Under the pieces are notes generated by a model. The model ran no database searches. It saw nothing but the letters and a program-made list of their open reading frames with translations, and had not been told where the DNA came from. Positions 1-64,000 of a DNA stretch of 64,000 nt are shown here, one piece after another (the stretch's first letter is position 1; every line of letters begins with the position of its first letter). Source of the stretch: Mobula hypostoma (Eukaryota); assembly GCF_963921235.1 (NCBI RefSeq), contig NC_086097.1, positions 13,764,001 through 13,828,000 of the forward strand. The letters are read 5' to 3'. Both the position numbers and the translations under genes were made by a program.

Positions 1-1745
1 TCAGGCTTGTAAGGCATGACCTTCCCTTCACAAAGCCATGCTGACTTCTCCTAATTATATTATACATCTCCAAATGTTCATAAATCCTGCCTGTCAGGAT
101 CTTCCCCATCAACTTGCCAACCACTGAGGTAAGACTCACTGTTCTATAATTTCCTGGGCTATCTCTACACCCTTTCTTGAATAAAGGAACAACATCTGCA
201 ACCCTTCAATTCTCTGGAACCTCTCCCGTCCCCATTAATGATGCAAAGATCATCGCCAGAGGCTCAGCAATCTCCTCCCTTGCCTCCCACAGTAGCCTGG
301 GGTACATCTCATCCAGTCCCGGTGACTTATCCAACCTGATGCTTTCCAAAAGCTCCAACACATCCTCTTTCTTAATATCTACATATCAAGCTTTTCAATC
401 TGCTGCAAGTCATCACTGCAATCACCAAGATTCTTTTCCATAGTGAATACTGAAGTAAAGTATTCATTAAGTACCTCTGCTGTTTCCTCCGGTTCCATAC
501 ACACTTCCCCACTGTCACAATTGATAGATCCTATTCTTTCACGTCTTATCCTCTTGCTCTTAATATACCTGTAGAACACCTTGGGGTTTTCTTTCATCCA
601 GCCCGTGTTCTCATGGTCCCTTCCGGCTCTCCTAATTTCCTTCTTAAGTTCCTTCTTATTAGCCTTATAATTCTCTAGATCTCTAACATTACCTAGCTCC
701 CTGAACCTTTTGTAAGCTTTTCTTTTCTTCTTCACTAGATTTATTACAGCCTTTGTACACCATGATTCCTGTACCCTACCATAACTCCCCTGTCTCATTG
801 GAACATACCTATGCAGAACGCCACACAACTATCCCCTGAATATTTGCCACATTTCTTCTGTACTTTTCCCTGAGAGCACCTGTTTCCAATTTAAGCCTCC
901 AATTTCCTGCCTGATAGCCTCGTAATTCCCCTTACTCCAATTAAATGCTTTTCTAACTTGTCTGTCCCTATCTCTCTCCAATGCTATTGTAAAGGAGATA
1001 GAATTATGATCACTATCTCCAAAATGCTCTCCCACTGAGAGATCTGACACCTGACCAGGTTCATTTCCCAATACCAAATCAAGTACAGACTCTCCTCTTG
1101 TAGGCTTATCTACATATTGTATCAAGAAACCTTCCTGAACACACCTAACAAACTCCATCCCATCTAAACCCCTTGCTCTAGGGAGATGCCAATCGGTATT
1201 TGGGAAAATAAAATCTCCCATCATGACAACTCCGTTATTATGACACCTTTCCAGGATCTGTTTCCCTATCTGCTCCTTCATATCCCTGTTACTATTGGGT
1301 GGCCTATAAAAAACACCCAGTAAAGTTATTGACTCCTTCCTGTTCCTAACATCCACCCACAGAGACTCCGTAGACAATCCCTCCATGGCGTCCTCCTTTT
1401 CGGCAGCAGTGACACTATTTCTGATCAACAGTGCCACGCCCCCACCTCTTTTGCCTCCCTCCCTGTCCTTTCTGAAACATCTAAAACCCGGCACTCGAAG
1501 TAACCATTCCCGTCCCTGAGCCATCCAAGTCTCTGTCATGGCCACCACATCATATCTCCAAGTACTGATCCACGCTCTAAGCTTATCCACTTTGTTCACA
1601 ACACTCCTTGCATTAAAACAGACACATCTCAAACCTTCGGTCTGAACGCGTCCTTTCTCTATGACCTGCCTATCCTCCCCCTCGCACTGTCTGCAAGCTT
1701 CCTCTATTTGTGAGCCAGCCTCCTCTCCCCCAGCCTCTTCAGTTC
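1..1745 (-). mobile_element. CR1-clade LINE (HER1-like), 5' part of ORF2: APE endonuclease into start of RT; runs off window edge; disrupted
   Basis: ORF 829..1632 has APE motifs NARS, ETW, GVFYRPPNS, MGDF, LDLVL, SDHN. In-frame stop at 829-831, then 379..828 continues (KENPKVFYRYIK, LNEYFTSVFT). Confidence 0.95.
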
Positions 1746-1751
1746 AGTTCT

Positions 1752-1915
1752 CACATGAAGCTACTTACCTTTTCCGCTTCTGATCCTTCGATGAGGACTG
1801 GTGTGTGTTTCCTTGACTTCCCCTTGAAGTCCACAATCAAACCTTTGGACTTACTGACATTGAGTACAAGGTTGCTGCTGCAAAAGCACTAACCAGCTGA
1901 CCTATCTCAATCCTT
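1752..1915 (-). mobile_element. Rex1/Babar-like LINE RT fragment
   Basis: Matches the 'VDFR...HTPVLIEGSEVE' segment also at 4280-4430 and 55080-55150. Confidence 0.65.
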
Positions 1916-2784
1916 TATCTAGCTTATAGTATATGGAACTTCCCTTTGCCCACCACAGTAGCTTAAACAAGAATTCACCTTTTCCAGGTTTCAGAGGGCA
2001 CATTGCAATTCATTGGAGAAGAAGAACACAGCCATATTCATACCCTCATGTTTGTAGATAATAGGAATGATTACTGACGAGAATTCTGTTACCCCGCCAC
2101 CACCATCCTATACCGCTACCCTTGTACATTTTCTCCTGGAATACTGTTTCCTCCACCAGTGATTCCTCTACCTACACAATGCTAGTAAAAATCTTCTGTC
2201 CTGAACCTTAATGAACAACCAGGAAATTCCTTCTCTTCTGTGCTGCTGTGACATTGCTGTTCCTCACACCAACCTTTCTTGTGCCCTTGCAAAGCGAGTT
2301 CAAAACACATCCCAAGCTGCCGATTGTACTAATCATGCCCTGTTAGGAACCACATTGAAATTCCACAATGCTCATTCCGTGAAGGTCTCTAACAGCAGGA
2401 AGGACAAAATCTCATCTCATCAATCTGAGCTCGATGACAAACTCTGACAGTATAATAACCCACTCAGCTAGCCAATCCCTCATTTATATTTTTAAGCCTA
2501 CCTTAATATATATTATTTTATTTGCTTTGTCTTGCACATCTCAGACTCTCAGTGTTCATGTCTTCCTTTCCAGTACAGACTATGAAAACAGCAGACTGAG
2601 TCCTCGTTACCTGCAGGACTTTCATTACACATTCCCCACTCCATTAGCTTCAAGACATGACTGGTCCAATACTCATTCATAGAATCACAGACATCTGAGG
2701 CGCAGAAAGCAGCCACTTGGTCTGTCCTTGGTGCCACATTGCAGTGGAGAAGATACTGGAGAGAAATATCACATTTGTTTTATT

Positions 2785-3030
2785 TTCTATTTATTTAGAG
2801 ATGCAGTGCGGAACATGCCCTTCCAGCCCAATGTGCCACATCACACAGCTACCCACTTATTTAACCCTATCCTATTCACAATGACCTACTAACCAGTACG
2901 TCTTTGGAATGTGGGAGGCAACCCACGCATTCACGGGAAGGACTTCTTACAGACGGCACCGGAATTGAACTCCGAATCCGACACCCCAACCTCTCCCATT
3001 GGTGTTGCGTTAACCACTACGTTATCATGA
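2785..3030 (-). mobile_element. tRNA-derived V-SINE (HE1-like)
   Basis: Reverse complement of the V-domain and tail seen at 12293-12535. Confidence 0.75.
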
Positions 3031-3162
3031 CGTCTCATTAATGCTTTCATTCGCAAGGGGAGATACTGATGAAAGTCAGAACCATCAGTCATTTAAGTTG
3101 GGTTTCTCTCCAAAGTCTGGTTTCCAAACTCTCACACCTAGAGAGAATTCAGTTCTATTAAG

Positions 3163-3295
3163 ACCAGGTGAAGGGTCTTGGCCCAAAACAGTGTCTGTTT
3201 ATTCATTTCCAAGGATGCTGTCTAACCCGCTGTGTTCATCCAGCATTTTGTGTGTGTAATTCTGGATTTCCAAGTTTGCAGAACCTCTTGTGTTT
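3163..3295 (+). mobile_element. Penelope-derived short element (degenerate hammerhead plus 3' tail)
   Basis: ggtgaagggtcttggcccaaaac...ccagcattttgtgtgtg, shared with many copies in the window. Confidence 0.75.
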
Positions 3296-3649
3296 CAGTT
3301 CTATTTCAGGTTTTCATCTCTCAGTGGTGGAAATTCAGTGGTGAAGGTATGTTAACCCACAAAATCCTCAACACATACAATGCTTGTAAGGCTGAACAAC
3401 ACAGTTTCTGAGCTCCTGAAGTGCTCATCAATGTGAAATCAAATATGCACTGCATCTCTGAGTACCCATGTAGGAAAAGGAAAAATCCTGCACATGATTG
3501 TGTGTGCATGTTTTTGTTTTGAGTTAGAATCAGAATCAGGTTTATTTTCACTTGTATATGTCATGAAAATTCTTGCTTTGTGGCAGTGGTACAAAGTGCA
3601 AAGTCCAAAATACATTTATTATCAAAGTATGTACATTTTAGCTATATTG

Positions 3650-3785
3650 TCAGGAAAGGAATGGAGGGTTATGGGCTGAGTGCAGGTTGGTGGGACTAGG
3701 TGAGAGTAAGAGTTCAGCACAGACTAGAAGGGCCGAGATGGCCTGTTTCCCTGCTGTAATTGTTATATGGTTATACGGTTATATT
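3650..3785 (+). mobile_element. CR1 3' end fragment
   Basis: gaagggccgagatggcctgttt plus short tandem tail (tggttata-like). Confidence 0.6.
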
Positions 3786-3884
3786 TTTCAGGCTTGAGAT
3801 TCTTCTCCTTACAGGCAGCCACTTAAAAAAGAAACCTCAAAAGAAACCATTTAAAAAATAGACCATACAGTACAAGACATAAAC

Positions 3885-4460
3885 TTTGAGTGTGGGTCTT
3901 CAGGCTCCTCTACCTCCTCCCCATTGGTGGCATTCAAAGCAGGGCATGTCCCAGTTGCTGAGAGTCCTTAATGATGGATGCTGCCTTCTTGAGACACTGT
4001 CTCTCGAAGATGTCCTTGAAGGTGAAGAGGAATATGCCTGTGATGGAGCCTGCTGAGTCTACAATCCTCGGTAGCCTCTTTACTCTCAGCCTTCACACTA
4101 GGCTGTGGCGCAGCTAGTCAGAATGCTCTCCAGCATACATCTATAGAAATTTGTATGGGTCTTTGGTCACATACTAATACTCCTCAGATTCCTAATGAGG
4201 TAGATCTGCTGGCATTCCTTTGTAATGATTTGATCTTTGTCTTGAATCCAGGATAGATCTTCAGAGATGCTAACGCCCAAGAACTTGAAACTGCTCACCT
4301 TTTCCACTACAGATCCCTCGATGAGGACTGGTGCGTGATCGCTTGACTTCCACTTCCTGAAGTCCCTGATCTTGCTGACATTAGTGCAAAGTTGTTGTGA
4401 CACCACTCAATCATTTGATCTTTCTGGCTCTTGTACAGCTCCTTGTTGCCATCTGAGAAT
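3885..4460 (-). mobile_element. Rex1/Babar-like LINE, 3' RT region, degenerate
   Basis: ORF 4167..4406: HAPVLIEGSVVEKVSSFKFLGVSISEDLSW. Confidence 0.85.
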
Positions 4461-4494
4461 ATGTGTCTGTATGTCAATTTACGTGTGCACCCAT

Positions 4495-4905
4495 TCCATG
4501 CCCTCCTCTTGATCCAAGATGAGGCCACCCTCAGGATGGAGGAGCAACACCTTATATTCCGTCTGGGAAACCTCCAACCTGATGGCATAAGTATAGATTT
4601 CTCCTTCTAATGAACAAATTTCCCCACCCCACTTATTCTCACCTGCCTATTCACTCTTCTTTCCCTTTCTCTTATCGTCCATTCTCCTCTCCTATCAGAT
4701 TCCTTCCTCTCCAGCCCCTGACCTTTTCCCACCCACCTGTCTTCTCCTATCATCTTCCAGCTATCCCCCACCTTTATACTCTGACACCTTTCCCCTCCCT
4801 CTCAGTCCTGAAGAAGGATCTCAGTCTGAAACACCAACTATCTATTCATTTCCATAGATGTTGCCTTACCTGCTGAGTTCCTCTAGCGTTTTGTGTGTGT
4901 TGCAT
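4495..4905 (+). mobile_element. Penelope-like element 3' part: GIY-YIG C-terminus, pyrimidine-rich UTR, degenerate hammerhead
   Basis: Translates EATLRMEEQHLIFRLGNLQPDG; cagtcctgaagaagg...tgaaac at about 4803. Confidence 0.85.
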
Positions 4906-4954
4906 TGATGTGTGTATATTGCGTAGGTGCGTACATGTTTGTGTCTATGTTTGA

Positions 4955-4955
<1 letters not shown>

Positions 4956-4998
<43 letters not shown>
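4956..4998. repeat. (TG)n microsatellite
   Basis: Direct reading. Confidence 0.98.
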
Positions 4999-5002
<4 letters not shown>

Positions 5003-5064
5003 ATTTATATGGATATATCTCTTTTTTGTACTTATGCATTTGTGTATCAAGTGCATCCTTTAAG

Positions 5065-5380
5065 AGGTCCACAACCTTGTCGTAGGGTTTGGAGGTTTGT
5101 ATGCCTCAATGGCCTGGAGAGCTATGTCGGCTGGAGTCAGGACTTTATGCTTTGGCGCTTGGTAGAGTCACCTGTGCCAAAAAGGTCAAAGGGTAGAGGC
5201 CAGACTAAGAATGGTCCACCGTTCCTCCAGGTTCGGAGGTTCAGCCCAGGGACAACAATGCTGACTGGTCAAAAAACAATTGTCACAGAAACAGCAATGA
5301 AGAATCCTTCTATATAGATAAAGATAGAGGACCTTCATTGCTGCTACTAAACACCAGTGGCGTAACAGGCGTTAAGTATC
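5065..5380 (+). mobile_element. RTE-clade (Rex3/Expander-like) non-autonomous derivative
   Basis: 5' part resembles Rex3/Expander 5' UTR (ccacaaccttgtcgtagggtttggagg...gagctatgt...ggtagagtcacc), joined to a short tail ending taagta. Confidence 0.5.
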
Positions 5381-7057
5381 ACGTGCATGCATGTACAGGA
5401 GTACATGTACCTGTATATAGTAAGTGTGTGTGTACGCTTGCAAGCATCATGCCTATAAAACTGAAATGACAGCTATCAACTCAGAATGCAAAAATACTTA
5501 ATTGCTTAAATTGACCACCAGAATCAAGCCTTCAGCTTAAGAAAGTATTATAAGTAAAGGAGTCACTACCTGTCTTTGTACAGCTTGCCAGTTGCTTTGC
5601 ACATTGGGAAAGGGCATATTGGAAATGGGAACAGGCTGAAAATTTCCATTTGTCCTTGATCAGAAAGCTCTGATGTGAAGTGTTTGCTCACAGCGACCCT
5701 CCTGAGTCCAAGATCCTGCTGGGTCTTTACTGAAACAATATAGGAAAAGCTGCAAGATTGGTTACTGTCAGTAAAGCAAATTAACACAATTTAAAACTCG
5801 TGTGCCACTGTAGAAATTATAGATTGTTTTGTTTTGCAGAGGATAATATTTATTTATATCAAGTTTAAGTTAAATTGAATTTGTCCTGTTATTGCAGAGT
5901 TCTCCAATCTTTTGGTTATTTTTATCTTGGGATTTTGCTGCAATCTCTGGCAAAGCGATTTCATCTCTCAGCTGTTGTTTCCAAGAGCGAGGATCAAAAA
6001 TAATGGATCGGAATGTGTGAAAATGAAATAAGGAAGCGATGAGATTTACTTCAGGACCCGTGTTCCTCCATAGAGAATGCCGCCAAGTTATAAGGCGTAA
6101 TGAAGTTTGGGATTAGAGTGTTTTGAGAATGCTCCCACTGCCCGCCCTTCTCCCCTTGAAGACACCAAGTATTGGTGGGTTGGCAGCTGAGTCACTGTGT
6201 TACTACTTTCTAGCTTTGCCCTTGACCCATCCTAACTCCTTTCAACTCTGCCCAAAGTCAGCCAAAAGAACCACGGTTGATCTCGGGCAAGATGCCGGAT
6301 GGATTAAAAGCATGAGAACAGCATTGTTTTTGGACCTGACCCCAGTCTCTTTCCTCCCCATTCTGTAATTAGGATGAAGGGCACTGAGCAACCAAGATTT
6401 AAAAAAATATCCCAACACCTTTTGTTTCCATTTCTTCCTGACTTTGTTTTTAATATCTTGAATCTCCTCCACTCCTTATGACATACTCAGGCCGTGGGTG
6501 CAGAGAAGCTCCTCTATCTGATCAATCCCCCCCCCCACCCCCACACTTACTGCAAGGCAGCCTGGCAGAAGGTGTGCCGCAGGAAGCTGGAAGCGACACG
6601 AGGAGCAGTGGTTGAGAAGGGGACGCTGGGCTCATTTAAGGAACAGCTGGGCGCTGCAGCGGCGAATCGCTCAGGCTGGTAAGATGAAATCAAATGGGCC
6701 CTGTGCCTTCTTTGTTCACGCTTGCCTTGAGATCTGGGAACCTTTGCTTAACTCTCCTGTTCCTTTTAACCTTCCATTTCCCTTCCATATCTCGGGTCCC
6801 TCATCACCAAGAAATGCCCTGAAAAAAAAATGTTAGCCAAAAAAGAAATGAATGGAAGCAAATGCCAAATCTGTGTTTCTGGGAACGATTGGACTTGGGC
6901 CATGGAGAGGCTTGGTGGGTGATCTAGGGAAACTTACAGGAATAAAGCTAGCGCAAGGGCAGAGTTTGTCCTCTGTTGTATCTCCTGAGTGTACAATGTG
7001 GTAGCAAGTGCATATTGAATTCCACATCTGAAATTCAGTTCAATTGCTCTAGTGCAA

Positions 7058-7240
7058 GGACACAAGAGAAACTGCAGATGCTGGAAATCTTAATCAACGA
7101 ACACCAAAATGCTGGAGGACCTCAATGGACCGGACAGCAACTATCCTCAAGAAGAGTATTGACTTGAAACATCAACTGTTCATTTTCCTCCATAGAAGCT
7201 GCCTGACTTGCTGTGTTCCTCCAGCATTTTGTGTATGTTG
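7058..7240. mobile_element. Penelope-derived fold-back element
   Basis: aaaatgctggaggacctca ... gtgttcctccagcatttt in inverted orientation. Confidence 0.8.
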
Positions 7241-7281
7241 ATCCATTGCACCAGTATATTGCCTGTTCACACACACTAGAG

Positions 7282-7363
7282 CAGGGGTTTCCAATCTGAG
7301 GTCCACAGACCCCTCAGTTAATGGTAGGGGTCTATGGCATAAAAAAGGGTTTGGGAACCCCAG
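7282..7363. mobile_element. 82-bp hAT/Charlie-type MITE
   Basis: TIRs caggggtttccaa / ttgggaaccccag; perfect 8-bp TSD cactagag at 7274-7281 and 7364-7371. Confidence 0.9.
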
Positions 7364-7569
7364 CACTAGAGGATGACCTTCAGTTCCGGAAACGCTCAGT
7401 TCCATTATGGTCAATCAGGGCAACTCTTTCAAGCAGTGAGCACAAGCAGCTTCACTTATGATTTGAAGCTAGGAGTTAAGCTCAGCCCTGCATTGTTTCT
7501 TCTAGTTGTGAGTTCACTGTTATTTGATAAACAGCTTGGACACTTTGCTACAATTATATCATTCCTTCA

Positions 7570-8035
7570 AGGAGTACTACCATAAAAAAAACAGCATGTA
7601 TGATCAGAGACCCCCACCATCCAGGCCATGCTCTCTCCTCACCAACCACTACAATCAGGAAAGAGGTGCAGGGCCCTTAGGTCCCACACCACAGGGTTCA
7701 GGAACAGTTATTACCTTAGAACCATCAGGCTTCTGTCCCATCATAGATAACTTCACCCACCTCAAAACTAAACTGATTCCACAACCTCACTTTCAAGGCC
7801 TTTAAAACTCATGTACTCTGTATCATCTTGCTATCTATTTATCTATCTATCTATCTATCTGTCTATTTATTTATTTTGTATATGCACAGTTTGTTTTCTT
7901 TTGCACATTGGTTGTTTGTCAGTCTTTGTGTGTAGTTTTTCATTGATTCTATTGTATTTCTTTCTTCTACTGTGAAAGCAGGCAAGAAAATTAATCTCAG
8001 CGTACTTTGATAATGTTTTTTGAACTTTGAACAAT
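7570..8035 (+). mobile_element. Rex1/Babar-like LINE 3' end
   Basis: cccccaccatccaggccatgctctc...ggttcaggaacagttattacc; ttgaactttgaac tail; internal (TATC)n. Confidence 0.8.
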
Positions 8036-8279
8036 GTAGGGAAATGTGCCAAGCTTGTTCACTATCTTGTTTGCTTTCCAAATGTGCCATGGACGAGCAG
8101 AATCTGATTTCAAAGTACATATCACTGTGTCGCACACCCAGTGCAGGCAACAGAGGACTGTATCTCAGCTCAGGTTTGTTCAACTAATTTTTCCAGTCTC
8201 CCATATGCATCCCTGGAGCTCATTACTAAGTATTCCATGAAACAAGAGCCCATGGTATATGGTTCCATATATTTTCATT

Positions 8280-8830
8280 GTTGATTAACATCAGACAATG
8301 GTAATGAGGAATGGGAATATTAGAACACGGAACCGATGCCAAGTCCCCAAGTATTAACATACCATTAACCAGCCTAGACACATAAGTACCACGATTGAAA
8401 GAGGAGGTCAGAGGTTGTGTATGAGAAACTCATAACCAAAGTCTATTGACCATCCATAAGGCATGCATTAGGAGTGGCAGAATGCTCCCCATAGCTAATG
8501 AGCTGTAGTTTCCACAGTTTCCAACCTCTGCATCAGGTAGGACAAAGCATTTGGTACACCATCTAACAGCCTATCTATTCCTTCCTCTCCCATTGGTGCA
8601 TACTGGTTGCATTATGTACCACCTGCAAAATATTCTTCAGTTACTCTTATCCTCAATGTGCCTCCTAACCCATGAGTTCTACCATTAAGAGGATAAGGAC
8701 AGCAAGTACATGGGAACACCACCATCTTTGGGTTCCCCTCCAAGGGCCATGACATCCTGACCTGGAAATATGTTGCCCATCCTTCACTGTGGATGGGTCT
8801 ACATCCTGGAACTCGCTTCTCAGCAGTCCA
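8280..8830 (+). mobile_element. Old degenerate LINE (CR1/L2-group) 3' region; tail remnant at about 9025-9065
   Basis: catgggaacaccaccatc...ttcccctccaag...catcctgacctggaaatat recognised as an elasmobranch LINE 3' region. Confidence 0.55.
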
Positions 8831-9649
8831 AAGTACATTTATTATTGATGTATGTATGCAGTATACCACTCTGCAATTCGTCTTCCCACAGCCACGAAAC
8901 AAAGAAAACCATGCAACCCGTTCGAGAAAAACTTCAACCCCCTGCCCCACACACTCATAAAAGGAAACAAATTGCACAAATCCTTGGGAACATCAGAAGA
9001 ACCTAATAAAGGTTAAATAGAGATGGATATGCAATAAATACTGGTATTGCTGGCAATATTTACATATTTTCAACAAATTAAAACTGTTCTATTCAAGGCA
9101 TAAGAAAATCCTGTGTTATTGCACATTTCAATTATTGATTATGTTATTTCTTTCTTTTCATGTAGAGACCGACATATTTTCACATGTACATGAGGACGAT
9201 TGGATGAATACTTTTTTAAAAATCCGACATGACTGAGCATGAATTGAATGTTGCTCTTTTCCTTCTTCCAGGATTTTATTCCCAAAAGCTTTCGAGGTCC
9301 TCAGCTTGTTTGTGTTCAGACATGACAGCTGGTGTGGCAACACCAGGGGAGCGTCAAACACGCCCCGGACAATCAAAGGAACATTTCTGTATGCCCTCAC
9401 ACCATTCAGAGTTAAATGTTTTCTCTTGGGCAAAATTAGTGGTGATTTAACTCCTAAAGCTCCATGCTCTACAACGCCAGACCACAAAGCAATGACGTTG
9501 AGTGAGAACAGTAACTTCAGAATCAGAATCTGAATCAAGTTTAATATCACTGACATATGTCATGAAATTTGTTATTTTGAGGCAGCAGTATATTGCAATA
9601 AATGATAATTTACAATAAGACTATGCATAAGGTATATATACTGTATATA

Positions 9650-9885
9650 GTTCCTTAAGGTTGTTATAACCAGCGGTGTTATAGCCCACAGCCTCTTAAA
9701 TGCTCCCAATGGCATGTGTTTGAAATATCCTCTGACAACCAAGTCCAGTTCCAGCTTTCACGTGTGGCTTAGCACCTAACCAGAGCAGAAGCAGTTCTAC
9801 TGACAAGAGTAGGGGCAAAGGCTGGTTACTGGGACCTTAAAACTAATTGCTTCAGGCAGGTGGGGAGATGGGGCTCATCAGTGTG
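9650..9885 (+). mobile_element. 5' part of an RTE-like non-autonomous element (family of 13078-13517 and 16487-16860)
   Basis: Shares ttccttaag...tgctccca...aaata.cctctga.aaccaagtcc with 13080-13187. Confidence 0.6.
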
Positions 9886-10626
9886 TATAGAATTAAAATA
9901 AATTAAATAAGAAGTGTAAAAGAGAGCAAAAGTAAATAGAGAAAAAAAAGTGAGGTAGCGTACTTGGGTTCATCGTCCATTTAAAAGTCTGAAGAGCTGT
10001 GCTTTCTTCAGACATGGGACCCAATTATTGTTAGCAAACCTACATTTCGTGCCCATCCCTTACTACCCTTGAATTTTGGAGGCAGTTATGAACGAGTCAT
10101 GTTGTTGTACCCATGTGCAGGTCAAGGTGAGAAAGGAAACAGACATCTATTTATGGATTAGGTGAACTTTTACCATTCCAGATAATTACCCAAACTATGT
10201 TATTCTCATTGTTTGGCTCACTCGACTACTGGCTCACCAGTTTACCTTACCAGATATTACAATTCAGGGCCAAGAGTTATTTTGGTTATTTTGTACTTAA
10301 AAAGAAGACAGGAATCACAGCAATATCATTTACATATGCCGCAACTGATATCATAGTTCCCATGTAGTTACATAATCCCAGTGCACTGTGTAGCTTACAA
10401 TCTGTTTCCTTTATTTAATAGTAACCTCATTTCTTGAAGAAACATATCCTGCTAATCAGGCTCCTCTGTATAAGCCACCAACATACAGGCAACTGTGGGA
10501 GTTTACATTGTTATGAATACTATATTCATCTGAGTTTGAAATAACACAAAAACCTCTTCCTCACTGCTCGAGCCTAAAGATACTTCTACACTCTGGATGA
10601 TAGTGAGACCACTGGCCTCTCTAAGT

Positions 10627-10706
10627 TAGGGGTCTCCAACCTGGGGTCCACCGACCCCTTGCTTCATAGTACTGGTCCATGGCATTAAAAAAGTTGGGAA
10701 CCTCTG
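10627..10706. mobile_element. hAT/Charlie-type MITE, same family as 7282-7363
   Basis: aggggtctccaacctggggtccac...aaaaaagttgggaacctctg. Confidence 0.8.
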
Positions 10707-11119
10707 CGCGTGTGTGCAGCCTGAAATGCTCCCATGCTTGTATTTGTGGCTTTGTTTTGTGGCTGCCTGTAAGGAGATGAATCCCAAGGATATATAGTAT
10801 ACATCTTTTGATAATAAATGTACTTTGAACTTTGGGATTGGCCAGTACTGATTAGGGCAGAGAATTGAATTACCTGAATTTATAGCACTTAATATTGAAT
10901 CTGCAAGGATGCAACATGCCTGAGTTTATATCAGACCTGATACCGACACAGAGATCACAGGCAGGCAGGTCAGAGCAGAAATAGGATGGAGAATCAAAGT
11001 GGGAGGTAAGCTGTTACAATATGGGTTCTTCACCTGGGCAACGTGCAGTGTCATGAGATCTATACTCAGACATTCTGTTTTGGCTTGGGTTTTGAAGCGA
11101 GAAAGCACATTGCGATATA

Positions 11120-11220
11120 GCAACATGCACAAAATGCTGCAGGAACTCAGCAGGTCAGGCAGCATCCATGGACAGAAATAAACAGTTGACGTTTCGGGCT
11201 GAGGTCCTTCATCAGGGATC
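11120..11220 (-). mobile_element. Penelope-derived short element
   Basis: cacaaaatgctgcaggaactcagcaggtcaggcagcatc. Confidence 0.85.
11183..11216 (-). ncRNA. Minimal type I hammerhead ribozyme motif; catalytic core intact, helix I 5' strand lost
   Basis: Reverse complement reads c-CUGAUGA-a-ggaccucagccc-GAAAC-GUC-aacug. Confidence 0.6.
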
Positions 11221-12292
11221 TGAAATGGGATCTAATCCTGAACAATGTTGAAAGCCTCAAAGAAGAACACTGGACTGAAACCAACTGCTCACCGATTTGG
11301 ACACCAGCTATCAGAGAAAGAATATGCATTTCCAAAACACATTCAATGTAAGAACCCTTTACACTCAACAGGACAACAAGGCCCAGAGAGAAGATGAGGT
11401 ACTGCTCCGTAGGCTTGCATTGGGCCTCATTTCACTCACAGAAGAGGCTGAATGGACTCCCTGTTCAAAAGGACCAAGGGGACAAATCTCCCGCTAACAC
11501 ACTGCACCAGCTAGTGCCCTGAAAGTACATATACTGAAGAATTTGCTGAAAACAGTTCATAGTCAGACCTTATAAGATGTGAAGAAAGGAAAAAAGGTAA
11601 TATGACAAGTACTGGTAAATTGTTTTTTTTTGCAGCGAGAATAAACTCAGTGTGTGCTGTCCTACTCCTGATATAACATGTCTTTGAACTGTGGGACAGC
11701 TGCACAGAGCTGTTATATGACATGGAAAACGTTGTGAAATATTCAAGAGGCAATGTCTCTCAATCCCCGCAGGAATTGTGAGGAGTGTCTTTTCTTCTCC
11801 CAGTCCCTCGTCATGTTCAAATAACAAGTGTAGAGATGTGCGCTGCCTTGTGTCCCTGTGTCTCTGTGTCTCCTCTGAAGCATTCTTTACATCGCTTCAT
11901 TATACACACTCACAAACAGCAGGTGTTCCCGCGACCCAGATCATTACTACCACAAACATTATCTAAATATGCGAATGTGTTGGCATTCTCTTTAAAGACA
12001 CAGTATCCTCTTTTGATGGTTTATGTGCTGGCTAGGCTTCGGTGGAATTATTCTACCCTTGGACTGGAATCTGAACATTAGTCTCGAAAATGTAATCGCA
12101 CTGTAATACCTCATTTACATCTCAGCCTAGGGATAGGAAAAAGAAGATTTCAGCACAAGCTCGTTATTGCAAATCTCTCAATATAACAAGCTCTTGCCCT
12201 GGTTCTAGTGGAGGCTTCATTATAATCAGTGGCTGGGCTGGAACCATAGTAACAGGAAACCATTGAGTGTTGAGTTGCTCAGTAATACCGTG

Positions 12293-12535
12293 GGCAGCCC
12301 GGCAGCGTAGTGGTTAGCACAACACTTTACCCGGGGTCAACTCCAGATGCTGCCTGTCAGGAGTTTGTACGTTCTCCCCGTGACCGCATGGGTTTCCTCC
12401 GAATGCTGCGGTTTCCCCCCACAGTCTGAAGACATACCAGACGTTAATTTGTCATGGTAAATTGTCCCGTGATCAGGCTAGGATTGAGTTGGGGATTGCT
12501 GGGTAGCATGGCTCCAAGGGCTGTACCTCAATTAA
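12293..12535 (+). mobile_element. tRNA-derived V-SINE (HE1-like)
   Basis: A-box-like gcgtagtggttagc; V domain tttgtacgttctccccgtg...gggtttcctcc; A-rich tail. Confidence 0.85.
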
Positions 12536-13077
12536 AAAAGTTAAACTTATGTTTTAAAAATAATTAAATTGGGAATCATGCACCCTCACCAGAGACAAAT
12601 AATCTGCCTGTCACCTCTTATTTTTGAGGGTAAGCATTTTTGGTGTGTTTGACTTTGCTTCAAAGAGGTGAGTAGATTAGAAAAGAAGGACTCTATCCAG
12701 CATCTCTTTCTATCCCATGAAATTACTTGTACAACTGTAAAGAACCTTCTGCGCTCTAGGATGTTGTTTGGATAGTGAATTCTGATGGGCACAAAGCAGG
12801 TTCAGCTCCATCTACCAGACTAATCTAGTGACAGACTATTAAGAACATTAGAAATAGCTGAAGCAACTTATACCTGGAACACAGGATAATTATGGACGCA
12901 GGACGCCTCATCCATTTTCCCGGCCAATCGCCACGTCCCTTGATCTCCTCGGCAAAATTTTGTCACTCCGAGATTCAGATATACTCATCAACAGTTGATA
13001 TTTTGAGCCTCTGCACCCAATGGAATGCATGTAGGTGTGAATATCAAACTGTACAGTGCTCTCATGATTGTGCTTGT

Positions 13078-13517
13078 GGTTCCTTAAGATTGCTATAGCC
13101 GGCTGTGGTAATGGAGATAGATTTCCACTACCTATTCACTGCTCCCAAAGGTGTATGTTTCAAATAGCCTCTGATAACCAAGTCCTTCTAGGGGAAGGAA
13201 AACATCTGATTTCAAACCTCCAATGCCCTGTGGCTTTACCCACTCATGGGGAAGGCTTCAGGAGTAAACCCCATGGATAAAGTCTGGAGCTGGAGTCTCT
13301 AAGGCAGTCCTACATTGAACACCAGGTTGATTGGCAACTCCTGTGACTCTTCTGGTGCCAAACTATATCGATCTCCGCTGTTCCTTTGGGTGCATCAAAT
13401 GAGGGGAGGTCTGCTACATGGGTAACAGCTTGCTCTCCATATTGTACTGCCCAGGCTTGCAGATCTAGACAGCTAGGATGCTGCATCCGTGGTCACCCTT
13501 GACCAACGGAGGACTAC
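13078..13517 (+). mobile_element. RTE-like non-autonomous element, internally deleted
   Basis: 5' part matches 9650-9745; 3' part matches 16545-16860. Confidence 0.65.
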
Positions 13518-13554
13518 GAATAGAGATTTCTAAACAGATCACTTTTTGACAATT

Positions 13555-13680
13555 GTGTCCTAATGAAGGGTCTCAGCCTGTTTATTTCTTTTCATTGACA
13601 CTGCCTTGCCTGATGAGTTCTTCCAACATTTTGTATGTGTTACTATGGACTGCAGCATCTGCAGAATCTTCTGTGTTTCG
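13555..13680 (+). mobile_element. Penelope-derived short element
   Basis: gtcctaatgaagggtctcagcc...gagttcttccaacattttgtatgtg. Confidence 0.75.
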
Positions 13681-13709
13681 GTTGGTACAAAAGTAGAAAA
13701 TAAATAAAA

Positions 13710-14480
13710 CAAAGTAAATTTATTATCAAAGTGCATATATGTCACCATATATAACCCGTGAGCTAGCTGAGGCCCGATGCAAGCCTACGGAACAGTATCT
13801 CATCTTCTCTCTGGGCCCTGTTGTCCCGTTGAGTGTAAAGGGTTCTTACATTAAATGTGTTTTGGAAATGCATATTCTTCAATTTCTTGTGAACATACAC
13901 AGTAAATCCAAAGAACATGATGGAATCACTGAAAGACATCCCGCAACAAAATGAACAAACAACAAATGTGCAAAAGATAACAAACTGCAGAAATGCAGGA
14001 GAAAAGTTAAATAACTAAACAATAATTATTGACAACATGAGACAGAGAGTCCTTGAAGGTGAGATAGGTTGTTGGAACAGCTCAGTGGTGGGGCAAGGGA
14101 GGTTGAGTGAAATCATACCCTTTGGTCCAAGAGCCTGAAGGTTGGGGGGTAGTAACTGTTCCTGAACCTCAATGTGTGTGTCCTGATGCTCCTGTACCTT
14201 CTTCCTGATGACGGCAGTAAGGAGAGAGCATGGCCTGGGTGGCAGGGGTCCTTGATGATGGACGCTGCTTTCCTGCAACGGCTCTGTGAAGGTGTGCACG
14301 ATAGTGGGGAGGACTTTACTCGTGATGGGCTGGGCTGTATCCACTACTTTTTGTAGGATTTCCCATTCAAGGGCATTGGTGTTTCTATAGCAGGCCGTGA
14401 TGCAACTGGTCAATATATTCTCCACCACACATCTCTGGAAGTTTGTCTAAGTTTCAGGTGTCATGCCAAATCTTCACTTT
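13710..14480 (-). mobile_element. Rex1/Babar-like LINE 3' end containing a 112-bp foreign insert
   Basis: ORF 14015..14428 VENILTSCITACY...LQKVVDTAQPIT; family tail at left end. Confidence 0.85.
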
Positions 14481-15685
14481 TAAGGAGTAGAATCATTTGG
14501 CCACTATACATTCCCCAAGTGCATGGATGAGTGATCTGATCTGAAAGGGATTTTTTAGGAATCTGGAAAGAATAAAATAGCTTAGTGTAGGATTTGTATA
14601 AAAATGGGTGCTTAATGTTTGGCATGGACTCAGCAGATTGAAGCATCTGTTTCTGTGTGGTACAGTATCTCACCATGGCTCCATGAAGTCACACAAGTAG
14701 GGAAGGGTGAGACTATAGACAAATATTCAAGTATGAATGATCAGTTTAATATTGAGGTGTTAGATTAACAAATATTTAGTATTGCTCTTTATATGACTCA
14801 GTTTAACTAAGGATAGAATAAAAGGGTATGGTTGAATTGTTTTGGGTAAGTCAGAAACCTAAATTAGCAAAAAGAATCTTAGGAAGACTGAGCAGATCAT
14901 TAAGTATTTGAGGAAAAAAGAAAAAAAAAGAAAACAGAATTAATACAGTATGAGAAGAAGTGGTTCTGAACTGGCCAGTGTTGACAGAAACAGTAAAGGG
15001 TGGTTATCTGAAATTGCTGAATTCAGTATTGTGCCAGGGTTTGCTATGTGCCTTAATGGAGTGTTGTTTCTCGAGCACATGGAACAGTCTGCCTCTGTTT
15101 CAGACAGCTGCCTGAAGGTCAAGGACCTGAGTGGTGTAAGTGTCAAAGAAAATGGCCTTGGTCCTCTCACTATTTGCTTCAAGTGACGTTGGTCTATCCA
15201 GTTCACATGCATTCTCTGATCTGTACTTGGCATTATGGTGTGTAAGTATGATAGTATGTAAATGAAAAATAATTGAAGACAGAATGAAACTATGGGACAG
15301 TCCCAAGTAAACGGTGAGGGAGCTCAAGGAGAAGTAGACCGGTGATTCTCAGGCTGTGAACAATTGAAGAACGTTGTTGTGGTCACCCACATCAAAGACT
15401 GCAGATAAAGTGCAGATGGGGCAACGGAGTACCAGAGGATGACATTTGTATCTTTGATTTTTTTTAAAAAACTTGACTTTATAACATAGGACTGAAACCT
15501 ATGCAGAGGGTTGCAGCCAAGCAACTACTCAAAATAATAACAGCAGAAAACTCATAAACAGCATGAACCTCTGAAGAATCCTTCCATCCAGACATTAAAC
15601 AGGTGTTAAACCTTCATATGCTTGAGTTCAACAGATGGCCATTTGAATCTTTGTATCTGTGCTTGCTTCTTGAAAGAACTGTGCT

Positions 15686-15790
15686 ATCAGTCCTAAAGAA
15701 GAGTTTTGGCCTGAAGCCTTGACTGTTTATTCCCTTCCACGGATGCTGCCTGACCTGCTGAGTTATTCCAACAGTTTGTGTATGTTGCTC
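15686..15790 (+). mobile_element. Penelope-derived short element
   Basis: cagtcctaaagaagagttttggcctgaagccttgactg...gatgctgcctgacctgctgagtt. Confidence 0.75.
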
Positions 15791-16189
15791 TGTATAATCA
15801 GTCCTACTCCCTCTGTTTTTCCTCATCGCCATATAAGATCTTTTCCCAGATATTTTTCAAATTTCCCCTGAAGGTTAACATCGAGTCTGTTTTAATTGTA
15901 CTTTCAGGATTCAGATTAACAGTGCTGTAATAGAAAACACATTCTTTCCACACCATCAAATTACTTTTCACCCGAAAACAGGCATCCTACAGGCCAACTA
16001 TATTTTCTTCAAGGTCTTTCTGCTGAATAATTCTCTTAGACACAAGGCCTAAAGTGCCACTCACAATGACGTAGACCGTGCACACCCAACACACTCGAAG
16101 CTCCGTCCTCTTCTTATTCTCTCTCTGCAGAAGTAGCATCTAAAGACCTGCTGTGACAGCAGACAGAAGCAGGTCCCAGAATAAAAGGG

Positions 16190-16460
16190 ACAGCAGGGTA
16201 GTGTTGTGGTTAGTGCAACACTTTACAGTATCAGCAACCCAGGTTCGATTCCTGCCGCTGTCTGTAAGCACCCTGTATATTCTCCCCGTGAGCACGTGGA
16301 TTTCCTCCAGGTTTCCTCTCACAGAGCAAAGATGTACAAGTAGGTAGATTAATTGGTCATTGCAAACTGTCCTGTGATTAGGCTAGGGTTAAACCAAGGA
16401 TTGTTGGGCGGCGCGGCTCAAAAGGCCAGAAGAATCTGTTTCCTAATGCATCTCAATTAA
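16190..16460 (+). mobile_element. tRNA-derived V-SINE (HE1-like)
   Basis: B box ggttcgattcc; V domain; tail. Confidence 0.85.
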
Positions 16461-16486
16461 TCAATTAACAATCAAATACAGACATA

Positions 16487-16860
16487 AATAAAACTAGTCA
16501 GTTAGGGTGGCGGGGGCTCATTGGCCGTGATTGGCAAATCAGCTAGCAGAAGGAAAACTCTGATCTCAAACCTCTGCTGTCTTGCAGCTACACCCACTCA
16601 TGGAGGAGGCTTCAGGAGTAAGCCCTGAGGGAAAAATCAGGAGCTGGAGTCCCTAAGGCAGTCCAACATTGAGTTCAGCACTAACTGGCATCTCCTGTGA
16701 TGTTGCTGGTGCCAAACTGTATCAGTCTCTGCTGTTTCTTTGGGTTCAGGAGATACATGGAGAGGGGGGAGCTTACACCCCATGTTGTATTGCCCAGGGT
16801 TGTGTATCTAGGTAGCTAGGACACAATACCCATAGTTGACACTGATTGATGGAGGTCTCG
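16487..16860 (+). mobile_element. RTE-like non-autonomous element, 3' part
   Basis: Colinear with 13190-13517. Confidence 0.65.
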
Positions 16861-17569
16861 CAACATAAATAAATAAATAAATGTACAACTTGTAGACTTC
16901 ATAAACCTTTTAGTAAGATCAAACTTCATGATAACTTTCCCTCAGAATTTAACCACATAGCCAACAGAAAAACTGTTCCAAGCAATAAAACGTCCAGGCT
17001 AACTAAAATAGATTTTTCATTAATAAATTCTATTACATTAATAAATATCACCTATGCCTTATAAAATAAGAAAATAAATATGATAGACAAGCAAAAGTGC
17101 TGAAGAAAATAAATAATTAAATATAGCATTTGCTAGTCAGCAAAACTATTAAAAATGTCAGTATCTGTTGCAAGAGAATAAGGTTCAAATCCTGTGATGC
17201 TATGTAATATTTTAATAGGACCAGGTCAGGATATCACAATGTTCTGATTAGTTCTGGGTTTCATTCTTCAAAAGTCCGAGGAACCATATGGACTTTTTTT
17301 GGGAGTCATAGAGATCTTTATGGCGATATCTCAATGGACTGAGTATTTAGGCATGAAAAGAATATTTCCACTTTTGTGGGGCAATCAAAAAATACGGACT
17401 GTAAATGGGAAATGATTACAAATAAGGAAATAAGGAAGAATCATTTCCTTTGTTTCAACCAGAACATGGAAATTACCACTGTTAGTAACGTTTGTATCAA
17501 GGGGCATAGAATGTCAAAAATGGCCTCTGTTGGCACGAAACAGAAACTGTAGCACATAATTAGGGAGAA

Positions 17570-17840
17570 TTCAAGTTCAAGTTTCAAAGTTCAAAGTAAA
17601 ATTTATTATCAGAGTACATACATGTTACTGCATACCAAGATTCTTTTTCTGTGGGCATACTTAGCAAAACAGTAACTGTAAACTGTAAACATCATGAACT
17701 GTTAACTGTAAACAAACTGTGCAAATGTAGATATACATAAATAGCAATAAATAATGTACATGAAATAACAATATGTGTGTAGCTATCCCTTTTGTTCAAG
17801 AACCTGATGGTTGAGGGGTAGTAACTGTTCTTGAACCGAG
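17570..17840 (-). mobile_element. Rex1/Babar-like LINE 3' end
   Basis: TTRFKNSYYPSTIRFLN C-terminal motif; aagttc-repeat tail. Confidence 0.8.
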
Positions 17841-19688
17841 TTGTGCATTCAAGTGGGATGCACTGGAGCAGGTCCACTCTCTTGACCTCAGAAGGCTGGC
17901 TCCATTGTACGAACAAGTGTCACAAACATGGGTCTTCTTTGGTTGCAGTGGATGACCATGATGCCTTCTGTGCCTTGCCATTCCCTTTACTCTCATCAGA
18001 GTGTTGCAGTCCCACCTTCCTGGCCATTGGAAGTCACTGGAGATCTCAACCACCCAGTCTGAACTTGCATGCTAGAACCAGCAGGAACAACACAGCGTTA
18101 CACTGGGACCAAGGTGCCAAACGCCATACCAACAGTCAAACACAGCACAAGACACATATAGCACATTAAAGACAGCAGTAAAATACAGTCACACACAAAA
18201 AAATTTAGTCCATGTCCATGAGTCAATGAGTGTTGCAGCAGTCTGCAGTTGAACACAGTACATCTTCAAGACTCAAGATTAATTTATTATCAAAGAATGT
18301 ATAAATTATACAACCCTGAGATTTGCTTGCTCACGGGTAGCCACAAAGCAAGAAACCCGAAGGAACCCAATTAAAGAAAAAAATTAAAAATAAGAATAAA
18401 AGACCACCGCTCGGTGCGCAAGAGAAAGATTACCAACTTCCAACAGGGTCTTGCGATCACAAGAAAAGCGACTAAGACAATCACTCATTGTTAGAGTGCA
18501 CACCACCTGCATGCACCAATGATTCTCTGACACAGACAGCAGCAGGATTTGTACCAGTCCTTCAATTCTTCCACCAATGAGCAACTGGCTGATAGGGCAG
18601 ACCTCAGTCCCTTAAGTTCTTCATGTCCAGCAGAGTCTCGTAATCCGAAGCTCCATATCTGTTGATTTCAATGGAATCGAGTTTTAGACACACAACAGTA
18701 GAGGTCAATTTCAAGAGTATTCAAAAGTAAGCAGGACAAGCATGAGAGAAAAGATCATTGAAAAATTAGACAAAATGACAGATTTATGTCAAGCACGTGC
18801 TTATTACACCAAATAGTCTGTACCCATGTGGTGCGCACTATATAATTATATGGAATCTGGTTCCACTGTCTAGGACTTATATGTATAAAGAGAAAATATG
18901 ACTGCAGTGGTCATGATTGTGATATCCCACAGAAATAGAAGCATAATCCATCAATATCCAGCTCAACTAGGAATGGACTGATAAATGTGTCAACTGAGAC
19001 AATAGCATTGTCAGTGAATACAGCTACTCATCTGGTATTCCAGAGAGATAATTTAAAAGATTTCAGGGTCATTTTCAACTACGTCGAATTTCAAGTTCAA
19101 TTTCAATGAAGATTTTTTAAATCTTCTTTCAATTCATAAAAGATGATGTTGATTACAATGCTAGATTTTGGTTCAACCCAAATGGTACCTGTTCAGAATG
19201 AGAACCCTTCCCTGTTGTAGGCTATGTATAACTCCTCTTCCACATTAGACTGTCTAACTCACAATTCAGTAATTATTATCAGTAATTCAGTAATTATCCA
19301 TTTCTGACCATCTTACAGGCACTGCACTTCTCAAGTACCACTCATATCACCATAAGTTCATTTGATACAACTCTCATTAGCAACAGTGAGGAAGAAACAA
19401 CTTCTCATGTTCTCAACTCCTGAACTCAGATTTATAAGTCTATCTATTCACTTATTATTATTATCATTACTCAATTTTCAATTTGCCTATTTTTTGCATG
19501 TTAGTTGCTTCTCAGTATTTGTGTGCATTTTCTCATTGATCTATTGTATTTTCTTTGTTCTACCGTGAATGCCTGCAAGAAAATGAATCTTAGGGTAGTA
19601 TATAGTGACATATATGTAGGTTGATAATAAATTAACTTTGAACTTTGTTGGTGCGTGAAAGAAGCACAGTGCAAGTACATATAAGTCA

Positions 19689-19894
19689 TGCCAGCCAATG
19701 ATGTAGTGGCATCCACACCAGACTTCGAGACGAGCGGTCCTAGGTTCGAATCCGGTCGGCTCCTTGCACACTTTCCATCTGTGCTGGGTTGAGAGCTGAG
19801 TAAGCAAATCAGCCTCGTAAAAAAACAGACAACTGCTAAAGAAACAGCAAGGTCACTGCCCGATGCGCCACAAGGCTCAGAAAGGAACAACAAC
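19689..19894 (+). mobile_element. tRNA-derived SINE with (AAC)n tail, nested in a Rex-like tail
   Basis: A box tgatgtagtgg, B box ggttcgaatcc; TSD ataagtca at 19681-19688 and 19895-19902. Confidence 0.85.
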
Positions 19895-20585
19895 ATAAGT
19901 CACCATATACAATCCTGAGATTCATTGTCTTACGGACATACTCAATAAATCCAATAGCCATAATAGAATTAATGAAAGACTACACCAGCAGTGCAGCAAT
20001 CAACGTGCAAAAGACAACAAATTGCAAATACAAAAGGAAAGAAAAACATAAATTCTAATAATAATAAATAAACATTAAATATTGAGACCATGAAATGAAG
20101 AGTCCTTGAAAGTGAGAACATTCACAGTGATGCAAGTGAAGTTGAATGAAGTTAACCCCTTCTGGTTCAAGAGCCTAACCTTTGACGGGTAATAACTCCT
20201 CCTAAACCCGGTGGTGTGTGTCCTGAGGTTCTTGGTCCTTCTTCCTGGTGGCAGTAGTGAGAAGAAGGTATGACCTGGGTGCTGGGAATCCTTGATGATG
20301 GATGCAGTTTTCCTTCAACAGCATTTCATGTAATGTACTCAATGGTGAGGATGGTTTTAACCTTAATGGACTGGGATGCATCCACTACATTTTGTAGGAT
20401 TTTTCCATTCAAGGCCAATGGTGTTTCCATACTAGGATGTGATGCAACCAGTCAATATACTTTCCACCACACCCCTATAGAAGTTTGTCAAAGTTTTAAA
20501 TGTCATGCTAACTCTTCTCAAACTTCTCAGAAGTGGAAGCACTGCTGTAATTGCACTTACATGCTGATCTCAGGACGGGTCCTCT
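19895..20585 (-). mobile_element. Rex1/Babar-like LINE 3' end
   Basis: Colinear with 13880-14480. Confidence 0.8.
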
Positions 20586-20784
20586 GATTTGGGGTATTGT
20601 ACCTTTTATTTTCTAAAACAAAGAGAGTTGATTTGAATGGATTGTTAAATGTGTTACTGCCTCTCAATATTTTGGTTGATCTTGGTTCAGTTTTCCCACC
20701 AGTTACGTTTTCTTCCATTTGTCTTCCATACCTATTTCTAATCTTTATTTACACTTCCTTCACTGATAAAAATCATTTTTTAAA

Positions 20785-21100
20785 ATAAATGACCTGTATA
20801 AAGAAGTAAAAGGGTGTGTTAGTAAGTTTGCTGATGACACAAAAGTCGGGGGTGTTGTGAATGGTCTGGAGGGTCGTCAGAGATTACAGCAGGATATCGT
20901 CAGGATGCAGAACTGGGCTGAGAAGTGGCAGATGGAGTTCAACCCAGGTAAGTGTGAAGTGGTTCATTTCAGCAGGTAAAATTTGAAGACAGAATATAAT
21001 ATTAATTGTAAGACTCTTGGCTGTGTGAAGAATCAGCAAGATCTTGGGGTTCATATCCATAGGACACTCAAAGCTGCTGCGCAGGTTGACAGTGTCGTTG
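20785..21100 (+). mobile_element. CR1 RT fragment
   Basis: SKFADDTK...LQQDI...WAEKWQMEFN. Confidence 0.85.
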
Positions 21101-21590
21101 AGACCATAAGACCATAAGGCATAGCAGCAGAATTAGGCCATCTGGCCCATCGAGTCTGCTCTGTCATTCAATCATGACTGATCCATATTTTCTATCTCCT
21201 CCTCAACCCCAGTTCCCGGCCTTCTCCCTTTAACCTTTGATGCCAGGTCCAGTCAGGAACCTATCAATCTCCGCCTTAAATATACCCAACGACCTGGCCT
21301 CCACAGCTGCATGTGGCAACAAATTCCACAAATTCACCACCCTTTGGCTAAAGAAATTTCTCCGCATCTCTGTTTTGAAAGGGTGTCCCTCTATCCTGAG
21401 GCTGTGCCCTCTTGTCCTAAACTCTCCCACCTTGGGAAACATCCTTTCCACATCTACTCTGTCTAGTCCTTTCAACATTCGAAAGGTTTCAATGAGATAC
21501 CCCCTCATCCTTCTGAATTCCAGTGAGTACAAACTGAGAGCCATCAAACGTTCCTTGTATGATAACCCTTTCATTCCTGGAATCATCCTT
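21101..21590 (-). mobile_element. CR1 3' end, 5'-truncated
   Basis: ORF 21230..21694 GLSYKERL...LYSLEFRRMRG...RTRGH...NFFSQRVVNLWN; (agaccata)n tail. Confidence 0.92.
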
Positions 21591-22609
21591 AAGCAACATC
21601 TGTAAGCAACGCACACAAAATGCTGGAGGAATTCAGCAGGCCAGGCAGCATCTGTGGAAAAGAGTATAGTCAATGTCCTGATTATCATATCCATAATACT
21701 TTAGTTTGAGCGTAGTTTTTAAAGCATCTACCATTCTGTGGTCACCTTGCCAATGTTTCACCTGAAATGTCTCCTGCCCAATTCCAAGACTCAAAGAGTG
21801 AGTATTCAGGGGCATCACTAAACCACATTTTCCATCTTCCTTAGCCCATCCAGATTGCTTTCATTTAATAAATTCACATTCATTCGTAATTTTACTTAAA
21901 TTTGATGATTTATAAGACATTTTCATGTAAACTTCAAAGAAAGAATTGTCCCCTTTTGTTTCTTTCCATTTATTCTAGTTTTCTTTATTTTACATTAACA
22001 AATACAAACTAGCACTAGCAGCCAATTCCCAGATCACCAGTATATTTATTAGATGTAATATTTTATATCTTTGCAGCCAGAGTTGACATTATCATCTCTT
22101 TCCTATTTCAATAATAATAATCTCTAATCATTCCTTGACAGGAGCTAATGGTTTCTTTTATTATACAAGAAGCTCATGGAACTCACTCTGTATGGAGCAA
22201 AGTGAGCTTTTTTTAAAAAAAAATGCTAATTCCTTTCATGATATAGACTTCCTTGAAGTCCTAACAAGGCAAGATTTGATGAAAATACTACCAGTATGAG
22301 CAGAGAAATAATCAAAGGATTATAACTATCCTTTTAACATTTTCCTTTATTTTTGTTTTAGAAGAGTTAATAGCTTTTTACTAGCTGATACCTATATTTA
22401 GGCTTAAGTAAATAGCAAACCGATGTCGTTACTGTTGCAACTCGTTAACTCATATGGCATCTGGGTGAGAGCTCAGTGCATTTTTATGCTCTTACTTTCA
22501 AACTTTGCCTTTCCACCTCTAATGATGTAAGGGCACAAAAACTGGGAGAAATGATAGCTCCTCAAGCTGTTTTCAGCATTCTATAATATCAGAGCTGATA
22601 TACTGTGGT

Positions 22610-23575
22610 GGTACAGCCGCATAGTATTTAGCACAATACCTCACAGCACAGGCAATCTATGTTCAATTCCTGCCACTGCCTGTAGGGAGTTTGCATGTTC
22701 TCCCCGTGAACGGGTGGGTTACCTTCCACAGTCTGAAGACATACCAGTTGGTAGGATAACTGGTCATTGTAGATAGATAGATAGATAGATAGATATACTT
22801 TATTGATCCTGAGGGAAATTGGTTTTCGTTACAGCCACACCAACCAAGAATAGAGCATAAATATAGCAATACAAAACCCACAAACAATCAAACAACAATA
22901 TGCAAACTATGCCAGATGGAAATAAGTCCAGGACCAGCCTATTGGCTCAGGGTGTCTGACACTCCACGGGAGGAGCTGCAAAGTTCAATGGCCACAGGCA
23001 GGAACGACCTCCCGTGCCGCCTAGTGTTGTATCTCGGTGGAATATGGCCGGAGTCCAACAGCAAAACGTTCAATATCCGGTCTACAAACACATTCCTCGA
23101 TCGTAATATGACCCGGATTGCACCATCCGTTGTTAAGCAGAACAGCAAACCCCCAACTCCTTTACGCTTACCGCTCTCAGTGCACTTCCGGTCAGCCTGA
23201 ACGGTCTGGAAGCCCTCCATGGAGAAGTTTTGATCGGGTATGTCCTCGTGCAGCCCCATTTCAGTAAACCACATAACACTGCATTCCCAAAATGTTCTCT
23301 GACTCCTGGCTAGATCCGTCAACTTGACCGTTTTATTACCCACCGAACTCCTCTTCTCCATAAGTCTCTGTTGTCTTGACCCGGTCCTCTTTCCTTGCCT
23401 TTGTGATCCCCCTCTGCATCCTCTGTGCGTTTTCCTCCGGATTTCTGCAGGGGTGTCCGCCGCTCTATTCACTAATTGTCCTGTGATTAGGCTAGGATTA
23501 AAATGGGGGATTGCTTATGGTGCAGCTTGAAGAGCCAGAAGGGATTATTCTGTGCTGTATCTCAATAAAATAAAA
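22610..23575 (+). mobile_element. V-SINE split by an insertion at about 22772-23472
   Basis: ggtcattgta | aattgtcctgtgattaggctagg is contiguous in intact copies. Confidence 0.8.
22772..23472 (-). mobile_element. Internally deleted Rex1/Babar-like LINE (endonuclease N-terminus fused to extreme 3' end), (TATC)n tail
   Basis: ORF 22939..23472 has CSVMWFTE..LHEDIPD..GFQTVQADR..SGKRKG, then TRRHGRSFLPVAIELC. Confidence 0.75.
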
Positions 23576-23699
23576 AATAATAATTTTACCCACAACTCCA
23601 ATTTCCTGTCTGGTTATTTCCTTTGATACCCGCAAGCCAAAAAAAATTTTAAACTTTAAATATGCTTATAACTGAACCTCCACTTCTCAGTCTTAATAG

Positions 23700-23920
23700 G
23701 GCAAGCTTCTATCCAGATGCAATCATCTGCCAACTTCCCCTCCCCGCCACCTTTTTATTCTGACTTCTGCCCCCTTCATTTCCAGTCCTCATGAAGAGCT
23801 TCAGCATGGAACATCTGCTGTTTATTTCCCTTCATAGATGCTGCCTGATCTGCTGAATTCCTCCCATACTTTGTATATGTTGCTTGAGATGTTCAACATC
23901 TGCAGAACCTATTGTGTTTA
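23700..23920 (+). mobile_element. Penelope-derived element
   Basis: cagtcctcatgaagagc...gatgctgcctgatctgctgaattcctcc. Confidence 0.75.
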
Positions 23921-24164
23921 TGAATTGCCATTACCCTTAGTGCGCCAGTACTGTATAGGAAGATGTGAAACAAGATCCAGAACATAAGAAAATTGGTAGT
24001 TATCCATTGTAGACTATTGACATGCCCAAGGTGTTTCCTTAAGTGATTCTACTTGGAACACAGCTCAACATCAGAACTACTGCCACAGGTGACTATTCAC
24101 AGGTTTTATGTACCTGTTCTGAAGTGTAATCCATACTTATCCAAGGTATGTGTTGGAGAGGATA

Positions 24165-24650
24165 TGAAAATGCTCCATTTGTAAACTCAGCCAGTTCTAT
24201 CATGGGCACTAGCCTGCCCAGGATCCAGGACGCCTTCAAAAGTGAAGCTTCAAGAAGAGTAAGAAATTTAAGTTGTATACTCTGTACATTCCCTGATATA
24301 GAATGGAACCACTGAACCTTTGAAACATCCATCATTAAGGACTCACATCACCCATGACATGCCCTTTTCTCATTGCTACCATCAAAGAGGAGATACAGGA
24401 GCCTGAAGACACACCAGCAATGTTTTAGCTTCTTCCCCTCCGCCATCAGAGTTCCGAATGGACAGTAAACTAATGTACAGTATCTCACTATTTTTGCTCT
24501 CTTTCTGCACTACCTATTTAATTTATTGTTATATACAGTAAACTGTTTATTGTAATTTATAGCTTTTAATATGTATTGCAATGTGCTGCGGCTGCAAAAA
24601 AAAACAAATTTTATGACAAAAGCCGGTGATATAAAACCTTATTCTGATAT
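24165..24650 (+). mobile_element. Rex1/Babar-like LINE 3' end
   Basis: ccatcattaaggac...cattgctaccatca...cttcttcccctccgccatcag; attctg tail. Confidence 0.75.
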
Positions 24651-24729
24651 TCTGACATTCACCGAGACATGGAGCATGGAAGCAGCCTTTTATTCATCAG
24701 TCCATTCCTAGGTGAGCTGGATGGAGCGT

Positions 24730-25375
24730 TTATTTGTTTACTTATTTAGACATACAGCTTGGAACAGGCCCTTCCAGCTCAGTGAGGCGCACTGCCCAGC
24801 AACCCGCCTCTTTAACCCTAGGCTAATCATAGGACAATTTACAATGACCAATTAAACCACTGTTGGAATGTGGGAGGAAACCAGAGCACCCAGATGAAAC
24901 CCACGCGCTCGAGGGAAGGGCATACAAACTCCTGACAGATAGCATCAGAATTTCAGAATTGAACTCCAAACTCTGACACCCGAAGTGTAATCGTATTTGC
25001 ACTAACATGGTGCCCTTAACTTCACTCCTACTCTCAAATCCCCATTTACTCTAATCCTGCACTGATCCCATCCCTTACATTCTCATCAGTTCCTGCCAGA
25101 ATCGATCACTTACCTACACATTCCAGAGGCCAATTTATCTACCAATCCACAGATGTTTTAGGATCTGGGAGGGACCCAGAGCACCCAAAAAAATCCAACT
25201 GCCCAGAGGGAGAATGTACAAACTCTACACCACCGATCCCCAACCTTTCTTTATGTCATGGACCCCTACCATTAACCAAGGGGTCCGTGGGCCCACAGGT
25301 AAGACTGGAGGTCAAACTGGAACCCAGGCTTCTGGAGCTGTGAAGCAGTGGCTCTACCATCAATGTCACTGTGTC
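24730..25375 (-). mobile_element. Two adjacent V-SINEs; the second is interrupted by a hAT MITE (about 25230-25302)
   Basis: tgtgggaggaaaccagagcaccc-like segment twice; MITE core atggacccctaccattaaccaaggggtcc. Confidence 0.7.
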
Positions 25376-25737
25376 CTTTGCCTGGTCACCCCTCTGTTAC
25401 TTCTTCACAAGGCTCAACAATTCCAGCTTTTGCAAGCATTCTTCTCCAGTGGGATGACAGGGAGATACTGTGAGGGGCTGCTCAAAATACTGAATGTGAC
25501 TCAAGAATGGCCATTGCTTTGATTTTACCTTTCCACATTTGTAGAAGTGCTCTGTTGTACTTCAACAGGATTGCACAATACTTAGTCGCACAGAACAGGG
25601 TGCTTAGCCGAACAGCATTACCAAAATACTCCACAGGACTTTCATGTCATTGTACATCACCTCATCCTAACTGCATAACCTGCAAAGGACTTAGTCACGC
25701 CTGAAAATACACATGCAAGGTAGGGATTCAATGGTCA

Positions 25738-25872
25738 TAAACACGAGAGATTCTGCAGATCCTGGAAATCCAGAGCAACACACACAAAATGCTGAAGGAG
25801 TTCAGCAGGTCAGGCAGCATCTGTGGAAGTAAATAAACAGATGGCACTTTGGGCCAAGACCTTCGTTAGGAC
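25738..25872 (-). mobile_element. Penelope-derived short element
   Basis: acacacaaaatgctgaaggagttcagcaggtcaggcagcatc...gggccaagaccttcgttaggac. Confidence 0.8.
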
Positions 25873-25933
25873 ACAATGGTCATAAAGTGATTTGTTTAGC
25901 GCATTCTTAGAGCTAGGGCTCAACTCTTCAGAG

Positions 25934-26013
25934 CAGAGCTTCCCAGCCTTTTTTATGCCATGGAGCCTTATCATTAACCAAGGAGTCTGTAAAAGCTAGG
26001 CTGGGAACCCTTG
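25934..26013. mobile_element. hAT/Charlie-type MITE
   Basis: Same family as 7282; TSD cttcagag / ctgcagag (7/8). Confidence 0.75.
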
Positions 26014-26019
26014 CTGCAG

Positions 26020-26378
26020 AGAGAAGGACGATGAGACATGACTTGAGAGATGATAAGAGACATAGATAGAGTGGATAGCCAGGATCTTTTTCCCAAAGCA
26101 GAAAGAGCTTATACTAGAGGACATAACTTTAAGGTGTTTGGAGGAAAGTTTAGGGGGGTATTAGAGGTAGGTACATAAAGTGCGCTGTCAGGGGTGGTTT
26201 TAGTGATACACACATTAGGGACATTTAAGAGACTTAGATAGGCACATAGATGAAACAAAATTGGAGGGCTATGTGGGAGGCAAGGTTTAGATTCATCTTG
26301 CAGTAGGTTAAAGGGCTGGCACAATATTGTGGGCTAAAGGTTCTGTACTGTGTTGTACTGTTCTATGTTCTCTGTTCT
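26020..26378 (+). mobile_element. CR1 3' end
   Basis: actagaggacataactttaagg (TRGH); (tgttcta)n tail. Confidence 0.8.
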
Positions 26379-27218
26379 AATGTCAGTGATGAACACATGG
26401 GTGGACATCGGAAAAAATAACGGCCAGCTTTAATTCTCACTGTGGGGCACTTGACAATCAGACACACAATGTGAAAACCTTTCTTAAATGTCCTCCTCTC
26501 TCCCGTCTTATTCTTTGTCAACTTAAAGTCTGTTCTGTTCAGTCCTGGGACGACTTCTTTTCTCTTCTTCTGCTCCAGGGCAGTAAAATTTGAAACAAGT
26601 ATTAAGTCAGGAAAATTACCAAGTGCAACCGACAAAAATGTACAAGCTGAAAACCCATAATTTGATGATGGGAATAATAAACACTGCAGACCGTGTTTAT
26701 TACGGGGCTTCGTGCACCGATATCCATTTTGGCACTTGGCCTTGCCCCATACCAGAACACACACTGGCATACAAAAACCCACAACAAATGCATACCTCCT
26801 TTCTCATTATTGCTTAATTACACACCAGCAGATTAAACCTAAGATCAGACAGACAAGGACTGAGTCCCTTTGCCCTTGCAAGCCATTGCCTTTCACATTC
26901 AATTTATCTGCTCCAGACAGTACAACTGCCTTGCTTTTGCCAGGTCTGATGGAGGTAATTCTGGATGGGCAAACATTCCAAACAGTTAAGCATTTAAAAA
27001 AAAAAATCAGTCCTGGAAAGCCCCATTAAGGGAAAACTTTTTCTTCTCTCTAATTGGCCTTAACACTTTGATGCATAAATACACTCATACTTACAGAAAC
27101 AGATCGTTAGTGACAAGTATTCAGACTTGTTTGGTCTTCAGATTTGGGAGGTCCAGGTGGTGATTTTGCTAATCCCTACCCAAGGTTCATAATTTAAAAC
27201 GTGAGAGAACGCTGTTCA

Positions 27219-27415
27219 CACAAACATGAGAAAATCTGCAGATGCTGGAAATCCAAACACACACAAAATGCTGGAGGAACTCAGCAGGCCAGGCAGCATC
27301 TATGGAAAAGAGTAAACAGTCAGGTCTGGTGTAGGGTCTCGGCCTGAACCATCCACTGTTTACTCTTTTCCATAGATGCTGTCTGGCCCACTGAGTTCGT
27401 CCAACATTTTGCATA
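27219..27415. mobile_element. Penelope-derived fold-back element
   Basis: cagcatctatggaaaagagtaaacag ... ctgtttactcttttccatagatgctg is an exact inverted repeat. Confidence 0.9.
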
Positions 27416-28786
27416 TGGAACCCTGCTCTCCATTTGACTGTCAAGATGCAGACCTATGAGTTATCCATGAGAGATTACAACCAAGCACCGTTCCAGAACC
27501 AGAATTCAGACAGATAATACTTTGAATTTCATTTGCAAAGGAGTAGAAGTTTACATGACTTACTTAAACTCCCATAATACAAAACTTCCACACCCCTTCT
27601 CCTACAGCCAAAATGTACTGAACATACATAAATAAAAATAAACAGGTATAAAAAATATATATAAAATATATCATTCAAACATCATAGCCTTAGGTGCAAA
27701 TCCATCAGCAGACCACAGTCTTCAATAGACACACCCATCAGACCACCAAGGAGTCAGCTGAATAACCACTCTTGCGGACCACTAGACCACTAGATAAAAT
27801 GGATGAAACTATTTAAAAGCACCATGAGAAGCACACATCAGGCACAAACTAGCAATGAGAAATGCAAAATATTAATCCATCTACCACTGGAAATCTCTCC
27901 CAGATACGTAACCAACCACCAACATATCACAGAATGAAGTGGTGTCACACTTTCACCCGTAGGAATGTTTGGGTTTTTATATGAGGCAGACCTTCCAAAG
28001 CAGATGTGACACAACTGGTATGGAAGGAGCCAGATTTTGATTCTCTTTAAATATGTTTTGGTAACTGTATGGTGGTCTATATGCATAATGCCATGCCTCA
28101 TCTTTTCAAAGTGTGGTGCAATTGAATCCTGTCTTTTCAAAGAAATATGTTTTGCAATCTATCTACTTCTATATTCACATCATCACATTTCTTCTAAGCT
28201 ACAGTTATTCAACAACAAATTTGAAATAGGACTTAACTCTCCTGTTCTTAACAAGTTTTAACAATACTGTTATTGTTTAAGTTCAACTTATTTTGCTACT
28301 CTTGTTATTGAATGTTATGAAGAGCATAAATTTACCAAAAGCACCATTTATTAATAAACTCCAGAAGCGCTACTTCACAAATCCCAAGAGCAAAATGGGG
28401 TTGGACTGGATTTGCTTGAAGATAGAGCTGAGGCCAAATATCACGTCAGGCATGAATTTTTGTGGAGCTTTGAGGAGGGGGAGTACAGCCAATATTTGTT
28501 CCTGCTTCTTGTATTCTTATTGTATATGACTATTTATTTCTCTGACTGAAATTTGGCCCGGAGTACCTTTGCCAGCACCTCTTAAATTAAGGATTCAATT
28601 ACTGGATTAACATCCATGCCTGGACCATTGATTCAAAGAGGTAAATTCAAATTCTACCAAAGCTTGGGAAGTTAAACAGGAGCAATAACATAAGGCTGGA
28701 TTTGAAGCTAATCTATGTATTAATAATCATGAGCAACACACAAAATGCTGAAAGAACTCATCAGGTCAGGCAGCATCTACTGAGAG

Positions 28787-29553
28787 TGTTGGCCAGACAT
28801 AACGACAATCAGAAAACAGGAATGGAGGCGACCATTTTGTGACACTTTCCTTGCAGCCACCATTTTGTGAACTGCTTGAACTGATTTCTTGTTCTGGGAT
28901 AATTTCATCAGAGCAATGGAATGTTGGCACAAGGAAGTTTTCTGCTAATGACCTGCTAAACCTGAGACCATTCTCAGACAAGTAGCGATATATTACGTAA
29001 AGTAACATGCTTGCAGGAGGAGGCTTGGTGTCCGAGACACCTGGTTTAACTGGTTTGAACCTGACAGAGTTGAGAAAAAACAATAGGGATAAGGCTGAGG
29101 GCAAAGATCATACAGCAAGGTTAGTTGCTGTCCTGGACCAGAGCTAATAAGAATGTGACCCAGGTAGTTGGGTGACATCAAGCAACAGGATGGAAATGCG
29201 ACATTTGAATGGATGAGAAGTGTTTAAAAAAGAAAGGAGATTCACATGCAAGGCAGTGACAACTCTCCAGAGACCCACCATCACAGATGTGCAGATCACC
29301 ATTGATACATGGAGGTTGGAGTGGGACCACACGGATCTCCAGGCCAGCGTAGACTCCTTTTCCGGGTAATAACTTTCCGACTCATTGACTGTTTGTGGAG
29401 AGTTATGGAAGCCTAATGGGAGCGCACACAGGTATTTAGTTTGTGAAACCAAGTATTTTTTAGTTGAGACAACAAAGGCTACTTGTCGGTAAATACAAAT
29501 TTTCTCTCTGTGTCTCTTTGATCATTACTACTAAGGGGTAGGTACTTGTAACA
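28787..29553. mobile_element. Solo LTR (767 bp) inserted in a Penelope-derived element
   Basis: TGTT...AACA termini; 4-bp TSD agag at 28783-28786 and 29554-29557; host element rejoins across it. Confidence 0.8.
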
Positions 29554-29674
29554 AGAGGAATAAACAGTTGATGTTTCATGCCAAAACCTTTTATTAGGAC
29601 CTGATATGGGGTCTAATCTACTTCTATGACTTATAGTCTTATGGTCTTAAACTGTACCCAATGAAAAATAAAAC

Positions 29675-29865
29675 CGGAGATTTAGAGTAACACACACAAA
29701 GTGCTGGAGGAACTCAGCAGGTTAAGCAGCAACCACGGAGGGCAATAAGCAGTTGAAATTTTGGGCCAAGACCTTAAATCAGCACTTGCCGCCTCAGCTG
29801 CTGAGTTCCTCCAGAATTTTGTGTGATGCTCTGGATTTTCAGCTTCTGCAGAATCTCTTGTGTTT
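29675..29865. mobile_element. Penelope-derived fold-back element
   Basis: ctggaggaactcagcag ... ctgctgagttcctccag. Confidence 0.85.
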
Positions 29866-30364
29866 TAACAGTGACCATCAAATGGCCAGATGGCTATAAA
29901 ACCCATTTGTTGCAATCTTGTCCTACACAGAAGTAATTTTCCAACCTTTACATTTAAGTTAAAGTTCAAGTGTCATTCAACCATATCCATGAACACAGCC
30001 AAACAAAACAGCATTCCTCTAGGCACAGGGCCAACAGTCACACACAGCACATACAATTATAATAGTAGGAAAAAAACATATGGTTATAAAAAATAATATT
30101 ATTAAAAATAACAACATAGCTCAAGTCCCTGAGTGCCAGGTCCTGTAGACTGATGGTGCATGGTCATTGTCCAGGAGCTACGATACTCATCCTGATCTAT
30201 GAAAGACATTGGACCCACTGAGGGAGTTAACTCATCAATGGATCTCAGTTCAGAAATAATTAAGGATGGACAATAAATATGGCACTGGCAGTATCTACTA
30301 TTATCTGAAAACAAGGTCTTGGAATTGACTTTCAATGCAAAACCATTTAAAGACCGAAAACGAT

Positions 30365-30685
30365 TCATCATCATCAGGTGCCATGCCCAGTTTGAGCTTT
30401 GACTGCCATGACCCACACATTCCTGTTTCGGGTCAAGTGGATCAATTCATTGGTATTCATTTCCAGTTCTCTGGCTGCTGTATCCATCATCATTTGTCTT
30501 TGCCTTCCTCTTGCTTTCTTCCCTTCAATCTTTCCCATAATTACCGTGCATTCTAACTCCTCTTTCCTAATCACATGTCCAATGAAGTTACGTTGCCTTT
30601 TCATGATCTCATACATTATTTTTCTTTTTGTGTTTGCTCTGTTCATGACATCCCGTTAAATATTCGTTTCATCCATGATATTGAT
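30365..30685 (-). mobile_element. RTE (BovB-like) LINE 3' end
   Basis: ORF 30374..30646 FIGHVIRK...MGKIEGKKARGRQR; (TGA)n tail. Confidence 0.85.
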
Positions 30686-31185
30686 AGACATAATATTCTG
30701 ATGATTTCTAATTCTATTAATCTACCAAATGAGTGAAAATCTGCTAAGCAATGATATCTCTGCTTCCTGGATTTGCTCTACGTGAGAGCATGGTGGATAC
30801 AAAGCGAGAGGATCTTTCAAAAGTAACCTAGAGATTTCTTGTTCAAGATTAATTAGTAAGGGCTGTAGGAGCAGGGAGCCAGAAATGAACAAAAAGAAAT
30901 GTACACCAGTTGGTGTACAAAGGGGTGAATGGCAGCCGGTGAATTACGTGATCATTTGCACAAATCACGAGCAATGCATTCAAATTGTTCCATTATGAGG
31001 AATTGCTGAGAATTTGCAGATCAGAAGCAAGCAGTAAATTTATTAGATTTCTGTTTCTGCCCCAAATGAACTTCCCATCACATTGTAAGTAATCCCATTG
31101 GAATTTCTTCTTGTTCCTTCTCCTCTCGTGAAATTGGCCAGCTTCTCCTCAAATGTAAACACAAAATAAGAGAAGATTTAGATTT

Positions 31186-31630
31186 AAACTGGAGGAGCAA
31201 CACCTCATATACCGTCTAGGTAGTCTCCAGCCCCTTGGTATGAACACAGAATTCTCCAACTTCTGGTAATTCCCTTCCCCTCCCTTCCTCTATCCCTATG
31301 TCACTCTGCCCCCTCCCCCAGCTGCCTACCTCCTCCCTCTTGGTTCCGCCTCCTTCTACTACCCATTGTGTTTTCCCCTATTCTTTCTTCACCTTTCCTG
31401 CCTATCACCTCCCTGCCTCCCTTCCCCCACCCCTTTATCTTTCCCCTTACTGGTTTTTCACCTGGAACCTACCAGCCTTCTCCTTCCCACCCTCCCCCAC
31501 CTTCTTTATAGGGCCTCTGCCCCTTCCCTCTACAGTCCTGACAAAGGGTTCCAGCCCGAAACGTCGACCGATCTTTTCCACGGATGCTGCCCGACCTGCT
31601 GAGTTCCTCCAGTGTGTTGGAGTGTTGCTC
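31186..31630 (+). mobile_element. Penelope-like 3' part with hammerhead motif at 31533-31570
   Basis: KLEEQHLIYRLGSLQPLGMN; cagtc ctgacaa a gggttccagccc gaaac gtc gaccg. Confidence 0.9.
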
Positions 31631-32974
31631 CTCAAATGTATCAGTGCTATCCACTTCAACCAAACCATGTGGCTTTGAATTTCATAATCTCAAGTCTCTG
31701 GTGAAGCAATTTCTCCAGAAATCCTTCTTGGATTTATTAGCAACTCTCTGATATTTATGGTTCCCGGTTTTGGCCTACCAGCAAGTAATAACATTTTTAT
31801 TTAGAGCAGCTTTGAGGTTGGAAAACAAGGAAATTATTTAGGATAACCAAAAATGTTAAAAGATAACCAAAACATTTCAATGAGTCTCCAAATACCTCTC
31901 CAGTGCATGCTCTCTTTTCTTTGCTACCATCAAGAGATGGTACAGGAGCCTGAAGACACATAATGAATGGTTTAGGAACAGTTTCTTCCTCTCTGCTTTC
32001 AGATTTCAAATGGCAATGAACTCATGTACACTACTTAGTTAATTTAACTTAATTTTTTTTCTTATTGTAATTTGTAGTTTTTTATTATGATTAAAAAAAC
32101 AAATGCTGGTGATATTTTGCCTAATTCTGACAAAGTTCATAAGTTTACGACCATTATTTGAATTTCAGATTAGTTGAATGTCAGAAAATTCCTGTCTGGT
32201 TCTGTTGTAACTTTTAGTTTTATTTGAAACATTTGTGGTTTTGACACAGAGGGCATTTGCCAACATCATATTAACCATTGCCATGCCAGGATCATGTTGG
32301 AGGGTGAAATGGGATATGAAGAATAGTTGTGTGCCAGGCAGGGTGTAGATGGAGGGGGCACTTGCTGTATAATCAGTAGAGTCAAACTTCTTTTAAGATC
32401 AGTAAATAATCCTTTCAAAAAATACCCTTTCAAAGAATACCATTAGTTTTTCAAAGTACTACCTTTAGAGAGAAATATTTTTATTAGTATTCTGCAACAT
32501 TCTGGGAGCTCAACAAAAGTATAATTCTCAAGATGCTCGTGCTAGGCAGGCCGATAATCTAATGCCCTCAAAAATTCCATTTTGAAAATTTATGAACTCA
32601 ACAATGGCCCTAAGTTTATACTCAGTAGCGAACCAACAGGGCAAGGCTCCGACCTTTCGAAGTGCTTTAGTGGTTGGAATTCCCTGTTCCTGATGCTGGT
32701 TGCTGACAAACATCAGTTCAAAAGAATCTCAGGCACTGAGTAGCTGCGAGGTCAGTCAGGCGGCTGAAGAGCATGATTGTAGGCAGCAAACCAGTAAAAC
32801 ATTTATACAATTTGTATTAAAAAGATAAAGAAATGAGTACGCTCATAGGATCAGAGGGGAAGATGAAAATTTATAAACTAAACAAACAACAAATTTTTAA
32901 AAATTATATTCTGTAACATTTCACCTGAAGAATTTATGTTGCTCACACATAAGGTTAATAGTCAAAACCCAACA

Positions 32975-33165
32975 AACAATCTGCTAAAGAAACTCGACAG
33001 GCCATGCAGCTTTTGTGGGAAAAAAGTAATTGCCCACGATTTGATCCTGATGCAGGGTTTTAATCTGAGACATTGACAATGGATTTCTTCCCACAGATGC
33101 TGCTTGACCCGCTGAGTTTCTCCAGCAGACTGTTACACTAGATTTTAGCATCTGCATTTTCCCAA
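32975..33165. mobile_element. Penelope-derived fold-back element (older subfamily)
   Basis: tctgctaaagaaactc ... gagtttctccagcaga; cctgatgcaggg at centre. Confidence 0.7.
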
Positions 33166-33346
33166 GTGTCTGGTATTTAAGGCCCACAGAGTTTCCCAAA
33201 CAGTAGTCATGGACCTAACAAGTAAATGTAAAGAAAAAAAATCTGTGGATGTTCGAACATGAACACTCATTTATATTTATTTATTTATTTCATTTAACTA
33301 TTTTATTTAGTTAAAATAGTTAAAAAAAATATATATATATATATAT

Positions 33347-33652
33347 AGGCATGTGGCCAAGTGGTTCAGGCGTTCGACTAGCGATCTGAAGGTCGTGAGT
33401 TCGAGCCCCAGCCGCGGCAGCATGTTGTGTCCTTGAGCAAGGCACTTAATCACACACTACTTTGCGACGACACTGGTGCCAAGCTGTATGGGTCCTAATG
33501 TCCTTCCCTTGGACAACATCAGTGGTGTGGAGAGTGGAGACTTGCAGGATGGGCAACTGCCAATCTTCCATACAACCTTGCCCAGGCCTGCGCTCTGGAG
33601 AGTGAAGACTTTCCAGGCGCAGATCCATGGTCTCGCAAGACTAACGGATGCC
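33347..33652 (+). mobile_element. tRNA-derived SINE with CORE-like box and RTE-like tail, inserted in (TA)n
   Basis: A box tggccaagtgg, B box gagttcgagcc, gtgtccttgagcaaggcacttaatc; (ta)n on both flanks. Confidence 0.85.
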
Positions 33653-33686
33653 TTTATATATATACACGCTCACTGTAATTGTTTTA

Positions 33687-34020
33687 GAAAAACATAGAAA
33701 CATAGAAAACCTACAGGACAATACAGGCCTTTCGGCCCACAAAGCTGTGCTAAAGGTGTTTTTACCTTTGAACTACCTAGTCTTACCCATAGCCCTCTAT
33801 TTTTCTAACCTCCATGTACCTATCCAGGAGTCTCTTAAAAGACCCTATCGTTTCCGCATCCACCACTGCCGCCAGCAGCCCATTCCACGGACTCACCACT
33901 CTCTTACCGTGACATCTCCTCTGTACCTACTTCCAAGCACCTTAAAACTATGTCCTTTTGTGCTAGCCATTTCAGCCCTAGGAAAAAGCCTCTGACTATC
34001 CACACGATCAATGCCTCTCG
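33687..34020 (-). mobile_element. CR1 3' end
   Basis: (aacataga)n tail; reverse complement of 57010-57350-like sequence. Confidence 0.85.
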
Positions 34021-34139
34021 TTATTTTCTATTTTTTTTCTATCATTGTGTATTGCATTGTATTGTTGCTGCAAACACAACAAATTTTACAATATATGCCA
34101 GTGATATTACACCTAATTCCGATTCTGATGTGAATTGAT

Positions 34140-34225
34140 GTGTCTGTCTGTCTGTCTCTAGTGTGTGCGTGGTGGGCGTCTATGCGTGTGTGTGGGTGTC
34201 TAAGTGTGTGTGTGTGTGTGTGTGT

Positions 34226-34268
<43 letters not shown>

Positions 34269-34662
34269 TGTGTGTCTGCTGCGTGTGTGTGTGTGGTGGG
34301 TGTGGGCGTCTAGGTGTGTGTGCGCGTGTGTGTGTGTTTGTGTGTGGTTCGTGTGTGTCTGTTTGTATATGTGTGTGGTGTGTGTGTGGTGCATGTGTGT
34401 TTGTGTGTGGTTCGTGTGTGTCTGTATATGTGTGTGGTGTGTGTGTGTGGTGTGTGTGTGGTGTGTGTGTGGTGTGTGTGTGTGTGTGTGGTGTGTGTGT
34501 GTGGTGTGTGTGTGTGTGGTGTGTGTGTGTGTCTGTGTGGTGTGTGTGTGTCTGCTGCGTGTGTGATGTGCGTCTATGCATGCGTGTGGGCGTCTAGGTG
34601 TGTGTGCGCGTGTGTGTGTGGTGTGTGTGTGTGTGTGTGTTTGTGTGTGGTTCGTGTGTGTC

Positions 34663-34696
<34 letters not shown>

Positions 34697-35090
34697 GTGC
34701 ATGTGTGTTTGTGTGTGGTTCGTGTGTGTCTGTATATGTGTGTGGGTGTGTGCGCGTGTGTGTGTGTTTGTGTGTGGTTCGTGTGTGTCTGTTTGTATAT
34801 GTGTGTGGTGTGTGTGTGGTGCATGTGTGTTTGTGTGTGGTTCGTGTGTGTCTGTATATGTGTGTGGTGTGTGTGTGTGGTGTGTGTGTGGTGTGTGTGT
34901 GGTGTGTGTGTGTGTGTGGTGTGTGTGTGTGGTGTGTGTGTGTGTGGTGTGTGTGTGTGTCTGTGTGGTGTGTGTGTGTCTGCTGCGTGTGTGATGTGCG
35001 TCTATGCATGCGTGTGGGCGTCTAGGTGTGTGTGCGCGTGTGTGTGTGGTGTGTGTGTGTGTGTGTGTTTGTGTGTGGTTCGTGTGTGTC

Positions 35091-35129
<39 letters not shown>

Positions 35130-35179
35130 TGCATGTGTGTTTGTGTGTGGTTCGTGTGTGTCTGTATATGTGTGTGGGT

Positions 35180-35230
<51 letters not shown>

Positions 35231-35240
35231 TATGTGTGTT
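34140..35240. repeat. Complex (TG)n satellite with higher-order structure
   Basis: Marker tctgctgcgtgtgtgatgtgcgtctatgcatgc at 34551 and 34979 (428-bp period). Confidence 0.95.
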
Positions 35241-35639
35241 TAGTGATGTTGACTTGCACTGTGTAATTTAATGTTACCTATTCCCCTCCCTCCTCAGCTC
35301 TACCACCATTTATATTCCTTTTTGGCCACTGGGTTAACATCAAACCCTAAAAATTATTATTGAATCATGTTTACACCCAAGCAAATCTAAGCGTAGAATT
35401 TCCAAATTAAATTTGAATCCAAGATAATTAAGCAGAAAATTAGCTCTGTGTAACTCTATGAAATGCAGACAGCAATGACCTGCATAAAGTTTCTGAAGAA
35501 CTCAGAGGAATGAAATTCAAAAAGGTCCCAACATGTCAGGCCAGCCTTTATCTGGGTTTATTTGCCTTAAAAGCTCATACAATTCTTTTCCTTCCACAGA
35601 TGCTGCTCAACCATCTAAGGTCCTCCAGCAGATTGTTCG

Positions 35640-36385
35640 TTGTAACGCACGCAAAATGCTGGAGGAAGTCTTACAGGCTAGGCAGCATCTATGGGAATGA
35701 ATAAATAGCCAGACATTTAAGGCTGACACTCTTCGTCAGGACTGGAAAGGAAGGGGGAGGAGAATGGGTACTGGTTAGAAGGTGATAGGTGAAGCAAGAG
35801 GGTGGGGAATGGGGACGGATGAAGTCAGAAACTTGGAGGGGATAGGTGGAAAAGGTAAAGGGCTGGAGAAGAAGGAATCTGATAGAAGAGGAGAGTGACT
35901 ATGGAAGAAAAGGAAGGAGGTAGAGCACTCGGGAGATATGATAGGCAGGTGAGGAAAAAAGGGAAGAGGCCAAAGTGATGAATTGAAGAAGAGGAAAGGG
36001 GTGGGGAAAAATACCAGAGGTTGGAGACATCAATGTATATGCCATTAGGTTGGAGGCTATCTGGACAGAATATGAGGTATTGGTCCTACAACCTGAGAGT
36101 GGCTTCCTCATGGCAGATAATAGACCAATATGTCATAATGGGAATGAGGATAGGAATTAAAATGGCTGGCCATTGGAAATTCTGCTTTTTGAGGATGGAA
36201 TGGAGGTGCTTGACAAAGAGGTCCCCCAATCTATGTTGAATCTTCCCAATGTAGAGGAGACCATGGATACAGTAGATATTCCCAGCAGATTCACAGGTGA
36301 AGTGTTGTCCCACCTGGAAGTTACATTTGGGGCCCTGAAAGGGGATGAGGGAGGATGCAAATGGGCAGGTGTAGCAATTCTGCTG
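35640..36385 (-). mobile_element. Penelope-like element with GIY-YIG endonuclease remnant
   Basis: ORF 36086..36460 HFTCESAGNIYCI..LLYIGK..RLGDLFVKHL...EEATLRL, followed by UTR and degenerate hammerhead at about 35705-35745. Confidence 0.9.
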
Positions 36386-36652
36386 CTTGAAGATCCCAAA
36401 TTGCAACATCTGCAGTCTCCTGATTTCTGAGTCTATATTTATGGCCCAGAAACTTACCAAACAATAATTATGGACCCAATATGTGAAAATAAAGAAAAAA
36501 CTGCAGATGTTGGAATGTGAACATTACATAGCTGTTGTCTACCTTGAATGGTTATACCCCTTCTCTGGCTATTTTAAAGACAAGAAAAAAGAAGAAAAAG
36601 AAAGTTCAAAGTTCAAAGATAAATTATAATCAAAGTACATATATATCACCAT

Positions 36653-38165
36653 ATAGAAACATAGAAACATAGAAAATAGGTGCAGGAGTAGGCCATTCGG
36701 CCCTTCGAGCCTGCACCGCCATTTATTATGATCATGGCTGATCATCCAACTCAGAACCCCGCCCCAGCCTTCCCTCCATACCCCCCGACCCCCGTAGCCA
36801 CAAGGGCCATATCTAACTCCCTCTTAAATATAGCCAATGAACTGGCCTCAACAGTTTCCTGTGGCAGAGAGTTCCACAGATTCACCACTCTCTGTGTGAA
36901 GAAGTTTTTCCTAATCTCGGTCCTAAAAGGCTTCCCCTCTATCCTCAAACTGTGACTCCTCGTTCTGGACTTCCCCAACATCGGGAACAATCTTCCTGCA
37001 TCTAGCCTGTCCAATCCCTTTAGGATCTTATACGTTTCAATCAGATGTCCCCTCAATCTTCTAAATTCCAATGAGTACAAGCCCAGTTCATCCAGTCTTT
37101 CTTCATATGAAAGTCCTGCCATCCCAGGAATCAATCTGGTGAACCTTCTTGTACTCCCTCTATGGCAAAGATGTCTTTCCTCAGATTAGGGGACCTAAAC
37201 TGCACACAATACTCCAGGTGTGGTCTCACCAAGGCCTTGTACAACTGCAGTAGTACCTCCCTGCTCCTGTACTCGAATCCTCTCGCTATAAATGCCAGCA
37301 TACCATTCGTCTTTTTCACCGCCTGCTGTACCTGCATGCCCACTTTCAATGACTGGTGTATAATGACACCCAGATCTCGTTGCACCTCCCCTTTTCCTAA
37401 TCGGCCACCATTCAGATAATAATCTGTTTTCCTATTTTTGCCACCAAAGTGGATAACTTCACATTTATCCACATTAAATTGCATCTGCCATGAATTTGCC
37501 CACTCACCCAACCTATCCAAGTCACCCTGCATCCTCTTAGCATCCTCCTCACTGCTAACACTGCCACCCAGCTTCGTGTCATCCGCAAACTTGGAGATGC
37601 TGCATTTAATTCCCTCATCCAAGTCATTAATATATATTGTAAACAACTGGGGTCCCAGCACTGAGCCTTGCGGTACCCCACTAGTCACCGCCTGCCATTC
37701 TGAAAAGGTCCCGTTTATTCCCACTCTTTGCTTCCTGTCTGCTAACCAATTCTCCACCCACACCAATACCTTACCCCCAATACTGTGTGCTTTAAGTTTG
37801 CACACTAATCTCCTGTGTGGGACCTTGTCAAAAGCCTTTTGAAAATCCAAATATACCACATCCACTGGTTCTCCCCTATCCACTCTACCAGTTACATCCT
37901 CAAAAAATTCTATGAGATTCGTCAGACATGATTTTCCTTTCACAAATCCATGCTGACTTTGTCCGATCATTTCACCGCTTTCCAAATGTGCTGTTATCAC
38001 ATCCTTGATAACTGACTCCAGCAGTTTCCCCACCACCGACGTTAGGCTAACCGGTCTATAATTCCCCGGTTTCTCACTCCCGCCTTTTTTAAAAAGTGGG
38101 GTTACATTAGGCACCCTCCAATCCTCAGGAACTAGTCCAGAATCTAACGAGTTTTGAAAAATTAT
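36653..38165 (-). mobile_element. Young 5'-truncated CR1 LINE; RT domain open, one frameshift near 37150
   Basis: ORFs 37131..38192 (NYRPVSLTS, QHGF, YLDFQKAFD, GVPQGSVLGP, FADD) and 36751..37134; (atagaaac)n tail. Confidence 0.97.
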
Positions 38166-38300
38166 AGTACCCTGAGATTTATTTTCTGACATGCATACTC
38201 AATAAATTTATAGAAGATTAACCATAACAAATTATAGTACCCTGAGATTTATTTTCTGATATGCATACTCAATAAATTTATAGAAGATTAACCATAACAG
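38161..38300. repeat. 70-bp tandem duplication
   Basis: 38161-38230 vs 38231-38300 differ at 2 positions. Confidence 0.95.
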
Positions 38301-38830
38301 AATCAATAAATGACCACACCAACTTGGGCATTCAGCCAATGTGTAAAAGACAACAAACTGTCGAAATACAAACAAAAGAAATAATAACAATAATAAATAT
38401 TGAGGAAGTGAGATGAATAGTCCTTGAAAGTGAAAGCATAGGTTGTGGGAAGAACGATGAAATGAAGTTGAATGAAGTTATCCACTTTGGTTCAGGAGTC
38501 TGATGGTTGAGAGGTAATAACTGTTCCTGAACCTGGTGGTATGAATCCTGAGGCCCTTGTATCTTTTTCCTGATGGCAGCAGGGACAAGAGAACATGTCC
38601 CGGTTCGTGAAGATTCTTGATGATGGTGCTGCTTTCCTGCAACAACGTTTTGCGAAGTGCTCAGTGGTGGGAAGGGTTTTACCTGTGGTGGACTGGGTCA
38701 TATCCACTATATTTGTAGGATTTTTTGTTTCAGAGCGTTGGTATTTCTATGCCAGGCCATGATGCAGCTAGTCAATATACTCTCCGCCACACATCTATGG
38801 ACGTTTGTGAAATTTTTAGATGTCAAGGTT
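38166..38830 (-). mobile_element. Rex1/Babar-like LINE 3' end; its tail lies at 36600-36652, on the other side of the CR1
   Basis: Colinear with 13880-14480. Confidence 0.8.
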
Positions 38831-38924
38831 TGATAGGCCTAAGGTTGGTCTTTCACAATTCCTAATGGACCACTCTTGATAACATCCTTATGTCTCTTAA
38901 ATAGTTTTTAGTTAACCAAGTATG

Positions 38925-39555
38925 ATTATGAAGACACATTTTAGTCCTCTTTTATTGTCATTTAGTAATGCATGCATGAAGAAATGATACAATATTTCCT
39001 CCGGTGTGATATCAGAAAACACAGGACAGACCAAGACTGAAAAAACTGACAAAACCACATAATTAGAACATATAGTTACAAACAGTGCAACAATACCATA
39101 ACTTGATGAAGAAGTCCGTGAGCACAGTAAAGTTCAAAGTTTCTCAAATGTCCCAGATCTCACGCAGACGGGAGAAGGAAGAAAAACTCTCACTGCCATG
39201 CCGACCACAGTCCGACTCTGATTCATCCGAAAACTTCGAGCTCTGATCAGCCTCCGACACCGAGTACTGAGCGCCATCTCTGTCCCAACGATTCGACCTC
39301 CTTCTCGGTCGCCAAAAGCAGGCAAGGCCGGGGATTTTGAGGCCCACCCTCTGAAAGATTCATGACCACACAGTAACGACAGCAGCGAACGGGCATTTCA
39401 GAAATTTCCCCAGATGTTCCTCTGTGCTTTCACATCCATTCTCCATCAAATCAGGAGTGTCCACGGCCCCTATTTAACGGATACAATGATAACAGAAACG
39501 ATATAATTTTCACCGGAGAGCTGCACACACGCGGTGCACTGTCATCTTCTCCTAA
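38925..39555 (-). mobile_element. Non-autonomous non-LTR-like element, unclassified
   Basis: CpG-rich; 5' ggagaagatg...; 3' gacaataaaa near the end; no ORF. Confidence 0.45.
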
Positions 39556-40169
39556 TATTACACCTGAACTTAAATAAAAGTCATGGAGAAACTTGGTGGG
39601 TCAGACAACCTCTGTGGAAGCAGGATGATGATCAGCATTTTGTACTGAGATCCTACATCAGGATTTCTAATCCACTGAGCTCTTCAAACAATTTTTCTTT
39701 GTTCCACATTACATTTCCAGCAGTCTCTTATGTGTCTATTATATCTAAACAGCCTACTGTGGGATTAATGTGAACCCATCCAGGAAATGGATGCTTCTTT
39801 TCAATATAAGTGGCCTGAAATTTCTTCTTTGCCAGTTCAAGTTTCTCCTTTTGATAGTTATTAAGTGGTCACATATTGCTCAGTGGCACCATGACATGCA
39901 GCAGTGATTCTGATCTGGAGACTGTGTTTATAAACCAGTCAATGCTACTAGGTCATAAAGATGTATTGCAGGTCACACGAAGATGAAGGATGGTAAGTAC
40001 TTCTGCTCCAGGTTGCAGTTATTGTGGAACATTTGTGAGAAGAGCAGAAAATTCTGAAGAGAGAACATGAAGACTGGTGAAGAAATTAGAAACCTGATGC
40101 CTTTGCACAAATACTTCTCAAAGTTATGTATCGTTGACTGGATTTAGGGATGAAACAAGTTACCCAATG

Positions 40170-41560
40170 GAAGCAAGGATCCATCATCAAGGACCCCCAC
40201 CACCCAGGCCATGCTCCCTTTTTCCATCATCAAGGAACCTCACCACCCAGGCCATGCAGCATCTCTGGGAAGAGTACAGTCAGTGCTTTAGGCTGAGACT
40301 TTTCATCAGAACTGGTGAAAAAAAGATGAGAAGTCAGAGTTAAGGTGGGGAGAGGGGAGGAAGAAATACAAGGTAGTAGGTGATAGGTGAAACTGAGAGA
40401 GGGGGAGGGCTGAAGTAGAGAGTTGAAAAGCTGATTGGTGAAAGAGATAAGGGCAGCATTTTGTGTGCGCTGCTTGGATATCCAGCATCTGCAGAATTTC
40501 TCTTGTTTGTCACCCAGGCTATGGTCTATTTTTCCATCATCAAGAACCCCCACCACCCAGGCCATGCTCTCTTCTCATTGCTGCCATCAGGAAGCAGATA
40601 TCCCACTTCTCCCGGAAGTTCTGGGAGTCACTGCATATTGATAGTGGCTACCTGATGCCCGCAATTTGTATAAAATGTCCCAGAAATCAATTTTTGGAGA
40701 GAGAAACTGAGCGTGAGAGTGACCACAAGAGAGCGTGCGCACGAGAGAGAGAGCATGAGAGTGACCATGAGAGAGCGCGTGCACGAGAGAGACAGAGCGT
40801 GAGAGCTACCACGAGAGAGAGCGAGCGACAGAGAGTTCCAAAAAAAGAAAATATAAAACGTACGTCACCCCAGACTACCCTAAAGTGTAGCCCTGCCTAA
40901 TAGGGGTCAAAAATAATGACAGTGTTGCTCGCTGCACTGTTTGCAACAGTGACTTTTCTATTGCCCATGGTGGGTTAAGACTGTAAAAGACATGTTGAGG
41001 TGAGTTTAACAGGTGTCATTCGTTCATTAGCATAGCTAACGTTATTTAAACTAGCTGGTTAGCTGCTAAGGAGCTACTCTATTGCAGACATCCCACCTCT
41101 CCCGGAAGTGTCCTGCAAATTGATGGTGCTACCTCCCTGAAATGAGTTTTTGTATGGTGGGATGTCTGATGAGGAAGGTGCAGGTGCCTCAGAACTCACA
41201 CCATCAAGTTCAGGAACAGTTAATACCCCTCAACCATCAGGCTCTTGAACCAGAGGAGATAACTTAACTCGGCCCGGCTCTGAACTGTTCCCACAACCGA
41301 TGGACTCATTTTCAAGAACTCTTTATCTCATGTTCTTGATTTTTTTGCTTATTTAATTGTTATTTTTTTCTTCTCTATTGTATTTGCAGTTTGTTTTCTT
41401 TTGTATATTGGTTGGTTGTCTATCCTGTTGGGTGCGGTCTTTCAATGATTCTATTATGGTTCTAGGATTTACTATATATGCCTACAAGAAAATGAATCTC
41501 AGTTGTATTTAGTGACATATATGTTCTTTGATAATAAATTTACTTGGAACTTGAACCTTG
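40170..41560 (+). mobile_element. Rex1/Babar-like 3' end, interrupted by a Penelope derivative (about 40250-40510) and a TIR element (40595-41168)
   Basis: Three partial ccatcatcaag..ccccaccacccaggccatgc copies; host resumes at 41169. Confidence 0.75.
40595..41168. mobile_element. Composite non-autonomous DNA transposon with cargo
   Basis: TIR cagatatcccac / gtgggatgtctg; flanks atcaggaag / atgaggaag; third TIR copy at 41085. Confidence 0.8.
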
Positions 41561-41880
41561 AGTTGCACAGCATGGAACAGGTCCTTTGGCCCATCTGGTG
41601 ATGTTGACAAGATATCTATCCATGTTAATCCCATTTTCCTGCATTTACCCCATATCCCTCTATTTCTTTCTGATTTATGTAAGTGTCCAAATGCTTCTTA
41701 ATAAATATTATTATAGCACCTCCCTCAACCACTTCCTCTGGTAACTTATTTCATGCAGCCACCACCCTCAATATTAATAACTTGTCCCTCAGATTCCCTT
41801 TCAATATTTTCTCTCGACTTTAAACTCATGTCCTCTAGAGGTAGACTCCACTACTCCAGGGGAGAAAAATTGCCTGTGAC
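41560..41880 (-). mobile_element. Old CR1 3' end
   Basis: acaggtcctttggccca...ctcaaccacttcctctgg...tttaaactcatgtcctctag. Confidence 0.65.
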
Positions 41881-42299
41881 TCTCTACTCCTAGATTGGAC
41901 TTTTTCTGAGTACCAGAGTAATCTACTTTCCAAATATTAATAAAGAACTTATTAAGACTCACTCAGCATATTTAGAAATGAAGTTCCTTGTAAGCTTGAA
42001 TGGAGTAGGGAACATTTTTCAGTTTGGAATAAATCTTTGATTTGTTTGGGACCAAAACCTTCAATGGGAATTATCAGTGAATAATATTGTGCAGGCATTT
42101 GGGATGGACTCCCAATTTGGAGAAACTTGTTCTTCAAGTTCAAGTTTACTGTCATCTGTTTGAACATATATACGACCAAACAAAACAATGCTCCTCCGGG
42201 CCACAGTCTACCTGCAAAACCTATATCGCACACCATATACGTCAATAAAATATAGTTAAAAGTGCAAATAGTGTGCAGCACAGGTGAACAGTAGACAGC

Positions 42300-43590
42300 A
42301 AACAGAAGAAAATCTGCAGATGCTGGAGGAACTCAGCAGGATAGGCAGCATCTACGGAAAAGAGTAAACGTTCGACATTTCTGGTCGAGACTCTTCAGCA
42401 GGAGTGAGAGGGAAAGGGGGGAGACGCCCAAATTAAATGGTGGGTGGAGGGGAAACGTAATCAGTAAACAGTATAGCAAACGGCTTGCTGCCCTAGTGAT
42501 AAGACCGCTGTTTTGGCAGGGTACTTATAGCATCAATTTCACGCTGAGCAAGTTTCAGCACTATGACAAATAAAGTAAGCACAGCACACTTCTTCATTAG
42601 GGTCAGAGAAATAAATGTCACCTGCAGCATGAAATTCAACATGAAGCAAGAATTTCAAAGTTACAATCACTTTCATCTAACACTTTTAAAATCAAAACTA
42701 AAGGACCTTTGATCATTTCCCCAATTTGTTCAGAGAATGTGACAACACTGATATGGCCAGCATTAATCAGCAATCTCTAATTGTCCTTGGAAACACAAGA
42801 GACTGTGGTGAGAGACTCAGGAACAAAGATCAGTCTGCTGGGGGAACTTAGCAGGTCAAGCAGCGTCTGTCAGGGAGAGGAATTTCAGGCCAAGATCCTG
42901 ATGCAGAGTATCAAACCTAAATGTTGCTTGACCTGCTGAGTCCTTCCAGCAGCTTGCTTTTTGCTCCAATTATCCTTGGCGTGGGTGACTTGCTTGGCCA
43001 AGTCAGGGTGCAGTTAACCATCTTAATCTCGGCCTTCAGTCACATCCAAGGCAGAATGACAAAACCAATGCACTGTCATCACAAATGTGAACCAAGTGGG
43101 AGCTTTGATAATCTTGGTTCTCTCACTGTCACCATTGATGGCATTTGCTTCTTACCTCAGACTGAATAAGCTGAATTCAAATTCTCCAACACATAAATAC
43201 CGGGGAGTCTGCCCATGGTGAAAATCCAAAGCAACAGATACAAGCTGTTGGAAGAACTTAGCAGGTCAAGCAGCATCTATGAAAATGAATAAACAGTTGA
43301 CATTTTGGGCCGAGACCCTTTGTTTGGACTGGAAAGGAAGGAGGAAGATGCCAGAACAAGAAGGTGGGGGGAGGGAGGGGAAGGAGGAGAAGTGGGCAGG
43401 GGAGGGGAATGAAGTAGGAAGCTGGGAGAGTGAACCAAGGGAGAAAGGGAAGAAGGAGAGGCACCAGGAGGACGTGATAGGCAGAAGAGGTAAGAAACCA
43501 GAGTGGGGAATAGAAGAAGAGGGAAAAGGGAAAGAAATTACCAGAAGTTGGAGAAATCGATGCTCATCCAGTTGTTTTGGAGGGTTTTGA
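42300..43590. mobile_element. Three Penelope-derived copies: 42300-42455 (-), 42793-42965 (fold-back), 43222-43590 (-)
   Basis: gaact.agcagg...gcagc.tct motif in each. Confidence 0.75.
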
Positions 43591-46164
43591 GCTCACATGT
43601 CCAGATGAGAAATTCAAATTTGCTCATGCAGTGCTGTAACAGCATGGCTGCCATATTATTTATTTGTTTGATCACATTGCGATCTGTCTAGCATTTCCCT
43701 CCAGTCTGCTTTGGATGAAGGACGGTCCTTTATAGTCTGCAAGCACTCAGACAGAACACAGTGTCTGGGGAGAGGGAGATAACCCAGTCCAAAAGAGCAA
43801 ATGGGTCAAGGATATGATTGGCTTACCTCTCGATTTACTTTTCCTACATTAACAACAGACCTTTATCACAGAACAGAAACCAGCATTTTCTCTTTAGGAA
43901 CATCCTATTACAGTGATGGGGAAACAGGGGGCTCACTTATGGTGAGATGAATTCCTACTAACACTGTCTCAGCACTCTACACAGCAATGTTACACTGTAT
44001 AATTAAGCCAAAACTCTCCCAAAAGGGGTTTCAGCTTCGCAATAAATCACTGATTGATTTCAAACCAATTTTATTTCCCCTTCCCCTCTTCCCCAGCTAC
44101 TCAGATGTATAAAATGGCTGACACTCTTCCATCTAATAGTCCTGCCGATGGCTGTTTCAAATCATTAGTGGCCATCTTAACAACCAGGATTAATTGCAGG
44201 GACAAAGCCCAAGTCTTAACCAGGTGCTTCCTGTTTCACATTATCTCTGATCACTGTCAAGCAGAATGAAAATCCAGATATTAAAAAAAGGCTTTTAGCC
44301 ATTGTCTGATTGGGATTACCGAAAAAAAACCAGTCCTCCCTCAGATCAGCTCTCCCACAATTCCTTGATGCAGCCACAGACAGTCATTTTTATTGGCTAA
44401 TTGATTTACAGCCAATTAGGTAGCAATTCCAACCTGTATCATGGTAAAATTCAGTTTTGTTAGTGGTTAATAAAATAAGACATTTTTGTTTTTTTTTTAA
44501 TTGACTTGATGCTGCCTGTGATGAGCAGTTTTCAGTGAACTCTCTCTGTTTTAGTGAAGCTCTTACAGGAACATTATCCATAAGGAGGTTTAACTCCTTA
44601 ATTGTCACCATAGACTTTTAGACCAAATTGTGCACCAGATCCATTGAGGTAAAGTGACTGGTAATTTAAAAATAATTGAAGTTTATACGTGAATTGGTAA
44701 TATATAGAGTAGAGATTTCTTTAAATGACCCAAAAGGCAGAGGAGGTTGATTTTTGTCTGCATTGGAAACACCTTACCCCACCTTTACATTTGCAAACAC
44801 TGCCTGTCATTTATGACATTTTCTCCCCCCACAGATACACATTTTAAAATTTGCATTAGGTTTAAAATGTGACCATCTTTGTCCCTCCATGGAGGTAATC
44901 ACTTCATCCAGGTTATCCCAAAATCTTGACACTTCTCACCTCCGAGATCATCACGTGAGCCTTAATTATAAATGCCTCCACTTGATCATTGCAAGCGATG
45001 CTTGCAAACAATTTGTCACACAGGAAGGGGAAAAAAATGGCATCTGAAACACCATAGGACTGAAGGTAAATAAATCTGAGGTTTTTTTTCTCTTGTCACC
45101 TGCACTAGTGAGGTAGTCCATTATCAAATGTACAACAAGAAAGCATTCCTAACTTAACCTACATCAGACACTTACAGTCAACTGTAAATCACGAAGCTCT
45201 ATTAAACTGACGTACTTTTTTTTTGGAAGAAACAACTCATTAAAAATGAAAGACAGACCGATGCTGTGCATATTGTCTTCTGCTTATTAGTCTGCTTGCT
45301 GTTTCATCATTTGCGAAATTCATATTTGTTGAACAAGAAGGGCAGAAACAATGAGAAATCAATCTTTTTTTGCTTGGCCAGATAAACACAAGACACAGAG
45401 AGACAGAAAATAGAAAGAAGCCTCCCGACGGTGATTGATGACTGAAGTAAACGTGTCAGAATGGTATTATGTAAATTACTGAAGCAACCAACCATTCTGC
45501 AGATGATTACAGTGGATGCAAACATTGTTTCGGTCCCCAGACGCCCATTCCTTGTTATTTTCCTTCCCTTGAACTACCCCGGGGTGGATTTCTTCTGACC
45601 TGGAGCCCATGAAAAAAAAACACCAGGGACAAGTTGAAAGTTAGGAGACATCTGTTACATTTCCCCAGCAACTACCTGCCTGATTTCCACCTTCCAGCCA
45701 CTCACCATAACACAAATTGAAGTTACATATTTTTCTCCAAGATAAGGGTTGCTTGATTGAATTACCCCCACTTCCCAAAATACCTGTCCATCCCACTTTT
45801 AGGTTCACCTTCTATCAACAACCAAACAGAGTTAAATAAAAGCTGACATGATTGTACACTTTTCCAAGACAATTCATCATGAAAAATGATTATTTAATGA
45901 TTAAGTAGATTTGCTTTTTAATCTTTTCTGATGCCAGTCTAAAATTGCCTGAGATAACATCTTTCTCCTCCCTAGACGCCACACTGGTAACATAATCCAT
46001 TGAAAGCTAAATCTATCACTGGGCTTCCCTACTTGCACACAGACTGAAATCTTCAGACTGTCTGCACAGTTCTTGTTAGACTTAGTGTCTTTCTCTCTTT
46101 TCATCGCTGATTTTTCAGTTCTTTCTCTCTCTTATTTTCTCTCATTCAGCAGCTGTGAAAGCCA

Positions 46165-47100
46165 GTGTTACACAGGGAATGATGGGTGCCCTGAATGTGC
46201 TGCCTGGGTAGGTGGTACAGGCAGATAAATTTGGGATTTTTAAGACATGTCAATAAGACCAAAAAACTGATTATGAACATCAGAGAGGGTAAAAAGATGG
46301 AACACACACCACTCCTCATAGAGGAGTTAGGGGTGGAAAGGCTGAGCAATTTCAAGTTCCTGGCTGTCAACTTCTCTGAGGATCTAACATATTGATGCAT
46401 TTACAAAGAAGGCATGACAGCAGCTATATTGCATTAGGAGTTTGAGGAGATTTGGTATGTCATCAAATACACCCATAAATCTCTACAAATGTACTGTGAA
46501 AAGCTTTCTAACTGACAGTGTCCCTGTCCGGAATGGGGGTGGGGGAAGTCACTGCACAGGATCGAGAGAAGCTGCAGAAAGTTGTAAATTCTTTCAGCTC
46601 TATCATGGGCACCTGCCTCCCCAGCATCCAGGACATCTTCAAGGGGCGATGCCTCAAAAAGATGGCATCCATCATAAAGGACCCCCATCACCCAGGACAT
46701 GCCATCATAATGGACAAGGTACAGGGGCCTAAAGAAATTCAGGAACAGCTTCTTCCCCCCTACCACCAGATTTCTGAATGGACATTGAACCCATGAACAC
46801 TACCTCTCTATTTTTTTTTCTACATCACACTATCACTACTGTAATTACAGTGTTTTATCATTATCTATCGCAAGTACAGCTGCGGCATAACAACAAATTT
46901 CACGACATATGCCAGAGATATTAAATCTGATTCTGATTCGGAGATATTTAGATGTGAGGGATATGGAAGGATATAGACATTGTGTAAGCAGGAGGGATTA
47001 GTTTAGTTGGCTATTTGACGACTAATTTATTTGGTTCAGCACAACTTGATGGGCCGAAGGGCCTGTTCTTGTGCTGTACTGTTTGATGTCCTATGTTCTA
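46165..47100 (+). mobile_element. CR1 3' end split by a Rex1/Babar-like insertion (about 46248-46940)
   Basis: CR1 pieces at 46165-46247 and 46940-47100; insert encodes NKTKKLIMNIR..HTPLLI..NFKFLAVNFSEDLT and SIIKDPHHPGHA. Confidence 0.8.
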
Positions 47101-47447
47101 ATTCCAGCATGTTCCTCCCAATCACTTGCTTAATTCTATCTGTGTAAATTTAGGCTCGGTAACACTAAGCGTGCGATATAGTCATGTCCTCTTAGTTTTG
47201 CCCTGCCAGGGAGCCTGATTGCACTATCTAACCAGAATACATTCGATCGAATCTTATATAACCCTGAAAACAGTTGTTGGTGTTATCAGAAGGGCTTGCA
47301 ACGCATTCACATGACAGAATTTGTGTCTTGTTATTTCAGTGCAGCATTTATGGAGACTTTCAAATGCCTGTGTTTGAGTGAGGGACTGCAGAACGCAATG
47401 TAAATGTAGTGAGCATTCATCAGATAATATCAACAATAGTAATTTCT

Positions 47448-47480
47448 CAAGTGAGTAGATTAAGTTAATCTACTCACTTG
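47448..47480. repeat. Perfect inverted repeat, 16-bp arms, 1-nt spacer
   Basis: caagtgagtagattaa g ttaatctactcacttg. Confidence 0.97.
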
Positions 47481-47734
47481 CATGGAATGCAAATCGTAAA
47501 TGTTATAAAGGAGGAATCATATTTTATAGTTGTTTTTATATGTCATTATTGTTATTATCCCTATCTTTATATTATCGAGTACATCTTTGTCAAAGTAGAT
47601 ACCCAGATCACTCGTGCTATTGATAAAGGTCAGTGGTGATTACGGAAAGATCTTTTTTTAAAAATTCATGTGCAAAACACCACTTGTCAAAACTTTAAAT
47701 GCTGCTTATATAAGGTAGATGGGATTTTATTCTT

Positions 47735-48015
47735 TATTTCTTTATTTATTGAGATACTGTGTGGAATAAGCCCTTTCAACCCTTTCAGCCCAGCAACCCC
47801 TGATTTACTCTGAGCCTAACCACAGGACAATTGACAATGACCCAATTATCCTATCAACCAATATGTCTTTAGACTGTGGAAGGAAACCAGAGCACCCGGA
47901 GTAAACCCACGCGGTCATGGGGAGAATGTAGAAACTCCTTACAGAGAGTGGTAGGAATCAAACCCAGGTCACTGCTCCTGTAAAGCATTGCGCTAGCAAC
48001 TATGCTACCGTGCCA
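47735..48015 (-). mobile_element. V-SINE (HE1-like)
   Basis: ggaaaccagagcacccggagtaaacccacgcggtcatggggagaa. Confidence 0.85.
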
Positions 48016-48174
48016 CTGTTCCACAAAAACCACTATGTCAGGGACTTTGCTGCCTACTTATTCCTGCCTACTTTTGAAGATTAGCGTCCTATCAATGAAA
48101 GCTTGTACTGTTCACACATTGACCCGTGACCATTCTGTCTATAGTGTGATGCATTTTGTGGATCAAGCCCCTTT

Positions 48175-48312
48175 TAAGAGCTGGGAGGTTGTGCTGCAAC
48201 TGTACAGAGTACTGGTGAGGCAGTACCTGGAGTACTGTATGCAGTTCTGGTCTCCTTATTTGAGGAAGGATATACTGGCTTTGGAGGCAGTGCAGAGGAG
48301 GTTCACCAGGTT
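48175..48312 (+). mobile_element. CR1 RT fragment
   Basis: VVLQLYRVLVRQYLEYCMQFWSPYLRKDILALEAVQRRFTR. Confidence 0.9.
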
Positions 48313-48329
48313 GAAAGGCAAAAAACAGA

Positions 48330-50835
48330 CGAAATTCACAGGTTCATATACAATGATAATAAGAAATAAAAAAGCAGAAATGGTTGGTTATGTTGGAAAG
48401 ATAGACATGCTCAATCGAACAAAATATAACTTGGTGATGTACTCTGAATGAATTGAGCAGTATCTTGAAGCAAATGAAATGGCCAATGAAAAGTGAGTGT
48501 TAGTGTTCCTGACTGCAATTGGTACAGTTTGCTTAGAAGTTTGACTGCTGCAGCCAAACCAACTTTACTTATATAGTGAACGTAATATCAATGGAATATT
48601 TAGAACAGTAACCATTCAGTAACTAATCAAAAGGCAGGGGAGAACATTGCAATTTATGTGATTGAACTGAACAGATAATCCGAGCATTAATGATGAGCTA
48701 CGAGATTGTTTACTTTGAGGAATCTTACAAGAAGCTCAATTCACATTTAAAACAGCGGTTGAAAGTGCTGTATCGATGGAAACATCAGGGGGAGACAAAA
48801 TTAAATTGCAGTTGGGAATGAATGTGAGTGTGAATAAAATTTCAACATCTAAACAGAAACCAGCCTTGCTGAACAAATTGTGTTACCACAAACATGAGAA
48901 AATCTGCAAATGCTGAAAATCCAAAGCAACATATACAAAATGCTGGAGGAACTCAGCAGGCCAGGCTGAATTTATGGAAAAGAATAGTCGATGTTTTGGG
49001 CTGAGATCCTTAATCAGTCCTGATGAAAGGTCTCAGACCAAAACATCAACTATTTACTCTTTTGCATAAATTATATTACCATTGTGGCAGGGGCTCACAG
49101 ATGCCAGACCAACGTATGTTTAAAGGAGAAACTTGCAGAAAATGCAACAAAGTAGGACACATGCAAAGAGCATGTCAGGCAAACAAAAATAAATTGATTG
49201 CACAGGGAAAAGAAAAAGATAAAAAGTAAAATTGCATTCCAAAAAGAGCTCTAATCTGCATGCTGTTGATGAAAAACCTGATAATGATGACAGTGACATA
49301 GGACTGAGAGGCCTGGAGATTTACAACTTGAAAGCTAACAATAGACAAAAGAAGTAAACCAGAAGTAATTGGCAAATTAATTAAAATGGAATTGGACTTT
49401 GGCTTGCTATTTCAGTCATTCCACAAAATGAGTTAAATGGCATTTCAAAGATACTGAACCGAAGCCTGCAGATGTCTGACTAAGAACTTATACTGGAGTA
49501 AAGATAACTTTTGTGGGAATGACATTCATAATAGAGAAATATAACAACCCTCAAGCCATATTTGGCTGGTAACAAGAGAGCCAACATTGATTGGCTGAGA
49601 GTTGATTGGATCCAACCCCAATTTGCATGCCACAGTTGAGTGGAGCCCATGGGCATGGTAGTGAACCCAATAAATGAAAAAGATAGGTCTTTCAGGATCT
49701 GTGGTGATCTTAAGGTACCCATTAATCCAGCATTGAAGGTAGATCAATACACTCTGCCCAGGAGAGAGAATACCTTTGAAGGCCTGTCTGGAGGGAAACA
49801 ATTCAGCAAAGTGGACCTGGTTGAGGCCTGCTTATAGATGGAAATTGAAGAAGAGTTGCTCACCATAAACACTCACAAAGGGCTTTTTCCACCTGGATGA
49901 TATCTGGATGATATCATTGTTAACAGCGAGGGTGACAAGGAACATCCCCAAAATCTTAAAACAGTGTTAAACAGATGAGAAGATTGGGTGCTCAGAGCAC
50001 AATGTGAGTGTGAATTATTTAAATGAAGCGTCGCTTACTGTGGTCACACCATTGATGCAAAAGTATTACACAAATGTGCTAAGAAAGTTCAAGCAGTGGT
50101 AGATGCTCCAAGCCGAAGGACGTATCATAGTTGTGGTCCTTTTTAATACTTGTCTATTCCTTTACAGGTTCCTGCCAAACCTAGCTATTGTGTTCCACCC
50201 TTTGAACTTACTAGTACAGAGTGGAAAGAAATGGCAAAGGACAAAGCAATGTGAGATGGCTTTCTGAGGGTAATGAAAATGGTGACATCAGACACTGTAC
50301 TCACACGTTATGATCCACATCATCCAATGAAGCCTTCCTGTGAAGCCTCGCCTTATAGTATAGTTATAGTCATGTTATGAGTAATGGATGTGAACACCCC
50401 ATAGCAATTGCATCACGTCTTCTTACCACTGAAGAGAAAAATTACACACAGATTGACAGAGAGGCCTTGAATCTGGTTTGGTGAGTAAAACTTTTCAACC
50501 AGTACCTGTATGGGAGAGAGTTTACCCTCATTACTGATCATCAACCACTGGAGTCCATTTTCACTCCACAGAAGGGTGTTTCACTAACAGCAGCAACACA
50601 AATGCAGAGAGGGGCTCTGTTTCTTGTAGGACACAATTACAAGATCAAATTCAAGAGGACAACTAATCATAGAAATGCTGATGGATTGTCCCATTTATGC
50701 TTGGAAAAGGAAATACTAGAAAAATTATAAAGAGGGCACTCCTCCTGACGTATTCTCCCTAATTAAAAGTCTCCCTATTATGGCAGAGATGATCCAAAGA
50801 GAAATTAGAAAATACCCTGTAGTTTCTCAGGTCTG
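48330..50835 (+). mobile_element. Degenerate Ty3/Gypsy gag-pol remnant, no LTRs or integrase seen
   Basis: gag start at about 48380; CCHC knuckle CRKCNKVGHMQRAC; protease MELDFG; RT RICGDLK..INPAL, YLDDIIV; RNase H EKNYTQIDREAL, TDHQPL; many stops and frameshifts. Confidence 0.9.
48889..49067. mobile_element. Penelope-derived fold-back inserted in Gypsy gag
   Basis: Flanked by aaattgtgttacca (48875-48888) and aaattatattacca (49068-49081). Confidence 0.85.
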
Positions 50836-51149
50836 CATGACAAACCCACATGGTCAGAGGGAGAACGTGTGAATTCCACACTGAGGTCAGGATTGAGACC
50901 AGTCTCTGGAACTGTAAGGCAGTGGTTTCACCAGCTGCACCTCTGTGTCCCACCTCTGGTCCTGCCTAATGTCTCATATCTGAATGGTGCACATGATCAG
51001 TCATCTTGCACAAAAACAATCATCCTACACAATACCAATCATCCTGTCCTCTTCAACCCTAAGGTACAAATCAATGGTTTGAAAAACTTTTATCCTCTCT
51101 CAAAAGACCTTGATTTATTAGTCGTTTCTTTATTTCATTAGTTTTTCAG

Positions 51150-51405
51150 TGCACTACAGGCCCTTCCGGCCCAATGGCTGTACCACCCAGCAACCCACCT
51201 GGTTAACCCTAGCCTCATCACTTTACAATTTGCAATGACCAATTGACCTACTGACTGATACATCTATGGACTGTGGGAGGAAACCAAAGCACTCAGAGGA
51301 AACCCACGCAGTCACGGGGAGAATGTACAAGCTCCTTACAGACTGCGCCAGAATTGATCCCAGAACTCCTATGCCCCGAGCTGCAATATTGTCGCTCTAA
51401 CCGCT
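51150..51405 (-). mobile_element. V-SINE (HE1-like)
   Basis: gactgtgggaggaaacc...gaggaaacccacgcagtcacggggagaatgtacaa. Confidence 0.85.
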
Positions 51406-53039
51406 TTGGGTTTCTTGTTTTATGGCTAGCTGTAACCAGATGAGGGCTGTATAATTTATGCATACTTTGATAATGAATGTACTTTGAACTTTGAAATATG
51501 CTGCCAAGGTGCCTACATGTCATCCCTACACTGAAACTGTACCCATCATATCTACCCTGGTCTCCTAATGCTAGATATTTTATCACATTGTTCCATTCCC
51601 TCTTTGACAAGTGTCCCAACTTTTTCAGTCATTTGTTGGCTTGGTCTTGAGAGATGGAGCTCCCTAATGTATCATCAGTAGCTAAATTGACAAATCCTAT
51701 GCCCTATTAAAGTGACAGAGTGTGTGTTAAGGGATTAATGATACAGGGTTGTTTGAACAGAAGCAACTAGATTCCCTCTGAGTCCTTCTACCTGCCATTA
51801 GGAATTGTACACCAAGCTTTGCATGTCTGCGTTGGGAATCTAAAATGAGTTAGCGCCTGCAAGAAAAATAAGTAAAAAAAGAGTTTTGTTTTCCCTAGGT
51901 TGGGTATGTTATTACAGGGAACATTGCATTAACATGCTGGTTCAAACATTGCTATAATTGCTAACTATTTTAGCACCATGGGAATCTCATTCAACCTTAG
52001 ACATGTGGGGGCTGGAAATCAGACCAGGCAATATTAGTAATGAATGTGTTAATGCACCTGTATGAAATTCTTGTTTTTATATTTTGACAGAGTTGATAAC
52101 CCATTATAATGAATTAGGTTAGGGCCTTTGTTGAAATAGCGGCCTAAAGAAATACATCTGAACTCACAGACACGTTACTAATACTGGGCACAGTACCTTC
52201 AACCCTCTCATACTATTATCAATTTTTACAGTTGCTAGGTTCAGAGCATTGCAGTCAGCTCTTCTGAATAGCACATAGAATTTTCCAACAAAGGATTTTT
52301 CTTTAACAGGAATTAGTGTTATCAGTAATTCACCTTTCCATTGTTACCAGGAATTCTAACCTTGTTGGATTGATTTTCCGCAACTGTAGAAATTTAACTT
52401 CCAAATCAAAGGCTTGGTAAAGCAATGGTGCTCATAATGCAGTGTAGAGACCAACAACATCTCTTCTCCCCTGGTCTGTTTAGAGTTCAAGTTCAAAGTC
52501 AAGTTATTATCAAAGTACATATATATCACCATATATGTATTCATTTTCCTGTGTGCATTTGCAGTAAATACAAAGAAACACAATAGAATCAATGAAAAAC
52601 CACACACAAGGTGGACAAACTTTACTTTATACTTTATTGTCGCCAAACAATTGGTACTAGAATGTAAATCATCACAGCGGTACTTGATTCTGTGCTTCCC
52701 GCTCCCTGGATTACAAATATTAAATACTAAAATATTAAAAATAGTTAAAATTAGTAAATATTTAAAAATTTTAATTATAAATCATAAATAGAAAATAGAA
52801 AAATGGGAAGTAAGGTAGTGCAAAAAAACCAAGAGGCAGGTCCGGATATTTGGAGGGTACGGCCCAACCAGTGATGCAGGGGACAACAAACTGCTGCTGT
52901 AACACATGACCCAAGGATTATATCTTTGGTTGATGTCAACCAAACTAGAAACATGGCACTGCTTACTTTCCTGTCAGCTGAAGGAGAAAAAGAAACTGAA
53001 GGCCTTGTGTTTATATACTGCCTTCCACATCCTCAATCA

Positions 53040-53725
53040 CAGAGTACCTCCACTTTGTCCACTATGCCAGCCAGAATCTCCCAGTGGCCGGCCACTTCCC
53101 ACTCCCACACCAATCTCTCTGTCCATGCTCACTCTCATTGTCAAGTTGAGGTTAAATGCAAATTAGAGGAACGGTACCTGGGCAGTCTCCAACCTGGTGG
53201 CATGAATAGTGTATTTTCAAACTTCTGGTAATGGTTCCCTCTCTGTCCATCTCCTCTTTTCTCTCTCCTCCTAATCCACTTAGCCCCTGGCACCCTATCT
53301 CTTTCCACTCCTCTATTCTCTCTATCTGTGAATCACATACATATTCTCCCACTGATTCCCCTCTTCGTCTCCCTCTCTTTATGTCAAGCTCCATCTGCAT
53401 CTCCTATCAGATTCCATCATCTCCTGCCCTTCTCACTTCCACCTAACACTTAGCAACTTCTGACATAAACCCTACTCTACTCCCCTCTCTTATCTGTCTG
53501 TCAGCCCCCCCCAACCAAACTGGCTCCATTTATCACGTGCCAGCTCTTGCTCTATCCCTTCCCAACAACCTTATATACTGTATATTGGCTTTCTCCCCTA
53601 TATCTTTCCATTCCCTCTGAAGGACCTCAATTTGCAATGTTGACTGAACCTTTCCCTCCATAGATGCTGCTTGATCTGGTGCATTGCTCAGATACTTTGT
53701 GTATTGCTCTAGATTTCAAGCATCA
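53040..53725 (+). mobile_element. Penelope-like 3' part (GIY-YIG C-terminus, UTR, decayed hammerhead)
   Basis: CKLEERYLGSLQPGGMNSVFSNFW. Confidence 0.8.
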
Positions 53726-54124
53726 ATATCTTCCAAGAAGTTTGCAGCCAATTTTAAAGAATAGTTGGACTATGACAAGGAAATATGGTTCTGAATTTGT
53801 ACACAGCATTTTACAATGATCCAATAATTATCACGATTTTCAACTAGATTAATATAGAGGTGCAATTTTGAGGAACTTCTGCCTCCGAAGGAACAAAATG
53901 AAAACCCCACATCCCTTTACAGAACCAGCTCAAGACCCGACAGCCATCTTGGCACTGAAGCACAAAAGGGGGCCGTGCAAAGGACTTGAATTGCTATCAA
54001 GGTTTTGTTCGCAGTTATGTGCAGACTGAAGGACGTCTGATGAGAGGCACATCAAAACTTCGCCTGCAAGCAGCTATGTGGAACAGTGTTGTTTTAGGAT
54101 AAGTACTGGAATGTATTGCTCCTG

Positions 54125-55460
54125 AACCATTAGGTTCAGGAACAGTTATTACCCCTCGGCCATCAGGCTCCTGAACCAGTAGGGACAACTTCACTCGCTC
54201 CACCACAGAGATGTTCCTACAGCCTGTGAACTCACTTTCAAGGACTCTTCATCTCATGTTCTTGATGACTATTTCTCATTTATATATTATTATTACTTCT
54301 TTTCTTTTCGTTTTGTATTTGCACCATTTGTTGACATTTACACACTGGTTGTTTGTCTGTGCTGTTGGGTGTGCTCCTTCTTTGATTCTCTTTCTTGGAT
54401 TTATGGAGTATGCCAGCAAGAAGGTGAATCTCAAGGTTGTATCAGAATCAGGATTAATATCATCGGTATATGTTGTGAACTTTGTTGTTTTTAGCGCAGC
54501 AGTACGATGCAATAATAATAAAGGAAAAAGCTGTGAAGTTCATCTTTTTTTAATTTTATTATTTTTTTAAATGGTTAAATTAAGTAAGTGGTGCAAGAAT
54601 AATATTTAAAAAGTAGTGAGGTAGTGTTCATGGATTCAGAAATCCATTGGCAGAGGGAAAGAAGCTGTTCCTGAATTGTTGAGTGTATGTCTTCTGGCTC
54701 CTATGCCTCCTTCCTGATGGTAGCAATAAATAGAGGGCATGTCCCAGGGCTGATGGGAGTCCTTAATGATGGAGGTCACCCTTTTTGAGGCATCGATCCT
54801 TGAAGATGTTCTAGATACTATGAAGACTAGTGCCCATGATGGAGCTGACTGAGATTACAACTATCTGCAGCTTATTTCGATCTTGTGCAGCAGCACCCTT
54901 TACCCCGCCCCCAACCCACTAGACGGTGATGCAGTGAGTTAGAATACTCCACAGAATGTCTGTAGAGATTCGTGTGTGCATTTGGTTGCATATTAAATCT
55001 CCTCAAACTCCTAATGAAATGTAGCTGCTGCAATGCCTTCTTTGTAGTTGCCTCGATATATTGAGCCCAGGATAGATTCTTGTTGGCACCCACGAACTTG
55101 AAATTACTCACACTTTCTACTTCTGATCCCTCTATGAGGACTGGTGTGTGTTCAACATACATTCAAAATAAATTTATTTATTATCAAAGAATGTATAAAT
55201 TATACAAACTTGAGATTTGTTTACTTACAGGTAGCCACAAATCAAGAAACTTGAAAACCCAATTAAAGCATAAATAAATAAATAAATAAACAACACCCTT
55301 GTCTTATCCTTTCTGAAGTCCACAATTAGTTCTTTGATCTTACTTATGTTAAGTGCTGTGACACCACTGAATGAGCTGATATATCTCGCTCATGTATGCC
55401 CTCTCGTCACCATCTGAAATTCTGCCAATAGTAGTTGTGTCATCAGCAAATTTATAGGTA
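54125..55460. mobile_element. Two tail-to-tail Rex1/Babar-like fragments: + 54125-54440 and - 54440-55460
   Basis: ORF 54872..55162 HTPVLIEGSEVESVSNFKF...KKALQQLHFIRSLRRF. Confidence 0.8.
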
Positions 55461-55889
55461 GTGATATATGTACTTTGATAATAAATTTACCTTGAGAATA
55501 CTGTTCATTTTTTACCAAGAATCTAAAGTCCATCCACCAGCTCACTCCCTATACTGTAAACCAAGGAGAAAGATGAAAGAGGAGAAAGAATAATCTGTGT
55601 AATTTTTCCAAGCTGATGAAGAGTATCTTCTTCAAAATGAATCTTGCGTGCTCCTCTGAGCCCAATGTTTGAAACAAGTTAAAGAACAAGGCATTAGTTA
55701 TCTGAATTATCTCTAGATAGCTTAGGATCAATGTGTTTTTAATTATTATTATTACTCCCATGCAGGACGTGAACACACTGAGCAATGCCAGTGTTTGTGA
55801 TTGTCAACATGTTGAAGTGAAGAATGCATTACCGGTTAATGAATAGTATGATCTAAGTTTCCATGCTTGACCGTGGTGCAACACTCTGT

Positions 55890-57358
55890 TGTAGAAAATT
55901 AGTTGAGCCTCTGGCGATGATCTTTGCATCATCAATAGGGACAGGACAAGTACCAGAGGATTGGACGTTTGTAAATATTGTTTCTTTGTTCAAGAAAGGG
56001 AGTAGAGATAACCCAGGAAATGACAGAGTATTGAATCTTACTTCAGTGGTGGGCAAGTTGTTGGAGAAGACCCTGAGAAGCAGGATTTATTTGCATTTGG
56101 AGAGACATAATCTGATTAGGGATAGTCAGCATGGCTTTGTCAAGGGCAGGTCATGTCTTACGAGCCTGATTAAATTCCTCGAGGATGTAACAAAACACAT
56201 TGATGAAGGTAGAGCAGTGGATGTAGTGTATATGGATTTCAGTAAGGCATTTGATATGCTTCCCCATGTAAGGCTCATTCAGAAGGTAATGAGGCATGGG
56301 ATCCAAGGAGACCTTGCTTTGTGGATCTAGAATTGGCTTGCTTACAGAAGGCAAAGGGTGGTTGTAAATGGTTTGTATTCTGCATGGAGGATGGTGATCA
56401 GTGATGTTCCACAGAGATCTGTTCTAGAACTGCTCTTCTTTGTGACTTTTATAAATGACCTAGATGAGAAAGTAGAAAGGTGGGTTAGTAAGTTTGCTGA
56501 TGACCCAAAATTTGGAGATGTTGTGGATAGTGTGGAGGGTTGACAGAGGTTACAGCAGGACATCAATAGGATGCAGAACTGAGCTGAGAAGTGACAGATG
56601 GAGTTCAAACCAGATAAGTGTGAAGTGGTTCATTTTGATAGGTCAAGTTTGAAGACAGAATCTAATATTAAGGGTAAGACTCTTGACAGTGTGGGGGATC
56701 AGTGAGATCTTGGGGTCCATTTCCATTGGTTGACAGTGTTGTTAAGAAGGTATATAGTGGGATTTAGTTCAAAAGCAGTGAGGTAGTGTTAAAGCTATAT
56801 AAGACCTTAGTTAGACACCACTTGGAGTACTGTGTTCAGTTTTGGTCACCCACTACAGGAAGGATGTGGATGCTATAGAGAGAGTGCAGAGGAGATTTAC
56901 AAGGATGTTGCCTGAATTGGAGAGCATGCCTTATGAGAATAGGTTGAATGAACTTGACCTTTTCTCCTTGCAGCAACGGAGGATGAGAGATGACCTGATA
57001 GAGGTAGAAGATGATGAGAGGCATTGATCATGTGGATAGCCAGGGGCTCTTCTCTAGGGTTGAAATGGCTATCACAAGGGGACATAGTTTCAAAGTGCTT
57101 GGAAGTAGATATAAGGGAAATGTCAGAGGTAAGTTTTTCACAGACAGGGTGGTGGGTGCGTGGAATGCACTGCCAGTGATGGTGGTAGAAGTGGATGCTA
57201 TAGGGTCTTTTAAGAGACTCTTAGATAGGTACATGGTTCTTAGAAAAATAGAGGGCTATGTGGTAGGGCAATTCTAGGTAGTTTCTTGAGTAAGTTACAT
57301 GGCCAGCACAACATTGTGGGCTGAAGGGCCTGTAATGTGCTGTGCATAGATTTCTATG
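55890..57358 (+). mobile_element. CR1 (HER1-like) LINE, RT to 3' end, multiple stops
   Basis: ORFs 55863..56330 (QHGFVKGRSCLT, YMDFSKAFD), 56358.. (FADD), 57011.. (TRGH, WNALP). Confidence 0.95.
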
Positions 57359-58467
57359 AGATACTGGAAAGAACCTGAAAAGGCCTGAAATTTCTTCAGA
57401 TGTTTCTCAATGGCCCACAGGTACAGAAGGTACATTTCTTTGTACTGAAACATCAATGTATTGCATAGGGTAATTCCAAAACATGAGTTTAGTAACATTG
57501 AGGGAAGGGGAAAAGTACACTTGAATCACCCCGGTATAGTGACCTTACACAAATTCCTTCTGCACTATTGCTAAACGAAAGCGGCACATTAGTATTATGG
57601 AGTAAGAATTGGTGACTAATGCATGGTTTTGTCATATGTTCTGGCCTATTAATTAACTTGAACCTTCAAGTAATGGAATTATGTGCCATCAAGTAATTCT
57701 ATTCAAACACCAAACCTCTACTGGGGCCCAGATGATTCAGCAGTTAAATGTACCCATGGGACATGGATTTGAAACTAATCCAGTCTCTCTGTCAGTGGTA
57801 AGAATTTTAAATAATCTCATTTTGGACAATTTCAACCCAGATTATAATAAGGGCTGGTTGCAGATCTGTTCAGGTTCCGAATATTTTGCCTGTGATCAAG
57901 AACATTAAAAAAATTAAAATATAAAGAGCGTTTACAGGGCCAGAGTGTCTGAATGAGATTGGATTTTACACTTTGGAGCTTGCTGGGAATTAAAATTATA
58001 AACAGTTACATTGAGAAAGATTCTTCATTCTCCAACCTTGGCCTCCCTCTGATCATAACACCAAGTTCCATATGTCCCTCATAATTTATTTATCTTTGCT
58101 GAACTGCCTCATACATGTGCATGGGAGTGAAAAAAACATTGCAGATGCTGGAATTCTGAAACAAAATGCTGGAAACACTTGGCAGGTCAAGCAGCGTCTG
58201 TGGAAAAGGAAACAGGGCTAATGTTTCAAGTCAAAGAACTGTGAAAGGGAGAAAGCAAGTTAGTCTAGTTAGCATAGGGGGTGGAGGAGGGTAATAGATT
58301 GAACAAAGAGAATGCCTGTAATGGGGTGAAATGATGTATTACCATTGAATGGACAGTCAAACTCCTTTCTCTGTGTAACATTTTACCAATGCTGTCAAAT
58401 TAGGATGTCATTGGCTGACTGGGACTTGCCCAGCAGGCCATAATATCCAAATCAAAGAGAGGAATAT

Positions 58468-58865
58468 TTACTTACCGAAACCCATCACCCCTACAGGGGT
58501 GTAGACCACCAAGAGCGCCTCGCCAGAGTGCCTTGTCCTGAGCCGGTCTTTTAAGTTGTTCCCATGTGTAGCCCATTTCCTTCTCAGCAAAGATCCTTCC
58601 TCTCCCACATCCTCGGTGCATCTGTTGACATTTTTCTAGCTCTGGGATTTTTATGGGATGGGGTTGCTAGGCATTATGCCTAACCCTCCTCCTTTCAGGG
58701 CATGAAGAGATACGGGGAGAAGGTCGGGGATTGGGGACGAGAGGGAAAATGGATCAGCCGTGATGATATGGCATAGCAGACTCGATAGGCCAGATGTCCT
58801 AATTCTGCTCTTATATCTTCTGAACTTATAGACTTTCACAGGCGGGCTTTGGACCATTCATGGCA
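58468..58865 (-). mobile_element. RTE-like short element (related to 60998-61220) with a CR1 3' end (+) nested at about 58700-58832
   Basis: Shared cccatcac.ccta...ccagag...tttatgggatgggg...aaccctc..cctt. Confidence 0.55.
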
Positions 58866-59604
58866 GTGTTAAAGTGAGGAATAGCAATCAGATCAATGGC
58901 TGGTTCTGACACAAATGGAATGAAAAAGCTTCATCTTCAGGGAACATGATCTCTTGACATTTTTGTTGGAACGTTCATTGCAATTTCTCAGCTGAAACAT
59001 TAACTCTCTTTCTATCTCCATTGATGCCTCCCGACCTATTGAGTTTCTTCCAGCATTTTTGTTACTGCTGAGTACATGCCACACTCCTTAAGTGACAGGA
59101 GGCTACGCATAAAGCAAATTAATTTTTAAAAGTGATATTTTGTGCAACAAAGCTTCAAAGCTTCAGAACAATTATGCAAGGAACTCACACACAGGCTGAA
59201 CATCCCCTCACATGGAGCACGCTGTTTTCCAGCAGTTCATACTCTTGTTGCTGTCTTTTCGTCTCTAGCCTCTGGCAATTCTGCAAACTAGTGCAGCTGG
59301 GCTGGTGTTGTTAACATGAGCAAATTTAGGAACATTCCAAGGGTAAGTCACCGAGGATCAGAAATGGTGCGGCACAAACTCCAGAACTTGAGAAAATACT
59401 GGAGGATCTCACATGTCGGGGAAGTCAGTGAAGAGAAAACAGTAAATGCATCAGATTAGAAGTCTTGAGTTTGCACCTCACTGGTGCTCACCTTTTCCAA
59501 AATTTTCTATTTTTAATTCAGGTTTCCAACTTTTATAGTTTTTTCTTTGCTTTCAAAATAGGAAAAAGAGAGTAAGCCTAAGTGTCCCTCAAGCCTGCTA
59601 TTCC

Positions 59605-59795
59605 TCTCTGTGGAATTCACTGCTACAGATGGCTGTGGGGGCCAAGTCATGGGGTATACTTAAAGGAGAGGTTAATAAGTTCTTGATTAGTAAGCGTGTC
59701 AAAGGTTACCAGGAGAATGGGGTTGAGAAGGTTAATAAATCAGTGGAGCAGACTTGGTGTGCTGAATGGCCTAATTCTGCTCCCGTACTTATGGT
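59605..59795 (+). mobile_element. CR1 3' end
   Basis: tctgtggaattcactgc...gaatggcctaattctgctcc. Confidence 0.8.
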
Positions 59796-60564
59796 CTAAT
59801 ACTGCTACTGCTGTATATGTAACATTTCCAAAATGAACTGAACAGCCCTCTCTTAATATAGCAGACAACAAAATATACTTCGAAGTTCAGAATATATGTT
59901 ATCAAAGTTTGTATACTATATACAACTTCGAGATTAGTCTCCTCACAGGCAGCCTCAAAACAAAGACACCCAATAGCACCCATTAAAAAAACCCATCAAA
60001 CACCGAATGTACAAACCAAAAAAGGCAAATACAAACCAAAAAAGGCAAACATTAGAAAGCAAGCAAATAACATTCAGAATTGATGATCACGAAAGTGAGT
60101 CCACAGCCACGAAGCTAACTACAGCCGATCCAGGGGCCTGTTAGTTGCTGGCCACACCCCATTTCAGCGCAGAGACGAGTAACCTCGTGAGCAGCGAGCT
60201 GAACAGCGGGTATGGATCACATTGTCTGATTAGTAAGGACAACAAGGGACCAGCAACTGATTCAACTTTTCAGAGAAAGAACAAGAATGGTTAGCTTTGT
60301 TTGTACGTTGAAACATTGAAACAGACAGTGAGATTTGCTGTTTGCCTCAATGACTAACGCAATCTGAGGACGTGCAGGGGGCAGCCCACAAATATCGCTA
60401 TGCTTCCAGTACCAACATAGCATTTTAATAAATATGTTAATAGAGCATTAAAAGTCATTTATTGACATTACAACTTCTTTCACCCCGCACCACATTTGTT
60501 TGATAGCTTTTTAGCCTGCTTCTTCAATGTTATCATTTCCTTGAAGTGTCTCCTGGCCCAACAT

Positions 60565-60965
60565 CTTCCTTCCCTCCCCCTCCCTTCCCCTATCCCTATG
60601 TCACTCTGCCCCTCCCCCAGCTGCCTATCACCTCCCTCAAGGTTCCGCCTCTTTCTACTACCCATTGTGTTTTCCCCTATTCTTTCTTCACCTTTCCTGC
60701 CTATAACCTCCCTGCCTCCCCTCCCCCACCCCTTTACCTTTCCCCTTACTGGTTTTTCACCTGGAACCTACCAGCCTTCTCCTTCCCATCCTCCTCCCAC
60801 CTTCTTTATAGGGCCTCTGCCCCTTCCCTCTGCAGTCCTGACGAAGGGTTCCGGCCCGAACCATCGACTGATCTTTTCCACGGATGCTGCTCGACCTGCT
60901 GAGTTCCTCCAGTGTGTTGTGAGTGTTGCTTTGACCCCAGCATCTGCAGATTATTTTATGTTTAC
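60565..60965 (+). mobile_element. Penelope-derived element with hammerhead motif at 60833-60870; close relative of 31270-31630
   Basis: cagtc ctgacga a gggttccggccc gaacc atc gactg. Confidence 0.9.
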
Positions 60966-61644
60966 AACATCTTCATAACTGTTGGCTCCTCAATTTTTAC
61001 TTACTTGCTTAAGCCCATCACTCCTACCGGGTCATTGGCCATTGACAGTAGCTCACCAGAGCCCTCTGTACTGGGCCAGTTCTTCAATTTGTCCCCAGCT
61101 GTAGCATCTTCTTGGTGTATCTTTCCTCTCCCAGGGTTGAGGTCTCTGGAGCTTTTTGGTAGCACTGGGCTTTTATGGGATGGGGTCGTTAGCCCTATGC
61201 ACAACCCTCATCCTTTGGTAGAGTTGCCCCTTCAATACATCAATACATCATAGAACATGTAGAGCAAGGAATTTGGAAGGTAAATAGTCTATTGATTCTG
61301 CCCTGATGGTGACTGAGCATAAAGTTAGAAGCTGTTGGAAACACAACAAAGGTGAGATTTTCAGGCTTAAATTGGGTGAAGAAGTATATTACCTTATTCA
61401 TTTACTATCTTTGAAAAGCCAACACCTGTTGAGACAATGGGCTTGAATCTACAAAATTTTGTGTTATGGTGTATGATGCCTTTACAAGAAATTCTTTTGC
61501 CAACAGTTAAATGGAGCTAATGGTGAGAAACTGAGAGATGGAACAGAAGTGTTGCCTATGAACAATGACAGCTCAATCTCTGTGAGCGCCATAAACTGGA
61601 TGAACTATGCACAATGTATTTTGTAGAAAATTACAATGGCTTCC

Positions 61645-61963
61645 TGTGATGAGAGACGTAGTCGAGGATGGTTAGGATCAAAGTACTGGAGTATCCGAAA
61701 CTGGGATCAAGGCAAAATACAAGATTGAAATGAGGACAGGGTTCTAAACTAGACTCTAGATGAGAATAGAAAGTGGAGCTGAGATTGAGCACAACACCTC
61801 ACTTAAGGAGCTATTTACTTATTAAAATCCTGGCAGCGAAACATGGCCGCCAATTTGCGGGGTAGGCCTGAGAGTTCAAAGGAGCCATGCCAGCTATCCG
61901 TATTCTGGGGTGTCGGAGTGTCTAAACCCTGGAAAGTGGCATGGTCGGGTGTGTATCATAACA
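61645..61963. mobile_element. Solo LTR (319 bp)
   Basis: Termini tgtgatga / tcataaca (7/8 inverted); perfect 5-bp TSD cttcc at 61640-61644 and 61964-61968. Confidence 0.75.
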
Positions 61964-63689
61964 CTTCCGTTATAAATATAGGTTGTTTGGACCAACTGAT
62001 TTACATTGGTCTTAGTTTTAGCCTTCTTCATCTTACTCTATGAGAACATTCTTCCACTTCCTTCTCCCTCAGTTAGAAGTATTCATGGTGTTTCCTCTCA
62101 TCCTCTCTGGTGAGCTGGCCATCTCTGTTGTGGGGCATCCATCTAAAACATTTGCCCAGTTGTACTCTCTGCACTAGTCCAGCTTGCCTTTCTGAGCATG
62201 TCCCACACTCTGCCATCAGCAGAAAATTGCACAGAGAAGTGTAAATTAATCTCTTGTTACCTCTCTTTAACCTATTTGTTTCAATGCCCCATCCTCATGG
62301 AAGCCTATCACAGAATTCCCCTTTGTCATATCCATCTCTTCCACCATCTTCTCTGCAATTTAAAACCTTCTTTGTTATAGTACTGTGCAAAAGCGTTAGG
62401 CATGAATATTTAGATAGGGTGCCTAAGATCTGACCTGGCGCTTAAATTGGCTAAAAAGTGGCTTGTTCCTCATTCTCGGACCTGGTCCCTGCCCCCCGAG
62501 ACCCTCTCAGGCCCAGGACCCGCTGCCTCGATTCCAATCCCTATCCAATCCCACCCTGCGCTTAAATCTGTCAAACCTCAGCTTATTCCTCACTCATGGG
62601 TCCGGGTCCGGGCCCAGCCACTTCAAATACACTCCAGCAACCAGACATTGGCTCATTCCCTGCTCTCAGGCCTGGCCCCGCTGCCTTGATTTAGCCTGTA
62701 CACACCATGCCAAAACCATCCTTCACCTTTAAGACTTTGGTTCACACCGCAAAAATGTTAGGTTGTACAGGTGGTTCAACAGTCCAACTCCGAAAGAGAA
62801 ATTCCAGGCTATTTATTGCAATGATCGTTTTTGAGAAAAAAATGTGATTAATAGAGTAATTAGTAAAGGTAGATCTTCCCTCTGCCTTTTCCTTGGGTTT
62901 ACCCACAGTGGCAGCAGGACCCCCAATAATTATTAACACACCAGCTTTCAAACACGGATTCAAAGACTATTATTTGTACTGAGGGCTTAATTCCTGCTCA
63001 GAATACCTCAATTATATTAATTGCCCCTGATGATCCTAATGGAGGTTGAGTTTGGACAGCAAAAACCAACACAGAAAAATGCTCTGAGATTCATTTTAAA
63101 CTGCCAGGCATGGGTTGGGCATTTCACTCAGCAAGACTATGATGACAGACAGCAGAATACATAGCTTGACACCAAGGATAAAAAGTGTAATCATACTCTT
63201 CGAGTTTCAATAGGACTAGACCCATATTCCTTTTCAATTCCTTCAGGGCTAGTTGATTTTCAGACTGCACTCTCTTGTATAGATCCTCGATCATTCAAGA
63301 ATACTATCCATTAATCTGAAGTGGTTGTTTGCTCCCCGTGGGAATAGGTCATTGTCTCTTCTGTGGCCCCGTTTGTACAGGGTTGCTTCCAAATCTCTCT
63401 TCAAGAAATACCCTGAATTTTACTGACGGCTCTCCTGGTTGAGGTTGGGTCCTGTGCATTAGCTCACAGGAAGAGATGAATTTTAGTTTCATTCCTTAGG
63501 TTATTCATTCAGGGGTTCTGGCATCCCAAGATTTATTGCAGATTGCCAATTGCCCCTGAATGGAAAGTCAGCCATATTACTGTTGATCTGACATCATATA
63601 TAGATGAAAAAGGATGATAGACTCCCCTCTGCATTAGATAATAGTGAACAAAATGAGTCTTACATCAATGTATTTGTCTTAAACATGAG

Positions 63690-64000
63690 AAAGTCTCACC
63701 ACCCAGTACATACCTATTCCCATTGTTACTGTTAAGAAGATGGTACAGAAGCCGAAAGGCACACACTCAGCGATTCAGGGACAGCTTCTTCCCCTCTGCC
63801 ATCTGATTTCTAAATCGGCATTGAACCCATAAACACTACCTCACTACTTTATTTATTTCTGTTTTTGCACCATCTATTTTAACTTTATATAAAATACACA
63901 CACACACACACACACACATAAATATATATACTTACTGTAATTCATTTTTTCCCATATTTATCATATATTTCATTGTACTGCTGCTGCAAAGTTAACAAAT
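63690..64000 (+). mobile_element. Rex1/Babar-like 3' end with (CA)n
   Basis: cagcttcttcccctctgccatc...gaacccataaacactacctc. Confidence 0.75.

What the first reader, a model, noticed from the sequence alone, without database searches (positions are those of the whole stretch)
3163..60965. High-copy Penelope-derived family carrying a minimal type I hammerhead ribozyme (retrozyme-like)
Seen: about 20 copies share one motif. Combining 31533-31570, 60833-60870, 49015-49052 and 11183-11216(-) gives CAGUC-CUGA(U/C)GA-A-GGG[UCUCGG]CCC-GAAAC-GUC-GACUG. Helix I is CAGUC/GACUG, helix II is GGG/CCC, helix III is reduced to the palindrome ACGU, and the cleavage triplet is GUC. Longer copies (4495, 31186, 35640, 53040) extend into GIY-YIG coding sequence, tying the family to Penelope-like elements. 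Established: PLE terminal repeats carry minimal hammerheads with palindromic helix III thought to act as dimers, and an extra A after A9 occurs in natural hammerheads. Inference: at about one copy per 3 kb this would be a very large ribozyme-bearing family in this genome. Most copies here are broken, often at CpG positions in the core.
Basis: partly seen in the sequence, partly recalled or inferred. Interest (0 to 1): 0.8.

Follow-up and report, generated by a model that had tools for sequence, protein, structure and literature searches.

The report
Decayed Penelope retrotransposon tails with hammerhead motif
The window is littered with old, broken tail ends of a Penelope-like retrotransposon whose tail carries a known kind of minimal hammerhead ribozyme motif; the kind is ordinary, but this genome holds an unusually large number of copies.

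Summary
A profile of the repeat finds 33 copies in the 64-kb window. Of these, 25 cover the 38-nt motif. Their majority consensus reads CAGTC-CTGATGA-A-GGGTCTCGGCCC-GAAAC-ATC-GACTG. No window copy is intact: 0 of 33 pass a minimal-hammerhead descriptor.

The inferred ancestor exists elsewhere in the genome. The 28-nt core occurs 125,519 times at 2 mismatches or fewer, against 0 for the reversed pattern.

The family is a Penelope-like element. [quoted passage not shown] The frame sits in a 3,514-bp head-to-tail tandem, with the motif about 100-130 nt from the unit's 3' end.

This matches the minimal PLE hammerheads described in 2014 (PMC4209133). It is a new member of a known kind.

The "retrozyme-like" label is not supported. 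Copies are dispersed, 5'-truncated or head-to-head, not short tandem arrays.

One deviation stands out. The commonest exact 38-mer, found at all 11 loci picked by protein match, has U instead of C at position 11.1 (29,805 vs 4,395). Cleavage was not testable.

The parts
3150..3277 (+). decayed PLE 3' end (motif + tail)
   Evidence: nhmmer E=1.3e-30; 10 differences in the 38-nt motif
4497..4604 (+). GIY-YIG C-terminal coding remnant of the copy ending at 4919
   Evidence: tblastn with an element protein, 78% identity over 36 aa, E=1e-12
4794..4919 (+). decayed PLE 3' end; both core boxes kept, helices broken
   Evidence: nhmmer E=1.8e-31
7074..7144 (-). tail fragment, head-to-head with the next copy
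   Evidence: nhmmer E=3.3e-07
7129..7259 (+). decayed PLE 3' end
   Evidence: nhmmer E=3.5e-30
13548..13654 (+). decayed PLE 3' end with a 12-nt deletion in the motif
   Evidence: nhmmer E=2.5e-19
15681..15802 (+). decayed PLE 3' end
   Evidence: nhmmer E=2e-34
21600..21679 (-). 5'-truncated copy (tail, part of motif)
   Evidence: nhmmer E=5.8e-23
23771..23902 (+). decayed PLE 3' end
   Evidence: nhmmer E=3.3e-28
25756..25884 (-). decayed PLE 3' end with the long 3' tail form
   Evidence: nhmmer E=7.9e-32
27239..27356 (-). copy in a head-to-head inverted pair
   Evidence: nhmmer E=3e-26
27312..27429 (+). partner of the head-to-head pair
   Evidence: nhmmer E=5.1e-29
28716..28831 (-). tail only; motif part unrecognisable (24 differences)
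29554..29609 (-). motif-only fragment
   Evidence: nhmmer E=9.9e-08
29671..29793 (-). copy in a head-to-head pair
   Evidence: nhmmer E=2e-29
29758..29848 (+). partner of the head-to-head pair
   Evidence: nhmmer E=4.2e-10
31186..31263 (+). GIY-YIG C-terminal coding remnant
   Evidence: tblastn 81% identity over 26 aa, E=3.5e-08; 31168-31284
32954..33064 (-). old divergent copy, head-to-head pair
   Evidence: nhmmer E=1.9e-08
33033..33146 (+). old divergent copy, partner of the pair
   Evidence: nhmmer E=1.5e-24
35587..35642 (+). tail fragment, tail-to-tail with the next copy
   Evidence: nhmmer E=4.4e-09
35632..35753 (-). decayed PLE 3' end belonging to the EN remnant at 36020-36388
   Evidence: nhmmer E=6.4e-20
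36020..36388 (-). longest coding remnant in the window: last 131 aa of the element protein (linker + GIY-YIG)
   Evidence: tblastn 48% identity over 131 aa, E=3e-29
39584..39672 (-). old divergent copy
   Evidence: nhmmer E=8.5e-09
40248..40316 (-). partial copy
   Evidence: nhmmer E=1.3e-11
42300..42410 (-). decayed PLE 3' end
   Evidence: nhmmer E=5.2e-26
42804..42918 (-). copy in a head-to-head pair
   Evidence: nhmmer E=1.2e-16
42853..42974 (+). partner of the head-to-head pair
   Evidence: nhmmer E=4.8e-19
43211..43341 (-). decayed PLE 3' end; 6 differences in the motif
   Evidence: nhmmer E=5.8e-34
48906..49025 (-). copy in a head-to-head pair
   Evidence: nhmmer E=2.3e-31
53091..53225 (+). 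GIY-YIG C-terminal coding remnant
   Evidence: tblastn 51% identity over 49 aa, E=3.4e-09; 53007-53399
53607..53723 (+). decayed PLE 3' end downstream of that remnant
   Evidence: nhmmer E=5.8e-13
58159..58236 (-). partial copy
   Evidence: nhmmer E=5.7e-12
58991..59059 (+). partial copy (weakest hit)
   Evidence: nhmmer E=1.7e-05

Best explanation
The window holds 33 old, dead 3' ends of a Penelope-like retrotransposon (PLE) of the Neptune-like type.

Shown:
- The element is about 3.5 kb. [quoted passage not shown]
- Its 3' UTR holds a 38-nt minimal type I hammerhead motif about 100-130 nt from the unit's 3' end. Downstream of the motif lies a strongly conserved block (GATGCTGCCTGRCCTGCTG...).
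- New insertions are usually 5'-truncated, so nearly every fragment keeps the motif. This inflates the motif count without needing a dedicated ribozyme-bearing family.
- Where units sit head-to-tail, the 3' UTR of one unit lies just upstream of the next open frame. This gives a hammerhead on both sides of the frame, the 'pLTR' layout.

Inferred, by analogy with published PLE hammerheads:
- In read-through or tandem transcripts, two motifs pair through the ACGU palindrome into a double hammerhead.
- Cleavage after GUC, probably slow and helped by other factors, trims transcripts towards unit length.

My confidence that this is a PLE family with a min-HHR motif is about 0.9. My confidence that cleavage is the selected function is about 0.4-0.5. 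The figure in the confidence field is a blend of the two.
For: Motif and copy number:
- Consensus and copies in the window.
- Intact motif elsewhere in the genome: 125,519 hits of the 28-mer at <=2 mismatches against 0 for the control. Exact 38-mers number 4,395 and 29,805.
- The descriptor is met by copies in 18 of 20 fetched loci (L001-L020; L012 and L014 carry core substitutions). It is met by 5 sites in an arbitrary 200-kb sample.

PLE identity:
- L019 has a 1,043-codon open frame with RVT_1 (residues 534-696, E=6e-5) followed by GIY-YIG (946-1020, E=1e-3).
- The linker CKRNKCYTC is read.
- 957 homologues score E<=1e-3, and many are precomputed as PF00078 plus PF01541.
- The protein search gave 185,931 first-look candidates in this genome.

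PLE architecture:
- A 3,514-bp direct tandem at 99.7% identity carries the motif in both 3' UTRs.
- Copies share a 3' end and vary at the 5' end.
- Two alternative 3' ends lie about 35-43 nt apart in 8 young copies: 5 long, 2 short, 1 other. This fits the PLE 'tail'.
- Head-to-head inverted pairs number 6 in the window. Among the first 100 genome sites within 1 kb there are 10 (-,+) pairs against 0 (+,-).

Literature match:
- PMC8557442 (passages): pLTRs, inverted 5'-truncated copies, a 30-40 bp tail, the CX2-5CxxC linker in Neptune, and hammerheads within pLTRs.
Against: - No cleavage or RNA-end evidence could be obtained.
- Rfam's hammerhead models do not score even intact copies at E<=10.
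- Nearest-neighbour energies do not favour the active fold. The HHR-like monomer is -8.9 kcal/mol against an MFE of -12.9, in which GACG of the core pairs with CGUC. The double-hammerhead dimer is -16.7 against -25.8 for two MFE monomers and -34.1 for an extended duplex.
- The commonest variant, present at all 11 loci picked by protein match (L010-L020, 12 motif copies), has U11.1. This turns the conserved G10.1-C11.1 pair into G.U or shifts the register.
- For an anole PLE, published work found that hammerhead mutants did not change in vitro insertion, and no RNA-seq reads ended at the cut site (PMC11167929, passages).
- Pfam scores for RVT_1 and GIY-YIG are below the curated cut-offs.
Confidence: 0.65

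Rival explanations
1. The element and motif are the same, but catalysis is not what keeps the motif. Under this reading the 38-mer and the adjacent conserved block persist for one of two reasons. They may be part of the RNA that the element's RT/EN recognises near its reverse-transcription start. Or the motif may simply ride along in the master copies.
For: - The U11.1 form is 6.8 times commoner than the canonical C11.1 form as an exact 38-mer. It is the form at all 11 loci picked by protein match.
- The active fold is not favoured thermodynamically.
- The tail block next to the motif is at least as conserved between subfamilies as the motif itself.
- PMC11167929 (passages): hammerhead mutants insert normally in vitro.
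- PMC8557442 (passages): PLE clades without hammerheads proliferate well, and the authors raise the possibility that hammerheads parasitise PLEs.
Against: - All 15 core positions, both helices and the palindrome are kept in tens of thousands of copies.
- A9-to-C copies are rare: 326 exact hits against a control of 2.
- The same motif class recurs in PLEs from many phyla (PMC4209133).
- No structure or covariation was found for the tail block.
Confidence: 0.3
2. This is a retrozyme-like non-autonomous family. Short hammerhead-bearing units would be transcribed, cut at both ends and circularised, and PLE enzymes would copy them back into the genome.
For: - Most copies are short and non-coding.
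- One direct pair 460 bp apart appears among 100 listed sites.
- A 2026 preprint argues that animal retrozymes derive from PLE pLTRs (10.64898/2026.07.22.740005, abstract and passages).
Against: - The window has no tandem array of the unit.
- Copies have ragged 5' ends and a shared 3' end, as truncated insertions do.
- The short copies are collinear with the 3' UTR of coding copies, and 4 run into the endonuclease open frame.
- The motif lacks helix III and the loops of retrozyme hammerheads (PMC7229834, passages).
Confidence: 0.05
3. The hammerhead likeness is a chance resemblance inside an ordinary SINE or LINE tail.
For: - Rfam finds no hammerhead.
- LINE RT and endonuclease remnants are also in the window.
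Against: - The descriptor gave 0 matches in 100 simulated windows.
- The motif satisfies every feature of the published PLE minimal hammerhead, including three that were not part of that paper's search descriptor (PMC4209133).
- It lies in an RT + GIY-YIG element.
- The LINE remnants in the window do not adjoin the copies.
Confidence: 0.02

Closest known systems
Minimal hammerhead ribozymes (min-HHR) in the flanking repeats of metazoan Penelope-like elements (Cervera & de la Pena 2014, PMC4209133)
   Same: - Type I topology with a short helix I (5 bp).
- CUGANGA and GAAA boxes.
- One unpaired nucleotide between A9 and 10.1.
- No helix III loop, with a palindromic 15.2-16.2 (ACGU).
- A GUC triplet.
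- Located in the PLE repeat, and mostly found as solitary motifs from truncated elements or as close pairs on opposite strands.
   Different: - Helix II is only 3-4 bp, whereas the Schistosoma families have 7-8 bp.
- The commonest form has U at 11.1 instead of the 'highly conserved' C.
- The copy number is far above the roughly 4,000 (coelacanth) and 9,000 (Xenopus) reported there.
- The motif shows very little sequence variety, whereas that paper stresses extreme variability within a genome.
Neptune-clade EN+ Penelope-like elements (Arkhipova 2006, recalled; features as summarised in PMC8557442)
   Same: - A single open frame with RT followed by a C-terminal GIY-YIG endonuclease.
- A CX2-5CxxC linker.
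- Tandem units forming pLTRs, and inverted 5'-truncated copies.
- An optional 30-40 bp tail.
   Different: Clade placement rests on the linker motif read by eye. No phylogeny was built. The CCHH motif was not checked rigorously.
Poseidon PAc of Anolis carolinensis (PMC11167929)
   Same: A PLE with a hammerhead in the pLTR. Genomic copies end at two alternative sites that define a short 'tail'.
   Different: In PAc the hammerhead overlaps the start codon, and the cut site is 26 bp into the open frame. Here the cut site lies about 130 nt upstream of the next unit's first in-frame ATG.
Animal non-LTR retrozymes (PMC7229834)
   Same: These are hammerhead-bearing repeats in the 10^5-copy range (126,247 motifs in axolotl). 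Their vertebrate hammerheads work best as dimers.
   Different: Retrozymes are 170-400 bp tandem units with canonical type I hammerheads and are expressed as circles. The copies here are dispersed truncated PLE ends with a minimal motif.

Membership tests
PLE minimal type I hammerhead (min-HHR) | CUGANGA and GAAA core boxes in type I order | tested here: met
   Met in genome copies. In the window only 2 of 25 copies keep both boxes.
PLE minimal type I hammerhead (min-HHR) | Helix I and helix II can pair | tested here: met
   Helix I is (C/U)AGUC with GACUG, 5 bp. Helix II is GGGU with GCCC, 4 bp, loop CUCG. Descriptor matches. None of the 33 window copies passes.
PLE minimal type I hammerhead (min-HHR) | [quoted passage not shown] | tested here: met
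   An extra A is present in the consensus and in all intact copies. The feature is named in PMC4209133.
PLE minimal type I hammerhead (min-HHR) | G10.1-C11.1 pair | tested here: inconclusive
   Met in 4,395 exact 38-mers. Replaced by G.U, or by a register-shifted A-U, in 29,805 exact 38-mers and at all 11 loci picked by protein match.
PLE minimal type I hammerhead (min-HHR) | No helix III loop; palindromic 15.2-16.2 allowing a dimer; NUH cleavage triplet | tested here: met
   GAAA-CG-UC gives the ACGU palindrome and a GUC triplet.
PLE minimal type I hammerhead (min-HHR) | Lies in the repeat (pLTR) flanking a PLE open frame | tested here: met
   In the L019 tandem the motif sits at 6474-6501 and 2960-2987 (-), on either side of the open frame at 3285-6416.
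PLE minimal type I hammerhead (min-HHR) | Self-cleavage after H17 | not testable with these tools
   No raw RNA reads were available. Energies do not favour the active fold.
Rfam hammerhead families (Hammerhead_1 and relatives) | Score at or above the family's gathering cut-off | tested here: not met
   No hammerhead hit in the window at gathering or at E<=10, nor in three loci with intact copies. I infer that these models expect a helix III stem-loop.
EN+ Penelope-like element | Single open frame with RT followed by a C-terminal GIY-YIG endonuclease | tested here: met
   RVT_1 E=6e-5 at residues 534-696 and GIY-YIG E=1e-3 at 946-1020, both below Pfam's cut-offs. Homologues are precomputed with PF00078 and PF01541.
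EN+ Penelope-like element | CX2-5CxxC linker (Neptune-type) and CCHH in the endonuclease | tested here: inconclusive
   The CKRNKCYTC linker is present. CCHH was judged only by eye, and no alignment to reference PLE endonucleases was made.
EN+ Penelope-like element | Tandem units (pLTR), inverted 5'-truncated copies, optional 30-40 bp tail | tested here: met
   Tandem of 3,514 bp at 99.7% identity. Head-to-head pairs: 6 in the window, and 10 against 0 of the opposite kind in 100 genome sites. Two 3' end classes lie about 35-43 nt apart in 8 copies.
Animal non-LTR retrozyme | Short (about 170-400 bp) tandem repeat units, each with a canonical type I hammerhead | tested here: not met
   The window has no such array. 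Only 1 direct pair closer than 1 kb appears among 100 genome sites. The motif is the minimal form.
Animal non-LTR retrozyme | [quoted passage not shown] | not testable with these tools
   No run on record as RNA. All runs are kept as contigs.

The most novel reading that the evidence does not exclude
This genome may be a natural experiment on what PLE hammerheads are for. The lineage that holds the open frames and most of the perfect copies carries a hammerhead whose G10.1-C11.1 pair has become G.U, and it still reached tens of thousands of CpG-intact copies. There are two possibilities. The minimal PLE hammerhead may tolerate this change. Alternatively, cleavage may be dispensable, and the 38-mer plus its conserved neighbour block may be kept as a protein-recognition element for the element's RT/EN. 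At about 36 near-intact cores per Mb, this would also be one of the densest hammerhead-motif loads reported for a vertebrate.
Probability: 0.25. Interest if true: 0.55.

Novelty: new member of a known kind. Interest (0 to 1): 0.3.

Why it matters
The class (minimal hammerheads in Penelope-like elements) is established, so the finding mainly annotates a very large repeat family.

Two points go beyond routine annotation.

First, scale:
- 125,519 near-intact cores in 3.48 Gb is about 36 per Mb.
- The axolotl has 126,247 motifs (PMC7229834) in 28.21 Gb (size from the 2026 preprint passage), about 4.5 per Mb.
- A rough extrapolation gives about 660,000 tail copies in all: 38 per 200 kb in the sample, with a profile built from the old subfamily.

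Second, the dominant U11.1 variant gives a simple handle on the open question of whether PLE hammerheads must cleave. Both natural forms can be compared at the bench.

Tried and rejected
- **Rfam.** No hammerhead hit in the window at gathering or at E<=10, and none in three loci with intact copies. The only hits were sub-threshold miRNA-like matches caused by inverted pairs.
- **My first fixed-spacing pattern** was mis-spaced. It gave 3 chance-level hits and was discarded.
- **Pfam on all 193 window ORFs of 75 aa or more.** No GIY-YIG hit. The RT and endonuclease hits belong to LINE-like remnants. GIY-YIG remnants were found only by tblastn with an element protein.
- **PDB sequence search with the 1,043-aa frame.** 0 hits.
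- **RNA evidence.** No RNA holder is listed among the 23 runs. All are kept as contigs.
- **Laying four runs.** It showed related contigs in four coded organisms, no table of starts or ends, and an opposite-strand joint at 2948/2990 in two runs. Among the 40 best-supported variant sites shown, none lies within 2955-3006. However, 84 sites were not shown, so I draw no conservation claim from this.
- **Tail-block structure.** RNAalifold predicts no pairs. My two hand-drawn stems show no covariation, with 138 of 500 shuffles reaching the observed score. Helix 19-26/78-85 is 85% paired against at most 49% when slid, and the helix 2 columns are misaligned between subfamilies.
- **Idea that an A9-to-C subfamily had amplified.** Rejected: only 326 exact hits.
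- **Lunse et al. 2016/17 (PMC5785218).** Not held. I know it only through the review PMC6765202 (passages).
- **Earlier findings of this scan.** Nothing.

Full report

A 24-nt core of the repeat's tail, with up to 5 mismatches, occurs 20 times in the window. It is usually preceded by a degenerate hammerhead-like stretch. An nhmmer profile built from those 20 finds 33 copies at E<=0.01. They run from 3150-3277 to 60823-60940, about one per 1.9 kb.

Aligned to the profile, the majority consensus reads ...TTCAGTC CTGATGA A GGGTCTCGGCCC GAAAC ATC GACTG..., followed by a conserved tail.

State of the 25 copies that cover the 38-nt motif:
- Each differs from the motif at 4-24 positions.
- Only 2 keep both core boxes.
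- 80 of 281 differences are CpG transitions.

None of the 33 copies passes a minimal-hammerhead descriptor that I wrote. The descriptor requires helix I of at least 4 of 5 pairs, CUGANGA, 0-1 extra nucleotide, helix II of at least 3 bp, GAAA, a paired 15.2-16.2, and UH. 100 Markov simulations of the window also gave none.

So the window holds only wrecks.

**2. The ancestor exists in the genome.**

The window is G000:C1:13764001-13828000 in a 3.48-Gb assembly.
- The 28-nt core CTGAYGAAGGGTCTCGGCCCGAAACGTC with up to 2 mismatches occurs 62,770 + 62,749 times. The reversed pattern gives 0 + 0.
- Copies in 18 of 20 fetched loci pass the descriptor.
- In an arbitrary 200-kb sample (20 x 10 kb on ten contigs), the window-derived profile finds 38 copies, 29 of which cover the motif part. 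Five sites pass the descriptor.
- The window is therefore about 2.7 times denser than this sample. A rough extrapolation is about 660,000 tail copies and on the order of 10^5 descriptor-grade motifs.

**3. What the element is.**

Young copies share a 3' end and have ragged 5' ends. Upstream of the motif, longer copies encode ...CKRNKCYTC...GVIYCVRCSRCGLLYIGET....

A protein search of the genome with this piece gave 185,931 first-look candidates. All 150 that were scored reached E<=8e-134, some inside open frames of up to 1,043 codons.

The clearest example is L019:
- It has a 1,043-codon stop-to-stop frame.
- The frame has RVT_1 at residues 534-696 (E=6e-5) and GIY-YIG at 946-1020 (E=1e-3), both under Pfam's cut-offs.
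- Its homologues (957 at E<=1e-3) are widely precomputed as PF00078 with PF01541. The closest named ones are shark proteins at 69-72% identity.
- Two units lie head-to-tail with a 3,514-bp period at 99.7% identity, each with the motif in its 3' UTR.
- The first in-frame ATG of the downstream unit lies about 130 nt past the upstream cut site.

RT followed by a C-terminal GIY-YIG, the CX2-5CxxC linker, tandem 'pLTRs', inverted 5'-truncated partners and an optional 30-40 bp tail are the features of canonical EN+ PLEs as summarised in PMC8557442 (passages). All of them were seen here:
- Head-to-head pairs number 6 in the window.
- Within 1 kb among the first 100 listed genome sites there are 10 (-,+) pairs, 0 (+,-) pairs and 1 direct pair.
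- Two 3' end classes lie about 35-43 nt apart in 8 young copies.

In the window, tblastn with the L019 protein finds only endonuclease C-terminal remnants. No RT was found. The Pfam RT and endonuclease hits in the window belong to LINE-like remnants.

**4. Comparison with what is known.**

PMC4209133 (parts 1-2 read) describes minimal hammerheads in the repeats of all PLEs examined. Its features are:
- no helix III;
- a conserved G10.1-C11.1 pair;
- palindromic 15.2-16.2;
- mostly solitary motifs from truncated elements, or close pairs on opposite strands;
- a presumed dimeric mode of action with low in vitro activity.

Copy numbers reported there are about 4,000 in coelacanth and about 9,000 in Xenopus. 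The review PMC6765202 (passages) says the same and cites Lunse et al., which I could not read.

The present motif meets each feature except one. The exact 38-mer with C11.1 occurs 4,395 times. The one with U11.1 occurs 29,805 times. All 11 loci picked by protein match, with 12 motif copies, carry U11.1.

Those 38-mers keep their other CpGs intact. The U is therefore inherited from a master copy and did not arise by repeated decay (inference).

Mean pairwise identity over 196 nt is 92.6% for the U-type copies and 90.3% for the C-type copies. The two sets were chosen differently, so this says little about relative age.

**5. How it probably works.**

Shown: the motif lies about 100-130 nt from the unit's 3' end. 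Every 5'-truncated insertion therefore carries it, and in tandems it flanks the open frame on both sides.

Inferred from the literature: two motifs pair through ACGU into a double hammerhead and cut after GUC, which trims read-through or tandem transcripts.

Evidence against strong activity:
- The HHR-like monomer fold (-8.9 kcal/mol) loses to a hairpin in which GACG of the core pairs with CGUC (-12.9).
- The double-hammerhead dimer (-16.7) loses to alternatives (-25.8 and -34.1).
- In an anole PLE, hammerhead mutants inserted normally in vitro, and no RNA-seq reads ended at the cut site (PMC11167929, passages).

The main rival is that the motif is kept for a reason other than cleavage. I give that about 0.3.

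**6. 'Retrozyme-like'.**

Animal retrozymes are 170-400 bp tandem units with canonical type I hammerheads, expressed as circles (PMC7229834, passages). The window has no such array. The copies are collinear with the 3' UTR of coding elements. A 2026 preprint (abstract and passages) derives retrozymes from PLE pLTRs, so the two are relatives. This family is the PLE itself, not a retrozyme.

**7. RNA evidence.**

No listed run is on record as RNA, and all are contigs. Laying four runs showed related contigs in four coded organisms but no starts or ends. Expression and cleavage remain untested.

**8. Verdict.**

It is a new member of a known kind. Two things make it notable. One is scale: about 36 near-intact cores per Mb, against about 4.5 per Mb for axolotl motifs (PMC7229834, with genome size). 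The other is the dominant U11.1 variant.

Noticed in passing
L047 (G000:C2:122689550-122690300), minus strand: A 39-bp minisatellite of 16.4 units at 88% match. Its unit is the hammerhead segment itself, with A9 changed to C or U and a GUU triplet. It starts next to an inverted tail copy. The unit has no complementary helix I strands, so it does not look like a working ribozyme array.
   Followed up: partly
window copies and L001-L020, about 15-100 nt downstream of the motif: The block GATGCTGCCTGRCCTGCTG...CCAGCA...GTGTGTTGC is at least as conserved between old and young subfamilies as the hammerhead. An 8-bp stem (AGATGCTG with CAGCATCT) is possible: 85% of cells pair, against at most 49% when slid. 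There is no covariation, and RNAalifold predicts nothing. It could be the RT recognition or initiation region.
   Followed up: partly
window 32954-33146, 39584-39672, 42804-42974: An older, more divergent set of copies reads CCTGATGCAGGAT, a near-palindrome, in place of CCTGATGAAGGGT. Their tails read CCAGCAGACTG. Genome-wide, the A9-to-C form is rare, with 326 exact hits.
   Followed up: partly
window 48979-49062; L002 145-264: Sub-threshold miRNA-family hits in Rfam (MIR2606, MIR2118, mir-3156) coincide with head-to-head inverted element copies. They are long hairpins made by the insertion architecture, not miRNA genes.
   Followed up: no
window 832-1743(-), 37134-38198(-), 55857-56327(+), 50485-50727(+): Remnants of other retroelements: an AP-type endonuclease frame (Exo_endo_phos, E=3e-16), RVT_1 frames (E=3e-34 and 2e-10), and an RT_RNaseH piece (E=4e-7).
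   Followed up: no
window 34161-35239 and 4956-5002: A 1.1-kb degenerate (GT)n tract, and a (TG)23 run that starts about 40 bp after the copy ending at 4919. The PLE literature reports microsatellite insertion bias for some clades (PMC8557442, passages). Not tested here.
   Followed up: no
L022 8448(-) and 9648(+): A head-to-head pair 1.2 kb apart shares a third variant, G at position 11.1 (CCGGAAAC). The two arms of such pairs therefore appear to come from one insertion event.
   Followed up: no

Follow-up and report, generated by a model that had tools for sequence, protein, structure and literature searches.

A 574-bp insert with three terminal repeats in a ray repeat is probably a non-coding derivative of a hAT-type transposon

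Results

The insert occupies 574 bp of the window, by which we mean the whole stretch of 64,000 nucleotides that was analyzed, and all of its parts are described on the forward (+) strand. Its left terminal inverted repeat (40595-40606) begins with CAG and pairs with 41157-41168 at 11 of 12 positions. Behind it lie a left subterminal region (40607-40696), a GA-rich tandem tract (40697-40835) in which a unit of 42 to 44 bp occurs three times at 40709-40835, an exon-like segment with a splice donor and the beginning of an intron, and an 84-bp mini-element (41085-41168) that closes the insert. Within the mini-element, an internal repeat at 41085-41097 pairs with 41156-41168 at 13 of 13 positions. 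The left end shares about 60 bases of homology with this internal repeat (78% including gaps; E 2.4e-6), the first ~50 bases of the subterminal region corresponding to 41098-41134, and the mini-element is therefore a second left end (~50 bases) fused to a right end (~34 bases), which provides the right terminal repeat (41156-41168) of the whole insert. Folding of the 84-mer is better than that of shuffled sequences (z -3.06; 2/200) because its arms are perfect. A reading made earlier from the sequence only had described the outer repeats, the third repeat that delimits an 84-bp unit partly duplicated by the left end, and the GA-rich tract, and in all of this it was correct. A degenerate terminal 12-mer has three perfect matches in the 64-kb window, all within the element, while the 12 looser matches with two mismatches are at chance level (15 matches in total versus a shuffle mean of 9.8). 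Neither this nor the repeat search turned up another copy elsewhere in the window.

The insert interrupts a host repeat. The left part of this repeat (40533-40594, +) is the 3' part of an abundant LINE-like element, and the right part (41175-41508, +) was delimited by alignment to uninterrupted paralogs and read contigs. Eight uninterrupted paralogs were aligned, at about 7.6, 14.2, 20.2, 24.3, 31.9, 38.6, 46.7, and 54.7 kb in the window. Three of them gave no match in Pfam; we tentatively regard the repeat as the 3' end of a Rex1-like LINE. The earlier reading had proposed a flanking duplication of 9 bp, and the candidate copies at 40586-40594 and 41169-41177 (both +) indeed agree at 8 of 9 positions. 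In uninterrupted copies, however, read contigs join 40593 directly to 41174. In the register of the host repeat, therefore, only 6 bases are extra, the first 6 bp of the right copy, and these match the last 6 bp of the left copy at 4 of 6 positions. The 9-bp duplication requires that 3 bp were lost from the host copy, a loss that a short purine repeat at the site makes plausible. A duplication of 8 bp, as in the canonical hAT group, was not found at these ends, where 2 of 8 positions match at this single copy. Just upstream of the insertion, one segment of the host repeat forms a 43-bp tandem duplication (40158-40257) and recurs in a third copy at 40511-40567, so the host repeat has been rearranged locally.

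Between the GA tract and the mini-element lies the broken first coding exon of a putative hAT-type transposase (40840-40999, +), with a basic N terminus, a C-x2-C pair, and the first His of a C2H2/BED-like finger. One frame (40840-40977) contains the basic stretch, the C-x2-C pair, and an HGG motif and is interrupted by a stop codon at 40888-40890. After a frameshift at 40978, seven residues (40979-40999) follow in the next frame, ending in His-Val-Glu immediately before GTGAGT. No in-frame ATG was seen just upstream of the exon. The donor (41000-41005, +) is in phase 0, at the position where the exon ends in relatives. The sequence-only reading had combined this donor with an ATG at 40992 into a portable first exon. 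The donor stands, but the ATG lies out of frame inside the His-Val-Glu codons (40991-40999), the last codons of a 54-codon exon, and we rejected it as the native start, since the relatives have their start some 60 codons upstream of the donor.

The 5' stub of the first intron (41006-41084, +) is rich in TAGC and GCTA, with 7 occurrences in 41026-41085 compared with at most 3 in every other 60-bp segment of the 64 kb, a density that had rightly been noted as unmatched elsewhere in the window. It contains one GCTAAC (41035-41040); a second, on the reverse strand, hinges on a letter unlike that of nearly all other copies. Among the read-through tails of nine proteins, only that of P0014 resembled the intron significantly (0 of 150 shuffles). 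The likeness to the tails of P0003, P0038, and P0042, first seen by eye, was dropped (16 to 61 of 150 shuffles).

The nature of the exon emerged from protein comparisons. When the first 48 amino acids of the exon were used as a phmmer query against 1.84e9 representative proteins (E ≤ 1e-3), 36 matches were obtained, the best with 87% identity (E 4.7e-19). Two of the 36, P0009 and P0018, seem to reflect repeats or a generic BED finger and were left out. The distant matches P0007, P0017, and P0034 run on into a hAT-type core, as is seen in a crinoid protein that is 53% identical. A profile built from 19 such proteins identified seven longer proteins among 8,000 scored candidates, three of which contain the Dimer_Tnp_hAT domain at scores over the curated cut-off. 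With one protein that has this domain, P0046 (722 amino acids), the window peptide can be aligned over residues 2 to 48, 22 of 47 residues being identical (47%; pairwise E 2e-13), and tblastn with P0046 against the window gave an E of 1.4e-8. Another protein, P0047, matches the Hermes transposase (E 9e-4). The Atlas features of P0046 fall in hAT clusters at 0.98; those of the exon piece alone, which can be read as a lead only, fall in unnamed, zf-C2H2_12 (47% of members), and zf-BED (12%) clusters at 0.91 to 0.93. As to the subgroup, the hAT5/hAT6/Blackjack lineage is a possible lead.

Pfam returned nothing significant for the exon alone (best E 0.04 to 0.1, to unrelated families), and profile A3 had no matches in the PDB. 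No full-length transposase close to the exon was found: the close matches (73 to 87%) consist entirely of exon-only fragments or fusions, and hAT proteins of full length reach only 41 to 47% likeness over the exon. Likewise, tblastn did not find the rest of the transposase in the 64-kb window. Homology to hAT, in the broad sense, is confined to the N-terminal exon, the core being missing from the window. In distant relatives, the finger has a further His past the donor position, which implies that exon 1 alone would not suffice for a whole finger. The terminal repeats, 12 to 13 bp long and paired at 11/12 and 13/13 positions, agree with those of hAT elements, which are described as about 15 bp (PMC11008031).

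Copies of the element are widespread in sequencing data. At least half of the words of 40836-41168 were present in 20 of the 24 runs listed (10 organisms, 11 studies), and contigs of four runs (X1, X2, X10, and X15) were placed on 40480-41290. One X1 contig matches 40567-40858 without a difference, at a depth of 18.7. The summed depth over exon and intron, which gives no copy number and is read here only as many copies, ranges from 2.6e4 to 1.7e6 (about 1e6 in X1 and X2; 3e4 to 9e4 in X10 and X15). The left subterminal region is also multicopy in the four runs, with variants at 40650-40668 in 31 to 76 contigs per run. Over the GA tract, which the copies share only poorly, contig depth drops 100- to 10,000-fold in the four runs, and among the records listed for them, none from another copy spans this tract from the left end to the exon. 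Records 15, 16, and 24 do span the intron and the mini-element in other copies, and this junction is thus a family trait. The 379-nucleotide contig of X2 record 32 covers the mini-element plus 32 bases of right flank (41085-41200), its first 263 bases being unplaced; it may be a mini-element standing alone at a similar site, or else belong to a copy whose interior differs.

Variants among the copies cluster at CpG pairs (40859/60, 40863/64, 40930/31, 41021/22, 41040/41, and 41103/04), as expected in methylated, decaying repeats, and the CpG ratio of the element is 0.62 versus 0.28 for the window. The stop at 40888-40890 is nearly private to the window copy, with another letter in 93 to 99% of the depth. 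The frameshift is common to most of the X1 depth, and a form two bases longer occurs in the four runs in 6, 1, 31, and 13 contigs, so there are differences between subfamilies. Since the flanking repeat is found at high depth in all four runs, none of them looks like an outside lineage. The ratio of the summed depth of the family to that of the flanking repeat (again no copy number) is about 0.27, 0.11, 0.02, and 0.04 in the four runs, a roughly tenfold spread, and the family may in this way help to date the invasion and lineage-specific bursts.

The only named close matches to the exon are two predicted proteins of the razorback sucker Xyrauchen texanus, a cypriniform teleost, namely P0045 and P0002 (XP_051958771.1 and XP_051961297.1). 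Each matches the window exon at 46 of 53 residues. Where the sequence-only reading looked for a single-copy exon 1 in teleosts, we thus find two gene models on different 40-Mb contigs, identical to each other at 54 of 54 residues. In P0045, the exon comes first, opens with a Met of its own some 60 codons ahead of the donor, and is modeled as spliced at His-Val-Glu to chac2 sequence; in this predicted model, the ChaC domain is missing its first ~55 positions. In P0002, likewise a predicted model, the exon comes after LEM/thymopoietin exons. Eight further fragments match the window at 41 to 45 of 53 residues, and all continue into Val-Ser, that is, into a GT-AGT donor. His-Val-Glu is followed by Val in 9 of the 10 close relatives compared, the remaining one being P0045, spliced there to chac2. 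By the pattern of these predicted proteins, the teleost exon is a multicopy mobile exon and not part of a single-copy host gene. The teleost comparison is one of proteins (46/53 residues).

Discussion

In our view, the insert as a whole is probably one copy of a many-copy, non-coding transposon family, a gutted hAT-type element. By homology, its cargo appears to be the first coding exon of a hAT-type transposase with the start of intron 1, in the order expected inside the left end of such an element. The position of the exon between the repeats, together with this homology, makes it likely that it stems from the element's own transposase. The cargo had originally been taken for the captured 5' end of a bony-fish gene; it traces instead to a transposon, an outcome that the sequence-only reading had itself named as speaking against capture. 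The window copy is presumably inert: it has no start codon, it carries a stop and a frameshift, and the last His of the finger would lie in the lost exon 2. The GA tract probably overlies the site at which relatives have their start codon and first codons.

The resemblance to the hAT superfamily, of which Hermes is the solved example, lies in the N-terminal finger, homologous to proteins with DUF4371, PF27073, and Dimer_Tnp_hAT, and in the short terminal repeats. In contrast to hAT elements proper, the insert keeps exon 1 only, and the usual 8-bp duplication is absent at the window copy. Target duplications of 5, 6, and 7 bp are described for some hAT families (PMC12730594) and of 8 or 9 bp for hATm (PMC6004678). 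Membership in hATm was rejected, as the termini begin with CAGA versus 5'-TAGGGTG ... CACCCTA-3' in the hATm elements described there (PMC6004678). We regard the element as functioning like a MITE-type hAT derivative. It is 574 bp long (<800 bp), has terminal repeats and no coding capacity, and occurs in many copies in four runs; like internal-deletion derivatives such as hAT-NA5, described as derived from hAT-5 (PMC6004678), it partly keeps the interior of its parent. Unlike MITEs, it has three terminal repeats, with a right end contributed by a nested 84-bp mini-element, and it keeps a whole exon with its donor as well as a length-variable GA tract. We found no published description of this family; Repbase and Dfam were outside the search, so it is possibly cataloged.

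How might such a composite have arisen and spread? A hAT transposase recognizes the short terminal repeats together with subterminal motifs, cuts the element out, and reinserts it with a short duplication. The window copy, unable to make the enzyme, was likely moved in trans by the transposase of full-length relatives. We lean slightly toward an origin by nested insertion: intron 1 of a full-length element would have received an 84-bp mini-element from the same family, and the transposase would then have paired the original left end with the right end of this mini-element, leaving the rest behind. The alternative for the composite is template switching during gap repair.

As to how the family came to occur in both a ray and a teleost, we think it likely, though a little less so than the identity of the element, that the parent element crossed by horizontal transfer between bony fishes and the host (ray) lineage. 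Horizontal movement had also been part of the sequence-only reading, and the close teleost relative speaks for it; what would have moved, however, is the transposon itself and not a captured gene. A transfer out of a teleost seems the more likely direction, a weak preference given the GCTAAC/TAGC-rich intron. GCTAAC is reported as the top-weighted 6-mer of accessible linkers in hypomethylated promoter domains of medaka, similar to a pattern in zebrafish (PMC5607494). The suggestion that such motifs typify teleost promoter-proximal introns thus finds some backing in the published teleost promoter DNA, but the intron has just one GCTAAC. Its TAGC-rich tract would fit, weakly, a transposon that evolved in teleost genomes, the account of these domains in PMC5607494 including no ray comparison.

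Precedents for such transfers are at hand. The high identity across distant aquatic vertebrates is shared with horizontally transferred fish transposons (PMC7070016, PMC11008031, PMC13343379), and hAT transfers are described among fishes, turtles, and a frog for hAT-6_XT (PMC11008031). The ray cases described, in contrast to ours, are retrotransposons, with ray-teleost transfers of Rex1 and L2 (PMC13343379), and the main text of a study of fish transposon transfers does not contain the terms "shark," "skate," "chondrichth," or "cartilaginous" (PMC7070016). The present family is one more that is common to distant fishes and would add a DNA transposon to the ray-teleost retrotransposon transfers.

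The same element could also be shared without any transfer, through vertical descent in jawed vertebrates or because the teleost or the window sequence is misattributed. The close match is to only one named teleost species and spans just 53 residues, as such an account would have it. Yet a dead fragment that decays neutrally would hardly keep an amino acid identity of 87% over ~462 Ma, the window copy lies inside a host repeat and belongs to a family with CpG-type variation, and the teleost models sit on 40-Mb contigs. We regard an explanation without horizontal transfer as unlikely.

Less probable still is a Pack-type capture, in which a TIR element took up the 5' portion of a teleost gene, perhaps one domesticated from a hAT element, and brought it into the host. 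The sole named close matches are indeed teleost gene models, no close full-length transposase was found, and the intron is TAGC-rich, with a GCTAAC of the kind that marks teleost promoter DNA. Against this stands that the captured piece would itself be a transposase N terminus and that the teleost exon occurs in two places, joined on separate contigs to genes unrelated to each other and with all 54 residues identical, in the manner of a mobile copy; moreover, there are at least three more 90% clusters of exon fragments. Pack-TIRs and Pack-MULEs share with our element the TIR ends around an exon-like interior, but Pack-TIRs are defined by non-TE sequence between TIR ends (PMC8277862), whereas the interior of the window element is transposon derived and not host sequence with a parental gene. 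An exon with a donor inside terminal repeats can therefore be the element's own gene, which calls for caution with similar assignments.

Equally remote is the idea that the 574-bp unit never moved whole and that a left-end fragment and the exon-plus-mini-element body met only at the window locus, as the failure of any listed contig from another copy to span the GA tract, the ~tenfold lower depth of the left end compared with the body, and the imperfect target duplication, 3 bp out of register, might suggest; both ends, however, interrupt one host-repeat copy in register to within 6 bases, left end, 5' tract, exon 1, and intron stand in the order of an intact element, and the low depth may well reflect the variable low-complexity tract and an internal repeat that competes for contigs.

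Returning to a hAT derivative that spread as a mobile element, its donor could come into use in copies that lie in the right orientation within transcribed DNA, as the predicted sucker models suggest. The ATG first proposed as a portable start codon is not the native start of the exon; the teleost exon is modeled as spliced onto host genes. This recalls the capture of transposases by splicing (10.1101/2020.05.07.082677), to which the X. texanus exon modeled onto chac2 and a LEM/thymopoietin gene is similar; the sucker fusions differ in being predicted models, and the window copy differs in having no open exon. Conceivably, although we hold it to be rather unlikely, a teleost-type promoter-proximal module of GA tract, exon, strong phase-0 donor, and GCTAAC/TAGC tract was scattered over many ray loci by a teleost-derived hAT derivative, some copies now acting as portable first exons or open-chromatin seeds. 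This thought owes its appeal to the chac2 model of the razorback sucker, which suggests the same on the teleost side. If true, it would provide a natural experiment on whether the sequence rules of teleost promoters also hold in a cartilaginous fish, and the family would carry greater weight if copies start or splice into host transcripts.

Other searches and repeats in the window

Rfam gave no matches, a scan of metagenomes for a 20-mer pattern gave none, and viral contigs gave none. A 17-mer found 118 metagenome loci, none extending beyond 30 bases, and all were set aside as chance. Of 204 candidate stretches in prokaryotic genomes, only L119 passed, and it was rejected as a short motif that occurs by chance in GC-rich coding DNA of bacteria. 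No host gene was found near the insert when 175 of 184 non-repeat open reading frames of at least 62 codons and 5 repeat open reading frames were scanned, a scan that short exons escape. Its only matches were endonuclease, reverse transcriptase (RT), and RT-RNase H fragments.

Retroelement fragments with open frames lie at 832-1743 (-; endonuclease, 304 amino acids), 37134-38198 (-; reverse transcriptase, 355 amino acids), and 50485-50727 (+; RT-RNase H). Two copies of a 360-bp repeat (31270-31629 and 60570-60930) are 94% identical, far above the other repeats of the window, and an inverted pair (11318-11429 and 13768-13879) is 95% identical. A degenerate GT array of 1.1 kb with higher-order repeats occupies 34161-35239, and a near-perfect 70-bp tandem duplication (38159-38299) marks a point where two repeats meet.
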